In this document: positions 1 through 31,211 of the stretch, one piece after another
Position numbering within the stretch: the first letter of the stretch is position 1
Layout of the letters: each line of letters opens with the position of its first letter
Source of the DNA: a virus
Lineage: Duplodnaviria > Heunggongvirae > Uroviricota > Caudoviricetes
Length of the DNA: 31,211 nt
Direction: 5' to 3' (one strand)
IMG/VR virus record: IMGVR_UViG_2737471829_000009
Made by a program: the position numbers and the translations under genes
Notes under the pieces: generated by a model
The model's input: the letters and a program-made list of their open reading frames with translations, nothing else
Database searches by the model: none
Told to the model about the DNA's origin: nothing

Positions 1-222
1 TCACAGCCAGGGCATTTGATGCTGACCGGTCATCGTCGGGTGCGGTGGAGCCGGTACGACTTCTCCCGGCGAAACGATGAAACGCTCAACGGTTTCTGTC
101 GTGACAAAAGTACAACTGCAGTTGATGTTTGTGCACTGATGATACCGCTCTTTTGTGGTGTCAGAAAAATAGCGACTCGTGCGGGCATGGGCGGCGTAAT
201 GGCATTTCGGGCAATGAAACAT
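1..222 (-). CDS. ogr: Ogr late-gene transcriptional activator (C4 zinc finger)
   Basis: Translation MFHCPKCHYAAHARTSRYFSDTTKERYHQCTNINCSCTF has the C-x2-C-x22-C-x4-C pattern and closely resembles P2 Ogr as I recall it. Track ORF starts at a GTG; trimmed to the ATG at 222. Confidence 0.85.
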   Translation of the reverse strand: MFHCPKCHYAAHARTSRYFSDTTKERYHQCTNINCSCTFVTTETVERFIVSPGEVVPAPPHPTMTGQHQMPWL

Positions 223-297
223 GATGAGCACCTCTGAGCGTTTTCAATACAGTGATTTTACTTATTTTAATATTATAAAACAAACACATATAGTAAA
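223..297 (-). promoter_or_regulatory. AT-rich intergenic region upstream of ogr with a TATAAT-like element on the minus strand (putative ogr promoter)
   Basis: Short AT-rich spacer between the D stop and the ogr start; the minus strand reads GTTTTATAATATTAA. No clean -35 at canonical spacing. Confidence 0.25.
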
Positions 298-1467
298 TTA
301 CTGCGCTATTTCTTCGATCTCATACTCCACATCAGAAACCTTAACCTCAAGCTCTAAGCCCGTCGTGAAGCCACTCCCGTTAAGGCTGTGCACCACACGG
401 CTGATTATCCATGCCTGCTGGTCTATCACGCGCTTAAAGCCTTTCACGGCCACTGGTGTTTCAGGAAATAAATCAGCCCGGCCAGTGGCAAGCGTAATGG
501 AAAACTCCGCCACGCCTCGCTGTATCTTGTCCCACTTTGCCTGAGCCGCGCGCATGGCCTGCGCCTTTGTGGCATAGATGGTCGTGAGCTCAAGAACGTT
601 GTCCGACTCTCCGGCCATGTACTCACCTTCCCGCGCTTCCTGCTCTTTTTTCTTCTTAGCCTTTGTCGATGTTTTAGCGGCTTTCGGGTGCTGCAGCGCG
701 CGCAGGTGCTGCTCTTTGGGTTTACGTTTGAGCTTTACCTTTTGCTTTTGTGGCTTAGGGTCTCTGGTGTGTAGCCATTTCGCCGTCACGCCGGTGTAAG
801 CCTCCCGGTCTGCAATGGCGAACTGATGGCGGTCGCCGTCGCCACGCTCGACGGTCATTTGGGGGATCGGCTTACCACTGGCCGTCATCGCACTACCGGC
901 TTTCAGGAATAATAACTTCCCGGCTTTCACCGACACGGATGCACCGTTACGCTCAGCAAGGCGGGACAAAAACGCCGCATCAGATTCCTGCGTCTGGTCG
1001 ATATGGGGAATGGCGATAGCTTTCAGGGAGTCAGCAACACTGGCCGTCAGCTTATTACGCTGCGCGATGGTCTCCACAATCACCCCGAGCGTGGTGTCAT
1101 GCCATGACTGCTCGCGCCGCGAGTTCAGCGACCCGCGAAAATCCGCGCTACGTCCCCGGATGGTCAGCGTATCAGGCGCACCCCGGTGCTCGATTTCATC
1201 GACCGTGAAACTCCCCTTGTTGACCAGTGCGGAGCCCTGCCAGCCCAGCCACAGCGTCAGCGATGCCCCGCGCGGCGGCAACTCGACCAGCCCGTCGGTA
1301 TCATCGAGCGCAATATCGAGCTGGTCAGCCTCAAATCCGCGATTGTCGGTCATGGTCAGGCCGATGAGCCGGTCGCTGAAATTCTGCGTGATATCCTCCC
1401 CGTCCAGCGTGAGCATATACGCAGGGGCCACACGCGCCCCGGCCTGAATATTCATCCCTGTTATCAT
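298..1467 (-). CDS. D: Tail protein gpD (late control gene D family)
   Basis: About 390 aa, immediately downstream of U in the FETUD-type tail operon. Start set to the ATG at 1467, which has GGAGGG about 9 nt upstream and overlaps the U stop in an ATGA arrangement; the ATG at 1455 is an alternative. Confidence 0.8.
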   Translation of the reverse strand: MITGMNIQAGARVAPAYMLTLDGEDITQNFSDRLIGLTMTDNRGFEADQLDIALDDTDGLVELPPRGASLTLWLGWQGSALVNKGSFTVDEIEHRGAPDTLTIRGRSADFRGSLNSRREQSWHDTTLGVIVETIAQRNKLTASVADSLKAIAIPHIDQTQESDAAFLSRLAERNGASVSVKAGKLLFLKAGSAMTASGKPIPQMTVERGDGDRHQFAIADREAYTGVTAKWLHTRDPKPQKQKVKLKRKPKEQHLRALQHPKAAKTSTKAKKKKEQEAREGEYMAGESDNVLELTTIYATKAQAMRAAQAKWDKIQRGVAEFSITLATGRADLFPETPVAVKGFKRVIDQQAWIISRVVHSLNGSGFTTGLELEVKVSDVEYEIEEIAQ

Positions 1468-1928
1468 CCTGCCAGCCCTCCCGCCCATTCACTAGCTGAC
1501 GTGACCAGATTATCCGCCTGCGTTTTCAGGTCGCCATACATGGCCGCGAGCGACTCGTCGACGCGTTTCAGGGACAGACTGAACTCGATTTTTCTCGCTG
1601 CGCCGTCGCTGAAAAGCTCGGTGTGGTTGTGGGTCACTTTATCGATAATGTACATCCCGTGGATCATGCCGGTTCCGTCAATCAGCGGCCATGCGCGCCC
1701 CTCGTCGGCCATCAGCTCGATGGCCATCAGTGACAAACGTCCGCCGGTGATTTCAGGGTAAAGCGTTCCCGACAGCGTGCGCGAGGTTTCCCCCTCCCCG
1801 AGATACTGGTAAGCCGGTGGCTTTCCGATACGGTCATTTGACACCCACCGGTAGTCCTTCGAATACTGCATTGACTGATGCGGCAGGGTGCGCCGTTCAA
1901 ATACAAAAAAGCCCAGCACCATAAGCAT
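1464..1928 (-). CDS. U: Tail protein gpU
   Basis: 154-aa ORF between T and D, the position and size of P2 gpU; GAGGG RBS upstream of the ATG. Confidence 0.8.
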   Translation of the reverse strand: MLMVLGFFVFERRTLPHQSMQYSKDYRWVSNDRIGKPPAYQYLGEGETSRTLSGTLYPEITGGRLSLMAIELMADEGRAWPLIDGTGMIHGMYIIDKVTHNHTELFSDGAARKIEFSLSLKRVDESLAAMYGDLKTQADNLVTSASEWAGGLAG

Positions 1929-1941
1929 TTTTATCCATCCC

Positions 1942-4383
1942 TCAGTCGAGTCTCATACTGGATCGCTGGCGCGCACGTGTCTCGCGGTCAAGTTTGTCGA
2001 CGGCGTCACGAAGCTGGCGGTCAAGGTCACTGCCCGGCGCGACCCCGCCCTGCAGGTTGATGTTGTATTCGCTTTTGCTCTGGTCGATATAAGAACGGCC
2101 AGCGGGTGCGGTGACCGGCTGATACGCCTGATACCCGCCATAACCTGCAGTCGCAGGGATATACCCACCATTCGGGGACGCCTTATTCGCTTTCGCTGCG
2201 GTCTGGTCGAGGTCGCTGGATTCTTTTTTGATAACGCCGAGTTTTTCCAGCAGCCAGCCGACCTTGCCGCTCAGGCTGTTAAACATCTTGAGCGGCATCA
2301 TCAGCGCATCAGCCAGCGCCTGACCAAAAGTAACGCCGACATTTTTGCAACTGTTGAGCGTGTCCTGCGTGGCTTTCACCGGCGCAAGCAGGTCTTTAAA
2401 CCACTGGCAGACGACACCCAGCTTTTCAGCGATGGCATCAAACACCGGCGCAAGTGGGGTAAACATGTCCCCCACCGGTGCAAAGGCGGCTTTCAGTCCC
2501 TCCACCACGCCCGAGAAGAATGCACCGAGCGGCTCCCAGTATTTACGAATCAGCAACGCACCGGCCACCACTGCACCTGCTACCGCCAACACCGGCAGGC
2601 TGATTGCGCCAATGGCCGTGACTATCGCGCCGCCGACCGTACTGAAAACCACACCGAGCACGCCAGCCGCCGCAGTGATGGCATTAATCCCCATCACCAC
2701 CGGCCATGCGACAAGGCCAATCCCGCCCATCACACCAATCAGCGCCAGCGCACCCCCGACCACCACGCCGATAGTGGTCGCCAGCCCCTGATTTTTCTGG
2801 ATCCAGCCGTCGAGCCTGAGCACATATTGCGTGGCCGTCTGCGTCAGCTTACGCAGTGATCCCTCCTGCTGATCAAACAGGTCAGTGCCGACCGCCTCAT
2901 AGGCAGACTGAAACTCTTTAAAGTCGCCGCCGAGGTTATCCTGCATCACCTTAACCAGTTCCTCAGTCTTACCGTCCGAGGCTTTAAACGCGGCGGTGAG
3001 CTGGTCGAGCTTGCCGCCTGATGCAGCGGCCATCAGAACGGCGGCCGCCGAGCTGGCCTCTTCACCGAAAATGGTTTTCATGTATTCGGCTTTCTGACCC
3101 GTTCCGAGATTGTTTTTCTCAAAACTGCGCTGCATTTCCTTCAGGATGGAAAATATCGGACGCGTATTGCCTTTGCTATCTGACGTTTTAATGCCGAGCT
3201 CTTTGATGGCGTCGTACGCTTTACCGGTTGGTGCCTGCAGGCGACTCAGAACGGCACGGCTCCCTGTACCCGCCATCGAGCCGGTGATTTTAGAATCGTG
3301 CAGCGCCCCCACCATCGCGGCGGTTTCTTCAATACTCACCCCGGCATTTTTCGCCACCGGCGCGGCATAGGTCAGCGCATCGCTCATCCCGTCAAAGTCA
3401 GCGGCGGTTTTGTTCATCGTCATCGAGAGAACATCACCAATATGCGCGACTTTATCGTTAGAGAGCTGGAAAGCAGACTTCATGCCTGTCAGCAGCGCGG
3501 CGTTTTCTTCCATCGTGCGCTTGTTCGACAGCGCCATATTCAGCGTGACCGGCGTCGCCGCCTGAATAGCCGCCGCATCGCCGCCGCTTTTGGCGATGAT
3601 AATCTGCGCTCCCGCCGCATCATCGGCAGAGGCAGCGGTATTGTCACCGAGCTGGCGCGCCTGTTTACGCAGCGCCTGCATTTCGGGCGACTGTTTGTCG
3701 ACACCGAGCACTGCCTGCAGCTCAGAGTTTTTCTGTGCAAATTCATAACCCGGCGTCAGCAGCTTAACCCCGGCCATGGTTCCTGTTGTCGCAATACCGA
3801 CACCGGCCGCGCCAGCCGCCGCCATGCTACCGGCAAGCGATTTACCGGCCTGATATCGCTCTTTCACCCGGCTTAACTTTGCCTGCTGTGCGCTGACTTT
3901 CGCCAGTGCCTCACGCTGACGATTGAGCTGCGCAGTCGTCTCACTGATGCGCGATTTAAGCCCCCGCTCATCATTTGCCAGATTACGGGTATTAATCCCG
4001 ACAGCACCGAGCTCGCGTTGCTGGCGTTTAACAGACTCAGTGAGGCTGTTGTATTTCGTCTGCAGCCCGTCGGCGGCACGCTTTGCCGATTCAAGCACCT
4101 GCGCCTGCGCACGTGTCGGGCGCTCGGTGTTTTTAAACTGCGTGGCAAGGGCTTGCGCTTCCTGTTTCGCTTTCTCAAGCGAGTGACCAGTCACGGCAAG
4201 CTGTGCGCTGGCTTTGCGGAATCCGTCAATACGGGACGCCTGCGCGTTAAGTTCGCGCAGGCTTTTCTGTGAATTGCGGATATCACCAGACAGGGATTTG
4301 CTGGCGTTCTGAATCGCTTTAAGCGGGCGGCTTGCCCGGTCGACTGCGTTCAGCAGCACCTCGATTCTGACGTTATTGCTCAT
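1942..4383 (-). CDS. T: Tail tape measure protein gpT
   Basis: 813-aa protein with a coiled-coil N-terminal half, Gly/Ala-rich hydrophobic central segments, and position after E/E', typical of tape-measure proteins. Confidence 0.9.
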   Translation of the reverse strand: MSNNVRIEVLLNAVDRASRPLKAIQNASKSLSGDIRNSQKSLRELNAQASRIDGFRKASAQLAVTGHSLEKAKQEAQALATQFKNTERPTRAQAQVLESAKRAADGLQTKYNSLTESVKRQQRELGAVGINTRNLANDERGLKSRISETTAQLNRQREALAKVSAQQAKLSRVKERYQAGKSLAGSMAAAGAAGVGIATTGTMAGVKLLTPGYEFAQKNSELQAVLGVDKQSPEMQALRKQARQLGDNTAASADDAAGAQIIIAKSGGDAAAIQAATPVTLNMALSNKRTMEENAALLTGMKSAFQLSNDKVAHIGDVLSMTMNKTAADFDGMSDALTYAAPVAKNAGVSIEETAAMVGALHDSKITGSMAGTGSRAVLSRLQAPTGKAYDAIKELGIKTSDSKGNTRPIFSILKEMQRSFEKNNLGTGQKAEYMKTIFGEEASSAAAVLMAAASGGKLDQLTAAFKASDGKTEELVKVMQDNLGGDFKEFQSAYEAVGTDLFDQQEGSLRKLTQTATQYVLRLDGWIQKNQGLATTIGVVVGGALALIGVMGGIGLVAWPVVMGINAITAAAGVLGVVFSTVGGAIVTAIGAISLPVLAVAGAVVAGALLIRKYWEPLGAFFSGVVEGLKAAFAPVGDMFTPLAPVFDAIAEKLGVVCQWFKDLLAPVKATQDTLNSCKNVGVTFGQALADALMMPLKMFNSLSGKVGWLLEKLGVIKKESSDLDQTAAKANKASPNGGYIPATAGYGGYQAYQPVTAPAGRSYIDQSKSEYNINLQGGVAPGSDLDRQLRDAVDKLDRETRARQRSSMRLD

Positions 4384-4842
4384 GATGGCTTCCGCTTCGT
4401 TGCAGCGCCTTATCGCGCCATGTCAGGAGCTCGGTCACGCTCAGGGAATTTAGCTCTGATGGCGGCCAGTGGAAGATCACCGCGATATCCGCCATCAGGT
4501 CATCGACCGACAGTTTTTCCGGGAAGGTCAGCGACCCGAAGCCGGTGACAAAAAACCAACCACCTTACCGGCCAGCGAAATCAGGTCTGACGCATCCAGA
4601 CGCGCGAGTTCGTGCTCGGTCAGTGCCGGATACGTCATGCGCGGCAGCACCTTAATCAGCGCATCCACGTCGGAATTTGCCAGCGAGGCCAGTGATACCC
4701 CGCGCAGGGTTCCCGCGTTCGGTTTGGTTAGCGTGACCTGCTCAATTTTCTGTTCACCGCGCATCAGCGGGGTGTCAAAAATAACGATATTCGGAGTAAC
4801 GTTTTCAGTGTCAGCAACAGCAGTCTCATTGATATTTTTCAT
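4372..4842 (-). CDS. E+E': gpE+E' fusion made by programmed -1 ribosomal frameshift
   Basis: Minus-strand heptamer T_TTT_TTG at about 4549..4555 lies in the E zero frame (GGT TTT TTG). The -1 frame continues ...LTFPEKLSVDDLMADIAVIFHWPPSELNSLSVTELLTWRDKALQRSGSHHEQ*, resembling P2 E', and ends at about 4372, overlapping the T start. Confidence 0.7.
4528..4842 (-). CDS. E: Tail assembly chaperone gpE
   Basis: 104-aa ORF between FII and T; the zero frame ends ...VVGFLSPASGR, passing through a TTTTTTG slippery site. Confidence 0.85.
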   Translation of the reverse strand: MKNINETAVADTENVTPNIVIFDTPLMRGEQKIEQVTLTKPNAGTLRGVSLASLANSDVDALIKVLPRMTYPALTEHELARLDASDLISLAGKVVGFLSPASGR

Positions 4843-4896
4843 GCGAATTTCTCATCAGCGTAAGTGACCGGCCAGCCCCGCTGACCGGTTGAGGGA

Positions 4897-5415
4897 TTAC
4901 AGGCCAATTGCCTTGCGGTGCTCTGCCATACGGTCGACGCCGTCGACTTTCAGCACCATGTTGATCACGTCAATCTCGATGACTTCTTTGTCGTCGATCG
5001 TGAGCTGGTAATAGGCGCACTCGGTCGCCATTTTGGTCGTGCCGCTTTCTCCCTGCTTGTTTTCACCGCCGTCGTATTCTTTATGACGGCCACGCATCAC
5101 CACCTCGACGGCAGAAATCGCGCCGGTGTCGTCACGCTGATAAGAGCCGGTAAAACGCAGCGGAACGCTGTCAGCACCCGGCGAGGCGTACTGCGCCCAC
5201 AATTCAATGTCAGGCAGACCGCCGAGCGTCCACTCAAGCGACAGCGCATCGTCATCGAGGCCGAGGTCAACCGACACCGCTCCCGGCATCCCGCCGCCGC
5301 GATATTTCTCCAGCTTGCGGGTCAGTTTTGGCAGGGTGACGGATTCAACAACGCCCATATAACTCAGGCCATCGTTGAACATATTCAGGTATTTCAGTTT
5401 GCGGGGTAACGCCAT
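4897..5415 (-). CDS. FII: Tail tube protein FII
   Basis: 172-aa protein directly downstream of the sheath gene; N-terminus MALPRKLKYLNMFNDG... matches the P2 FII family as recalled. Confidence 0.9.
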   Translation of the reverse strand: MALPRKLKYLNMFNDGLSYMGVVESVTLPKLTRKLEKYRGGGMPGAVSVDLGLDDDALSLEWTLGGLPDIELWAQYASPGADSVPLRFTGSYQRDDTGAISAVEVVMRGRHKEYDGGENKQGESGTTKMATECAYYQLTIDDKEVIEIDVINMVLKVDGVDRMAEHRKAIGL

Positions 5416-5427
5416 GCTCAGAGCTCC

Positions 5428-6621
5428 TTAGCTGTTGACCGAGTCTGACAGGTTCGCCAGATAGGTATCGGTGATGCGCTGGCGCAGGGTCAGATTTTCC
5501 AGCGGCGGGACGGGGGTGTAGTCGTAATCGATATACAGTTTCCCCACTTTCAGGGTCGCGGTGTCGTTCGACTCCGGGTCGTACCAGCAGAAGCCGTCAA
5601 CGAGATAGCCGTTGGTTTTCAGCTCGCGGAATTTGGCATTGATACCGGAAACGATATCGCGAATGAGGGTCGGGGTAATGGGTTTATCCATCGCCCACGC
5701 GTGCGCCTCCGCCATCGTGTCGGCCAGCACCTGCGCGGTGCGGGTGTAGTTTTCAAACAGGAAAAGCGGATCATCCGAGCAGGTACGGTTTCCCCAAAAT
5801 TTGAAACCATCATTGCGGATAAGCGTAGTGACACCAGCCTGATTCAGCAGGTTGGCATCGGTCGCTGGTTCCTGCAAATCCCACGACACGGAGGCGCTGA
5901 CGCCGGTCACTCCGTTAACGCCAACGTTAGACAGGGTTTTGTGCCAGCCGATGGTCTGGTCGATTTTGGCACGCAGGCCGAGTGCGCGCGCCGTCACCCA
6001 GGCTGTTGCTGTCGTGTTCGCCGTGGTGTCCCATGCCAGAAAATCAGGGAAGATGACCATCAGCTCACGCTGGCTGAAATTCTCGCGGTAGTCGATGGCC
6101 TCAGAAATGGTTTTACAACCCCACGCGCTGACATAGCCAAAGGCGCGCAGGCTCTGACAGGTGGACGCGAGCGCGGTCGCCACTTCCTGCGAATCCAGCC
6201 CCGGCACGCCGAGAATACGAGGCTTAACGCCGGTGACGGTCTTCGCCGTCAGCAGGGCTTTCAGCCCGGTATATTTGCCGTTTTCGTCAGTGGTGCCGAT
6301 GATATTGGAAAGGGTTTGTTTGTGCGCCGCTTCGGGGTTCTCCGGATCTTCAATACCTTCGGCCACACGCACGGCCACGATGACCGGCTTGCACTGGTCA
6401 GCGATAGCCTGCAGGGACGTCGACAGCGTGCCCTGTTTACCGGCTTTACCGATAGCACTCTGCACGTTCGTAATAAGCACCGGCTCATTGAGGGGGAATG
6501 TTTTCTCGTCAGCATCGCTGGCCGTACAGACCATGCCGATGATGGCGGTTGAAACGGTGGAAATGGTGCGGACGCCATCGTTAATCTCGATGACCTCGAC
6601 GCCGTGATGATAGTCGCTCAT
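5428..6621 (-). CDS. FI: Contractile tail sheath protein FI
   Basis: Start trimmed to MSDYHHGVEVIEINDG... (ATG at 6621); the protein is near-colinear with P2 FI as recalled, including the C-terminal YIDYDYTPVPPLENLTLRQRITD motif. Confidence 0.9.
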   Translation of the reverse strand: MSDYHHGVEVIEINDGVRTISTVSTAIIGMVCTASDADEKTFPLNEPVLITNVQSAIGKAGKQGTLSTSLQAIADQCKPVIVAVRVAEGIEDPENPEAAHKQTLSNIIGTTDENGKYTGLKALLTAKTVTGVKPRILGVPGLDSQEVATALASTCQSLRAFGYVSAWGCKTISEAIDYRENFSQRELMVIFPDFLAWDTTANTTATAWVTARALGLRAKIDQTIGWHKTLSNVGVNGVTGVSASVSWDLQEPATDANLLNQAGVTTLIRNDGFKFWGNRTCSDDPLFLFENYTRTAQVLADTMAEAHAWAMDKPITPTLIRDIVSGINAKFRELKTNGYLVDGFCWYDPESNDTATLKVGKLYIDYDYTPVPPLENLTLRQRITDTYLANLSDSVNS

Positions 6622-6715
6622 CCGTTTAACTCCGTGGTTAAGGGGTGCAACTATTTTCTGTTGTGTAAGCGACAAGCGCGATGAAACGGCGTTGGCGGGG
6701 ATACAACACAACAAG

Positions 6716-6740
6716 CAAAAAGCCCTCCGGGTGGAGGGCT
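6716..6740 (-). terminator. Rho-independent terminator after the tail-fibre operon
   Basis: Plus strand reads AAAAAGCCCTCCGGGTGGAGGGCT: an 8-bp GC-rich stem (AGCCCTCC/GGAGGGCT) with a 4-nt loop, followed on the minus strand by a T-run, directly 3' of G. Confidence 0.6.
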
Positions 6741-6744
6741 TGCG

Positions 6745-7167
6745 TTATTCAGGTACTGACGGCAGGTCGATTAACAACGGGTCGGAGGTATCAACCCGGC
6801 TCAGAAGCACGGTGTATGTCTCCCATTGCTCAAGCCGTTTTACCTCTTCGGGGGTGGCAATCCCCAGCTTAACCGCACGGCTCAGGGGAGCAATGATAAT
6901 TTCCGCCTCCTGCATGAGTGCTGTCCTCTGAGTTTCAAATTGCTCGATGAGAACGTCAGGATCAGGAGGGGGAATATCGGCCCATGTGGGAAGGCCATTA
7001 TCACCTGCAGCACGATACTTCCCTGATGGTGTTACTTTCGCTGCGAATTCATCATAAACACTGTCTTCCACCTGAATAGCGTCATCAGGCCAGTCTTCAA
7101 TATAGTCGGGAAGATACTGCATCGGATAAAATGTGTTTCGTTTAGCGCTATAGCAATAATTACCCAT
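6745..7167 (-). CDS. G: Tail fibre assembly chaperone
   Basis: 140-aa ORF immediately downstream of tail fibre gene H, the position and size of a P2 gpG-type chaperone. Confidence 0.8.
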   Translation of the reverse strand: MGNYCYSAKRNTFYPMQYLPDYIEDWPDDAIQVEDSVYDEFAAKVTPSGKYRAAGDNGLPTWADIPPPDPDVLIEQFETQRTALMQEAEIIIAPLSRAVKLGIATPEEVKRLEQWETYTVLLSRVDTSDPLLIDLPSVPE

Positions 7168-7170
7168 ATA

Positions 7171-8877
7171 TTAATACCCCACCGCTTGCCAATATACTGG
7201 AAACGAACCAGAGCCCGCTTCAATACGAAAGGATGTTTTTGTAATAGAGCCTATACGGAAGTTCTGATCGTAGCCGTTATGCCCCGTAACCTCTGTAACG
7301 GTAATGCTGTTACAGACATTAGGGAATGCGGTAGGAAAATTCACTGCTCTGTTGAAGCCAGGCGCTAACCCCCATTGGATCATAAATCCTGTACTGGCAT
7401 CTTTAAACCATCCGTTTGCAGCCTTTCCTGCTGCGTTTTTAAGTTGATAGCGCGCATCAGATTCGGCTTTTGTATAAGCCTGTCCCGCAGGGGTATAACT
7501 GCCTTTCGGCTGAAAGGCTCCGCTTGCCCATGCTTCGGTTGCCAGTTGCACCACGGCATTACTGGCAGTGTGGCGCATATAGGGTTTGGCGACATTACCT
7601 GAGTTAAAGCCAGCGGTAACGCATCCATCCTGAGAAATAGATCCAATCTCAGCCGGAGTGGGCTTATTTGCCCCGTCGTATTGTTTTGTCCAGGCAGACC
7701 AGACACTCCCATACAGCGTCCTGATATAACTCCGTGAGTTGTTATAAACACGGTAAATTTGAGTTATCCCGGCGTGTTTATACACTTCCAGAGAACCAGC
7801 CAGTGCTTCTGGATAATTCTTCCCGGCCAGCGCCTGTGCGTTATTTGGCTGATAATAGAGACCGGGTACGGTGTATGAGTTCAGGTCAAGAGCATTCCCG
7901 ATACCCACCGCCTGACCGTTGAAAATATCCTGTGCGGTCACACTGATATCAGCGCTCAGCGAGTGGCCATTCACTTTGCGGCCTGAGGGTACACGTCCGC
8001 TGGCGTTGTCATTTGCCGCCTTAACCGCTTTCGGGGTCGCAGCAAGCACCTCTGATACGCTGTCGGTGGCGCTACTGAGCTGGACAATCCCCTTCTGTGC
8101 CGTGGTCGCGTCCTGAGCCGTGTATTTACCTTTCGCAAGGTCATGTGCCGCCTTGACTGCTTTCGGCGTCGCGGCGAGAGTCTCAGACACACTGTCGGTG
8201 GCGCTACTGAGCTGGACAATCCCTTTCTGCGTCGTGGTCGCGTCCTGAGCCGTGTATTTTCCTTTCGCAAGGTCATACACCACTTTGACCGCTTTCGGTG
8301 TTGCTGCGAGCGCCTCAGACGTGCTGTCGGTCGCACTGCTTAACTGCGTGAACCCTTTTTCTTTCAGCGTGGCGTCAGGATGGCGGCGGGACTGCTCATG
8401 CTCTGCGAGTTTATCGTCAACATAATCCTGCGTCGCCATAACCAGTGTCGTATCGATAGACAGCTCGACGGTGTCGATATCGCTCACCATGATCACCATG
8501 CGCAGCGTCTGCGCGCGACCTGACCCTTCCGCCAGTTCGGGCTTGTAGCTCTCCGCCATGTTACCGACCGCAATCAGCGTGCCGGTGTCGTCGTATAGAC
8601 CCATTTCACGCAGCCAGAAACCGCCGGTCTCCGGGGGGATCACCAGCTCCGCCACGACATAATTTTTATGTTTTTTGTCCTGGCTGATTTTGTTCAGGGC
8701 ATGACGCCAGACCTCATTGACGAGTTTTGTCTGACTGGCGTCCGGCTCGGGCAGCTTACCGCCACCGTCCCCGACGGCCATCTCCGCAAAATTGACTTTC
8801 TTCCCGTTCGGGAGCGTCGCCGCCGCCAGTTTTTCTGCACCGGCTCGGGTGATAACGGTTTTATATTTCACTGTCAT
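7171..8877 (-). CDS. H: Tail fibre protein
   Basis: 568-aa protein with a conserved gpH-like N-terminus (MTVKYKTVITRAGAEKLAAATL...), internal tandem fibre repeats and a divergent C-terminal receptor-binding region. Confidence 0.85.
   Translation of the reverse strand: MTVKYKTVITRAGAEKLAAATLPNGKKVNFAEMAVGDGGGKLPEPDASQTKLVNEVWRHALNKISQDKKHKNYVVAELVIPPETGGFWLREMGLYDDTGTLIAVGNMAESYKPELAEGSGRAQTLRMVIMVSDIDTVELSIDTTLVMATQDYVDDKLAEHEQSRRHPDATLKEKGFTQLSSATDSTSEALAATPKAVKVVYDLAKGKYTAQDATTTQKGIVQLSSATDSVSETLAATPKAVKAAHDLAKGKYTAQDATTAQKGIVQLSSATDSVSEVLAATPKAVKAANDNASGRVPSGRKVNGHSLSADISVTAQDIFNGQAVGIGNALDLNSYTVPGLYYQPNNAQALAGKNYPEALAGSLEVYKHAGITQIYRVYNNSRSYIRTLYGSVWSAWTKQYDGANKPTPAEIGSISQDGCVTAGFNSGNVAKPYMRHTASNAVVQLATEAWASGAFQPKGSYTPAGQAYTKAESDARYQLKNAAGKAANGWFKDASTGFMIQWGLAPGFNRAVNFPTAFPNVCNSITVTEVTGHNGYDQNFRIGSITKTSFRIEAGSGSFPVYWQAVGY
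8040..8385 (-). repeat. Three tandem 132-bp (44-aa) repeat units inside the tail fibre gene
   Basis: Near-identical DNA copies (TGTCGGTGGCGCTACTGAGCTGGACAATCCC...) begin at about 8061, 8193 and 8325; they encode LSSATDS.SE.LAATPKAVK...KGKYTAQDATT.QKGIVQ. Confidence 0.7.
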
Positions 8878-8888
8878 TGTGTTCTCAC

Positions 8889-9419
8889 TTATCCGGGGTA
8901 AACCGTGATGATGTCGCCGTCATAGGTCAGGGCTCCGGTGAAGAGATAACCCGGTATGTCCTGGATAATATTCAGGCCAATAAGATGGCGGCTGGCTGGC
9001 TTTGCATCGGCGATCAGCCTTTCCATTTCGTAATACATTTCCTCGGTGATGCCGGTCTCCAGCACGCCGATATCAAGGCGAAACGTCCCCGGCGGGTCGT
9101 TCGTCTCCCACCATTCCGTCACGTTAATCAGATACCCGAGCGGCTCGACCACACGACGCACCGCGCCTATCGTCCCTTTGTGCGCATGGATAAACCACGC
9201 GCTGCGGATAACCTCGCGTTTGGTTTCTTCCGGCCAGCTCTCATCCCAGCGGTCAACAGAAAACGCCCAGGCAAGCCACGGCAGCAGGTTTGCGGGGCAG
9301 TTGTCAGGGTTCCAGAGGCGACGCAGCGGGACGGGGGTATTTTCGATATCCGCGCAGGCGCGCGCCGCCGCCACCTCAAGCGGCGACGAACCCACTGGCA
9401 GCAGACGGGTATCACTCAT
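8889..9419 (-). CDS. I: Baseplate protein gpI
   Basis: 176-aa ORF between J and H; P2 order V-W-J-I-H-G is preserved. Confidence 0.85.
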   Translation of the reverse strand: MSDTRLLPVGSSPLEVAAARACADIENTPVPLRRLWNPDNCPANLLPWLAWAFSVDRWDESWPEETKREVIRSAWFIHAHKGTIGAVRRVVEPLGYLINVTEWWETNDPPGTFRLDIGVLETGITEEMYYEMERLIADAKPASRHLIGLNIIQDIPGYLFTGALTYDGDIITVYPG

Positions 9420-10320
9420 CGTTGCCCCCGATCTTTACGCTGTACTCGGTGCAATATGACGCCTGCGTCTCATTGAGTACGATGTCAGCGACCGGCGCGA
9501 CAAGTTCGACACGCTGCACGCCCTCGACGTGAAGCGCGGCATAGATGGCAGACTTGCGGATGTCACGCCCGAGCCGGTGCTGCGCGTTGATATAGGTCTG
9601 TAGCTTCGCTTTTGCCGCACTGAGCACTGGCTCACTTTCGGGGCCGGGATAAAGATAAAGCGCGGCATCGATGGCGTAGTCGACAATGACCGCCGACTGC
9701 ACGGTCACGCGGTCAGCAACCGGCCTCACATCCTCATCGTTCAGCGCATTACGCACCACTGCGAGCAGTTCCCCGGATGCCGCGCCGTTATTCTCCCTGG
9801 ACAGTACCGACACGGTCACGCAGGCGGGCTCCGGGCTGATAACAGAAATATCGGCGACCCGTCCGTCAGCACTGCGGCCATGAAACTGATACGCACCGGT
9901 CGACCCGGCCACGCTCATTCCCTCAAAAGCCTGTTGAATACGCAGACGGTAATCGGTGTCCGATTCCATGACGGCAGGCGTTGGCGGCAGCGTGGTCTCA
10001 TCAGCAGGCGTAATAACGAGACGCTCAACGTTGTAATTTGCGCCGAGGTTATCGAGGTCATGACCGGCAGCGTAAGCCAGCATCACCGCCCGTGCCGACT
10101 CATTGACGCGCTGACGCCAGATAACCTCCCGATAAGCATTTTCCTGCAGCAGTTTCACGATCGGCTCTGATTCAAACGTCAGCGTGCGCGCGACCGCGTC
10201 CTGTTGCTCTTCGGGATAGAGTGAGACGAGCGTCGCCTTTCGCTCTGTCAGGATGGTTTCATAGTCCAGCTCCTCCACAACATCAGGTGCGACGAGCTGG
10301 CTCAGGTCAACAATAGCCAT
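9412..10320 (-). CDS. J: Baseplate assembly protein gpJ
   Basis: 302-aa protein; N-terminus MAIVDLSQLVAPDVVEELDYETILTERKATLVSLYPEEQQ closely matches P2 gpJ as recalled. Confidence 0.9.
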   Translation of the reverse strand: MAIVDLSQLVAPDVVEELDYETILTERKATLVSLYPEEQQDAVARTLTFESEPIVKLLQENAYREVIWRQRVNESARAVMLAYAAGHDLDNLGANYNVERLVITPADETTLPPTPAVMESDTDYRLRIQQAFEGMSVAGSTGAYQFHGRSADGRVADISVISPEPACVTVSVLSRENNGAASGELLAVVRNALNDEDVRPVADRVTVQSAVIVDYAIDAALYLYPGPESEPVLSAAKAKLQTYINAQHRLGRDIRKSAIYAALHVEGVQRVELVAPVADIVLNETQASYCTEYSVKIGGNDE

Positions 10321-10325
10321 AACGT

Positions 10326-10676
10326 TTAACTCAGTGGAAGGGTGATAGAAAAAGGCTGGCCTGATGCCGAACGCGTGCCGGTCATATCGACGTACATCGC
10401 GCCGTCATCCTCTCCGCGTTCAAAGGTGATGGTCGTCAGGCTCACGCGCGGCTCCCACTTCTGGATCGCGGAATAACACGCGGCCATAATCTGCAGGCGC
10501 AGTGCCGGGGTCTGCGGCTGGTCCATCAATGCCGACAGCAGCGAGCCGTATTCACGACGCATGACACGCGAGCCCACCGGCGTGACCAGAATGTCGCGCA
10601 CGCTCTGCCTGATATGCTCAACCTCAGAAATACTGAGCCCGGTATGACAGTTCATTCCCAGATAGCTCGTCGTCAT
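10326..10676 (-). CDS. W: Baseplate protein gpW
   Basis: 116-aa ORF downstream of V whose start overlaps the V stop (ATGA coupling). Confidence 0.85.
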   Translation of the reverse strand: MTTSYLGMNCHTGLSISEVEHIRQSVRDILVTPVGSRVMRREYGSLLSALMDQPQTPALRLQIMAACYSAIQKWEPRVSLTTITFERGEDDGAMYVDMTGTRSASGQPFSITLPLS

Positions 10677-11314
10677 TTTGTCCCCACCGTTCTGTCATCG
10701 CCCCGCTTCACGCCGCCGTGGTCGTGGTCATCCACCTGCACGCCGTTGGATTTAAACGTGCCGCCGCCGTGCTCGATGTTGCCGCTCATCTTCCCGCCCT
10801 TTTGCACCTCAAGCGTGGCCGTGGTCAGTTTGTTGGTACAGACCACCTCGGGGGTATCGAGCGTAATGCGGGTGGACGCTTTGACCAGTACCAGCGGCAC
10901 CGTTGCGGTAATGGCGTCCGACGCGGTGACGTCAGCGGTTTTGATGCCACTCACCGTGAGTGACCCGCTTTCGGGTTCGTACTCGATAACCGCTCCGTCA
11001 GGAAAGGAAACGTGAAAGGCATCAGGCGAGGCCGACGGCGCAGGATGGTCATCAGAGAAAATACCGGGCAGCACAAAGGCGGTATCGAGCTCGCCGCCAA
11101 TGGCAAGAATCAGCACCTGCTCGTCAACCGAGGGAGCCCACCAGACACGCGAGCGACCAGCGCGGCAGGTCAGCCAGTTTAACCAGGTGGTTTGCATGCC
11201 GCCGGTCTGGACACGACAAAGCCCCTCATCGGGATTGACTGCAGTCACAATGCCGGTGCGGATAAGGTTACGGATCGCGCGGGCGATATCCTGAATGGAA
11301 TTTAAAGTATTCAT
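10673..11314 (-). CDS. V: Baseplate spike protein gpV
   Basis: 213-aa protein, first gene of the V-W-J-I-H-G operon; N-terminus MNTLNSIQDIARAIRNLIRTGIVTAV. Confidence 0.85.
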   Translation of the reverse strand: MNTLNSIQDIARAIRNLIRTGIVTAVNPDEGLCRVQTGGMQTTWLNWLTCRAGRSRVWWAPSVDEQVLILAIGGELDTAFVLPGIFSDDHPAPSASPDAFHVSFPDGAVIEYEPESGSLTVSGIKTADVTASDAITATVPLVLVKASTRITLDTPEVVCTNKLTTATLEVQKGGKMSGNIEHGGGTFKSNGVQVDDHDHGGVKRGDDRTVGTK

Positions 11315-11738
11315 GGGGAAAGGATGCCGCCGGGCAAGGCCAACGGCAATCGGGCGGGGTTTTGTTAGCTATGAAACAACAACTATCCACTAAGGCATAC
11401 GATCTTATCCAGACTTGGCAGTTTTGATGGGGATGAAAGCAGAACGAAGCTGTGAACAATACACAAAAAGTTGAAACTCATAGTTTTAACAATTATTATC
11501 GCAAAACCAATCGATACGAGTTAATCTAACAAATATTGATTCATGTTAATTTATGTCGTCATACCCACCTAAGGTAATAACACAGATGCTTACAACACCA
11601 ATAAATAACATTGAAGAAGCCTATTAAAATGATTAAATTAAAAAATTATTATTCAAGCATGTATGTTCATGTTTGAAACTCAGCACTTTTGAAAAATAGA
11701 CATTGGACGAAGTTTGGTTAGTAAAAGAGAGGTTAACT

Positions 11739-13370
11739 ATGACAAACAATCCTTTTGTAGATTTTATTGAATTTCTAACTAATAAACATGGCGAAGAAGT
11801 TTGGGTTACTGTTTACAAGACGGAAGAGATCAAGAACACTGATCATGACGGCGGGATGTATTGTGCATTAGTCAGCAAAGAAAAAACTGAAAAAGCAATG
11901 AATCAGGCTGGTTGGGATTTGATGATTGGTAGTGGTGGACCTGGTATTTGCACATCATATCAAGATGGGAAAAGCATAAATACATATTATAAAAATTCAG
12001 ATAATGGTTTTCTCAGGCTTATTCTTGTTCGTGATTTCCATGGTAGAAAAGAAAAATATATAGAGATCCTTGAAGAGTTTCGTCTTTTTCACAATTTATA
12101 TTATGATAATAAAAGTGGTTCATACTTTAGCTTTGATGACTCCGGTGATGAAATCGAAGTAATCAAAGTGCAAAGCAATGAGGTAAAAATCCGTAGGAGA
12201 TATCTACATTCTTTTATGGCCGCCAGTCAAATGAATCTCCTTCTTTATTTTGAGTTAACGAGACACTATAATCATAATTTGACCTTTGCATGCAATGAAA
12301 AAAACGAATCAACCATATACACTATTTATTCAGGGAAATCTTACTCAAAAGGATATATATCTTTCTCAAGAATCATGGGAAAAAAAATAATTAAATGTGA
12401 GTCAATAGACAAGTGTAACTCATGGCCATTTGAATCAAAAAAAACATATCAAGAATTTATTATAGGTGGCGACACTGACGAACCAATAACTTTTTCATGC
12501 AATCCGGATAAATTAGCTAATTATTTTGGTGCCAACCCAGAAGCCCCGCATTATTTGACTCCTGTGTTTTTTAAAAAGGAAGTAATGCAAAAATATTACA
12601 ATTCCTCTGACTATAGTATTACCGATGGGCATCTTTATAGAAAAGGTGCATGGGATCTTCGATTCGATAATAACTCACCTAATCATATATCAGTTTTCTT
12701 AGGTGATCTTGGCAGGGATTTACCTGAGAAAGAACAAATTTACTGGAAAAGTTTTAATTTAATCCCTGACGGTAGAAAAATTAGCAAAACAAATTTTGAG
12801 CGTAGTTTTTTAGGGCGTGTCTCCGACGCAGAAAACCCTGAGCATAAATTTAAAAATAAATTCAAATCACTACAGAAATACTGGAGCAATCGGTATAAAT
12901 GGGATCTATTCCTACCTTTATCCGAGAAAGATGAGCATTTTTTCAACTCATTAAGATCAATGCTTACGAAGGAGCAGTCGGAATTTGACGCACAGGTATT
13001 GGCGTTAACGAAAGTCACTATTGATTCAATTAATGTTAAATCTCTTAGAAATCACCTCAAAGTTACTGATGCAAGCATAAAATCAATAGGGTTAATGGAG
13101 AGTCTTCTTGATAGATTACACTCGCCAAACACATCAACACTAGTAAGTCTTATGCGAGGTATTCAATCAGTAAGATCCACCGGCGTTGCACATAGAAAAG
13201 GTACTGACTACGAAAAAACAATGTCAAAGCTGAATATTAACCATGATGATTATCAGAGAGAATTTGATCAATTACTATTGGGCATGGTTTTTCTATTTGA
13301 AGAAATAATGCGATTGGATGCTGAGAAAGGTGATGAAAAAACCGAGTCAACTACTGATAAACAATTGTAG
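11739..13370 (+). CDS. Hypothetical AT-rich cargo protein (543 aa) with a C-terminal HEPN-like R-x5-H motif; candidate abortive-infection/defence effector
   Basis: Only long plus-strand ORF in the late region, AT-rich with A/T-rich codon usage. Start trimmed from the track's TTG (11703) to the ATG at 11739, which has an AAGAGAGG RBS. C-terminus contains VRSTGVAHRKG; the rest of the protein has no motif I recognise. Confidence 0.75.
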   Translation: MTNNPFVDFIEFLTNKHGEEVWVTVYKTEEIKNTDHDGGMYCALVSKEKTEKAMNQAGWDLMIGSGGPGICTSYQDGKSINTYYKNSDNGFLRLILVRDFHGRKEKYIEILEEFRLFHNLYYDNKSGSYFSFDDSGDEIEVIKVQSNEVKIRRRYLHSFMAASQMNLLLYFELTRHYNHNLTFACNEKNESTIYTIYSGKSYSKGYISFSRIMGKKIIKCESIDKCNSWPFESKKTYQEFIIGGDTDEPITFSCNPDKLANYFGANPEAPHYLTPVFFKKEVMQKYYNSSDYSITDGHLYRKGAWDLRFDNNSPNHISVFLGDLGRDLPEKEQIYWKSFNLIPDGRKISKTNFERSFLGRVSDAENPEHKFKNKFKSLQKYWSNRYKWDLFLPLSEKDEHFFNSLRSMLTKEQSEFDAQVLALTKVTIDSINVKSLRNHLKVTDASIKSIGLMESLLDRLHSPNTSTLVSLMRGIQSVRSTGVAHRKGTDYEKTMSKLNINHDDYQREFDQLLLGMVFLFEEIMRLDAEKGDEKTESTTDKQL

Positions 13371-13451
13371 AAATAAGATTACCTCAACGTATTTTTGCAT
13401 TAGATAAATAAGCACTCACACACTTTAAACTCATAAAAACATATTAAATAG

Positions 13452-13471
13452 CGCCCTAACAAAATAGGGCG
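13452..13471. terminator. Hairpin between convergent genes (cargo ORF and S)
   Basis: CGCCCTA-ACAAAA-TAGGGCG (7-bp stem) in the 119-bp gap; the flank is A/T-rich on the minus strand, consistent with termination of the S-containing late operon. No strong T-run on the plus strand. Confidence 0.4.
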
Positions 13472-13489
13472 TCACTTAATCAGCTAATT

Positions 13490-13936
13490 TTAACCAATAT
13501 AATTAAAGATGAGATTTTCAATAAGTTTTTTATCGTCTTGCCCAAATCCGAGTAACTGGCGTTCCGGGTATTGCACGTCCTGAGCATGAGGGTTAGGCCG
13601 GTCTTTGAGTCCGAGCTGATGAATCTGCGCAATACGTTGCACTTTGCCGGTAAATTCCACCACAGCAGCATCATTGCGGCCACTGGCTTTCATGTAGCGA
13701 CTCGTTCGCAGCTTCTGAAACATCGCCCGTTTTATTCGCCCTTTTTTCGCCCTGAGCGGCTGGCGTTTTCGGGTCTCATACGGTGAGCCGTCCGGCGCTT
13801 TTTGTTGCCTGATACGTTGCTGCTGTGCGGCGCGCAGTTGTTTCGCTATCTCTGCGGCCAGCCTGCGCCGCGACGCCGGTGACAATGCCCCGATAAGCCC
13901 CGCCATCTGGTCATCAAAAGGCGTTAATTCACTCAT
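13490..13936 (-). CDS. S: Tail completion / virion morphogenesis protein gpS
   Basis: 148-aa basic protein directly after R, the position and size of P2 gpS. Confidence 0.8.
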   Translation of the reverse strand: MSELTPFDDQMAGLIGALSPASRRRLAAEIAKQLRAAQQQRIRQQKAPDGSPYETRKRQPLRAKKGRIKRAMFQKLRTSRYMKASGRNDAAVVEFTGKVQRIAQIHQLGLKDRPNPHAQDVQYPERQLLGFGQDDKKLIENLIFNYIG

Positions 13937-14396
13937 CCCATTTACTCACCAGCTCGCCATTGATATAGAGCTCGGTCGGACGGGTGACAGGCTCCGGCAG
14001 TGGCGGCTCCGGGGCATAGCTGACGTGTAACGCACCGTTTTCTTCCCGGACAAGGGTGCGCTCAGTCAGTTGCAGGCTGATACTGATATCAACATTATCC
14101 CCGTCATTTAAATCCATCTGGAATCGATAGCCCTTTCTGCGCCCCTCATCGAGCGTGCAGATATCCGGCTGGTTTTCTCGCAGCCACGCCGCCACCGGCA
14201 CAAAAATCAGGTCGGGGTCACCGACAAAGTCACACACGATCACATTCAGCGTGTATTTCTTCTCATGGGACAGCGAAGCCGCGAGACGCGCATCGATATT
14301 CCCCTCATCGGCAAAGATGCGCATCATCTCGGGGTTATTCAGGAGCTGCGGGACGGCGTCATTCAGCGCTTTGCGCAGGCTTTTCATTTTCTGCAT
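13929..14396 (-). CDS. R: Tail completion protein gpR
   Basis: C-terminus EPPLPEPVTRPTELYINGELVSKWDE matches P2 gpR as recalled. Start trimmed to the ATG at 14396 (AGGA RBS); the ATG at 14387 is an alternative. Confidence 0.8.
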   Translation of the reverse strand: MQKMKSLRKALNDAVPQLLNNPEMMRIFADEGNIDARLAASLSHEKKYTLNVIVCDFVGDPDLIFVPVAAWLRENQPDICTLDEGRRKGYRFQMDLNDGDNVDISISLQLTERTLVREENGALHVSYAPEPPLPEPVTRPTELYINGELVSKWDE

Positions 14397-14649
14397 CGAT
14401 TCTATCCTGACAGTCTTTGATGGTTTCGACCTTAATCGCACAGGCGGTGAGCGCATGCTCAAGCCTGCGAATATCGGCACTCAGATCACCGTTAGTGACG
14501 GGCTCGCTTTCCGGCATCGGGCAGAGGCTCACCTTCGGGCAGGCGTTGTAAACAACGGGCGGCGGAGGCGCAGCCGGTTCGGATGTGCAACCGGCGCACA
14601 GCATCAGGCAACTTATCGCTGTACCAGCGGCGTAACGTCTCATTTTCAT
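14359..14649 (-). CDS. lysC: LysC-type outer-membrane spanin (Rz1-like lipoprotein)
   Basis: 96-aa ORF in an alternative frame overlapping the 3' end of lysB and the 5' end of R. Signal peptide with lipobox (LMLCAGC) followed by a proline-rich stretch (PAAPPPPVV). Confidence 0.7.
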   Translation of the reverse strand: MKMRRYAAGTAISCLMLCAGCTSEPAAPPPPVVYNACPKVSLCPMPESEPVTNGDLSADIRRLEHALTACAIKVETIKDCQDRIDAENEKPAQSAE

Positions 14650-14920
14650 TCATCAGCCTCGTTATGGTTTCTTCCCGCCTTGCCGCCTGCTCACCGGCAA
14701 CGGCCAGCTCATCACCGAACCTGACCTGCGCATCCTCATTCGCCCTGGCGATTCGCTGCGATATGGCAAGCTGATTTTTCAGCATGCCAATCGTCGTCTT
14801 TTGCGCACTGGCGACGCGGTTCGCTTTCTCAAATGACCGGGATAAGTTCTCATTTTCATGTCGCAGCCACAGCAACCCGGCCAGCACAGCAACCAGAAGG
14901 ATCACAATGAATCTGGACAC
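14492..14920 (-). CDS. lysB: LysB-type inner-membrane spanin (Rz-like)
   Basis: 142-aa protein with one N-terminal transmembrane helix (FIVILLVAVLAGLLWL) and a charged coiled-coil periplasmic domain, with lysC embedded. Start appears to be GTG. Confidence 0.75.
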   Translation of the reverse strand: MSRFIVILLVAVLAGLLWLRHENENLSRSFEKANRVASAQKTTIGMLKNQLAISQRIARANEDAQVRFGDELAVAGEQAARREETITRLMNENETLRRWYSDKLPDAVRRLHIRTGCASAARCLQRLPEGEPLPDAGKRARH

Positions 14921-15333
14921 ACCCCCTCCCCCTCGATGCGCTGACGGTAAGCAGAGCGCACAGCTTTAAGCACAAGGACACAAATCAGATACAGCAGCGC
15001 TGTAAGCACCCATCCCGCGCCGACCAGACAGGCAAAAACGCCAGCAAAAATAAGCAGCGACCAGAAGCGACGCAGCGGGGAAGGTTTGCGACAAAAAACC
15101 AGCCGAAAAATCCTCATTAACGTATCATTCAGCGGGATATTCTTTTGCCGGTTTCCCTGCCAGTGCTCATAGGCAGCCACACCGGCGAGGCTGGCTGCAA
15201 TGCAGACCAGACAGCCAAACAGCGCCCATACAGCAACGAAATTGACTGCCACGCTCTGCGGGTTCGTCAGCCCCATAAACAGCATCAGCGCCAGCAGGAA
15301 ATCAAAAATCAGTGAGGTAATGTGTTGTTTCAT
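14902..15333 (-). CDS. lysA: LysA-like multi-pass membrane lysis regulator
   Basis: Start trimmed to MKQHITSL (ATG at 15333, ATGA overlap with the endolysin stop). Several hydrophobic helices; position matches P2 lysA. Confidence 0.7.
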   Translation of the reverse strand: MKQHITSLIFDFLLALMLFMGLTNPQSVAVNFVAVWALFGCLVCIAASLAGVAAYEHWQGNRQKNIPLNDTLMRIFRLVFCRKPSPLRRFWSLLIFAGVFACLVGAGWVLTALLYLICVLVLKAVRSAYRQRIEGEGVCPDSL

Positions 15334-15842
15334 TGAGTAACTCCTTTCATGCAATACGCCAGCTCCCGCGCGCGGCGGTTCTCCAGCCCTTTGTTTTTTG
15401 TGCCGTTGACATACACCCAGCGGGTGAGCTGGTCGCACGCCTGCCACCACTGATGACGTTTGATATACGAGACCAGCGTCGACCTGCAGGCCGCACCGGT
15501 TCCGACGTTAAACGCAAAACTGACCAGCGAGTCATAGACGCGCGGTGGCATATCCACCGGCACACAGACTGCGAGCCGTTGCTCGACGTTGAGCACATCG
15601 GCAACGAGATTCTCCGCCGCCTGTCGCTCTGTAATATCCCCTTTCGGGACCACCCCGGCAGTGTGGCCGATGCCCGACGTCCACACTCCCGCAATGCACT
15701 GGTAAGGTGTCAGGCGACATCCTTCGAGATCGGCAATCAGTGCCAGCCCCTCGGGCGAGGTGTTAAGCAGACGAAAGTCAGGCACCAGTGCTGCCAGCGC
15801 CAGCACGGCGGCCACACTGCAGCGTTTAATGATTGAGCTCAC
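15330..15842 (-). CDS. SAR-type endolysin (phage lysozyme, P1 Lyz / P21 R-like)
   Basis: N-terminal weakly hydrophobic signal-anchor-release segment (CSVAAVLALAALVP) followed by a lysozyme core with the EGCRLTPYQCIAGVWTSGIGHT catalytic-region pattern. The 5' end is likely a GTG. Confidence 0.8.
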   Translation of the reverse strand: MSSIIKRCSVAAVLALAALVPDFRLLNTSPEGLALIADLEGCRLTPYQCIAGVWTSGIGHTAGVVPKGDITERQAAENLVADVLNVEQRLAVCVPVDMPPRVYDSLVSFAFNVGTGAACRSTLVSYIKRHQWWQACDQLTRWVYVNGTKNKGLENRRARELAYCMKGVTQ

Positions 15843-16047
15843 GGGCAGCCTCCTTATCGAGTCCGAGTGAGGTCAGATAGCGGTAGGTTTTGCGCTTAAA
15901 CCAGTAATTCGTCAGCGCGGTAAAAATGGCGCAGGCACTCCCCACATAGAGCGCCAGCTTTTCGGGGGACATCGCCCCGAAATACGCCAGCCCCACGGCC
16001 AGCCAGTAAGCGATAAACGTCGTGATTTTTTCCACACTCAGTCCCAT
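15826..16047 (-). CDS. Holin (pinholin-like, two TMDs)
   Basis: 73-aa protein with two hydrophobic helices and a basic C-terminal tail (FKRKTYRY), immediately upstream of the SAR endolysin. Confidence 0.65.
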   Translation of the reverse strand: MGLSVEKITTFIAYWLAVGLAYFGAMSPEKLALYVGSACAIFTALTNYWFKRKTYRYLTSLGLDKEAARELNH

Positions 16048-16241
16048 AAATTCACCGTCTCGGTTTTCGGAGCGCTGTCAGTTTCGGGCAGTTCGATTGC
16101 CGTGCCGTGCGGCAGAATAACGCCCAGCTCCGACAGCCCCGGATTCGCCTGCAGCACCGTTTCAACGACGCCCTCAGTGCGCCCGTAATACCGGGCGCAA
16201 ATCGCATCGAGGGTGTCGCCCTGCATCGCCCTGACCTTCAT
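16038..16241 (-). CDS. X: Tail protein gpX
   Basis: Trimmed to the 67-aa product MKVRAMQGDTLDAICARYYGRTEGVVETVLQANPGL...VNLWD, which matches P2 gpX in length and sequence as recalled. ATG overlaps the L stop. Confidence 0.85.
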   Translation of the reverse strand: MKVRAMQGDTLDAICARYYGRTEGVVETVLQANPGLSELGVILPHGTAIELPETDSAPKTETVNLWD

Positions 16242-16747
16242 CAGATTTGACCGACAATACAGCGCGGCTTGTCCTGAATACGCGCCACAGACCAGCGCAT
16301 ATCCCGCCACAGCTCATCGATAACCGCCTCGGTGCTTTCCGCCTTGCGGTCGCCTTTTGCCGTCGCATCGATGCCGCGATAGCGCTCAAACAGCGTGGCA
16401 CTGGTCATGGCGCAGACGGCGCGGAAATAGTGGAAACAGCGTACGCTTTCGCCGTCGATATCATCGGCAGGCACATCGGCCAGCGTGTCATGACCTGCGG
16501 CCATCTGCTCAACCCGCCACAGGGCAAGCTCCGCATTGGTTTCAGCCATACCGGCTTTAATCGCATCATTCAGGCGCAGCGCGGAAACGGTCTGCTCCAG
16601 ACGCATCAGCTCGCGCACACGCTTCGGATCCACATCAGGGAAAAAGAAGGTGTTTTTTATTACCGGCTCGCTCACGCCCGGTGGTGGTATCACCACGCCC
16701 GGCACATCCTGCGGCTCTTTTTTTGGCTCAATAATCACTGTCGTCAT
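16241..16747 (-). CDS. L: Capsid completion protein gpL
   Basis: 168-aa ORF after M in the O-N-M-L head operon. Confidence 0.85.
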   Translation of the reverse strand: MTTVIIEPKKEPQDVPGVVIPPPGVSEPVIKNTFFFPDVDPKRVRELMRLEQTVSALRLNDAIKAGMAETNAELALWRVEQMAAGHDTLADVPADDIDGESVRCFHYFRAVCAMTSATLFERYRGIDATAKGDRKAESTEAVIDELWRDMRWSVARIQDKPRCIVGQI

Positions 16748-16853
16748 GACAACCTCGGGTAATGGGTGGGCGGTGGGCGGTGGACGCCGGTCGCAGTCAG
16801 GGCAATCAATACCCGCATTGACCGGCGTGCCGCCCGGCTCGGGGAGCGCTCTG

Positions 16854-17609
16854 TTAACCTGCGGCTTTTGCCGCTTTCGGGGGACGCCCGCGCCGTGCCG
16901 CCGGTTTGGCGGCAGGTTTGCGCGTGCGCGGTTTATTCTGTTTGGGTGCGGGTTCTGGTTTGGGTTTCAGCGCGCGCTCGAGCTGTTCAATATCTTTTTT
17001 CACACCGACAGTTCGCTCTAACTGGATCGCACGCTGCAGGTGCGCCAGCGCGTCAGTCAGACGGCCAGCCTCACGCAGCACGTAGCCGGTAATTTTGTGC
17101 AGCTTCGCGCGCACGATGTCCGGCATGTCTGCCCGTTCGGTCAGTGCGATGGTGTCGAGCAGGAGCTGCAGCCCGACAGGCTGTTTCGCATCGAGCAGGC
17201 GCTGCGCTGACAGGGCGACCTCTTCGGCCAGCAAATACGGCGTGGTGCGGCGGTGGCCGCCGGTCGGCATGGTCAGGCCATAGGTCATCGCATAGCGGGC
17301 AATCTCCAGCGCACTGGCGATGTCATCCGCATCGAGACGCCACAGCATGACGGTCATGACAATGTCATCCTGCGCCCCTTTTCCGGCGCTGAGGACACCC
17401 GACACCCACGGCAGATAGAACGGCAGCAGCTCACGCTTTTTATCTGCCTTGCGTTTATTGGAGCGGATTTGTTTTAACGTGCGACAGTCTGCGGCCAGCT
17501 TGACGAGCATCTGCTCATAGGCAGTTGCATTGCGCAGCGGAGCAGCAGCCCGCCGCGCATTCTCAGAGGCCGAGACCCGCATCATGTGACGCGCTGCGGG
17601 ACTCGTCAT
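16854..17609 (-). CDS. M: Terminase endonuclease (small) subunit gpM
   Basis: 251-aa protein with a basic Pro/Lys/Arg-rich C-terminal tail; position between N and L. Confidence 0.85.
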   Translation of the reverse strand: MTSPAARHMMRVSASENARRAAAPLRNATAYEQMLVKLAADCRTLKQIRSNKRKADKKRELLPFYLPWVSGVLSAGKGAQDDIVMTVMLWRLDADDIASALEIARYAMTYGLTMPTGGHRRTTPYLLAEEVALSAQRLLDAKQPVGLQLLLDTIALTERADMPDIVRAKLHKITGYVLREAGRLTDALAHLQRAIQLERTVGVKKDIEQLERALKPKPEPAPKQNKPRTRKPAAKPAARRGRPPKAAKAAG

Positions 17610-17612
17610 GGC

Positions 17613-18680
17613 TTATTCCCCGCTTTCCGGTGCGGCAGGTGCGGTGAAGTCACCGAGATTGATGTTTTCAATCAGGCAACCGGCGGCGTAAGCCTCGACC
17701 ACATAGTCAATATTCATCGACTCGTAGTTTTCGACACGGTCCTTTTTCGGCTCCTCGATGATGGCGCGGCGGTGTGCATCATCCATGAAGTAAATCGACA
17801 GGTTATCGAGGCGAGTCACCATCAGGGCATTCGCCGGGAAATACGGCACGCGCACAGCAGGCAGGTTGCCGATACGCTTCTGGCTGATGATGATGTCAGC
17901 GGCCAGCGTTTCGCTGTTTTCCTGCGCCTTGTTAACCAGCGGGAAATATTTATCCGCCATCAGCTTACGGCCAGTGATAACGACGAGCTCCGGGTCATCC
18001 TGATAAATCTCATCAATCAGGTTGGTGGTCGCATCCATCACCAACGCATCGAGGTTTTCATAGTCACCGTTTTTACCCACGCGGATCACATCGGAAATGA
18101 CCTTGCCGTCATCATCGGTGACGTTGGACATCACGCGCGCGGCAGCTTCATTGCGGTATTTCTGCAGCCAGCCCACCGCGACATCCTGCAGCATCGGGTT
18201 CGTTTTGCGGTTGGAAGTCTCCGCGCGGGTGATACCGTTGAAACCGGCCATGATGAAATCGAGCGACTGGCGCTTGATAATCGCGTCACGGATACGGGTC
18301 TGAAAGTCCTGGAATCGCGCCCACAGGTCTAGCTGTTTGTAACGAATATGGAAATCAAAGTTGATTTGCGCGCATTCATATTTGTTGGATTCGAGCGCAG
18401 TGAAATCAGCGGTCTTACGCTCATCATCGGCGGCGGTGTCCGTGGTGCTCGCAATCGTACCGTTGACGCCAACCCCGACTTTTTCGCCTTTCAGCTCGTC
18501 GACCGGCACGATATTAATTTTGGTCAGAAACGAGGATGACGCCTGCAGGGTGGTCATCAGCGTCTGCGTCACGGACGGCTCAACGGTGAATTTTTTCACC
18601 ACGTCATCGGTGTCGACGCCGTTCAGTTCTGCCACGCGGGACAGGTAAGCATTGAATTTAAAGCGGGTATCTTTACGCAT
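17613..18680 (-). CDS. N: Major capsid protein gpN
   Basis: Start trimmed to MRKDTRFKFNAYLSRVAELNG... (ATG at 18680); matches the P2 gpN N-terminus as recalled. Confidence 0.9.
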   Translation of the reverse strand: MRKDTRFKFNAYLSRVAELNGVDTDDVVKKFTVEPSVTQTLMTTLQASSSFLTKINIVPVDELKGEKVGVGVNGTIASTTDTAADDERKTADFTALESNKYECAQINFDFHIRYKQLDLWARFQDFQTRIRDAIIKRQSLDFIMAGFNGITRAETSNRKTNPMLQDVAVGWLQKYRNEAAARVMSNVTDDDGKVISDVIRVGKNGDYENLDALVMDATTNLIDEIYQDDPELVVITGRKLMADKYFPLVNKAQENSETLAADIIISQKRIGNLPAVRVPYFPANALMVTRLDNLSIYFMDDAHRRAIIEEPKKDRVENYESMNIDYVVEAYAAGCLIENINLGDFTAPAAPESGE

Positions 18681-18741
18681 TGTTATTCCTGTTTTTCTAA
18701 AAAGGGGCATCAGGCCGGGTGACGCGCACCCGGCAGGTCTG

Positions 18742-19596
18742 TCAGCAGTTGGTCAGCAGCTCGTCACCGGTCCCGCCTTTCGATTTCTCGCGGCGCGGCT
18801 GGCGATAGCTTTCGGTGTTATCGAGGGAGCTTTTCAGGGCGTTAAGCGCCTGCGCGCTTTGCGTGGTCTGGCTGGTCACGTCCTGCTTTAGCTGTGCGAA
18901 GGCGGTTTCCAGCTCAGTGACGCGCGTCTCGGTGGCGGTCAGGTTGGTCTGTACCTGCTCAGAGACGGCGGTCACCGCCTCATGCACATCAGCAAGACGG
19001 GAGTCATCGCTGACCTGTTTGCGACTGAAAATCGATTTGACCTTGTCGGTCAGGCTGTTGAGCATGGTGTCGGGGACATCTTCGAATTCCAGCTCAGCAA
19101 GGGAGGCCACCGAGAAGAGGTCGCCCGGCTGGTCTTTTTTACCGGCGAGCGGGTTCTGCGCAGCACGGCTGCAGAATTCGAGGTATTCCGTGCCGAGGCT
19201 TGCCGGGTCATCGGTCACGGCGAGACCAATCAGATAGCATTTACCGTTATTTGAGAAATTCGGGCGAATTTCCATGGAGGTGTAAACCTTCTGACCGGCA
19301 CGCACCATGCTCACCAGTTCATCAAGCGGGGCAATCCTGGCAAACAGCGCCTTTTTGCCGTTCAGCGCAGAGTCATCACTGATGATTTCCGCTTTCACTT
19401 CGGTCACATCGCCGTAGCGTTTAAACGGACTGTCAGGCCAGAGGCTTTTGATGTGTTCGAGGTTAATACGGCAACCATAGACGCGCGGGTCAAAGGTATC
19501 CGCCATGTCCTGAATGTCATCACCGTTGATGACACGACCATCGCAGGTGTCACCCTCGACGCCGATGCGAAACCATTTAGAAACTTTCTTTGCCAT
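18742..19596 (-). CDS. O: Capsid scaffolding protein gpO
   Basis: 284-aa protein, first gene of the O-N-M-L operon and divergent from P; C-terminal half is Gln/Thr/Ser-rich coiled-coil-like. Confidence 0.85.
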   Translation of the reverse strand: MAKKVSKWFRIGVEGDTCDGRVINGDDIQDMADTFDPRVYGCRINLEHIKSLWPDSPFKRYGDVTEVKAEIISDDSALNGKKALFARIAPLDELVSMVRAGQKVYTSMEIRPNFSNNGKCYLIGLAVTDDPASLGTEYLEFCSRAAQNPLAGKKDQPGDLFSVASLAELEFEDVPDTMLNSLTDKVKSIFSRKQVSDDSRLADVHEAVTAVSEQVQTNLTATETRVTELETAFAQLKQDVTSQTTQSAQALNALKSSLDNTESYRQPRREKSKGGTGDELLTNC

Positions 19597-19762
19597 TGTT
19601 CAGGTGTCCTGATGTTGGGTTTTCGGTTCGGGTGTAGTGTCCCGACTCCGCCCCGCATCAGCCACCGCTTGCAGACGTGTCCCCCCTGACACAACAGGGG
19701 GTTAGCGATAATGCCCCGCTATTTCCTTAGCCTTGCCCCTTATTCACTGACACGAGGCAACC
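19597..19762. promoter_or_regulatory. Divergent late promoter region (P-Q leftward, O-N-M-L rightward)
   Basis: 166-bp gap between divergent O and P. Contains a GC-rich dyad CCCCCTG-ACACAA-CAGGGGG at about 19682..19701 inside GTGTCCCCCCTGACACAACAGG. P2 late promoters are Ogr-dependent with upstream dyad elements. Confidence 0.5.
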
Positions 19763-21532
19763 ATGACCATTTCAACTGACCTCTCCCTTTTGCACGACCC
19801 GCGACGACAGGCGCGCCTGCTGTTCTGGCAGGGGTTTTCCGTGCCACAAATCGCCGACACGCTGCAGGTCAAGCGCCCGACCGTGCAGAGCTGGAAACAA
19901 CGTGACGGCTGGGAGGAAACCGCCCCGCTTAACCGCATGGAATCCACGCTCGAGGCGCACCTGATTCAGCTTTATGCAAAGCCTGACCTGACGCCGCATG
20001 ATTTCAAGGTCGCTGATTTTCTGTCACGCCAGATGGAACGGCTCGCGCGTGTCAGCCGCTACGGCCAGACCGGAAACGAGGCAGATTTAAATCCCAACAT
20101 TGCCAGCCGCAACAAAGGCGACCGGCGCAAGCCAAAACGTAATTTTTTCAGCGATGAGGCTATCGAAAAGCTCGAAGAGATTTTCTTCGATCAATCCTTT
20201 GAGTATCAGCTCAACTGGCACAAGGCCGGTATCGCGCACCGTATTCGCCACATCCTCAAATCGCGCCAGATTGGCGCAACATTCTACTTTGCCCGCGAGT
20301 CACTGCTGCGCGCCCTGAAAACCGGGCAAAACCAGATATTTTTGTCGGCCAGTAAGACGCAGGCTTACGTGTTCCGAAAGTACATCATCGCCTTCGCGCG
20401 CATGGTCGAGGTCGACCTGTCAGGCGACCCGATTGTCATCGGCAACAACGGCGCAGAACTGATTTTTCTCGGGACCAATTCCAACACAGCGCAGAGTCAT
20501 AACGGCGACTTGTATGTCGATGAAATCTTCTGGATCCCCAACTTTCAGAGACTGCGCAAAGTCGCCTCGGGGATGGCGTCGCAGTCCCACCTGCGCACCA
20601 CCTACTTTTCAACCCCCTCGACGCTGGCACATGGTGCTTATCCGTTCTGGTCAGGTGAGCTGTTTAACCGGGGACGCAGCAGCGCCGCCGAACGTGTCGA
20701 CATCGATATCAGTCATAAAGCGCTGGCCGGGGGCGTGCTGTGCCCGGACGGACAGTGGCGGCAGATTGTCACCATCGAGGATGCGCTCGCCGGGGGATGC
20801 ACGCTGTTTAATCTGGATCAGCTGAAACAGGAAAACAGCGCCGATGATTTCCGCAACCTCTTCATGTGTGAATTTGTCGACGACAAGGCATCGGTATTCC
20901 CGTTCGAGGAGCTGCAGCGCTGCATGGTCGATGCGATGGAAGAGTGGGAGGACTTCGAGCCGTTTTCCGACCGTCCGTTTAACTGGCGTCCAGTGTGGAT
21001 TGGCTATGACCCGTCACATACCGGCGACAGCGCAGGCTGCGCGGTACTGGCTCCGCCACTGGTTGCCGGTGGCAAGTTCCGCATCCTTGAGCGTCACCAG
21101 TGGAAAGGCATGGATTTTGCGACGCAGGCCGAGGCCATCCGCGAGCTGACCGAAAAATACTGCGTCGAGTATATCGGCATCGATGCGACCGGCATCGGCC
21201 AGGGGGTTTACCAGCTCGTGCGCTCGTTCTTCCCGGCGGCGCGCGCCATTCGCTACACGCCGGAAATGAAAACCGCGATGGTGCTGAAAGCAAAAGACAC
21301 CATCAGACGCGGGTGTCTGGAATACGACGCCGGGGCAACCGACATCACACAGTCATTTATGGCTATCCGAAAAACCATGACCAGCAGCGGGCGCAGTTCC
21401 ACCTATGAGGCCAGCCGCAGTGAAGAAGCCAGCCACGCGGATATCGCATGGGCAACCATGCACGCCCTGTTAAACGAGCCACTTTCCGCCGGTAGCGGTA
21501 TGCATTCAACGTCAATTCTGGATATTAACTGA
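19763..21532 (+). CDS. P: Terminase ATPase (large) subunit gpP
   Basis: 589-aa protein divergent from O and followed by Q, the P2 arrangement for the terminase large subunit. Confidence 0.9.
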   Translation: MTISTDLSLLHDPRRQARLLFWQGFSVPQIADTLQVKRPTVQSWKQRDGWEETAPLNRMESTLEAHLIQLYAKPDLTPHDFKVADFLSRQMERLARVSRYGQTGNEADLNPNIASRNKGDRRKPKRNFFSDEAIEKLEEIFFDQSFEYQLNWHKAGIAHRIRHILKSRQIGATFYFARESLLRALKTGQNQIFLSASKTQAYVFRKYIIAFARMVEVDLSGDPIVIGNNGAELIFLGTNSNTAQSHNGDLYVDEIFWIPNFQRLRKVASGMASQSHLRTTYFSTPSTLAHGAYPFWSGELFNRGRSSAAERVDIDISHKALAGGVLCPDGQWRQIVTIEDALAGGCTLFNLDQLKQENSADDFRNLFMCEFVDDKASVFPFEELQRCMVDAMEEWEDFEPFSDRPFNWRPVWIGYDPSHTGDSAGCAVLAPPLVAGGKFRILERHQWKGMDFATQAEAIRELTEKYCVEYIGIDATGIGQGVYQLVRSFFPAARAIRYTPEMKTAMVLKAKDTIRRGCLEYDAGATDITQSFMAIRKTMTSSGRSSTYEASRSEEASHADIAWATMHALLNEPLSAGSGMHSTSILDIN

Positions 21533-21533
21533 C

Positions 21534-22544
21534 ATGAAAAAACAACAGAAGAAACCCGCCACAACGACCGCCAGCGCACCGCAAAAAATGGAGGCATTCA
21601 CCTTTGGCGAGCCCTCCGCCGTTCTGGATCGCCGCGATATCCTCGATTATGTCGAGTGCATCAATAACGGAAAGTGGTACGAGCCGCCGGTCAACTTCTC
21701 AGGTCTGGCAAAAAGTCTGCGCGCCGCAGTGCATCACAGCTCGCCGATTTACGTAAAACGAAATATTCTGACGAGCACCTACATCCCGCACCCACTCCTG
21801 TCGCGTCAGGATTTCAGCCGCCTCGTGCTGGATTATCTGGTCTTTGCCAACGGCTATCTTGAGAAGCGCATGAGCGTGACCGGCCAGCTTTTAAAACTGG
21901 AAACATCACCGGCAAAATATACCCGCCGGGGTGTCGAGGAAGGTGTTTACTGGTACATATCGAGCTTTAACAACCCCCACCAGTTCGCACCCGGCTCGGT
22001 GTTTCACTTGCTGGAGCCTGACATCAATCAGGAACTGTACGGCATGCCGGAATACCTGAGCGCACTTAATTCAGCCTGGCTGAATGAATCCGCCACCCTG
22101 TTTCGTCGCAAGTATTATCAGAATGGCGCCCACGCGGGTTACATCATGTACGTCACCGACGCGGCACAGAGCAGCACTGACGTCGAGTCGCTGCGTTCGG
22201 CCATGCGCGATTCAAAGGGGCTCGGGAATTTTAAAAACCTGTTTTTCTACGCACCCAACGGGAAACCGGATGGCATCAAGATTGTGCCGCTAAGTGAGGT
22301 CGCCACGAAAGATGACTTTTTTAATATCAAGAAGGTAAGTGCAGAAGACCTGATGAGTGCGCACAGGGTACCACCACAAATGATGGGGATGATGCCTAAT
22401 AGCACCGGAGGGTTTGGCGATGTAGTAAAAGCTGCTCAGGTATTTGTGAGGAATGAATTAAGCCCTTTACAGGAGCGTATTAAAGATATTAATGAGTGGG
22501 TAGGCGATGAAATCATAAAATTTACAAAATATGATTTAAATTAA
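21534..22544 (+). CDS. Q: Portal vertex protein gpQ
   Basis: 336-aa protein immediately after P, transcribed toward the cos-like site. Confidence 0.9.
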   Translation: MKKQQKKPATTTASAPQKMEAFTFGEPSAVLDRRDILDYVECINNGKWYEPPVNFSGLAKSLRAAVHHSSPIYVKRNILTSTYIPHPLLSRQDFSRLVLDYLVFANGYLEKRMSVTGQLLKLETSPAKYTRRGVEEGVYWYISSFNNPHQFAPGSVFHLLEPDINQELYGMPEYLSALNSAWLNESATLFRRKYYQNGAHAGYIMYVTDAAQSSTDVESLRSAMRDSKGLGNFKNLFFYAPNGKPDGIKIVPLSEVATKDDFFNIKKVSAEDLMSAHRVPPQMMGMMPNSTGGFGDVVKAAQVFVRNELSPLQERIKDINEWVGDEIIKFTKYDLN

Positions 22545-22551
22545 ATTTAAA

Positions 22552-22577
22552 AGCCATCATAGATGGCTTTTTTTTTC
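22552..22577 (+). terminator. Rho-independent terminator after Q (probably bidirectional)
   Basis: AGCCATC-ATA-GATGGCT hairpin followed by a T9 run on the plus strand, 8 nt after the Q stop; it sits between convergent Q and the cargo operon. Confidence 0.65.
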
Positions 22578-23184
22578 AGAAGCCATAGTAATGAAATCTT
22601 AATAGACTTATTATCTTTTCGGCATCACTTACTTCAGAGGAAGGAGCAGATATATTATTTGCATGTCTCGCACCCTTATGGGCTACGGAACCTCTTCTTG
22701 TGCCATAGCTATCTAAGCTTGTTAAGAGAATTGGATCAATTGAACTTTCATCAAAACCGCAAAATAATGCCAACGGTATAAATGAACCTTTTTTAATCCC
22801 ATTGTTTTTCTTAACTTTCAATTCCGCACAATTTATTATCTTTAAGACCGCAGTCTTGAAATCGGTATCATCGAAAGGTTTTGTTATTGAGAGAATCTCG
22901 TCAACCTGATATGCTATTGCTAGTATATTTTTAAAATAAATCGTATTGTAACCATTAGCCACAACATCGTTTTTAATTTTACTTAACATTTCTATCGCTT
23001 TAGCTTCTATATACTCCTCAAGCTCGGCATGAACCAATAATCTATAAGCAGCAATGTTGAGAGTATCAAAATTATAGCCAATAGGATCATTGGCTTCATT
23101 CTTTAACTGTCGATTCATATATTTGCGCTTTAATTTATTGACTCTTTTAGTCATATCATTAAAGAGCTTACTTGCTTTTGGCAT
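22576..23184 (-). CDS. Hypothetical small cargo protein (202 aa) with a HEPN-like R-x5-H motif; putative effector partner of the DUF262 protein
   Basis: AT-rich ORF whose ATG directly abuts the upstream stop (TAA-ATG), with an AGAAGGA RBS. Lys-rich N-terminus; C-terminal TRRGSVAHKGARH motif. Confidence 0.7.
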   Translation of the reverse strand: MPKASKLFNDMTKRVNKLKRKYMNRQLKNEANDPIGYNFDTLNIAAYRLLVHAELEEYIEAKAIEMLSKIKNDVVANGYNTIYFKNILAIAYQVDEILSITKPFDDTDFKTAVLKIINCAELKVKKNNGIKKGSFIPLALFCGFDESSIDPILLTSLDSYGTRRGSVAHKGARHANNISAPSSEVSDAEKIISLLRFHYYGF

Positions 23185-24324
23185 TTACAAGATCCTTCTT
23201 GTATTTCCATCATACTGCATACCCAAAACATGCGCCAAAGAGCGTCCCCACATATCGATTCGAGTATGTGTTGCGAACGTTGTTTTTGGGGTTTTTTCGA
23301 CGGAATCACGATAATCTTGATCCATACAGAGATCTTTGAAAGCATCCTCTACAGCAGAAGCATTTTGCAATGCTGCCTGTGAAACATTCTGGTCGCTAAA
23401 GAATCGAGCAATACAATCAAAAATAGCTCTATTAATCACTCTTTCGTATTTTGTTCCAAGCCATTTTTTAAATGAATTGTCACCAAAAATTTGTACTGTA
23501 GTATCTAAGGCTAGATTTAAAGAATTTAGAGCATCAACGACTTCTTGCTGATAATTAAGCCATCCCTTCTCATAAAACTCTACAATTTCATCAAGGAACT
23601 CTTTGAAGTTACCACGGTACTCTTCTACACGCTTATTATACGCAATGAAACGTAATACAAGCTCAGAGTCACGCATTCTTTTATCAAGTGATTGACCAAA
23701 GAGAGCATGAAACTGATTGCTTTGAGATAAATATGTTTCTATCTCATCAAGGAGTTTACCACCAATAAGTGCTTTACGCAGTTCTTGAGGCGAAAGAGGA
23801 AGGCTACCACTGTTTAATCTGTAGAATATCGCATAAAGGAAGTTTTCGTCTTGCCAACTTCTTATCACTGTTGACCGCAAGGTGCTGTTATCGAGATACT
23901 CACGATCTTCACTTGGGAGTTCGCTATATTTCTGCCCATTAAGCTCTGGTCTAATATCTAAACCTTTAAGTTTAAAATCGTCAGCCAAAAATTCATTAAT
24001 TGCCATAAGCCTCTGCTTTCCGTCAATTACAATGAATCGTCCTCTATGATCTTTTTGTTCAGCAAGTACAATATTTGGTACTGGCATACCCACAATAATA
24101 GATTCAATTAATCTGCTTTTGCGCTTATCGTCCCAAGCACCACGTCTTTGAAAGCTGGGCTGAAGATCAATATTTCCTTTTCTTATCTGGCTATCAATCG
24201 TTTCAATTGTCCAATCTGCATTCATTACCACAGATTCTTTAAATGAAATTGAAGTATTTAAATCATCTTCATCTTCTTGCTGATTATCAGGGATTTGTAG
24301 TTCATATTGATCAATATTAGACAT
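23185..24324 (-). CDS. DUF262 (ParB/Srx-like NTPase-nuclease domain) protein, 379 aa
   Basis: AT-rich ORF with a GAGGTG RBS. N-terminal LQPSFQRRGAWDDKRKSRLIESIIVGMPVPNIVL...FIVIDGKQRLMAINEF matches the DUF262 signature (FQR...W, DGQQR-type motif) as I recall it. No HNH/DUF1524-like motif in the C-terminal half. Confidence 0.75.
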   Translation of the reverse strand: MSNIDQYELQIPDNQQEDEDDLNTSISFKESVVMNADWTIETIDSQIRKGNIDLQPSFQRRGAWDDKRKSRLIESIIVGMPVPNIVLAEQKDHRGRFIVIDGKQRLMAINEFLADDFKLKGLDIRPELNGQKYSELPSEDREYLDNSTLRSTVIRSWQDENFLYAIFYRLNSGSLPLSPQELRKALIGGKLLDEIETYLSQSNQFHALFGQSLDKRMRDSELVLRFIAYNKRVEEYRGNFKEFLDEIVEFYEKGWLNYQQEVVDALNSLNLALDTTVQIFGDNSFKKWLGTKYERVINRAIFDCIARFFSDQNVSQAALQNASAVEDAFKDLCMDQDYRDSVEKTPKTTFATHTRIDMWGRSLAHVLGMQYDGNTRRIL

Positions 24325-24491
24325 AATTCACCTCAATTAGATATTTTCATCCTAAAAATCAGTGGTTAACTTTAAGAAAAAATAAGAAATTGATTTTTAG
24401 AAGGTTTCCGCTCATCCGTATGATGCACAAACAACACTAAAACTTCAACATAATGCCGAAAAGAACCTTACATTTAAGTGTGCATCGCGCA

Positions 24492-24510
24492 ATGCTATCC
24501 CCGCCACGCC
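24492..24510 (-). other. cos-like cohesive-end site
   Basis: Minus strand reads GGCGTGGCGGGGATAGCAT, one or two mismatches from the P2/186 19-nt cohesive ends as I remember them (GGCG[A/T]GGCGGGGAAAGCA[C/T]). It lies in a GC-rich stretch with no convincing ORF. Confidence 0.45.
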
Positions 24511-24792
24511 TGCCCGCTTCAAGGGTCGGTTTTAATGCAGTTGCATGACCACTCAGGATCCGCGCCAGCTCTGGCGGCGCACGAACAGAACGGGCATCCC
24601 CGACGCATGCAAAACAATGCACCTGTTGCATGCACGGCTAAAAAACGGGAAATTCGCGGAAAAATGGCATAATAAAACCGGCTTTAATCGTGCCGGTTGG
24701 GGGCGGTCTCTACGGGACAGGCTAACGCCTCGCGTGGCTCGTTGTTCAACCCCGCTGGCACTGAAAACAAGTTTCAGCACCGGCGGCGTTTG

Positions 24793-25032
24793 CTAAGGTC
24801 GACGCGGTGGTGGCTTCGCCATATTTGGTGGCCGAAACACCTCAATTTTTGGATTGCTGATATCGCTGTATTTGCGGTGATTATCCCGGACGACACCGGC
24901 ACACCCGACCAGTTCGTCAGGTGTCAGATTCTCGTTAATCATAATTTGTTGCAGGCGATGCACGACGGCCATCAGCTTAATGTTTTGCGTTGAATGTACC
25001 GGCGGGACTGGCATCATTCGCATATGACTCAT
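24793..25032 (-). CDS. Hypothetical small protein
   Basis: ATG at about 25032 overlaps the stop of the upstream ASCH-like gene (ATGA coupling); no recognisable domain. Weak call. Confidence 0.35.
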   Translation of the reverse strand: MSHMRMMPVPPVHSTQNIKLMAVVHRLQQIMINENLTPDELVGCAGVVRDNHRKYSDISNPKIEVFRPPNMAKPPPRRP

Positions 25033-25493
25033 TTTAACCACCCATTTTTTTTAGCATATGCGACCATCTTGTCGGAATATTGCCAGACTCCATCATCAGC
25101 GACGTAAGCCCCACCCGAAACGCCGTTAAGCGTTTCGTATCCAATAGCCAGCCCTAACGGGTGTAGAATTTCGCGCTTAATTCTGAAAACAAGCCCTTTC
25201 TCGCTTAACTCTTTCCAGTTCATTAGGGATATACCGCATTGGACATCTGGCATCATTAACTGAAAACTCAGCATCACATAATCTTCCGCCCATTCAGCTA
25301 AATCAGTAACGTTTGTCACCCTCACTGATACACGTTTCCCGGTATATCCGTTTACCGGTTCCCATTCATGCAACCCGAGAATATCACCGCTAGAATAATC
25401 GCGGTCATTGAGTCGAAATTCAGCACATTTTTCCCGAGATATCACCGCGTTAAAATGCTCAGGTGCAATTTTTAACTGATGGATTTTGCTCAT
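25029..25493 (-). CDS. ASCH/PUA-like (DUF3850-like) domain protein at the P2 orf91 position
   Basis: N-terminal KIHQLKIAPEHFNAVISREKCAEFRLNDRDYSSGDIL resembles the ASCH/DUF3850 pattern as recalled. ATG at 25493 overlaps the A stop. Confidence 0.5.
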   Translation of the reverse strand: MSKIHQLKIAPEHFNAVISREKCAEFRLNDRDYSSGDILGLHEWEPVNGYTGKRVSVRVTNVTDLAEWAEDYVMLSFQLMMPDVQCGISLMNWKELSEKGLVFRIKREILHPLGLAIGYETLNGVSGGAYVADDGVWQYSDKMVAYAKKNGWLK

Positions 25494-27784
25494 TAACGCC
25501 ACTCCTTATGCATTGAGAATCCCGGCCACTCATCAGCAGCCACGTATTTGAATTTTTTATCGCCATAAATCACCGTTGCCCCACGCGCCAGCGCTTCAAG
25601 CTCCCACCGTTCCGGGGTAATGCCCTCCTGAGCCAAATCGAAACGAATTTTCGCTAAGCGATCCCTTTCTGGTTTTGTCATCCTGGCTGATGGCGCTTGC
25701 TCGCCCGTTTTGAGTGGCTCATTGCTTCTTTGCTGGCGATTTTTGCGAGGGATGCCAGTTTTTAACGCGCCATTAAGCACCTTCATGACGTCTGGCTCAT
25801 TCCAGCCGATAACCCCGCGCTCAATCAGATTTAACACCGCTGCGGCTTGCTCAGACGGTGTGGGTGTCATAACTGGAGTATCACCGCCGGTGAGCTTTCC
25901 ACAGTTATTGACAGGACTCCGAGGCGCGGCAGAGCCGCTTTTTAAGGTCAAAGGCTCAACGGCAAAAATCTTTGGAACAATGCGCCATTCGGCTGTACGG
26001 GTTACATGTATGCGGCTCGCCCCGAGGTGAGGGGCATAAATGCCGACCACTCTCTCGATATCTTCCTCATATTCGTTGACCTCATCCGTCACCTTACGGG
26101 CGACCCTGACGGCCTGCGCATCACGCGGCATGTTTGCCCCACCCTGCGCGATGATATACAGGTCAAATTCACCTTCATCAGCAGCAGCCCGGACAGCCTC
26201 GACCCGGTCGTCAAATTCACTGGCGATACTCACGCCGCGCGGCAGCTTGCGCAGTTCGCGGTAAGCGCCCATTGTCGGCAGGCCAATTGGTTTAAACTGC
26301 GGGATGCGCCATGTAGACGCCCATGCGGTTACGGCTGCGGCGGTATCTTTCAGAGGCTTTCCGGTGTCGTGGTCGAGCTGGCCGTCGAGTGCGTAGCCGT
26401 CGATATTTTTGGCAATGTATTTAGCGATATAACCCGCCGCGCCGCCCTGATTAAGATGACGTGACTCAAAGCGCTGTTTTGCCGCACCCTTTTCGTGCCC
26501 GTCCTCTTTGAGAGCATAACGACGCATAATTTCGTTAATAGCTTTACGCTGACCGGGTTTGCAAAACAGCATCATGTGCCAGTGTGGCGTCCCGTCGTGG
26601 TGCGGTTCGACAACACGCATCCCGTAAACCTCTAAATCGTTATCTTTGAAAGCGGTGCGTATCAGGCTCCAGATTCGGCACAGATAGCGCTGGCCGTCTT
26701 TGGGGGTAAATGCGGTTTCATTCCAGCCATGATTGAGCTGCACAGTTTTGTTTTCACCTTTGCCGACCTGTCGGGTCGGGTGATACTTCGATGGCGTGGT
26801 CAGCGTGATAAACATCCCCACGTCACCAACGCTGGCCGCGTAGCGTTCAATCCCGGCGATAGTGTTCATCAGTTCCATACGCCGTATTTCAGGATTAGAA
26901 ATACTCCCCATTACCTTACTGATGAGGTCGATACGTTCGCCGGTGACTTTGTTTTCCAACTCGCAGGATTTCAGGTATTCGAGATTAGCCAGTCGGCGCG
27001 CGTGCACATCGCGGATCGCCATTTTACTTGCGTAAGGTGAGCGGTCTTTGTTGACTTCACCAGCCGCAATAAGCAGCGCCTCGCGCCAGCGCATCCGCTG
27101 CGCCTTGAGCTGGCTGCCCCACCACTCATCTTTTATCAGACGGGAAATAGCAGAAAATGCCATGCGGATCGTCATCTGACCCTTACGGTATTTTTTCCAG
27201 TACATCGGGGTGAAGTTAAAAGCGCGAGCAATACCGGCCACCTGACCGTATAAATGAGCCTGCGCCTCATCGGTGAATAAAGTGTCTTTCCCGCCGTGCG
27301 CCTCCTCCCATGCGTCGCTTAACTCTTCGTATTTGCTCCAGAGTTGAGAAGCAATTCTGGCCGCAAATTTCTTAAGCTCTTTGTCATTCATATCCGGCAG
27401 GCACGCATACTGGTCACGCTCGGACAAAAAACCAATCGAGGCGGATTCATTCATCCCGCACAGCTCATTAACACGCTCAAGACGCGGCAGCAGCTTGCGC
27501 TCAAACGTGTTTTTGAGGAAATACAGCCCACCCAAAGGGCTCTTTGTGCGGCGGATGAAGTTATAACGCGCGGTAAACAGCGTTTGCAGGAAAAACGGCA
27601 GGCGATCAATCCGGTTTAAAACACCTTGCACCTGACGGAGTTCGGCACGTGTAAGGGGTCTGTCGCGGCCAACTGCCTCGCGGGATTTATTCCACGGATA
27701 AGCACCGACGAAATTATCACCGGTGCTTTTGGGTAGTGGCGGAGGTGGCGAGGGGGCAACGCGCCCCCGAGTTTCAACGGCCAT
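25493..27784 (-). CDS. A: Rolling-circle replication initiator / endonuclease gpA
   Basis: Start trimmed to MAVETRGRVAPSPPPP... (ATG at 27784); long colinear match to P2 gpA as recalled. Confidence 0.9.
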   Translation of the reverse strand: MAVETRGRVAPSPPPPLPKSTGDNFVGAYPWNKSREAVGRDRPLTRAELRQVQGVLNRIDRLPFFLQTLFTARYNFIRRTKSPLGGLYFLKNTFERKLLPRLERVNELCGMNESASIGFLSERDQYACLPDMNDKELKKFAARIASQLWSKYEELSDAWEEAHGGKDTLFTDEAQAHLYGQVAGIARAFNFTPMYWKKYRKGQMTIRMAFSAISRLIKDEWWGSQLKAQRMRWREALLIAAGEVNKDRSPYASKMAIRDVHARRLANLEYLKSCELENKVTGERIDLISKVMGSISNPEIRRMELMNTIAGIERYAASVGDVGMFITLTTPSKYHPTRQVGKGENKTVQLNHGWNETAFTPKDGQRYLCRIWSLIRTAFKDNDLEVYGMRVVEPHHDGTPHWHMMLFCKPGQRKAINEIMRRYALKEDGHEKGAAKQRFESRHLNQGGAAGYIAKYIAKNIDGYALDGQLDHDTGKPLKDTAAAVTAWASTWRIPQFKPIGLPTMGAYRELRKLPRGVSIASEFDDRVEAVRAAADEGEFDLYIIAQGGANMPRDAQAVRVARKVTDEVNEYEEDIERVVGIYAPHLGASRIHVTRTAEWRIVPKIFAVEPLTLKSGSAAPRSPVNNCGKLTGGDTPVMTPTPSEQAAAVLNLIERGVIGWNEPDVMKVLNGALKTGIPRKNRQQRSNEPLKTGEQAPSARMTKPERDRLAKIRFDLAQEGITPERWELEALARGATVIYGDKKFKYVAADEWPGFSMHKEWR

Positions 27785-28049
27785 CTGCAGCAAACGCAGT
27801 CTGACATTGCTGACCAATGCGCTCGACCTGCTCGCCAATGTCCGCAAAACTGACCGCCTCACCGGTCAGAATGCCATGTAATATCAGACCAGATACGAGT
27901 CTGGAAATTGTTGGATAATAGCCAATAACACCGAGCCACTCTTTACCGGCGCTCTTTCCTGATTTTGCGGTTTTCTTTTCCTGCAAAATAAATTGAAACT
28001 GGTCACTAGTGACGACGAAACGGTCGCCCACCTCAATATAAATTGACAT
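27774..28049 (-). CDS. Hypothetical early-operon protein
   Basis: 91-aa ORF with an ATG start, overlapping the A start by about 10 nt and coupled to the upstream ORF. Confidence 0.5.
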   Translation of the reverse strand: MSIYIEVGDRFVVTSDQFQFILQEKKTAKSGKSAGKEWLGVIGYYPTISRLVSGLILHGILTGEAVSFADIGEQVERIGQQCQTAFAADGR

Positions 28050-28348
28050 TATTTACCACCTTTCCGATTTAATTTTTTTAGCTCACACGCGCAATATGTG
28101 GATTGTTCAGCCATGAATTTTATTAATTCATCCGTCGTGGTTATTTTTTTGCGATAAATAGCACGTTTGACAATTAGGTCGACAACATCAGAAAACAGAT
28201 TTAACTCATTCGAATAAATAGCGATAACTGACCCAACCATCAAGCCAGATTCTTTATCGCTTTTGAGGTCAGACAGAGATAAATCACCATTTTTGAGAAC
28301 GGCAACTTTTAACCAGCCATTGAGAATCACAGATTTCAGCACAGACAT
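28049..28348 (-). CDS. Hypothetical early-operon protein (AT-rich)
   Basis: 99-aa ORF with an ATG start and a one-base stop/start overlap with the downstream ORF; visibly more AT-rich than its neighbours. Confidence 0.5.
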   Translation of the reverse strand: MSVLKSVILNGWLKVAVLKNGDLSLSDLKSDKESGLMVGSVIAIYSNELNLFSDVVDLIVKRAIYRKKITTTDELIKFMAEQSTYCACELKKLNRKGGK

Positions 28349-28572
28349 TAAACAGCCTCCCCTCGGGCGAGACCTGCGTTATGAAGTACCGTTGATTCCT
28401 GGCTGAGTAACTCGACAATCTCAACACGCCCCAACTCCTGCGTAACGATATGTTGAATCAGTTTATCCAGATGAGATGAGAATATAGTCGCCGCGTCGGC
28501 CTGCGCTTCTGCTCTGGCCTGCTGAAGCAATAAAGAAAAATTGCTGTTTTGCTTTTCCGTTCCTGTAAGCAT
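28348..28572 (-). CDS. Hypothetical early-operon protein
   Basis: Trimmed to the ATG at 28572 (MLTGTEKQN...), which has a GGAGA RBS about 8 nt upstream. Confidence 0.45.
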
Positions 28573-28635
28573 GACTTTCTCCAGACAAAAAGAAGTCCCG
28601 CACAATCAAGTGCGTTTAACATTCGTATTATTTAA

Positions 28636-29136
28636 TTAATGCAAATATTGCTCAGGCTTTACCGATGTTAATATCGTCGGAGCATACTCAAACAGGCTAA
28701 ATAACTCACGCAAAGCACGAAATAATCTTTCACGCCAATAACATGATTCTTCATTAATACGCCAGTAAGGCTGATTAAATTCAACCTCACTTAACCCCGC
28801 GTGTAAAAATAAAGAGCGTCGCTGACCTACTGTTAGAAAACTAATATATGCAGACTCACTTGAGCCAACCTGACGACGTTTTGAAAATGCAGCACGTAGC
28901 TCGTCGATAGCGCACACCAGACGCTCCCGGTCTACATCGTTCATTTCCTCAAGACGCATCGTCGCATGACGCTGTTTTAATTGAGCATGAAAACAGACCG
29001 TCAGGCGGTCGCGTTCCATCATTTGATTATAGAAATCGCAGCTATCATGCCAGCGCGGCTCCGCCAGATGTTTTCCAATAACGAGGCGCAGGGATTGTGG
29101 CTGTTTTTGAACCAACGCAAGAGTCATTACCGCCAT
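28636..29136 (-). CDS. B: Replication protein gpB
   Basis: 166-aa protein between cox and A, the size and position of P2 B; the MAVMTLALVQKQPQSLRLVIGKHLAEPRWHD... N-terminus matches as recalled. Confidence 0.8.
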   Translation of the reverse strand: MAVMTLALVQKQPQSLRLVIGKHLAEPRWHDSCDFYNQMMERDRLTVCFHAQLKQRHATMRLEEMNDVDRERLVCAIDELRAAFSKRRQVGSSESAYISFLTVGQRRSLFLHAGLSEVEFNQPYWRINEESCYWRERLFRALRELFSLFEYAPTILTSVKPEQYLH

Positions 29137-29303
29137 AACGTTAACCCTCTGGATTTAATGAAGCGTTTAGCCATGGCAAAAAATCCCGGCTTACTGGTGC
29201 GAATGATGATGCCTTTACGTCCCTTACCATGAGTAATCTTGAACGTAATCAGGCGTGGGCTTTCACTACGCAGTAACTGAGCAATGCAACGAGGTTCATT
29301 CAT
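29127..29303 (-). CDS. Small basic early protein (P2 orf78-like position)
   Basis: Trimmed to the ATG at 29303, immediately after the cox stop; 58 aa, Lys/Arg-rich. Confidence 0.4.
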   Translation of the reverse strand: MNEPRCIAQLLRSESPRLITFKITHGKGRKGIIIRTSKPGFFAMAKRFIKSRGLTLWR

Positions 29304-29313
29304 GAGTTTTCCC

Positions 29314-29670
29314 CTAAGCAACCGCGCGACCATGAGCCGACTTGCTGTAACTAATACGGTTTTTCCAGTCATGCCACTCGGTTGGAGCATCCTGCACCAA
29401 TTGCGCAGCATATTTATCCCACTCACGGCGGTTTACCCACAACTCAGCTTTACCACCTGGCTTTAAAGGATCCGTCATGTAAAAAGCAGGCAATTTGCCA
29501 GACCTTGCCATTTCAGCCACAGCACGTGGAGTTTTGCCTATATAGAGGGCAAAACCTTCTTTCGATAAGAGGTCTGATGGTTTATCAGCTAGCTGTAATG
29601 AAACGCGCCCTTTTTTCTGATCGGACACATCCTGTCTATACTCATCATTAATTTCTGATTCACTATTCAA
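29314..29670 (-). CDS. cox: Cox-like excisionase / early-promoter regulator
   Basis: First gene of the early operon, divergent from C; FALYIGKTPRAVAEMARSGKLPAFYMTDP resembles the P2 Cox HTH region as recalled. The N-terminal extent is uncertain. Confidence 0.7.
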   Translation of the reverse strand: MNSESEINDEYRQDVSDQKKGRVSLQLADKPSDLLSKEGFALYIGKTPRAVAEMARSGKLPAFYMTDPLKPGGKAELWVNRREWDKYAAQLVQDAPTEWHDWKNRISYSKSAHGRAVA

Positions 29671-29700
29671 TTTGATATCCTCACATTGGCATCAGCGAAC

Positions 29701-29730
29701 TAGAGTGACCTAGAGTCACTTAGAGCTGAT
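29701..29730. promoter_or_regulatory. Immunity operator: three direct repeats at 10-bp spacing between cox and C
   Basis: TAGAGTGACC / TAGAGTCACT / TAGAGCTGAT in tandem, with an embedded inverted repeat AGTGAC-CTAGA-GTCACT, in the 103-bp gap between the divergent Pe and Pc promoters. Confidence 0.5.
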
Positions 29731-29773
29731 AAATCATATCAACTCACGAAAATAATACGAGGTTAGACAATTT

Positions 29774-30073
29774 ATGTCAACGCAGACAAGCGAGCGATTA
29801 AAGCTCATCCGTGAATCTGAGCGCCTGAAAATGAAGGAAGCGGCTGAATTAGCTGGCATCAATTACACCACGTACGCAGGTTATGAATCAGGTAAGGCCA
29901 TGATGTCTCTGGAAAATGCCAAGAAGTTTTTTAAGGTTCAGAGGTTCAGAAAATATCGCGATTGGTTCATGTTTGATGAGATTGATCCCGAAGCCGGACA
30001 GATAGCTCCGGCACTCGCACACTCTGGGCAAGATTTAACAACCTCGCAGCACTCAGGCCAAAAGACTGGTTAA
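29774..30073 (+). CDS. C: Immunity repressor C (HTH)
   Basis: 99-aa protein, the same length as P2 C, with an N-terminal HTH-like segment (MKEAAELAGINYTTYAGYESG), divergent from cox and upstream of int. Confidence 0.8.
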   Translation: MSTQTSERLKLIRESERLKMKEAAELAGINYTTYAGYESGKAMMSLENAKKFFKVQRFRKYRDWFMFDEIDPEAGQIAPALAHSGQDLTTSQHSGQKTG

Positions 30074-30215
30074 CCATTCACCGCGCACATGTTTATTACA
30101 AAATTTGTTTACTTGTTAACAAGTATGGCGAGCAACGTAACCACTGGAGACTAAAACCGCAAAAAGTAGCGTCAAAGATACAAAAGAAGAATTTATACAC
30201 CGCATGGAGAATCTT

Positions 30216-31211
30216 ATGAGCATTAAGAAACTCGATGACGGTCGATATGAAGTGGACGTAAGGCCGCAGGGTGCAGACGGAAAACGCATCCGGCGCAAAT
30301 TTAACACAAAGGGCGAGGCGCAAGCCTTTGAACGCCATGTACTGGTTAATTTTCACAATAAAGAGTGGATTGAAAAACCAGCAGACCGAAGAAGAATTAC
30401 CGAACTTTTAGAACGTTGGTGGATATATCACGGCAAGATGCACCCCCGCGGGGATATCGAAAGGGGTCGACTTACAACAATAGCAGCAAAGTTTGAGGAA
30501 ATGGGTATAACCAGAGCTGATCAACTTACCAAAAAATCGATAACCGATTACCGGGTGTTGATGATGAATGAAGGGTTGAAACCTGCCAGTGTAAACCGAC
30601 ATATGGCAATGATGAGCGGCGTATTCACAAAACTGATTGATGCTGAGGAATACAACTGCCCTAATCCATTCAGGGATATCAAGCGGTTGAAAGAGGCTTC
30701 TTTCGAAATGTCTTTTTTGTCAGGCGAGGAAATTGAAGCTCTGTTAGCCCGCCTGGATGGCGACGAGCGCAGCGCCGTTCTAGTTTGTTTGTCAACCGGC
30801 GGCAGGTGGGGTGAGGTTTCTGACTTAAAAGCCGAGCACATCATAAATCAGATGGTTACATTCATGAAAACCAAAAACGGGAAGCACAGGACAATCCCCC
30901 TTTCGCTTGACCTAATAAAGCGAATCAAGAAGAAAAACTCAGGCAGGCTCTTTAACGCCAGTTACTACAAAGTACGTACCGCCTTAAAAGAGGTTAAACC
31001 CGAATTACCAGATGGACAGGCCGTACATGTTTTGAGGCACACATTTGCCACACATTTTATAATGAATGGAGGTAACATAATCACATTGCAGCGCATATTG
31101 GGTCATTCAAACATACAGCAAACTATGACCTACGCACATTTCGCGCCGGATTTCCTGCAAGATGCAGTGACACTAAATCCGGTGTCTAGAATGTCCATAA
31201 TGCGTCCATAA
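30216..31211 (+). CDS. int: Tyrosine integrase (P2 Int family)
   Basis: Start trimmed to MSIKKLDDGRYEVDVRP (GGAGA RBS). C-terminal HVLRHTFATHF...LGHSNIQQTMTYAHF carries the tyrosine-recombinase signature. The stop codon is the last 3 nt of the window. Confidence 0.9.
   Translation: MSIKKLDDGRYEVDVRPQGADGKRIRRKFNTKGEAQAFERHVLVNFHNKEWIEKPADRRRITELLERWWIYHGKMHPRGDIERGRLTTIAAKFEEMGITRADQLTKKSITDYRVLMMNEGLKPASVNRHMAMMSGVFTKLIDAEEYNCPNPFRDIKRLKEASFEMSFLSGEEIEALLARLDGDERSAVLVCLSTGGRWGEVSDLKAEHIINQMVTFMKTKNGKHRTIPLSLDLIKRIKKKNSGRLFNASYYKVRTALKEVKPELPDGQAVHVLRHTFATHFIMNGGNIITLQRILGHSNIQQTMTYAHFAPDFLQDAVTLNPVSRMSIMRP

Follow-up and report, generated by a model that had tools for sequence, protein, structure and literature searches.

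The stretch of DNA analysed here (31,211 nt, referred to as the window) is very probably a complete temperate prophage of E. coli, which belongs to the P2 type (Peduoviridae, P2 regulatory class), resides in pflA, and is unlikely to be released by mitomycin C. All DNA between ogr and int is phage DNA or phage cargo in P2 gene order. The ogr gene occupies positions 1-222 on the minus strand, its TGA stop codon being bases 1-3, and int occupies positions 30216-31211 on the plus strand (alternative ATG at 30204), its TAA stop codon being the final three bases. The two genes point away from each other towards the ends, which is the orientation that a P2 prophage should have, given the location of attP between ogr and int in P2. 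That both ends fall on stop codons is best explained by cutting on gene coordinates; the window ends are no biological boundary. A sequence-only reading had proposed one P2-like prophage extending from ogr to int with both genes complete, and this was confirmed.

The same reading had placed the att sites and host junctions just beyond both ends. The junctions were read in other assemblies, which are identical to the window over approximately 4.5 kb (left) and 11 kb (right): contigs L031 and L034 have 0 mismatches to its left 4467 nt, and L005 and L006 have 0 mismatches to its right 10996 nt. Contigs L007 and L008 likewise have 0 mismatches over the 6860 and 5311 nt of the right end that they cover. 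An 11-bp att core, CAGTTATTGGT, was found on both sides, 113 nt beyond ogr and 92 nt beyond int, followed by pflB on one side and pflA on the other, so that the proposed placement held and the flanks were free of further phage genes. The core corresponds to codons 2-5 of pflA, the host locus, and the prophage is therefore located between pflB and pflA. The sequence of attL is ATGTCAGTTATTGGT followed by GAC, that of attR is AAGCCAGTTATTGGT followed by CGC, and attB in K-12 is ATGTCAGTTATTGGTCGC. The prophage DNA outside the window thus comprises, besides the att cores, the segment past ogr (ogr terminator, the Int arm repeats TGTGGTCA and AGTGGACG, and an A/T-rich stretch) and the segment past int (Cox-box-like repeats and a hairpin). 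Counting these approximately 0.2 kb, the full prophage has a length of about 31.4 kb. Its integrase is a tyrosine integrase of 331 aa with 52% identity to P2 Int, and the catalytic R/H-x-x-R/H/Y residues are kept. The last 20 or so nucleotides of int contain the P'-arm-type repeats ATGTCCA and GCGTCCA (reverse complement TGGACAT and TGGACGC); the consensus of P2-type Int arms is tgTGGaCa (PMC3448106). Of 5426 complete E. coli genomes, 405 (about 7.5%) have the pflA site occupied.

Every essential gene of P2 (NC_001895) is an open reading frame in the window. In a tblastn search with 42 P2 proteins, 35 gave single unbroken matches with 37-84% identity; no such match was found in the window for Y, K, orf82, orf30, fun(Z), tin, and old. 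The structural genes Q P O N M L X R S V W J I H G FI FII E T U D follow the P2 order, and their products match P2 over the full length with 46-84% identity (60-80% for the tail proteins of the F operon, each a single match, and 67-77% for the head proteins L, M, N, and O, all of them open), with the exception of H and G. For H only the N-terminal 246 of the 669 residues of P2 H were matched (77%), the C-terminal part being different, and for G the match is limited to the C-terminal 62 of 175 residues (53%). The E' frame is open as far as the start of T, and the slippery site GGTTTTTTG at about 4547-4555 is in the same place as in P2, which supports a programmed -1 frameshift (E and E+E'). Ogr (73 aa) has an Ogr/Delta zinc finger and shares 66% of its residues with P2 Ogr and 74% with 186 B; a protein identical to it matched Pfam Ogr_Delta. 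Eight TGT-N10-ACA dyads occur in the window, three of them in the three expected late-promoter gaps, and these are candidate Ogr targets. The cohesive-end sequence of cos is GGCGTGGCGGGGATAGCAT, which is identical to that of P2 at 16 of 19 positions (3 differences), and the cos region matches P2 at 42 of 47 and 24 of 28 positions. On the A side of cos approximately 48 nt of flank are conserved, whereas on the Q side homology ends about 10 nt past cos. The active-site tyrosines of A are kept (YIAKY motif), and the layout of the switch region parallels Pe/Pc of P2. All 43 genes that PGAP annotated in the 99.7%-identical prophage of strain S42 have open reading frames here; this holds also for H and A, the two genes that sibling copies have in broken form. 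The absence of pseudogenes that had been claimed is thus borne out: there are no frameshifts, and no open reading frame is broken.

Table. Features of the window, in order of position (ogr and int are given in the text).
Feature	Position	Strand	Remarks
D	298-1467	-	F operon tail gene (operon 298-6621); tblastn to P2
U	1464-1928	-	F operon
T	1942-4383	-	F operon
E'	4373-4495	-	F operon
E	4528-4842	-	F operon
FII	4897-5415	-	F operon
FI	5428-6621	-	F operon
TGT-N10-ACA dyad	6659-6674		candidate Ogr-dependent late promoter element, upstream of FI
G	6745-7167	-	V operon (6745-11314)
H	7171-8877	-	V operon; intact, 568 aa
I	8889-9419	-	V operon
J	9412-10320	-	V operon
W	10326-10676	-	V operon
V	10673-11314	-	V operon
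TGT-N10-ACA dyad	11363-11378		upstream of V
543-aa protein (cargo)	11739-13370	+	P2 orf30 position (between S and V); region GC 34%
S	13490-13936	-	
R	13929-14396	-	
lysC	14359-14604	-	
lysB	14492-14920	-	
lysA	14902-15333	-	
Lysozyme	15330-15842	-	Phage_lysozyme endolysin
Holin	15826-16047	-	HP1 family
X	16038-16241	-	
L	16241-16747	-	head
M	16854-17609	-	head
N	17613-18680	-	head
O	18742-19596	-	head
TGT-N10-ACA dyad	19678-19693		divergent O/P promoter gap
P	19763-21532	+	terminase ATPase, 83% identical to P2 P
Q	21534-22544	+	portal, 74% identical to P2 Q
Hairpin	22549-22571		bidirectional terminator-like, between Q and cargo pair
HEPN-motif protein (cargo)	22576-23184	-	202 aa (RRGSVAH); partner of DUF262 protein
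DUF262/GmrSD_N protein (cargo)	23185-24324	-	379 aa; Q-cos gap; region GC 35%
cos	24492-24510	-	19-nt cohesive-end sequence; P2 cos comparison
74-aa ORF	24793-25017	-	early operon (24793-29670); matches PHROG of unknown function
DUF3850 (orf91-like)	25029-25493	-	early operon
A	25493-27784	-	early operon
ori region	25877-25961		inside A; 93% identical to P2
orf83-like	27774-28049	-	early operon
orf81-like	28049-28348	-	early operon
orf80-like	28348-28572	-	early operon
B	28636-29136	-	early operon
orf78-like	29127-29303	-	early operon
cox	29314-29628/29670	-	early operon; Pfam Phage_Cox 8e-29
Three (C/T)TAGAG boxes	29700, 29710, 29720		10 bp phase; switch region 29700-29780
Early promoter Pe	29780-29752	-	TTGACA-17-TATTAT; promoter scan 11/12 on identical contig L005
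C	29774-30073	+	immunity repressor, 99 aa, 48% identical to P2 C

The prophage shares with P2 the gene order and operon layout (int/C/cox/B/A through Q P O N M L X ... D ogr), cos, ori, the tyrosines of A, the E/E' frameshift site, a 99-aa C, Cox, and an attP between ogr and int with Int arm repeats that overlap the 3' end of int. It differs from P2, which integrates at loc attB sites, in its target in pflA and the divergence of Int, in an HP1-type holin and a Phage_lysozyme endolysin that stand in place of Y and K, and in the C-terminus of H and in G. It lacks old, tin, fun(Z), orf30, and orf82 of P2 and carries other cargo; the cargo at the Q/A junction is on the Q side of cos, whereas that of P2 is on the A side. 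Its length falls short of that of the P2 genome by about 2.2 kb, and its late genes have 56-57% GC. An integrase with 86% identity is encoded by Peduovirus P24E6b and P24A7b, Escherichia phages D8, 11W, 12W, and pro483, and Yersinia phage vB_YpM_46. Joining the left and right flanks yielded the attP of such sequenced phages: its alignment with the ogr-int interval of P24E6b extends from one end to the other, and terminator, arm repeats, core GTCACCAATAACTGAC, hairpin, leader ORF, and TAGAG-type boxes are collinear. DNA identity to the P24E6b group, which was deposited as phage genomes while the window is a prophage copy, is approximately 78% over a third of the early region only, and cargo and tail-fibre modules differ. 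Viable relatives in a phage collection are in the same size class (29.2-32.8 kb). Much closer are RefSeq prophages of E. coli S42 and the bovine OkiPb strains: their DNA is 99.6-99.7% identical along the entire length, they lie at the same site between pflB and pflA, and they carry the same cargo. The S42 copy is separated from the window by about 100 substitutions and has T instead of C at position -2 of the attR core. The likeness to ECA29 of Pectobacterium atrosepticum consists in the pflA target known from the published description, according to which integration disrupts pflA (PMC13492144, table 3).

The immunity module is of the P2 type, with a 99-aa C and a divergent cox. C matched phrog_147 (2e-36) and, in Pfam, HTH_3 only; there is no peptidase domain. 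Phage 186 and the P2-like prophage of E. coli HS, which is of the 186 type, have late structural, lysis, and Ogr/B modules homologous to those of the window, and HS also has the HP1-type holin and lysozyme. Both integrate elsewhere (ileY tRNA; rcdA/ybjL) and possess CI (approximately 190 aa), Apl, CII, Fil, and a LexA-controlled tum, all of which the window lacks. With tblastn, no match in the window was better than E = 0.17 for 186 CI, Apl, CII, Fil, and Dhr, or than E = 0.56 for Tum/Orf97, and the small ORFs scanned between A and cos gave no match to DinI-like Pfam models. LexA-box-like matches are not enriched in the window (7 found, 8.2 expected), and the scan gave none that is intergenic upstream of a candidate antirepressor gene. 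Induction by mitomycin C is therefore unlikely, judged from a P2-type repressor and the lack of an SOS-linked antirepressor. Non-inducibility is here argued from the absence of known modules, and small ORFs, for example 24793-25017, may include a novel antirepressor. Going by the biology of P2, lysogeny would be held by C acting at Pe, and the lytic switch would need Cox, which would also serve as excisionase at the TAGAG-type boxes. A would nick ori for rolling-circle replication, Ogr would switch on four late operons, and the terminase would cut at cos. Since C would be uncoupled from RecA/LexA, release is expected to be only spontaneous at low frequency or to follow derepression by a P4-type antirepressor, and not to follow mitomycin C.

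Two AT-rich cargo loci, which occupy known accessory-gene slots of P2, look like anti-phage defence genes, and they may be expressed from the lysogen, as the sequence-only reading had assumed. The DUF262 protein of the pair between Q and cos (about 1.9 kb) matched Pfam GmrSD_N (1e-26) and, in PADLOC, NsnA (2.9e-76) and PD-T4-2_A (8.9e-39), that is, the A component of PD-T4-2/Menshen-like defence. Its 202-aa partner gave weak matches to HEPN RiboL-PSP (1.7e-4, below the Pfam cut-off) and PD-T4-2_B (2.5e-3), and the PADLOC search of the pair found neither NsnB nor NsnC. Ahead of the DUF262 gene the coding strand gave no promoter-like match, and the weak matches that precede the 543-aa gene do not outnumber those in shuffled sequence. 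The N-terminal part of the 543-aa protein is rich in beta structure, and its C-terminal domain is helical and contains an invariant R479-x5-H485 motif. Neither this protein nor 29 aligned homologues matched a Pfam or PADLOC family, including the ApeA N-terminal and HEPN_Apea models; just one homologue bears the UniRef name 'ApeA N-terminal domain-containing'. The 543-aa protein is an unclassified HEPN-motif protein, whose C-terminal domain may have a HEPN fold (R-x4-6-H motif). Its family fills the accessory slot between S and V in P2-like prophages as distant as Burkholderia.

The sequence-only reading had gone on from an intact prophage to one that is 'therefore probably inducible' by mitomycin C, as 186 or lambda would be, and this step did not stand. 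Intactness of all genes, together with strong mitomycin induction of some P2-like prophages such as that of E. coli HS, speaks for it; gene intactness is, however, uninformative on the induction pathway, and the inducible examples are of the 186 type, with the CI, CII, Fil, and LexA-controlled tum that are missing here. In HS, induction needed tum and a cleavable LexA (PMC11195241), and 186 has been stated to be SOS-inducible and P2 not, a 99-aa repressor being a mark of the P2 type (PMC9826266). With such a repressor, devoid of a peptidase domain, and LexA boxes at chance level, SOS control is improbable. Somewhat less improbable, though still unlikely, is that the prophage looks intact but is defective, a cryptic or domesticated element kept for its cargo that forms no infectious particles. 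Near-identical copies in other strains already show decay (a frameshift in H of S42, a split A gene in contig L003), cos and its Q-side flank diverge from P2, and the cargo pair has been inserted between Q and cos. In the window copy, however, all essential ORFs are intact, as are all cis sites tested, the catalytic residues and arm repeats of the integrase system are conserved, and sequenced phage genomes exist with the same attP and closely related Int. Activity is read from sequence here, and intact ORFs may still hide inactivating missense changes.

That there is no integrated prophage at all, and that the window represents a free phage, a plasmid-like genome, or an assembly artefact linearised at att, would agree with the lack of host DNA and with ends at gene boundaries. 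This is highly improbable, given that the same attL and attR with pflB and pflA occur in more than 10 independent assemblies of identical or 99.7%-identical sequence, among them the complete chromosomes of S42 and OkiPb strains, and that a single 535-kb contig carries both junctions. A complete prophage of the P2 regulatory class in pflA thus remains the preferred reading. Within a phage family that is well known, it is nothing out of the ordinary. Few prophages of E. coli are better known or more common than the P2-like ones; several RefSeq genomes already carry a PGAP annotation of this element, and phage genomes with its type of integrase and attP have been deposited. The finding as stated therefore matters little. 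What is gained are the true ends and the host target, which are needed for the design of excision PCR or curing. A negative result with mitomycin C is probable and would be no evidence that the prophage is dead. The unclassified family of the 543-aa protein deserves a separate look, as does the in-frame replacement of the 5' end of pflA by phage DNA.

PflA is the activase needed by pyruvate formate-lyase. At attL, the native start of pflA precedes a 9-codon stub and a bidirectional terminator, and the native promoter, ribosome-binding site, and start codon are left 31 kb away. At the other end, 31 nt past the int stop codon, the attP of this integrase clade contains a conserved ATG with a 20-codon leader (MSNL..CN..EN......K), which continues in frame through the att core into codon 2 of pflA. 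Eight lysogens were read (seven strains, six species), and in each of them the phage ATG and 20 codons are fused in frame to pflA, with leader position, length, and frame fixed. No terminator was found between int and the leader, and a PflA fusion would therefore come from the Pc-C-int transcript. It is thus conceivable, though rather doubtful, that integration rewires pflA such that PflA is made as an N-terminally extended fusion from this lysogenic transcript. The fixed geometry of the leader and the occupancy of the site are compatible with rewiring, and could equally reflect constraints on attP spacing. If rewiring does occur, a central step of anaerobic metabolism would be tied to the repressor operon of a prophage.

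The window begins with the bases TCA, the reverse complement of the TGA stop codon of ogr, and ends with TAA, the stop codon of int. Both genes are the complete outermost genes, as the sequence-only reading had stated; that each end falls exactly on a stop codon indicates that gene coordinates were used to cut the window. In the P2 annotation, the ogr and int ends flank the attP core at distances of about 100 nt and about 80 nt, respectively, so that an integrated P2-type genome is expected to terminate in outward-reading ogr and int genes. A form of Int starting at an upstream ATG (335 aa) was also looked up, for which there is no record; the recorded form comprises 331 aa.

Because the window does not contain host DNA, contigs encoding exactly its Int and D proteins were sought. 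For the right end, contigs L005 and L006 are identical to the window over 10,996 nt, and L007 and L008 over the parts that they cover; for the left end, contigs L031 and L034 are identical to the left 4,467 nt. On the ogr side, 113 nt of phage DNA are followed by the core, the pflB-pflA intergenic region and pflB. The 113-nt stretch contains a terminator (AAAGCCCCGCAATTGCGGGAGCTTT), two arm-type repeats (TGTGGTCA and AGTGGACG) and an A/T-rich stretch; repeats of the P2-type arms have the consensus tgTGGaCa (PMC3448106). On the int side, 92 nt of phage DNA are followed by the core, pflA from codon 6 onwards, ycaK, ycaN, and a further host region. The empty site in K-12 reads ATGTCAGTTATTGGTCGC, attL reads ATGTCAGTTATTGGT followed by GAC, and attR reads AAGCCAGTTATTGGT followed by CGC. 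The block common to attL and attR is CAGTTATTGGT with a length of 11 bp (13 bp in E. coli S42). In the source record, the left flank would be the reverse complement of GCCAAAAGAAAAGCCCCGCAATTGCGGGAGC...GAAAATGTC/ACCAATAACTG/ACATTGCGGTG, followed by pflB, and the right flank would be ACCAGAGCTACTTAGAGCG...ACCAAGC/CAGTTATTGGT/CGCATTCAC (pflA).

The flanks that were read contain no further phage genes outside the junctions. When joined, they form a sequence that aligns over its full length with the ogr-int interval of Peduovirus P24E6b (attP at L041 601-817); this phage genome has been deposited, and its Int is 86% identical. The prediction that the att sites and host junctions lie just outside both ends was thus right: attL, attR, pflB, and pflA are all found in the identical contigs, and the reconstructed attP matches that of P24E6b. 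The actual length of the element is about 31.4 kb, and its type of integrase and attP is already represented among deposited phage genomes. Neither a tRNA gene nor an Rfam family was detected by scanning the window; a tRNA or tmRNA gene is thereby excluded as the attachment site. A similar integrase-pflA junction exists in 405 of 5,426 complete E. coli genomes, at an identity of at least 99% in 11 cases and of about 87% in approximately 394. Furthermore, an Int that is 77-86% identical adjoins pflA in E. albertii, three Scandinavium species, and Pseudescherichia vulneris. Our literature search found no paper joining pflA and a P2-like prophage; the sole statement found on pflA and a prophage is that of a review from 2026, according to which prophage ECA29 of Pectobacterium atrosepticum disrupts pflA (PMC13492144).

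For the assessment of gene content, 42 P2 proteins were compared with the window by means of tblastn. Almost every query yielded one full-length, unbroken match, namely the structural and lysis proteins Q, P, O, N, M, L, X, LysA, LysB, LysC, R, S, V, W, J, I, FI, FII, E, T, U, and D, as well as Ogr, Int, C, Cox, Orf78, B, Orf80, Orf81, Orf83, A, and Orf91. For H, the match is confined to the N-terminal part, and for G to the C-terminal part. The P2 gene order is kept, with the orientation flipped relative to the P2 map. P2 Y and K are without a tblastn match, and a holin and an endolysin gene occupy their position. None of the dispensable P2 genes orf82, orf30, fun(Z), tin, and old was matched in the window.

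Coordinates of annotated features in the window
Feature	Position	Strand	Remarks
ogr	1-222	-	73 aa, outward-reading
Endolysin (Phage_lysozyme)	15330-15842		at P2 Y/K position
Holin (HP1 family)	15826-16047		at P2 Y/K position
DUF262 gene and gene of 202-aa protein	22576-24324	-	between portal gene Q and cos, extreme left end of packaged genome
cos	24492-24510		GGCGTGGCGGGGATAGCAT; 16/19 identical to P2; flank of ~48 nt conserved
int	30216-31211	+	331 aa, outward-reading

An independent test of intactness was based on the PGAP-annotated, 99.7% identical prophage of E. coli S42 (RefSeq). All 43 of its 43 genes correspond to open frames in the window, and the lengths are equal with the sole exception of a DUF3850 protein, which stops five residues earlier. 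The cis elements are likewise in place. P2 homology on the Q side of cos ends about 10 nt beyond the cohesive end, the ori region inside A is 93% identical to that of P2, and the two active-site tyrosines of A (YIAKY) and the catalytic residues of Int are conserved. The slippery sequence of E/E' is GGTTTTTTG. TGT-N10-ACA dyads occur in all three gaps that correspond to Ogr-dependent promoters of P2; three of the eight such dyads of the window are located in these gaps, which together amount to about 440 nt. TGT-N12-ACA, a spacing ascribed to P2 late promoters, has no match in these gaps, all three of which are fitted by N10; annotated P2 late-promoter sites likewise depart from strict N12 spacing. 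A near-consensus early promoter overlaps the start of C, as it does in P2. Three (C/T)TAGAG boxes with 10-bp phasing are located between cox and C (window 29700-29729), and three similar boxes (CAGAGC, TTAGAGC, and TTAGAGC) are found past the int stop, ahead of the leader ATG of pflA (L005 11000-11027). Since Cox of P2 binds both at Pc and in attP, these motifs are candidate Cox boxes. Next to cos, a small ORF (24545-24796, +) matches phrog_17882 (8e-31), a PHROG of unknown function; it overlaps with the conserved flank of cos, and may be no gene but a stretch of conserved DNA. The reading of an intact prophage is borne out by every available sequence test, and the window is an ordinary P2-type prophage.

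Two AT-rich islands with 34-35% GC, compared to 56-57% for the late genes, occupy known P2 accessory positions, and both cargo loci look like defence cargo. The DUF262/GmrSD_N protein matches PADLOC NsnA (3e-76) and PD-T4-2_A (9e-39). It is followed by the 202-aa protein, which contains an RRGSVAH motif and whose HEPN and PD-T4-2_B matches are weak. This island is closed by a bidirectional hairpin adjoining Q. The pair lies on the Q side of cos, whereas P2 old and tin lie on the opposite side. A Foldseek comparison of the 543-aa cargo protein with the PDB yielded no match at E <= 0.001. Upstream of its gene, the promoter scan gave weak matches that do not exceed the shuffled expectation; upstream of the DUF262 gene, there was none on the coding strand.

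A megablast comparison of the window with phage records gave Peduoviridae matches only. Enterobacter phage ENT4 ranks first, with 83.5% identity across 76% of the first 25 kb; P2-like phages of Salmonella, Yersinia, Klebsiella, and Escherichia come next. The late genes (1-11314 and 13490-22544), for which ENT4 is nearest, have a GC content well above that of E. coli. The early and immunity part (24492-31211) has 44-50% GC, and its nearest relatives are Escherichia and Yersinia P2-like phages. This mosaic suggests an exchange of modules between lineages of different hosts. An identical 73-aa Ogr and tail genes of about 92% identity are encoded in other E. coli P2-like prophages (L009-L012, L015, L016), which adjoin yegQ, upstream of baeSR-mdt, and are not inserted at pflA; the late module thus travels with different integrases. 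A 99.6-99.7% identical prophage is present in 11 complete E. coli genomes, and its ends are 100% identical in several draft assemblies. Near-identical sibling prophages are already decaying: the tail-fibre gene H is frameshifted in the S42 copy (L017 9960-11666), and sibling L003 (5278-7602) has its replication gene A split in two. Both genes are whole in the window.

As the core corresponds to pflA codons 2-5, integration takes away the promoter, the ribosome-binding site, and the ATG of pflA. At attL (L031 4468-4600), these native elements now precede a 9-codon stub (MSVIGDIFQ and a stop codon) and the bidirectional ogr terminator. At attR (L005 10997-11096), a phage ATG 31 nt past the int stop and 20 codons (MSNLNHCNTTENPAASGATK) are in frame with pflA codon 2; PGAP annotates the PflA of the lysogen with 265 aa. 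The peptide of the predicted leader-PflA fusion would be MSNLNHCNTTENPAASGATKPVIGR. The ATG, its distance, the length, and the frame are constant in all eight lysogens read (seven strains, six species), which belong to E. coli, E. albertii, three Scandinavium species, and Pseudescherichia. In the free phage P24E6b, the leader ORF continues through the core and ends with ...KSVIGDIF and a stop codon. The hairpin between int and the leader has a T-run on the opposite strand only, so that there is no obvious stop to int transcripts entering pflA. It is conceivable, if somewhat doubtful, that the leader is a maintained device for gene repair and rewiring; the arrangement may instead be a by-product of spacing constraints in attP. 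Evidence from codon positions that the leader peptide is under selection was discarded, because the five distinct sequences are too few independent ones.

The immunity module is of the P2 type: it consists of a Cox protein and a 99-aa HTH repressor that shares 48% identity with P2 C. Searching the window by tblastn gave no homologue of 186 CI, Apl, CII, Fil, Dhr, Tum, or Orf97 (best E 0.17 to 1.9); among all early, SOS, and immunity proteins of 186, only the common Ogr/B, Int, A, and Orf83 matched. The LexA-box pattern with at most one mismatch was found seven times in the window, which is at chance level (8.2 expected), and none of these matches is located in an intergenic region upstream of any candidate antirepressor gene. 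No DinI-like domain was found in the small ORFs that were scanned in the interval from A to cos. One of the small ORFs (24793-25017, -) matches phrog_11386 (6e-29), a PHROG of unknown function, and is the only unassigned ORF of the early operon that could conceal an unrecognised regulator. Bertani's work on abortive induction of P2 is said to have shown that even inactivation of C yields poor excision, because the prophage expresses int poorly. SOS induction is a property of phage 186 but not of P2, and the P2 type is marked by a repressor of 99 aa (PMC9826266). The P2-like prophage of E. coli HS, which is inducible by mitomycin, requires tum and a cleavable LexA (PMC11195241); in contrast to the prophage studied here, it is of the 186 type with CI, CII, Fil, and a DinI-like protein. 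A location of the HS prophage at pflA was ruled out, as its site lies between rcdA and ybjL. The P2-type immunity, the missing 186-type regulators, the chance level of LexA boxes, and the literature do not support the view that the prophage is probably inducible. Non-inducible phages depend on spontaneous induction (PMC7708051), and a P4-type antirepressor offers a route to derepression (PMC2995052). This prophage would be expected to be released spontaneously at a low level, or to be derepressed by a P4-type antirepressor, and not to respond to mitomycin C with a burst.

Follow-up and report, generated by a model that had tools for sequence, protein, structure and literature searches.

ApeA and the Avs group are among the described anti-phage proteins closest to the locus analysed here. 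ApeA forms a doughnut-shaped decamer or dodecamer, has a deoxydinucleotide as its activator, and cleaves the tRNA anticodon (bioRxiv 10.64898/2026.01.26.701840). A beta-rich and aromatic-rich domain of ~300 aa, ApeA-NTD1, was described as fused to HEPN domains of the ApeA clade (Anantharaman et al. 2013, PMC3710099). The second group comprises the Avs proteins. In SeAvs3, a Cap4 PD-(D/E)xK nuclease and a STAND ATPase are combined with a TPR region of alpha-helices and a C-terminal sensor rich in beta-strands. This sensor, which EcAvs2 has as well, binds the large terminase of the phage at the ATPase domain of the terminase, and the TPR region of Avs3 also takes part in terminase binding. In Dsr1 and in a HEPN protein of Streptomyces, the sensor of Avs7 recurs without a STAND module (bioRxiv 10.64898/2026.01.04.697583). 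As for the genomic site, orf30 of phage P2 (261 aa, antisense, nonessential) occupies the place equivalent to that of the gene described below, with the O-operon terminator on one side and the P_V activator site on the other; therefore, the slot is the gap that separates two late operons. The orf30 region is one of three horizontal-transfer regions in P2-like phages (PMC3091744). Published surveys of defence hotspots have mainly focused on the old/tin and Z/fun sites, and Tin in P2 occupies the old/tin site by name and literature. A 2026 survey speaks of defence hotspots "within the late genes".

The window, i.e., the whole stretch of 31,211 nucleotides that was analysed, is an almost complete P2-like prophage of E. 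coli. Its twin in E. coli S42 spans from the ogr-like regulator gene to the integrase and is located between pflB and pflA. The gene of interest encodes a protein of 543 aa (Table 1), and the corresponding RefSeq entry of E. coli S42 (WP_052318713.1, "hypothetical protein") starts at the same ATG. An alternative TTG start at 11703 would give a 555-aa product. The catalytic residues that a sequence-only reading of this DNA had numbered R491 and H497 are valid for the TTG version and correspond to R479 and H485 in the 543-aa protein. Between 298 and 19596, the 543-aa ORF was the sole long plus-strand ORF, and the late genes there were all on the minus strand; the ORF layout thus agrees with the proposal of a lone long plus-strand gene within ~19 kb of minus-strand late genes. 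The proposed ribosome-binding site and AT-rich setting were also found, as a GAGAGG Shine-Dalgarno sequence 6 nt before the ATG and as a GC content of 0.32-0.36 over 11501-13500 versus 0.53-0.61 on both sides. A candidate sigma-70-like promoter precedes the gene, and the AT-rich segment contained six sigma-70-like sites versus 9.2 expected, i.e., not above chance. For a 1.6-kb ORF in DNA of 33% GC with 2,244 homologues (word-indexed search), a chance origin is excluded. The GC-rich hairpin after S has a terminator at the matching relative position in the P2 annotation and may possibly also terminate the convergent cargo gene.

Table 1. Coordinates of the features in and around the cargo slot of the window.
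Feature	Position	Strand	Basis or remark
Baseplate gene V	10673-11314	-	Flanks the cargo slot
Conserved region upstream of V, presumably the P_V late promoter and activator site	11315-11384	-	Kept in related prophages; putative function from position
Swapped cargo segment (AT-rich island, ~2.1 kb), S-V (orf30) slot	11385-13511		GC drop versus flanks of ~0.57; homology breakpoints
Candidate sigma-70-like promoter for the cargo gene, TTGAAA-17-TATTAT, 10/12	11471-11499	+	Consensus scan
Shine-Dalgarno sequence GAGAGG	11727-11732	+	Sequence reading
543-aa ORF (ATG at 11739, stop at 13370), large uncharacterised family	11739-13370	+	ORF call, homologues, RefSeq
Residues ~19-200, beta-rich N-terminal domain, resembles the Avs3 C-terminal sensor	11793-12338	+	
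Residues 255-345, most conserved block of the family, small alpha/beta domain	12501-12773	+	Conservation scoring
Residues 350-536, all-alpha C-terminal domain, predicted HEPN RNase	12786-13346	+	
Rx5H motif R479-S-T-G-V-A-H485, predicted catalytic	13173-13193	+	Residue counts over 264 members
GC-rich hairpin and T-run after S	13452-13471	-	Counterpart of the P2 O-operon terminator
S (virion morphogenesis) gene	13490-13936	-	Flanks the cargo slot

The slot was compared across related prophages, as the sequence-only reading had suggested. By megablast, the cargo was present in 11 of 5,426 complete E. coli genomes, every time between V and S. Homology to related E. coli P2-like prophages ended at ~11384-11388 on the V side and picked up again at ~13512-13529, within the 3' end of S; between these breakpoints, the related prophages carried unlike DNA of 1.16-2.4 kb. 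The V promoter region is retained because the break sits ~70 bp upstream of V, and the activator binding site of P2 is located 42-69 nt upstream of V. The only flanking repeat that might represent an insertion scar was one 22-nt pair of 77% identity (11461/13414), which probably occurs by chance. Five different cargos were found in the slot among the E. coli relatives compared. Apart from the 543-aa gene, these included a 309-aa antisense ORF in EC11, a Tin homologue in GPT24-02 (PADLOC, 2.1e-88), a co-directional gene pair of NsnA (6.6e-80) and a HEPN protein in KV7, and a 597-aa ORF in A15. The GC drop, the two homology breakpoints, and the other cargo in relatives all support the earlier view of a horizontally acquired moron inserted between S and V at the orf30 position. 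The locus shares this slot physically with P2 orf30 and is AT-rich and antisense as there; on the other hand, the 261-aa Orf30 of P2 is unrelated in sequence to the 543-aa protein and was ruled out as a homologue.

The site had also been called an under-appreciated variable site. Its variability is already known, since it was listed in PMC3091744, and this part of the claim did not stand; its use for defence cargo has been less explored, and what is new is that the slot holds recognised anti-phage genes. The old/tin site of the window itself (22576-24324) contained a DUF262 protein resembling NsnA, together with a small HEPN partner of the RiboL-PSP type. Cargo moves between the orf30 slot and the old/tin site, and because Tin and NsnA+HEPN pairs occur at either site, surveys confined to the two classical hotspots overlook some of the cargo. 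The 543-aa gene itself was rejected as a PD-T4-2 or Menshen system (DUF262 plus partner), as no adjacent gene accompanied it in the slot and the NsnA-like gene of the window is 10 kb off and has its own HEPN partner.

The C-terminal part of the protein carries the features of a HEPN domain. In the AF2 model (pLDDT 86, pTM 0.71), residues 1-345 are beta-rich and residues 350-536 are all-alpha. The stretch containing the motif (QSVRSTGVAHRKGT, encoded at 13164-13205) was aligned over 264 family members (hmmalign), in which R479 was found in 261 and H485 in 263; the divergent alignment A2 gave R in 64/64 and H in 63/64. The C-terminal HEPN-like motif of the sequence-only reading, which had been made to depend on conservation among homologues, is thus near-invariant, and it lies in the model where a HEPN domain requires it: the final turn of helix 465-482 contains R479, loop 483-488 contains H485, and a further helix begins at 489. 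Residue S480 follows the arginine in 246 of the 264 members, a polar residue at the place where N, D, or H is typical in HEPN, and A484, R486, K487, and G488 were strongly conserved as well. Helix 413-426, which bears E415 (249/264) and D417 (242/264), would be HEPN helix-2. Two short helices (433-440 and 449-459) intervene in the model, and the last helix is split (489-497 and 505-536). By definition, HEPN domains have a polar residue following R, an acidic position in helix-2, and insertions that separate helices 2 and 3, and helix-4 is often kinked (PMC3710099). A conserved Rx4-6H motif and metal-independent RNase activity are further marks of the superfamily. The predicted C-terminal domain fits each of these features. 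Pfam HEPN families gave no match at E<=1 with 40 members or at E<=0.1 with 64 members. HEPN families are very divergent, so negative results with profiles weigh little. The near-invariance of R479 and H485 across the aligned members argues for an active enzyme. A single member lacked the histidine (P0184), and it bears an extra C-terminal PNP_UDP_1 domain that matched the PADLOC "PN-superfamily effector" and PDC-M60C; this one case would look like an effector replacement.

The N-terminal part had been described as unrecognisable, which held for sequence models but not for the fold. A fold search gave a strong match that was unique to SeAvs3 (PDB 8DGC), for which the tool did not report the aligned residues. 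Since the PDB contains many Cap4-like and P-loop folds, a match to either of these would have come with further ones, and the TPR region is all-alpha; the match was therefore assigned to the C-terminal sensor. For comparison at the sequence level, an E. coli Avs3a gene was found by DNA search (2,092 aa; identity to the SeAvs3 seed, 99.3%). The family HMM, run without any filters, gave a single alignment on this one sequence, at 2024-2063 versus profile 156-195 (E 0.0035), which includes RFIKSALATFKMDLILEVDVDRY in Avs3a versus kylkeflaakqmaLalyfdirrf in the family profile. When 44 homologues of the Avs3 C-terminus served as the hhalign template, 181 columns aligned co-linearly (residues 3-200 versus Avs3a 1858-2085, P 0.024), and residues 1-254 alone gave 147 columns (19-179 versus 1871-2049, P 0.0068). 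The controls gave P 0.2 for the C-terminal half and P 0.38 for the reversed template, and 2 of 60 block shuffles reached the observed score (empirical p about 0.03). One family member also showed a weak PADLOC Avs3a match. This weak sequence signal agrees with the structural match in place and length; the residue mapping onto the Avs3 sensor is one that we infer by elimination and from these signals. The N-terminal domain probably has a fold in common with the Avs3 C-terminal sensor and probably ancestry too, and we regard its homology to that sensor as likely.

Conservation differed markedly along the chain. The N-terminal region was the least conserved (0.42), versus 0.47 for the HEPN domain and a mean of 0.65 for residues 255-345. 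Distant plasmid-borne relatives align only from residue ~140 or ~270 on, and the N-terminal region is divergent or absent in distant relatives that retain residues 270-513; a minimal Streptomyces relative of 276 aa kept only these residues. One distant member, P0218, is the only case of a fusion to NsnA: the complete protein precedes NsnA in one chain, which is encoded in a Menshen-like operon within a type I R-M island, and the NsnA proteins of Menshen carry extra sensor domains at the equivalent position. The low conservation and loss of the N-terminal region, as well as this fusion, are consistent with a sensor role. The block 255-345 contains the near-invariant residues D296, D310, N311, D323, and E332, and S349, R355, D398, and N432 are near-invariant too among the 264 members. 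Distant relatives retain this block together with the HEPN domain, and the fold search found no structural match to it outside the family. It is perhaps a coupler or a ligand site.

The protein belongs to a large family. The 543-aa query gave no match in Pfam, PADLOC, NCBIfam, PHROGs, or PDB sequences beyond a PHROG at E 0.057, and the family profile gave chance matches only to PDB sequences. In contrast to this lack of models, an exhaustive profile search recovered 2,456 clusters at 50% identity (E<=1e-3), or 984 at E<=1e-30, and nearly all of the best 150 matches listed were full-length, at roughly 500-570 aa. The family spreads over at least seven phyla, with loci from Gamma- and Betaproteobacteria, Cyanobacteria, Campylobacterota, Firmicutes, Verrucomicrobia, and Patescibacteria. 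Placement at the S-V junction was seen in the E. coli prophage and in a P2-like prophage of Burkholderia pseudomallei only. The Burkholderia copy shares 57% identity and runs in the direction of the late genes, opposite to the E. coli copy; a separate capture event is suggested by this.

No partner gene was conserved across the 37 loci whose 127 neighbouring ORFs were compared. Serine recombinase was the commonest neighbour domain (7), then rve integrase (3-4) and tyrosine integrase (2), with HsdS, Uma2, and ResIII after these. Defence genes were occasional and unsystematic neighbours (2 HsdS and a few others among the 127 ORFs). One locus adjoins SIR2-HerA and CDI toxins, one is flanked by transposases, another lies in an integrase island, and a family member on a P. 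aeruginosa megaplasmid is near a SAVED protein. This genomic pattern marks the gene as stand-alone cargo that mobile elements carry and not as part of the virion. The context of the 543-aa gene is defence-like, and the abortive-infection type of reading proposed earlier is supported by it, namely by Tin and NsnA+HEPN in the slot and by the SIR2-HerA, R-M, and SAVED neighbours of family members elsewhere.

The comparison with known systems indicated likeness in architecture rather than membership. Both ApeA (Gao 2020; bioRxiv 10.64898/2026.01.26.701840) and the 543-aa protein are encoded by a single gene, fall in the range of ~500-580 aa, end in a known or predicted HEPN domain whose four core helices are surrounded by inserts, and occur in R-M islands and on mobile elements; the non-catalytic N-terminal two-thirds gate the nuclease in ApeA and would do so here. 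HepT (5YEP/7AE8) is the nearest solved HEPN. However, the N-terminal catenin-like and Mid PafA-like domains of ApeA are alpha-helical, whereas the corresponding part of the 543-aa protein is beta-rich and matches Avs3. ApeA membership was rejected in the tests run here, as PADLOC ApeA and Pfam HEPN_Apea/ApeA_NTD1 matched neither the query nor any of 104 family members; of the likeness to ApeA proposed earlier, only the architecture of a large single-gene protein with a C-terminal HEPN therefore stood. One member, UniRef100_A0ABN7ZI77 (P0083), is named "ApeA N-terminal domain-containing protein" in UniProt, a label that the model scans here did not reproduce, and Cyanothece PCC7424_5050, an example of ApeA-NTD1, was not among the plasmid matches to the family. 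Given this name and the description of ApeA-NTD1, the family may have been glimpsed computationally in 2013 as ApeA-NTD1.

The protein is not an Avs because it lacks a STAND ATPase: a STAND NTPase with Walker A/B motifs was looked for and was absent. A beta-rich domain of the C-terminal-sensor type, as in Avs1-3, is probably present. On the other hand, the TPR region and Cap4 nuclease are missing, the predicted effector is a HEPN domain, the domain order is inverted relative to SeAvs3 (sensor at the N-terminus, effector at the C-terminus), and the size is about a quarter. Avs proteins are activated by NTPase-driven tetramerisation, which cannot apply here. The proteins with an Avs7 sensor also join an Avs sensor domain to a SIR2 or HEPN effector without a STAND module, but theirs is a bilobed sensor for the major capsid protein, and they form a separate family. 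The 543-aa protein would work in the manner of ApeA, HepS, and DARNA, which are stand-alone HEPN RNases gated by an infection cue and all cut tRNA, although it belongs to none of the three. HepS, the HEPN Abi of the Gifsy-1 prophage (PDB 9OIK), differs in being a small HEPN protein with a solved chain of 218 aa, whereas DARNA/PD-T7-3 has an N-terminal HEPN and an all-alpha C-terminal domain that binds ssDNA. The PADLOC PD-T7-3 model did not match the 543-aa protein, and DARNA/PD-T7-3 and Upx were both ruled out as identities because their architectures differ.

The reading that we favour, and consider reasonably probable, is that the 543-aa gene was acquired horizontally and encodes an abortive-infection RNase that acts alone, senses through an Avs3-type domain, and has no STAND ATPase. 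In the lysogen, the gene would be expressed from its own signals. Upon infection by another phage, the N-terminal domain would bind a phage component, for which the large terminase is the leading candidate, and the middle domain (255-345) would couple or co-sense this event. Since HEPN active sites form across a dimer, binding would activate the HEPN site probably by driving the protein into dimers or higher oligomers. The HEPN domain with R479 and H485 would then cut RNA, likely tRNA anticodon loops or mRNA, so that translation stops and the infection is aborted. The terminase as trigger is suggested by analogy with Avs3 and Avs2 and is a tentative proposal; a sensor-like fold does not by itself mean terminase binding. 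The prophage encodes its own terminase (19763-21532), and self-activation would therefore have to be avoided somehow. The most specific version, a pattern-recognition receptor without STAND in which a terminase-binding sensor of the Avs1-3 type acts through the conserved middle domain on the HEPN RNase within a 540-aa chain, sparing the own terminase, is somewhat doubtful.

Weighed against this is an ApeA-like, ligand-gated HEPN nuclease, in which a pocket made up by the middle domain and the HEPN domain would sense a small nucleotide or nucleic-acid fragment and the N-terminal beta-domain would be oligomerising or structural. ApeA is likewise a single chain with a C-terminal HEPN and is activated by deoxydinucleotides in a conserved pocket remote from the active site; by this analogy, the block 255-345 could be a real ligand site. 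The near-invariant acidic and amide residues of that block fit ligand gating, and S349, R355, D398, and N432, as well as the Streptomyces relative that retains only 270-513, were counted in its favour. The UniProt label of P0083 and the fusion of the beta-rich ApeA-NTD1 to an ApeA-type HEPN (PMC3710099) point the same way. However, the ApeA models matched 0 of 104 family members, the characterised ApeA proteins are mostly alpha-helical, and the unique, strong N-terminal match to SeAvs3 is left unexplained, which makes this mechanism unlikely.

The gene could also encode a toxin of an addiction module or a factor of competition between mobile elements, which would stabilise its element or act on plasmids and other elements rather than on phages. 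Recombinases, transposases, and integrases as the commonest neighbours, the presence of family members on plasmids and integrative elements, the frequency of HEPN toxins in toxin-antitoxin systems (PMC3710099), and the existence of disrupted copies (L018 and L037) were all counted for it. Against it, no small companion ORF, RNA antitoxin, tandem RNA repeats, or Rfam match was found in or around the 543-aa ORF, and no conserved antitoxin gene or MNT partner was seen; known anti-phage genes fill the same slot in relatives, and the fusions within the family go to defence modules (NsnA and a PNP effector). This explanation is rather improbable. A non-catalytic or non-defence protein, such as an accessory protein of the virion or tail, a factor in lysogenic conversion, or a nucleotide-binding regulator resembling HEPN, is far less probable still: the gene sits among tail and baseplate genes and the protein has no family model match, but about 30 of 32 loci are outside P2-like phages, PHROGs gave no meaningful match, tblastn in 50,697 sequenced phage genomes gave no match, P2 orf30 at the same site is nonessential, and both predicted catalytic residues are near-invariant.

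Single-chain HEPN abortive-infection proteins are already known, and what is new is the domain combination. In its main points the sequence-only reading held; the present analysis adds the sensor of the Avs3 type, shows how large and anonymous the family is, and provides evidence for the orf30 slot as an active defence hotspot. If the favoured reading is true, a huge family without a Pfam, PADLOC, or NCBIfam model would gain a testable function in HEPN-based abortive infection and, given ~2,400 clusters from seven or more phyla, would rank among the more widely distributed defence families yet to be tested. Avs-type sensing of phage proteins could then fire an effector without NTPase-driven oligomerisation; the 543-aa protein would offer a compact system in which to study how an Avs-type sensor activates an effector without a STAND ATPase, and it would test whether terminase sensing reaches beyond Avs1-3 and Upx. 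For the biology of P2-like prophages, the S-V (orf30) gap would be a working defence hotspot that trades cargo with the old/tin site, and the P2 prophage would use the 543-aa protein against rival phages while its own terminase is spared.

The window carries a second AT-rich cargo island at the classical old/tin hotspot, with portal gene Q on one side and the replication genes on the other. This island encodes a 379-aa NsnA/PD-T4-2_A-like DUF262 (GmrSD_N) protein (PADLOC NsnA, 2.9e-76) and a 202-aa partner with weak matches to RiboL-PSP-HEPN (1.7e-4, under the Pfam cutoff) and PD-T4-2_B (2.5e-3). Since an NsnA-like gene is paired here with a weakly HEPN-matching partner, this single prophage seems, from its sequence, to carry two HEPN-based systems. 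The annotation of its twin in E. coli S42 treats the tail-fibre gene as a pseudogene, after which comes a "pyocin knob domain" ORF.

Features of the window and of related loci
Feature	Locus	Coordinates	Strand	Remarks
Second AT-rich cargo island, old/tin	window	22576-24324	-	GC 0.32-0.37
22-nt imperfect direct repeat	window	11461-11482 and 13414-13435		77% identity; common core AAACTCATA
P0218, distant family member, 883 aa	L008	2888-5539		in-frame fusion to complete NsnA (9.2e-58)
P0184, family member, 857 aa	L009	157-2730		C-terminal PNP_UDP_1/"PN-superfamily effector" domain
Family gene, apparently disrupted	L018	6651-9311
Family gene, apparently disrupted	L037	3360-4891
Family relative, 276 aa	L050 (Streptomyces plasmid)	3970-4800
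Twin prophage	L006 (E. coli S42)	6702-37904		integrated between pflB and pflA
Operon found with SeAvs3 N-terminus	L053 (Salmonella Dortmund)	10001-14288
NsnA+HEPN pair, S-V slot	L047 (E. coli KV7)	832-2446
Tin homologue, S-V slot	L049 (E. coli GPT24-02)	740-1453		match 2.1e-88

NsnA is also linked to the family of the 543-aa cargo protein by P0218, whose gene is followed by an AAA_15/DUF3696 ATPase gene and a third gene, all within a type I R-M island. This arrangement, known from one metagenomic contig only, resembles that of a type II Menshen system in which the N-terminal module of NsnA is an entire family protein. A possible effector swap is represented by P0184, the only one of the 264 aligned members to lack the HEPN histidine; most of the motif is also gone (LRTDILKSSAG). 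A short form was found in actinobacteria, where the Streptomyces relative covers only residues ~270-513, i.e., the middle domain and HEPN. A DUF4238 gene adjoins the relative in both actinobacterial loci (the Streptomyces plasmid and a Rhodococcus plasmid, L051), and the two genes may constitute a minimal form of the system.

A search with the first 93 aa of SeAvs3 (the Cap4 nuclease) retrieved short ORFs heading operons with E1/E2 (Prok-E2_B/ThiF) and JAB genes, which look like type II CBASS; the Avs3 effector is therefore closely related to CBASS Cap4.

Two family genes look disrupted, each giving a tblastn match in two pieces, which could reflect decay or insertion, as expected of a costly or toxic gene. 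The direct repeat, with one copy on either side of the cargo gene, could be a recombination scar or mere chance in AT-rich DNA. In the related prophages of KV7 and GPT24-02, the slot between genes S and V holds the same types of cargo as the old/tin site of the window and of P2, and defence cargo has apparently been exchanged between the two sites.

Follow-up and report, generated by a model that had tools for sequence, protein, structure and literature searches.

Two cargo islands of a P2-like Escherichia coli prophage with R-x4-6-H proteins: a PD-T4-2-like gene pair and a predicted single-chain divergent HEPN RNase

The stretch of viral DNA analysed here (the window; 31,211 nucleotides, IMG/VR record IMGVR_UViG_2737471829_000009) has two separate insertions, and a protein of each, of 543 and 202 residues respectively, carries in its C-terminal region a short motif in which an arginine is followed closely by VAH and a basic residue. 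A first-pass annotation took the resemblance to suggest that both effectors use the same HEPN-type catalytic module or, possibly, that the two insertions share an ancestry. The locus therefore raises two linked questions: what the two proteins are, and whether the motif relates one island to the other.

The prophage, its cargo slots and the two motifs

The window as a whole is a P2-like prophage of E. coli. Of 5,426 complete E. coli genomes, 11 have a prophage that matches a 17-kb stretch of it at 99.7% identity, and the prophage of E. coli S42 (99.7% identical), which according to its RefSeq annotation sits between pflB and pflA, has the full P2 set annotated: late control D, tape measure, sheath and tube, baseplate V-W-J-I, S and R, together with the lysis genes, capsid, terminase, portal, replication endonuclease, Cox and integrase. 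The GC content of this backbone is 0.56, and drops to 0.34-0.37 at positions 11315-13489 (island A, whose gene has 0.34) and 22545-24324 (island B). The cargo of both islands is foreign and of low GC. Island A lies between the baseplate gene V and the tail-completion (virion-morphogenesis) gene S, at what is the orf30 site in P2, and its gene runs opposite to both of these flanking genes; island B is flanked by the portal gene Q and the replication gene A, at the tin/old site of P2. Three moron (cargo) regions are known in P2-like phages, of which the two islands occupy two (PMC6823313). The A-Q region is an established hotspot for anti-phage systems (PMC9122126; PMC9519451), and Vassallo et al. 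recovered several defence systems from this P2 gpA-portal hotspot (PMC9519451). A sibling prophage, 94% identical, has other cargo in the V-S and A-Q slots (an unannotated 309-residue protein, and an ABC ATPase like NsnB/AriA together with a partner), so that both slots are exchangeable. The features of the two islands are collected in Table 1.

Table 1. Features of islands A and B, with positions in the window
Feature	Positions	Strand	Basis
Island A, low-GC leader	11315..11738	+	GC 0.36; sigma-70-like sites; Shine-Dalgarno AGAGAGG 7 nt before ATG
Island A, promoter-like site	11471-11499	+	TTGAAA-17-TATTAT, 10/12; consensus match only
Island A gene, 543-aa protein (WP_052318713.1 in E. coli S42)	11739..13370	+	ORF and translation; RefSeq of the matching prophage
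N-terminal beta-rich half, about residues 1-340; probable sensor/regulatory domain	11739..12758	+	Predicted structure
C-terminal all-helical domain, about residues 350-536, read as HEPN-like bundle	12786..13346	+	Predicted structure
R479-S-T-G-V-A-H485, R-x5-H motif	13173..13193	+	Translation; family conservation
Palindromic hairpin with T-runs on both strands, probable bidirectional terminator between portal and HEPN genes	22549..22571		Terminator scan; consensus match only
Island B gene 2, 202-aa RiboL-PSP-type HEPN protein	22576..23184	-	Pfam, PADLOC, family conservation
R164-G-S-V-A-H169, R-x4-H motif	22678..22695	-	Translation; family conservation
Island B gene 1, 379-aa DUF262/ParB-like (GmrSD_N) protein, probable sensor	23185..24324	-	Pfam and PADLOC

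The peptides RSTGVAH and RGSVAH are encoded where the first-pass annotation had placed them (Table 1). The former is part of SLMRGIQSVRSTGVAHRKGTDY, encoded at 13146-13211 (+) inside the 543-residue ORF, and the span that had been flagged, 13170-13200, reads VRSTGVAHRK; the latter is part of SLDSYGTRRGSVAHKGARH, encoded at 22719-22663 (-) inside the 202-residue ORF. The alignment proposed for the two, [ST]L...R..[GS]VAH[RK], holds for its right-hand part: [GS]VAH[RK] is in register, whereas the Arg and the SL are out of register. The conserved Arg and His are spaced as R-x5-H (R479 to H485) in the 543-residue protein and as R-x4-H (R164 to H169) in the 202-residue protein. R163 of the latter would give the x5 spacing, yet varies within the family, and the SL, shifted by two residues between the proteins, is unconserved.

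As a match between two sequences, the motif is at chance level and statistically trivial. The proteins have 25 tripeptides in common, where shuffled versions average 21.9. Ungapped segments that include VAH reach a score of 20 at most, and a better best segment was obtained in 500 of 500 shuffled pairs. BLASTP of one protein against the other did not find the motif alignment. A longer common pentapeptide, VSDAE, occurs in unrelated regions of both proteins and is meaningless. The motif matters because of its conservation inside each family, where it is among the best conserved positions of both. Conservation of the R and H across homologues, which had been named as a check on the motif, was borne out, the two residues being near-invariant in the family of the 543-residue protein (family A) and invariant in that of the 202-residue protein (family B).

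The DUF262-HEPN pair of island B

The first gene of island B codes for a protein that matches Pfam GmrSD_N (1.1e-26, residues 47-187) and, in PADLOC, NsnA (2.9e-76) and PD-T4-2_A (8.9e-39, residues 27-340). Its TAA stop directly abuts the ATG of the second gene, which is probably translationally coupled to it through this junction. The second protein, of 202 residues, matches Pfam HEPN_RiboL-PSP with 22.0 bits (E=1.7e-4), below the gathering cut-off of 28.4 bits. The same model matches 17 of the 18 members of family B (best E=5e-7), and six homologues carry a precomputed PF18735 assignment, one of them being named 'HEPN domain-containing protein' by NCBI. The match of the 202-residue protein to PADLOC PD-T4-2_B is weak (E=0.0025, 15.8 bits) and covers only the 45 residues 152-196, around the motif. 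G161, R164, G165, A168 and H169 are invariant in the family (18 sequences, to 26% identity). Judged by its sequence and that of its relatives, the 202-residue protein is probably a RiboL-PSP-type HEPN protein.

The DUF262 and HEPN genes are conserved as a pair in four other loci; it occurs in Pectobacterium and Pantoea, in P2/186-like prophages and flanked by gpA and the portal gene, and also on an unrelated metagenome contig. That the DUF262 gene abuts the 202-residue HEPN gene at the tin/old slot points to a PD-T4-2-like defence pair of known kind. The weak PD-T4-2_B match, together with the stronger NsnA score of the partner, suggests a diverged relative and not the same system, and we assign island B, on sequence similarity, as a diverged PD-T4-2-type two-gene system. 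The DUF262/ParB-like protein would probably serve as a DNA- or nucleotide-binding sensor, and the 202-residue HEPN protein, under the control of that sensor, as the probable RNase effector, acting through R164 and H169.

The single gene of island A

The 543-residue protein has no match in Pfam, NCBIfam, PADLOC or PHROGs. Pfam, NCBIfam and PADLOC scans of 45 relatives (35 and 10 distant ones) left family A equally without any match, and no domain was matched when the isolated halves of the protein and the family member P0083 were scanned at E up to 10. There are 2,244 relatives in a 90%-clustered collection, none of which is named or has a Pfam domain, and 1,256 representatives at 50% identity (exhaustive hmmsearch, C-terminal profile); among the 150 matches listed of these 1,256, which have the same architecture or are fragments, we found no bridge to a named HEPN family. 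With a 31%-identical Poribacteria protein as seed, a further homologue search yielded unannotated proteins only, and the family A profile found no credible solved relative among PDB sequences, as was also the case for family B. In Pseudomonas, Xanthomonas and a cyanobacterium the homologues stand alone next to integrase or transposase genes, and no neighbour is conserved; a search of 50,697 phage records did not find the island A gene. Family A is large, unnamed and horizontally mobile.

A full-length AlphaFold2 model of the protein (pLDDT 85.8) has a beta-rich N-terminal half, residues 1 to about 340, followed by an all-helical C-terminal domain, and a separate model of residues 341-543 (pLDDT 85.4) has the same helices: helix 1 (367-386), helix 2 (413-427, with D417), a helical insert (433-459), helix 3 (465-482/484) and helix 4 (505-536). 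In both models the motif straddles the point where the long helix 465-482/484 gives way to a loop. By definition, HEPN domains carry an acidic residue on helix 2, inserts between this helix and helix 3, and the motif where helix 3 ends, and the arrangement of the motif, D417 and the insert in the models fits this layout. The residues concerned are highly conserved. Among 263 family members H485 is present in all, R479 in 260 and S480 in 253, with x4 spacing between Arg and His in nine of the 263; in a broader alignment of 145 sequences, to 29% identity, the C-terminal positions that are at least 95% identical are D398, D417, N432, R479, S480, H485 and K487, and the Poribacteria homologue keeps LRSSGSAHRKG. 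In HEPN proteins the residue directly after the Arg is polar, usually N, D or H (PMC3710099); here Ser480 is polar, unlike the usual Asn, Asp or His.

When the C-terminal model was searched against 48,164 chains, nine bona fide HEPN proteins were among the 60 matches listed, aligned over 91-121 residues; eight of them are single-domain proteins of 119-143 residues, most of whose length is covered. HEPN domains are thereby strongly over-represented among the structural matches of this domain, and a search with the full-length model had Csx1-Crn2, HepT and LsoA among its matches. We regard these matches between models and solved folds as good, if not conclusive, support for a divergent HEPN domain. 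The HEPN models of Pfam, NCBIfam and PADLOC did not match family A even at E up to 10. Taken together, the conservation and the predicted structures suggest that the C-terminal domain of the 543-residue protein is most likely a divergent HEPN RNase, a predicted one that is new as a family, as against the known kind in the 202-residue protein.

A less favourable reading would confine true HEPN domains to island B: the C-terminal domain of the 543-residue protein would then be a generic helical bundle, its R and H serving in ligand binding, oligomerisation or other chemistry, and its likeness to HEPN domains would be coincidental. We consider this unlikely, since a coincidence would have to account for R, S and H being kept almost without exception in 263 members, for a motif that falls precisely where helix 3 ends, a conserved acidic residue on helix 2 and an insert between these two helices, and for the over-representation of HEPN domains among the matches; the mobile, phage-cargo context is also typical of HEPN toxins.

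Among solved structures the N-terminal half resembles SeAvs3 only (PDB 8dgc; 11-13% sequence identity), a match that was lost when the C-terminal domain was searched alone. SeAvs3 is an anti-phage STAND NTPase with an N-terminal nuclease effector. Furthermore, the charged residues R98, K215, D310, D323 and E332 of the N-terminal half are at least 95% conserved in the 145-sequence alignment, suggesting that this half could itself be catalytic. The effector of the 543-residue protein might then be its N-terminal half, which could, for instance, be a diverged nuclease resembling the one at the N-terminus of Avs3, with the HEPN-like domain as a regulatory domain or a second effector. This reading is improbable. 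The Cap4 and HamA nucleases, which have the fold of the Avs3 effector, are missing among the matches listed in either search, suggesting that the part of Avs3 matched is probably not the nuclease. No PD-(D/E)xK motif is conserved, an E-x-K at residues 148-150 being variable, and the N-terminal half consists mostly of beta-strands, like the non-catalytic ApeA-NTD1 (PMC3710099). Most likely, the N-terminal half is a sensor or regulatory domain.

With the C-terminal domain taken as a divergent HEPN RNase, a mechanism for island A can be proposed. R479 and H485, at the end of the third core helix, would form the active site, completed by D417 on helix 2. By analogy with ApeA, DARNA and PrrC/RloC, the protein may dimerise through its HEPN domain, and the N-terminal domain may, as in analogous systems, hold the RNase inactive until an infection cue arrives. 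The activated HEPN domain would then cut host RNA, probably tRNA, leading to abortive infection directed against competing phages.

Relation between the islands and comparison with known systems

Both the 543- and the 202-residue protein very probably have HEPN-type active sites. The proposal that the two effectors share a HEPN-type module is in this sense upheld at the level of the superfamily; a closer kinship was not supported by hhalign, which gave a probability of 0.13% and three aligned columns (VAH) only for the whole-family profiles, at most 0.2% for three C-terminal cuts in local, low-mact and global modes, and 0.4% for the broader 145-sequence profile of family A against family B. 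Pairwise and profile-profile alignment, which had been put forward as the means to find such kinship, was thus negative with both BLASTP and hhalign. The DNA of the two islands has no similarity either (best E=0.055 over 17 nt). From the profile results and the lack of common DNA, we conclude that the kinship of the two proteins is no closer than the HEPN superfamily, whose families typically have little in common beyond the motif (PMC3710099). That V-A precedes the His in both proteins and a basic residue follows it is best put down to coincidence within a constrained active-site turn.

A shared ancestry of the islands, the other possibility that the first-pass annotation had offered, is not supported either, as architectures, phyletic spreads and cargo slots all differ. 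Island A has one gene and island B a DUF262 and 202-residue operon; family A occurs in Proteobacteria, Cyanobacteria, Poribacteria and Gemmatimonadota without the DUF262 pair, and family B is nearly confined to P2-like prophages of Enterobacterales. A recent common ancestry, or an exchange of a motif-bearing module, is extremely improbable given these spreads, the alignment results and the unlike Arg-His spacing, even with VAH and the next basic residue in both proteins, a similarly low GC in both islands and the co-occurrence of the islands in 11 of the 11 E. coli genomes that have gene A, which is explained by a single prophage lineage.

Our favoured explanation, which we hold to be likely, is that of a P2-like prophage with two cargo islands in which the R-x4-6-H signature of HEPN RNases is present independently in proteins related at most at the superfamily level, island B being a PD-T4-2-type pair and island A a single-chain divergent HEPN protein. 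The shared motif is then an ordinary HEPN signature, and island B is akin to a system with demonstrated defence against T4; the interest of the locus stems from island A and not from the motif. For an unannotated family, island A leads to the prediction of an RNase with R479 and H485 as catalytic residues and of a sensor domain related to part of Avs3. Its confirmation would add a single-gene HEPN defence family and would place immunity genes in the third P2 cargo slot, orf30, which the two main studies of P2 hotspots do not count among those for defence and which would be a simple anchor for finding more. More tentatively, the 543-residue protein may found an undescribed and widespread single-gene anti-phage family (at least 2,244 clusters at 90% identity and 1,256 representatives at 50% identity, in several phyla) that joins a divergent HEPN RNase to a new beta-rich sensor shared with Avs3 alone, and the orf30 (V-S) slot may be a third P2 defence hotspot beside tin/old and Z/fun; we regard this wider proposal as possible, and as somewhat less probable than its opposite.

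Of the systems described, PD-T4-2 is the nearest to island B. It consists of a DUF262 protein and a PF18735 HEPN protein and was selected for defence against T4 (PMC10952713); it comes from ECOR65 (Vassallo et al. 2022). Both have two genes, a DUF262/GmrSD_N gene followed by a gene for a small RiboL-PSP-type HEPN protein, and island B lies in the gpA-portal hotspot of a P2-like prophage, from which several systems were recovered in that screen; they differ in that the HEPN protein of island B matches PD-T4-2_B weakly and that its DUF262 protein scores higher with NsnA of Menshen. The RiboL-PSP-HEPN family (PF18735) was recorded as being in an 'operon with ParB' by Anantharaman et al. 2013 (PMC3710099). 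Family B likewise keeps R-x4-H and an operon with a ParB-like DUF262 gene, whereas the 202-residue protein scores under the gathering threshold and lacks a fusion to an L-PSP endoribonuclease. Menshen (NsnABC) and GmrSD/BrxU also have a DUF262/ParB-like N-terminal protein or domain, as does island B, in which the position of the effector is taken by the HEPN protein. Neither assignment was retained for island B: an NsnA-like protein is present, but the ABC ATPase NsnB and NsnC are absent from its two genes, and of GmrSD/BrxU it has GmrSD_N only, the DUF1524 nuclease domain being absent.

For the 543-residue protein the comparison is with single-chain systems and with Avs3. Unlike SeAvs3, it has no STAND ATPase, TPR array or Cap4 nuclease signature. 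ApeA is a single-gene abortive-infection system, a tRNA anticodon nuclease activated by deoxydinucleotides. ApeA-NTD1, of about 300 residues, is mostly beta strands with conserved aromatic residues and is fused to a HEPN domain (PMC3710099). The 543-residue protein is similarly encoded by a single gene on mobile elements and has a mostly-beta N-terminal region of about 300 residues followed by a HEPN domain, here predicted, with inserts, and both have HepT as their nearest solved minimal HEPN protein. UniRef names the family A member P0083 'ApeA N-terminal domain-containing protein', and the Pfam models HEPN_Apea and ApeA_NTD1 and the ApeA model of PADLOC had no match in the 543-residue protein, P0083, P0317, P0103 or the Poribacteria homologue. 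A genome scan for the ApeA-NTD1 example protein PCC7424_5050, started from a cyanobacterial family A member, yielded two loci only. A 2026 preprint describes solved ApeA proteins as predominantly alpha-helical with three domains, unlike the 543-residue protein. With no profile match, and with architecture and one UniRef name as the links, we do not claim membership of ApeA for it. DARNA, a HEPN tRNase of 456 residues that is activated by SSB-bound ssDNA, has the reverse domain order, with the HEPN domain N-terminal (residues 1-159) and a helical C-terminal region, and is without a beta-rich domain, so that the 543-residue protein was not identified with it. As single-chain HEPN defence proteins on E. 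coli mobile elements the two would nonetheless be alike, and DARNA is a plausible mechanistic analogue of the island A protein.

Exchange in the V-S slot and probable exchange at the tail fibre

The V-S (P2 orf30) slot, which holds the gene for the 543-aa protein (island A), is exchangeable: in the sibling prophage of E. coli T-HYM1, which is 94% identical, the slot carries a 309-aa gene that is unannotated and unrelated. Neither of two papers on P2 hotspots counts this slot among the hotspots for defence genes. The insertion site of the prophage in E. coli S42 is the pflB/pflA interval, with pflA adjoined by the integrase. The tail-fibre ORF of the window is a single reading frame of 568 aa; the S42 annotation of this region gives a pseudogene fragment and a 'pyocin knob domain' protein. 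Because GC also falls at this ORF (to 0.49), it is likely that the tip of the fibre has been exchanged as a module too.

Coordinates of the features in the window, the S42 prophage region (L001), the T-HYM1 sibling prophage (L005) and a metagenome contig (L010)
Feature	Window	Other sequence
Prophage flanks in S42		L001 1-182 and 31736-32533
Tail-fibre ORF	7171-8877	L001 7672-9378
V-S slot (island A) and sibling counterpart	11315-13489	L005 3316-4651
VSDAE, 543-aa protein	12822-12836	
VSDAE, 202-aa protein	22615-22629	
Tin/old slot cargo of sibling		L005 13373-16044
DUF4145 protein		L010 1586-2254

Spread of the 543-aa family and short matches

The 543-aa protein is 76% identical to a Raoultella protein, 72-73% to one from Formivibrio and 71% to one from the cyanobacterium Leptolyngbya (homologue hits P0004, P0014 and P0020). 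For proteins from different phyla such identity is unusually high, which suggests that this low-GC gene has spread horizontally in recent times. In the family alignment, 9 of the 263 members have R-x4-H instead of R-x5-H and lack the Ser after the Arg; thus, the Arg-His spacing varies inside the family. The pentapeptide VSDAE occurs exactly in both the 543-aa protein and the 202-aa HEPN protein, in regions that are unrelated. Longer than the VAH match flagged between the two proteins in the first-pass annotation, it is without significance and illustrates the ease with which short matches arise.

Relatives and replacement of the DUF262 and HEPN pair

A distant DUF262 and HEPN pair (27% identity) is found in the metagenome contig. 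Three genes upstream lies a gene for a DUF4145 protein, a further HEPN family (PMC3710099), which suggests a small defence cluster. In the tin/old slot of the sibling prophage, the pair is replaced by an NsnB/AriA-like ABC ATPase with DUF3696 (PADLOC NsnB, 4.4e-55) and its partner, an unannotated protein of 370 aa.

Follow-up and report, generated by a model that had tools for sequence, protein, structure and literature searches.

What does a conspicuous GC-rich inverted repeat do in the gap between two divergently transcribed late operons of a temperate phage? The repeat lies between positions 19597 and 19762 of the window, by which we mean the whole stretch of DNA analysed here (31 211 nucleotides), a complete P2/186-like prophage. 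A reading made from the letters of this DNA alone (hereafter the sequence-only reading) had taken the repeat for a strong dyad recognised by an Ogr-type late activator, shared by both operons and also able to form a stable hairpin. Our analysis leads to a more conventional answer. The regulatory reading is correct as to the type of element and its location, but recognition was assigned to the wrong dyad. The gap is, with a probability that we put at roughly 85%, a standard P2-family bidirectional late-control region, in which the GC repeat is incidental and has no function as a hairpin.

Gene context of the divergent gap

The 166-bp gap is bounded on one side by a GPO-family scaffold gene, the O homolog (18742-19596, minus strand; Pfam Phage_GPO, 3.8e-100), and on the other by the gene for the large subunit of terminase, the P homolog (19763-21532, plus strand; Pfam Terminase_6N/6C/5), after which comes the portal gene. 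The divergent arrangement described earlier is therefore correct. The ORF list, the Pfam matches and alignments to 186, PSP3, ENT4 and P2 place both late promoters, together with a predicted activator site shared between them, in the gap at 19597-19762. Matches to the gap region were found in 150 phage records and in 205 E. coli genomes, and a near-identical element (99.7% over the gap region) is present in E. coli S42, where it lies between pflB and pflA. A divergent gap of this architecture is already known, being annotated in the P2 and 186 records, and is ordinary biology.

The prophage also encodes the protein expected to act at such a region, a 73-residue late activator of the Ogr/B/Delta family with a C4 zinc finger (1-222, minus strand; Pfam Ogr_Delta PF04606, E 6e-20), which is 74% identical to 186 B and 66% identical to P2 Ogr. 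A scan of 19450-19900 found no sigma-70 consensus promoter in the gap, as would be expected if both promoters depend on an activator.

Predicted activator site and promoter geometry

The two promoters were positioned by aligning the region from -80 to +35 of the annotated starts of P2 PP/PO and of 186 p12/pV with the window, an alignment that needed no gaps. It predicts transcription starts at about 19740 for the P operon (plus strand) and at about 19629 for the O operon (minus strand). The putative Ogr/B activator site, GTTGTGTCAGGGGGGACACG, which was placed by the same ungapped alignment relative to the P2 and 186 starts, occupies 19676-19695 and reads TGT(19693-19691)-N12-ACG(19678-19676) on the minus strand. 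Its position matches that of the B-protein site annotated in 186 and that of the core of the activator site of P2, and its centre (19684.5) falls 55.5 bp from each of the two starts predicted by the alignment. Its most distinctive part is the core ACACAACAG (19689-19697, plus strand), the complement of CTGTTGTGT, which was recognised by its conservation in 48 related gaps and represents the promoter-proximal half-site of PO. This core, the most conserved block of the gap, corresponds to the loop of the hairpin together with the initial CAG of the right arm.

On the P side, the hexamer TTAGCG (19702-19707, plus strand; about -38 to -33) was assigned as the -35-region block of the promoter from its position, which is that seen in P2 PP and 186 p12, and from its conservation. 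Downstream of it lies the -10-like hexamer TAGCCT (19728-19733, plus strand), which is identical at -12 to -7 of P2 PP and 186 p12 and is kept in nearly all relatives. On the O side, the -35-region block is GGTGGC (19666-19661, minus strand, read as GCCACC on the plus strand; about -37 to -32), assigned from conservation and from its position in the alignment, and alignment to P2 PO and 186 pV gives GACACT (19641-19636, minus strand) as the -10-like hexamer at -12 to -7; P2 and close relatives have GAAACT at this position. In the alignment to P2 late promoters that the sequence-only reading had called for, the gap matches PP/PO (and 186 p12/pV) column for column, the predicted FI site lies at a distance like that of PF, and the candidate V site is at the position of PV.

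The site was also compared with TGT-N12-ACA, a partial dyad quoted in PMC3931495, after Christie & Calendar (1985) and Julien & Calendar (1995), as the consensus of the four P2 late promoters. The predicted site agrees with it at five of six positions, the distal half ACG keeping two of the three bases of ACA, and the site of P2 PO itself, TGT-N12-CCA, likewise scores five of six. The exact pattern is absent from the gap and occurs three times in the window, which is fewer than chance would give. As a search pattern it is too strict, for the sites of P2 itself depart from it. The gap site was not among the top 15 matches of a weight matrix derived from five annotated sites of P2 and 186, which speaks against it; this matrix is over-fitted on the spacer columns, and the assignment was made by alignment.

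The GC-rich inverted repeat

The repeat itself is real. It is contained in GTGTCCCCCCTGACACAACAGGGGG (19677-19701), in which the left arm CCCCCTG (19682-19688, plus strand) and the right arm CAGGGGG (19695-19701, plus strand; about -45 to -39 of PP) form a perfect inverted repeat of 7 bp around a 6-nt loop, ACACAA. The left arm falls inside the N12 spacer of the predicted activator site, while the 4 nt that separate this site from TTAGCG are the GGGG of the right arm. The centre of the hairpin (19691.5) is consequently 7 bp to the right of the centre of the predicted site.

The description of this dyad as strong did not survive a comparison with shuffled sequence. Of 5000 dinucleotide-preserving shuffles of the gap, 5.7% contained a perfect repeat of 7 bp or more with a loop of 3-10 nt, and a scan of the window found 44 such repeats, some of them counted repeatedly at different loop lengths. 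The 7-bp repeat is not beyond chance expectation. This frequency could be taken to mean that the repeat is pure chance, unrelated to any functional element, and we regard this as the least probable of the readings considered here, given that no part of the gap is better conserved than the block in which the loop and inner stem fall, and that this block is annotated as the activator site in P2 and 186. From this coincidence it follows that the repeat is anchored on a functional element, while its outer arms are probably incidental.

The flanks of the repeat had been read as TGT...ACA half-sites. The TGT (19678-19680) does precede the left arm, but the ACA lies in the loop (19689-19691 or 19691-19693), and the resulting spacing is N8 or N10, instead of N12. 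A TGT-N10-ACA element was considered and rejected, as this TGT is TGC in prophages 90-94% identical to the present one and in most relatives; the TGT at 19678-19680 appears from this comparison to be a young substitution.

The FI and V late promoters

Similar dyads had been anticipated upstream of V (about 11360-11380) and FI (about 6650-6700), and what is present at these positions is the Ogr-type site and not the GC-rich dyad. The predicted activator site of the FI (tail sheath) promoter, GTTGTGTTGTATCCCCGCCA (6712-6693, minus strand), has the form TGT-N12-CCA and is the top match of the weight matrix. About 56 bp separate its centre from the predicted start, which was placed by means of the -10 sequence GAAAAT (6658-6653, minus strand) that P2 PF also has. 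The candidate site of the V (baseplate) promoter, TTGTTGTTTCATAGCTAACAAAAC (11382-11359, minus strand), is the third-best match of the matrix; its proximal GTTGT is clear and its distal half degenerate, and its distance to the V start codon is that of the annotated P2 PV site. The half-site GTTGT(G/T)T is common to the FI promoter, the V promoter and the gap. The window contains three copies of TGTTGTGT, where 0.76 would be expected, and each lies in a late-promoter region. In phage ENT4, GTTGTGCTGTCACTTCCCCA stands at the place equivalent to the FI site of the window, and GTTGTG is kept at both the FI and the V promoters. No GC-rich inverted repeat was found at either the FI or the V late promoter. 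Conservation at other late promoters and in relatives, on which the sequence-only reading was staked, is therefore a property of the Ogr-type half-site, and the GC-rich dyad does not share it.

Two further observations were made around the FI promoter. A second, inverted copy of the TGTTGTGT half-site at 6659-6666 (plus strand) abuts the FI -10, about 40 bp downstream of the FI site and, relative to the predicted start, at about -20 to -13. This copy is present in Enterobacter phage ENT4 and absent from P2 PF and 186 pJ, and is reminiscent of the second Delta-binding sites near -18 of P4 promoters. Adjoining the FI activator site, immediately upstream of it, a 9-bp GC-rich perfect inverted repeat (AAGCCCTCC / GGAGGGCTT) at 6720-6741 is followed by TTTTT on the minus strand and is the likely counterpart of 186 t45, terminating the V-to-G operon.

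Conservation of the site and of the repeat among relatives

A scan of 185 579 species genomes with the terminase protein yielded 80 loci, 54 of which have a recognisable core, and these 54 together with P2, 186, PSP3 and ENT4 provided 58 sites for comparison, the window included. At the homologous position 15 sites have no stem, six have a stem of 1-2 bp and 18 a stem of 3 bp; longer stems are of 5 bp (11 sites), 6 bp (four), 7 bp (the window alone) and 8 bp (three), so that a stem of at least 5 bp is found in 19 of the 58 gaps, or about one third. P2 has the 3-bp stem, and the stem is 0 in both 186 and PSP3.

An ungapped alignment (A2) of 48 distinct related P-O gap sequences separated the constrained from the free positions. 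Columns A33, C34, A35, C37 and A38, which make up the loop and the CA next to it (ACA.CA), are invariant, as are T44, T45, A46 and G49 of TTAGCG and C4 and A6 of the O-side -35 block, with A31, C32, A36 and G39 conserved in at least 90% of the sequences. Variability is among the highest in the columns next to the CTG and CAG triplets, and the outer four pairs of the stem are formed in only 12, 14, 21 and 24 of the 48 sequences (25-50%). Pairing over the 7-bp helix amounted to 56.3% of cells against 56.2% in shuffles, with 268 of 500 shuffles scoring as high, and on these pair counts a reading of the repeat as a structure under selection was rejected. The covariation score was 0.045 against a shuffle mean of 0.056, and no covariation was seen among the 48 gaps. 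The related gaps vary by substitution alone and their spacing is fixed, as promoter geometry would lead one to expect.

The two arms also vary independently when individual lineages are inspected. The four bases after CAG are GGGG, GGGC, GGCT, CACC or CGCC, depending on the relative. CCCCTG is often accompanied by the non-complementary right flank CACC, as in Buttiauxella, Dryocola, Serratia and Phytobacter, and such relatives have 3-bp stems, while GGGG also occurs with non-complementary left flanks. Among distinct variants the association of CC with GG is weak (12, 13, 3, 12; Fisher p = 0.10). Closer to the window, the exact 7-bp repeat is common to E. coli prophages at least 98% identical over a 561-base query around the gap, and E. 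coli prophages 90-94% identical carry GTGCAACCCCTG with a 6-bp stem and with TGC replacing TGT at 19678-19680. In one relative (L006), which has a 99% identical terminase, the stem is 5 bp and even the core has become ATACAACAG.

These data bear directly on the claim that the GC-rich dyad is what the activator recognises. For this to hold, the palindrome CCCCCTG-N6-CAGGGGG would itself have to be the dyad of the Ogr-type activator of this lineage, whose specificity would have shifted from that of P2 and 186. The palindrome does overlap the homologous site, the canonical distal half-site is degenerate here, and extended stems recur in a sub-lineage of Enterobacter, Citrobacter, Kluyvera and E. 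coli prophages. However, P2, 186 and PSP3 lack the arms, and so do the FI and V promoters of the prophage itself: FI has a canonical TGT-N12-CCA site with no GC palindrome, and none is present at V. The palindrome would, moreover, be centred at -48.5 of PP and -62.5 of PO, in place of about -55.5 of both, and the relatives with the CACC right flank have 3-bp stems, the arms varying freely and without covariation. The 74% identity of the activator to 186 B also speaks against such a shift. We therefore consider a change of specificity to the GC palindrome very unlikely, and the site of recognition is instead predicted to be TGT-N12-ACG, with its centre 7 bp to the left of that of the hairpin.

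Is the repeat a hairpin or a second binding site?

The other role proposed for the repeat was that of a stable hairpin, and here the physical part of the claim stands while the functional part finds no support. As single-stranded DNA the repeat folds at -7.7 to -7.8 kcal/mol, with a z of about -2.5. An intrinsic-terminator scan does not call it; the stem lacks a T tract and is followed by GGGGGTTAGCG, and a terminator reading was rejected on this ground. Rfam gave no family match anywhere in the window, and with it the reading as an RNA family was also dropped. Since the repeat lies upstream of both predicted starts, it should be absent from either late mRNA.

A role in duplex DNA was likewise considered: by extruding a cruciform or hairpin, or by binding another dimeric factor, the repeat might modulate the two late promoters or insulate them. 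The folding energy of the single strands speaks for it, as does the behaviour of the 6-bp version of the repeat: in 87 IMG/VR contigs the 18-mer CCCCTGACACAACAGGGG is found in exactly one copy per contig and invariably in the context GCCACC...TTAGCGA, so that it is both single-copy and fixed in position. This fixity is explained by the conserved half-site embedded in the repeat, and the next pair position beyond the 18-mer is free, with A opposite G, C or T. Extrusion of a cruciform from duplex DNA is unlikely with arms as short as 7 bp around a 6-nt spacer. Against either form of this proposal stand the lack of a T tract, of covariation and of an Rfam match, the position of the repeat outside the transcripts from the predicted starts, and the independent occurrence of the two arms in relatives. 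The repeat at 19682-19701 is the only perfect CCCTG-N6-CAGGG in the window, and the other matches of this kind have one mismatch and all lie inside genes. A structure formed at the site would, furthermore, compete with binding of the activator. We regard a cruciform or a second factor as highly improbable.

It could also be envisaged that the extended GC palindrome is a selected addition in the Enterobacter/Citrobacter/E. coli sub-lineage, either as the site of a second factor or as a supercoil-sensitive structure that competes with Ogr, and thereby sets the balance or timing of P-Q versus O-N-M-L expression. We give this idea very little credence, although the GC arms may carry a mild, lineage-specific benefit. 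Were the arms to modulate both promoters, they would add only a minor detail to a regulatory circuit that was worked out in the 1980s and 1990s.

A stretch within the terminase gene (19816-19834, CTGTTCTGGCAGGGG) shows 87% complementarity with positions 19683-19697 in the region of the activator site, and together with the GGTTTTCC that follows it is called terminator-like in a simple scan. The long-range complementarity between 19683-19697 and 19820-19834 is probably a coincidence of coding sequence and was set aside.

Other features of the prophage

An AT-rich island (11315-13489), with a GC content of 0.32-0.36 against 0.54-0.61 in its flanks, lies between the S and V homologs and occupies the slot of the non-essential orf30 of P2. 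It contains an ORF of 555 residues on the opposite strand (11703-13370, plus), which had no Pfam or PADLOC match and whose equivalent in E. coli S42 is labelled 'hypothetical' by PGAP.

Just after the portal gene, a two-gene cassette (22576-24324, minus strand) encodes a 379-residue DUF262/GmrSD_N protein (Pfam 1e-26; PADLOC NsnA 2.9e-76 and PD-T4-2_A 9e-39) and a 202-residue protein with weak, sub-threshold matches to HEPN_RiboL-PSP and PD-T4-2_B. The cassette is probably anti-phage cargo, and its place next to the cos end is reminiscent of the location of old and tin in P2.

The immunity and integration module (29774-31211 in the window; 29914-31811 in L087) is P2-like and comprises a Cox-family protein, a 99-residue helix-turn-helix repressor and an integrase. 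Despite this P2-like module, the late region is closer in sequence to those of 186, PSP3 and ENT4.

A model for the gap and its comparison with known systems

In the model that we favour, a single Ogr/B-type site (TGT-N12-ACG, 19693-19676) would lie midway between two back-to-back, activator-dependent promoters and would serve both the P-Q operon (terminase, portal) and the O-N-M-L operon (head, lysis). The activator would bind this site in duplex DNA and recruit the host RNA polymerase through its alpha subunit, as family knowledge of P2 Ogr suggests. The loop and inner stem of the hairpin (CTG ACACAA CAG) would then be the conserved half-site itself. The outer runs of C and G would occupy two weakly constrained stretches, namely the N12 spacer and the 4 nt before the -35-region block of the P promoter, and would have become complementary by chance in this lineage. 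A conserved half-site flanked by weakly constrained bases can thus give rise to a conspicuous GC hairpin in a promoter gap. What the locus contributes is an annotation of late control, comprising the shared predicted site, two predicted starts, the FI and V sites and the activator gene, and its significance beyond that is small.

One close parallel is the PP/PO region of P2, whose shared site is that of Ogr or of P4 Delta. The window has the same gene pair (P terminase and O scaffold), a predicted single site midway between the promoters, and an Ogr-family activator encoded in the element. The P2 record AF063097 annotates a single 'activator binding site; pO, pP promoters' at 3057-3087, and its mapped starts at 3016 (PP) and 3127 (PO) are each 55.5 bp from the centre of TGT-N12-CCA. 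Together with the 186 record, this annotation agrees with the earlier proposal that one Ogr-type site is common to the divergent P-Q and O-N-M-L operons, a sharing that we likewise predict for the window from its alignment. P2 also has the core CTGTTGTGTCAG, the TAGCCT -10-like hexamer of PP and the TTAGCG block. The two differ in the spacer and distal half of the site, which are TGT-GTCAGTGATAAG-CCA in P2 and TGT-GTCAGGGGGGAC-ACG in the window, and in the length of the palindrome: in P2 it is a 3-bp CTG/CAG mini-palindrome, whereas in the window it extends through the C and G runs to 7 bp.

Phage 186 provides a second precedent. Its record U32222 shows pV, p12 and a single B-protein protein_bind feature at 3798-3817 (GTTGTGTGGGCGGTTGTCCA), with the legend 'activation of pV and p12'. 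Positions 19400-19960 of the window share about 74% identity with 186, in which the B site occupies the corresponding position in the same orientation. Alignment of the gap with that of 186 requires a single 1-nt gap, beside the scaffold start codon; the stretch between the activator site and the P start codon aligns without any. In contrast to the window, the 186 site GTTGTGTGGGCGGTTGTCCA is without any inverted repeat (stem 0), and the immunity region of the window is P2-like (Cox plus C-type repressor), not 186-like.

The layout recurs in the P-O gaps of uncharacterised P2-like prophages from Enterobacter, Citrobacter, Kluyvera and E. coli, which read GCCACC...GTGCAACCCCTG-ACACAACAG-GGGG-TTAGCGA and have stems of 5-8 bp; examples are those of E. 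coli S42, EC11 and A15 and of Enterobacter phage ENT4. These gaps differ from that of the window in their outer pair positions, which vary freely (A opposite G, C or T), and in that TGC mostly replaces the TGT of 19678-19680.

Follow-up and report, generated by a model that had tools for sequence, protein, structure and literature searches.

A probable PD-T4-2-type DUF262-HEPN anti-phage cassette on the Q side of cos in a P2-like prophage

PD-T4-2 was published as a defence system made up of 'DUF262, HEPN', with a B protein assigned to PF18735 (97.8% by HHpred; PMC9519451). Its defence against T4 was validated in K-12, and also in the native strain by deleting it (Vassallo 2022, PMC9519451). 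A 'Ribo L-PSP-HEPN ... operon with ParB' was tabulated in the 2013 survey of HEPN proteins (PMC3710099). The gpA-gpQ interval of P2 is a published defence hotspot, and DUF262+methylase+HEPN arrangements are already among its listed cargo (PMC9122126, PMC9519451).

The stretch of DNA analysed here (the window) comprised 31,211 nt of a Caudoviricetes virus (IMG/VR record IMGVR_UViG_2737471829_000009). It contained a two-gene cassette of gene A (23185..24324, minus strand, 379 aa) and gene B (22576..23184, minus strand, 202 aa). The cassette is probably a PD-T4-2-type anti-phage module that a P2-like prophage carries as cargo for lysogenic conversion. The original prediction had presented the pair as a split sensor and effector without a name; that part did not hold, as the architecture had already been published as PD-T4-2 (PMC9519451) and ParB-HEPN operons had been reported in 2013 (PMC3710099).

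Layout of the cassette and its position beside cos

The ATG of gene B abutted the TAA of gene A, and AAGGA was found 8 nt upstream of the B start. The tight coupling predicted for the two ORFs was borne out. A Shine-Dalgarno sequence of gene A, GAGGTG (24329-24334), was located 5 nt ahead of its ATG. The non-coding stretch upstream of gene A (24325..24491, minus strand) was AT-rich, with a GC content of 0.22-0.41. A promoter scan of this upstream region on the minus strand gave no sigma-70 match of at least 9/12. TTGAAG (24443-24448)-N17-CATCAT (24420-24425), also on the minus strand, is a weak candidate that may serve as the promoter of gene A, judging from its letters; in the alignment, these hexamers were kept solely in the three closest relatives.

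The cassette was also correctly predicted to be an AT-rich cargo island, which extended over 22450..24480. In 100-nt windows, GC content was 0.22-0.46 from ~22450 to ~24480, as opposed to 0.52-0.64 in the flanks. From within the final ~95 nt of Q, the AT-rich tract ran to a point just short of cos. Despite its low-GC 3' end, Q was intact and could be aligned with P2 Q through the last residue. A hairpin with a 10-bp stem (22549..22571; AAAAGCCATC-ATA-GATGGCTTTT) was found 5 nt past the stop of Q and 5 nt short of the stop of gene B. It scored as terminator-like on either strand, in agreement with the predicted common terminator of the convergent genes Q (plus strand) and B (minus strand). Its sequence was unlike those of the terminators found at the corresponding place in P2 (tQ) and 186 (tW). 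Within the cassette region there were no tandem repeats and no Rfam families above threshold, and repeats within 22300-25100 were at chance level only. An RNA antitoxin or other non-coding element was rejected on these grounds. A methylase gene was looked for beside the window cassette and not found.

A cos 19-mer, the cohesive-end sequence, was located at 24492..24510 on the minus strand (GGCGTGGCGGGGATAGCAT, minus-strand letters). It matched P2 cos at 16/19 positions (~0.01 expected by chance) and 186 cos at 18/19, a single base being different. The 19-mer marks the end of the genome as packaged in the virion; the cassette begins 167 nt inside it. Past the ~30-nt cos core, the left-end sequence of P2 and 186 was replaced in the window. 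In 11/11 P2-like loci with the pair, the same 19-mer preceded gene A by 110-240 nt, and the cos core was invariant in the alignment.

Gene order in the window was gpA-like (25493..27862), DUF3850, cos, A, B and Q. In P2 and 186 the gap from cosL to the portal gene is only ~165 nt and holds the tQ or tW terminator. The pair was on the Q side of cos in the 11 P2-like loci checked, and the Q side was empty in the ~25 other Peduoviridae genomes checked. The original prediction had contrasted this placement with that of tin and old, which in P2 are on the gpA side, and the contrast was upheld; placement on the Q side is the single unusual feature of the cassette. The cassette lay as hotspot cargo does, between replication gene A and portal gene Q in an interval of variable content. 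The neighbouring cargo differed by locus and consisted of DUF3850, a type II RM system or unrelated ORFs, with such variation in the same slot in E. coli, Enterobacter, Serratia and Pantoea; the predicted variability of the site was thus seen among relatives.

The constancy of this placement bears on whether the cassette serves the phage's own biology (e.g., packaging, replication or host RNA in P2 lytic growth) and not defence. In each of the 11 P2-like loci examined for cos the pair was in the cos-to-Q segment, which is in line with such a role, as is the empty segment of the ~25 other genomes. The role is nevertheless highly improbable: the pair was missing from most P2-like phages and was present in only 11/5426 complete E. 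coli genomes, its base composition was foreign to the phage, and homologous pairs were found outside P2-like phages and at other phage cargo sites.

The DUF262 and HEPN proteins

Protein A matched PF03235 at 1.1e-26, its sole Pfam domain match, in the profile search that had been proposed. The predicted DUF262 signature was present as FQRRGAW and VIDGKQRL. The protein consisted of an N-terminal ParB-like DUF262 (GmrSD_N) NTPase domain and a helical C-terminal domain; in the predicted structure the N-terminal domain had a pLDDT below 50. All three DUF262 motifs (QR, DGxQR, and FxxxN) were found, as QRRGAW (24133-24150), DGKQR (24010-24024) and FYRLN (23812-23826), each on the minus strand, and were invariant within the clade. 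The Pfam profile search returned no DUF1524/HNH nuclease in protein A, consistent with the predicted lack of a fused nuclease. No PDB chain was matched significantly in sequence-profile searches with proteins A and B.

Among the PADLOC models, PD-T4-2_A matched protein A at 8.9e-39 (131.6 bits; aa 27-340 on profile positions 27-337 of 363) and NsnA at 2.9e-76 (255 bits; aa 19-365 on profile positions 32-381 of 385). The protein thus scored higher on the NsnA model of Menshen than on PD-T4-2_A (255 and 132 bits, respectively). Every HEPN-paired DUF262 protein tested scored best on NsnA, and the model is therefore generic for DUF262+ParBDB proteins and not diagnostic of Menshen. Matches to the PADLOC SspE and HEC-05/06 models spanned only the N-terminal ~60 residues.

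Protein B is a HEPN protein of the RiboL-PSP type and stands alone; its predicted fold was all-alpha HEPN with a pLDDT of 93. Against PF18735 the protein scored 22.0 bits, below the Pfam gathering threshold of 28.4 bits, and two homologues exceeded that threshold (P0014, 30.3 bits; P0020, 29.4 bits). Because the single-sequence score was sub-threshold, the HEPN assignment needed profile and fold evidence. The clade profile of protein B reached PF18735-annotated proteins at 1e-35 to 1e-44, and with the fold match this supported the HEPN nature proposed for the partner. No PIN domain was matched in protein B, which had a single HEPN domain.

The motif quoted for protein B in the original prediction, TRRGSVAHKGARH, was present, and only a part of it was conserved: R164-x4-H169 was retained among homologues and R173-H174 was not. 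The catalytic-type motif R164-G-S-V-A-H169 was located at 22678-22695 on the minus strand. Across 143 representatives R164, G165 and H169 were invariant. H52, E54, E56, E60 and N127-N-G129 were further invariant residues.

Such invariance of the Rx4H and associated polar residues in 143 diverged representatives would be unexpected of a non-catalytic adaptor or regulator. This is the part that B would play in type IV-like DNA restriction, where modified phage DNA would be cut by A as a ParB-like nuclease, or by A with a host nuclease. That reading draws on the sensor role of DUF262 in the restriction of modified DNA by GmrSD, BrxU and SspE (PMC10952713, PMC12065111), and on the listing of ParB as an endoDNase fold in R-M contexts (Anantharaman 2013, PMC3710099). 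In addition, PD-T4-2 was selected on T4, whose DNA has glucosyl-hmC, and Rousset calls a Vibrio DUF262+DUF262/DndB+HEPN locus 'Type-IV restriction'. Protein A, however, is without the DUF1524 His-Me nuclease that is the cutter in GmrSD, BrxU and SspE, and restriction of this kind is quite unlikely here.

PADLOC PD-T4-2_B matched protein B weakly (E 2.5e-3, 15.8 bits) over 45 residues (aa 152-196), an alignment that covered the motif-bearing Rx4H part of the model. PD-T4-2_B was the only defence model matched recurrently by the B family (43/143 representatives, best E 3.2e-6). No strong match to it was found among ten short B-profile hits and the 143 representatives. Given the 15.8 bits, the sub-threshold Pfam score and the lack of any relative better than 3e-6, protein B appears to be a remote homologue of PD-T4-2 B, and an automated caller would probably not accept it as PD-T4-2_B. 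PADLOC-type PD-T4-2_B models are too narrow, as only 43/143 relatives match and all do so weakly; broader models would annotate many pairs now reading 'DUF262 + hypothetical protein'.

Conservation and distribution of the pair

Gene A was followed by gene B in 25/25 loci fetched first and in six read later, with a gap of -4 to +12 nt in the 15 non-identical loci measured. By tier, identity to the window was 100/91/78/70/61-68/38-41% for protein A and 100/80/61/50/35-37/27-29% for protein B. The two proteins co-diverge, and their adjacency is obligate. Both genes are under purifying selection (omega 0.03-0.08); synonymous sites were saturated. Gene-wide positive selection on B was looked for and not found (omega 0.04-0.08). 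Non-synonymous change was ~2.4 times faster in B than in A.

The closest structural matches of protein B were HEPN toxins of HEPN-MNT toxin-antitoxin systems (5yep_B, 7ae2_A, and 8xdj_A). This likeness suggests a toxin-antitoxin or addiction role, with B as the HEPN toxin, A as a protein antitoxin, and prophage stabilisation by post-segregational killing as the main function. The tight translational-coupling geometry of A and B fits such a role, and Vassallo remarks on a resemblance to TA toxins in several of the new systems. Protein A, in contrast, is neither an MNT nucleotidyltransferase nor a known antitoxin but a 379-aa DUF262 NTPase with its catalytic motifs intact, and it was more strongly conserved than B. 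The signs of an RNA antitoxin were likewise absent, and addiction would be of little use to an integrated prophage. Addiction as the main role is unlikely. TA-like wiring and phage defence are compatible, and this alternative is partly a sub-case of the preferred reading as a PD-T4-2-type module.

A scan of genome contigs with clade-specific patterns gave 9 close relatives. Beyond P2-like phages, homologous pairs were found in Pseudomonas, Achromobacter, Cyanobium, Lysobacter and Microcystis. Other phage cargo sites were used as well: in a Klebsiella phage the DUF262-HEPN pair was between tail genes, and P24B2 carried it on the gpA side. The Achromobacter pair adjoined a gene for DUF4238, a domain validated by Rousset as a defence protein. 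The window pair is a distinct, old clade. More distant DUF262-HEPN pairs were linked to Dcm-type methylases, sometimes with Vsr, a link that hints at restriction-modification-like logic in those pairs. Being without a methylase, the window cassette cannot share that logic.

The A proteins of the window clade kept 61-68% identity between E. coli and hosts as distant as Cyanobium and Lysobacter; its B proteins were unrecognised by current defence-finder models. It is conceivable, though rather unlikely, that the clade is a mechanistically separate and widely transferred DUF262-HEPN system, in which the cos-proximal place could matter functionally. In a separate system of this kind, a DNA feature would be recognised and RNA cleaved in direct response, with neither an ATPase nor a methylase involved. 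If the place ~170 nt inside the left cohesive end matters, the cassette would possibly lie in early-expressed DNA or be tied to cos function.

Proposed mechanism and comparison with known systems

For the cassette read as a PD-T4-2-type module, protein A, with its ParB-like DUF262 NTPase domain and a helical domain of DNA-binding type, would be the sensor; its expected ligand is the DNA of an invading phage, possibly with modified bases. Its NTP binding and hydrolysis would act as a switch, as for DUF262 in GmrSD, BrxU and SspE. Protein B would be the effector, a HEPN RNase whose Rx4H active site should arise on dimerisation. Activated by A, it would cut RNA (tRNA, rRNA or mRNA) and thereby stop translation; the superinfecting phage would be blocked and the infected cell probably sacrificed. 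As no publication on the mechanism of PD-T4-2 was found in the literature searched, this sensor-to-RNase model was borrowed from GmrSD, BrxU, SspE and other HEPN systems. We infer defence by the window clade, and likewise the trigger of A, its control over B, the RNA target of B and the abortive outcome. If active, the cassette would provide a divergent and easily cloned DUF262+HEPN representative (1.95 kb including the native promoter). Its unusually slow-evolving sensor and small effector of pLDDT 93 would make a convenient model for switching from a ParB-like NTPase to an RNase.

Like the window pair, old and tin of P2 are AT-rich genes for lysogenic conversion and adjoin cos within the gpA-gpQ interval; old and tin have their own promoter close to cos. 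Their products (the OLD ABC-ATPase/TOPRIM nuclease and Tin) are unrelated to proteins A and B and are encoded on the opposite side of cos. HEPN-MNT systems (HepT/MntA) need an adjacent MNT nucleotidyltransferase, whereas the partner in the window is a DUF262 protein with no nucleotidyltransferase match.

GmrSD, BrxU and SspE, single-chain enzymes that resemble type IV restriction, share their DUF262 motifs with protein A. These enzymes have a fused C-terminal DUF1524 His-Me DNase, in place of which the window has a separate HEPN (RNase-type) protein. Protein A is NsnA-like over its full length and has in common with Menshen (NsnABC; Millman 2022; Zhang-lab analysis, NAR 2025) the layout of ParB-DUF262 and a helical 'ParBDB' domain. 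The proposed logic, in which a DUF262 sensor acts upstream of an effector RNase (PMC12065111), is likewise common to both. Menshen also has the NsnB ABC ATPase and NsnC (an inactive PIN plus a nuclease), both of which the window is without. No NsnB-type ATPase was found beside A in any locus read, and the interval from cos to Q in the window held two genes only. Identity with Menshen was rejected, as neither NsnB nor NsnC was present.

Methylase-linked DUF262-HEPN loci have the same gene order as the window, and some are in the P2 gpA-gpQ hotspot. In or next to these loci is a cytosine methylase, in some cases together with Vsr, unlike in the methylase-free window cassette, and their A proteins were only 33-41% identical to that of the window. 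The HEPN protein of P24B2 is of the MAE_28990 type, is 239 aa long and is encoded on the gpA side of cos.

In PD-T4-2 (E. coli ECOR65), as in the window, a DUF262 gene without DUF1524 comes first and a small PF18735-type HEPN gene second, and both pairs are in mobile or prophage-type contexts of E. coli. Their sequences are far apart, as compared via PADLOC profile models only, and the model lengths of 363 (A) and 168 (B) stand against 379 aa and 202 aa in the window. The cassette probably represents a divergent addition to a known type of defence, as opposed to a system of a new kind.

Cassette anatomy and position relative to cos

The window was a nearly complete P2-like prophage with genes in the order tail, capsid, terminase P (19763-21532, plus strand), portal gene Q (21534-22544, plus strand), gpA-type replication gene (25493-27862, minus strand), cox/C region, and integrase. 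The interval between Q and gpA contained, in order: a hairpin with a terminator-like score on both strands (22549-22571); gene B, encoding a 202-aa HEPN-type protein (22576-23184, minus strand); gene A, encoding a 379-aa DUF262 protein (23185-24324, minus strand); a very AT-rich non-coding stretch of 167 nt; the cos 19-mer GGCGTGGCGGGGATAGCAT (24492-24510); an 82-aa ORF; and a DUF3850 orf91-like gene. The ATG of B directly abutted the TAA stop of A and was preceded by AAGGA 8 nt upstream, while GAGGTG was located 5 nt ahead of the ATG of A. The GC content of the cargo island was 0.22-0.46 across ~22450 to ~24480, with both flanks at 0.52-0.64. Every element observed in the original prediction (the island, the two ORFs, their coupling, the shared hairpin, and the cos position) was thus real. 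RefSeq named the A and B products "DUF262 domain-containing protein" and "hypothetical protein," respectively.

Low GC began within the last ~95 nt of Q (22450-22544; GC 0.25-0.27), and Q was intact, its protein aligning with P2 Q to the final residue. The recombination boundary of the island seems to fall within Q, in which case the Q 3′ end and the terminator came with the island. Only a ~30-nt cos core was common to the window and the P2/186 left end. The GC-rich ~140 nt between cos and tQ of P2 and 186 was replaced in the window, and the hairpin sequence also differed.

In P2 (cosL, 1-19; tQ, 160-181; Q, 187-1221), the stretch on the gpA side as far as cosR holds tin and old, whereas the window pair was on the Q side; the left end of phage 186 is arranged like that of P2. 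Across ~24 cos-delimited Peduoviridae records the portal 3′ end was 146-330 nt from the genome end, and the cos-to-Q distance in Klebsiella phage ST147-VIM1phi7.1 was 170 nt; none of these contained cos-to-Q cargo. The P2, 186, and Peduoviridae maps bore out the earlier remark that the cargo lies on the Q side of cos and P2 old/tin on the A side. This placement is the least ordinary feature of the cassette, and is mildly unusual.

In all 11 pair-bearing P2-like loci, cos was 110-240 nt upstream of A and the order was cos, A, B, convergent Q. Cargo on the gpA side varied among these loci: DUF3850, restriction-modification (RM) genes in Serratia, and unrelated ORFs in Pantoea. The Serratia locus (L034) encoded an Eco57I-type methylase and a BsuBI/PstI-family restriction endonuclease on the gpA side (1770-4645) and the DUF262-HEPN pair on the Q side, thus two systems in one hotspot flanking cos. 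In the window, the gpA side (24793-25502) encoded the 82-aa ORF, where RefSeq annotated a 74-aa hypothetical protein, and a 157-aa DUF3850+DUF7415 protein, the counterpart of P2 orf91. The 82-aa ORF had no family match, and neither protein matched any PADLOC model.

A second AT-rich island (11315-13490; GC 0.34-0.43 vs. 0.56-0.60), which we take to be the P2 orf30 slot, was flanked by a gpV-like spike gene (10673-11314, minus strand) and a gpS-like gene (13490-13936, minus strand). Its long ORF (11703-13370, plus strand; 555 aa from TTG; in RefSeq the 543-aa "hypothetical protein" WP_052318713.1) had no Pfam or PADLOC match and is possibly a further cargo or defence candidate.

Conservation of the two-gene unit

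Among the 25 loci fetched first, all retrieved via A homologues, a B homologue directly followed A in every case. These loci came from E. coli, IMG/VR viral contigs, Pectobacterium, Pseudomonas, Achromobacter, Paraburkholderia, Cyanobium, Luteimonas, Lysobacter, and MAGs. The same order was found in six later loci (Enterobacter, Serratia, Pantoea, Pseudomonas), and the A stop was -4 to +12 nt from the B start (15 non-identical loci measured). Identity to the window pair (100% for both proteins in the window itself) dropped in parallel for A and B: 91 and 80% in the closest Enterobacterales locus (L015), 78 and 61% in Pectobacterium (L017), 70 and 50% in an IMG/VR contig (L016), 61-68 and 35-37% in Pseudomonas, Achromobacter, Cyanobium, and Lysobacter, and 38-41 and 27-29% in Microcystis, Syntrophomonadaceae, and an ENA contig. 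Purifying selection was strong on both genes (omega 0.03-0.08, with synonymous sites saturated), and non-synonymous change in B was ~2.4 times that in A. A and B are an old, obligate unit. The A protein of Cyanobium sp. Morenito 9A2 (L019) shared 63% identity with that of E. coli, matching the level seen for betaproteobacterial A proteins, a sign of either recent transfer between phyla or an unusually strong constraint on A.

The cassette was found in 11 of 5426 complete E. coli genomes, a prevalence inflated because the carriers are mostly one clonal sample: 10 of the 11 (H2-H11) were "OkiPb" bovine-faeces isolates with near-identical coordinates. That the cassette functions in the biology of the phage itself is very improbable, given this rarity and the fact that the pair also exists outside phages.

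Slots other than cos-Q also house DUF262-HEPN pairs: that of Peduovirus P24B2 (L030) was on the gpA side, next to a methyltransferase, and that of a Klebsiella Peduoviridae phage was between tail genes. Distant pairs in Microcystis (L026), Syntrophomonadaceae (L027/L028), and P24B2 occurred with DNA methylation genes, either for a cytosine-5 DNA methylase (PF00145), once together with a Vsr mismatch endonuclease, or for a phage DNA methyltransferase. Some branches of the family may therefore act jointly with a modification component, which the window cassette lacks. In Achromobacter (L002/L003, 4731-5825) the pair was immediately downstream of a DUF4238 gene; since a DUF4238 protein has been validated as a single-gene anti-T7 defence (Rousset et al., 2022), the locus forms a small cluster of defence genes that is not part of a P2 prophage.

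Protein domains and proposed function

Protein A matched PF03235 (GmrSD_N/DUF262; 1.1e-26) and no other domain in the Pfam scan. All three DUF262 motifs (Q59R60xxxW64, D101GKQR105, and F167xxxN171) were present and were invariant in an alignment of 15 sequences that extended to Pseudomonas, Burkholderiales, and Achromobacter. Outside the Pfam match, an acidic N-terminal peptide at codons 12-21 (24262-24291), IPDNQQEDEDDL, was as strongly conserved across the clade as the catalytic motifs (invariant P12, Q15, Q16, E17, E19, and D21).

Protein B alone scored 22 bits against PF18735 (HEPN_RiboL-PSP), under the 28.4-bit threshold. Its assignment as a predicted PF18735-type HEPN protein is nonetheless firm because closer homologues cleared the threshold, the clade profile reached PF18735-annotated proteins at 1e-35 to 1e-44, and E60, N127, R164, G165, and H169 were invariant among 143 diverse representatives. 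Of the R-x(4-6)-H arrangement originally proposed, R164-x4-H169 was conserved and is the true motif, and a second "RH" was not conserved. An exhaustive search found 551 B-related representative clusters at E ≤ 1e-3 and only eight at E ≤ 1e-30, all stand-alone proteins of ~200 aa.

By analogy with characterized systems, the cassette is probably a PD-T4-2-type defence module working roughly from sensor A to RNase B. Protein A would use its DUF262 and helical domains to sense phage DNA, with NTP turnover as the switch, as in SspE, BrxU, and GmrSD, and would license B, whose HEPN dimer may cleave RNA and halt translation. A toxin-antitoxin or addiction module, which partly overlaps this model, is unlikely as the main account. 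DNA restriction with a non-catalytic B is a little less likely still, as the Rx4H motif was strictly conserved.

Relation to PD-T4-2 and Menshen

PD-T4-2 was found by functional selection from E. coli ECOR65, and its published description is "DUF262, HEPN"; by HHpred, PD-T4-2 A falls in PF03235, and PD-T4-2 B in PF18735 (97.8%) and PF18737. The system guards K-12 against T4, and its deletion sensitizes the native strain (PMC9519451). According to reviews, the DUF262 systems without DUF1524 are PD-T4-2, Menshen, and Dazbog, and PF18735 is entered under PD-T4-2 (PMC10952713, PMC12065111). A literature search found no mechanistic study of PD-T4-2; a 2026 preprint merely cites it as a HEPN-containing system. 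The gpA-gpQ interval is a published P2 defence hotspot (PMC9122126, PMC9519451), with 18,150 loci and 1,650 arrangements.

Window A matched the PADLOC model PD-T4-2_A nearly end to end (8.9e-39) and scored higher on the Menshen model NsnA (2.9e-76). NsnA scores were 185-255 bits, and PD-T4-2_A scores 117-131 bits, for all HEPN-paired DUF262 proteins tested, including those from Pseudomonas, Achromobacter, Microcystis, Syntrophomonadaceae, P24B2, and the Klebsiella phage. NsnA is thus a generic model, and the tested clades lie about equally far from PD-T4-2. Menshen identity was rejected, as the cassette has no NsnB ATPase or NsnC and the NsnA score is not diagnostic. Window B matched PD-T4-2_B weakly (E = 2.5e-3), in a segment confined to the surroundings of the Rx4H helix; PD-T4-2_B was the sole PADLOC family recurrent among B relatives (43 of 143, none better than 3e-6). 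Standard defence callers would probably leave the cassette unannotated.

The domains named in the original prediction were right and the anti-phage role probably so; the novelty did not hold, as the architecture, domain pairing, and genomic niche are all already known. PD-T4-2 has the same DUF262+HEPN architecture, but the window cassette is not PD-T4-2 proper: it is best classed as a new and divergent representative of the known PD-T4-2-type DUF262+HEPN class, in a known hotspot.
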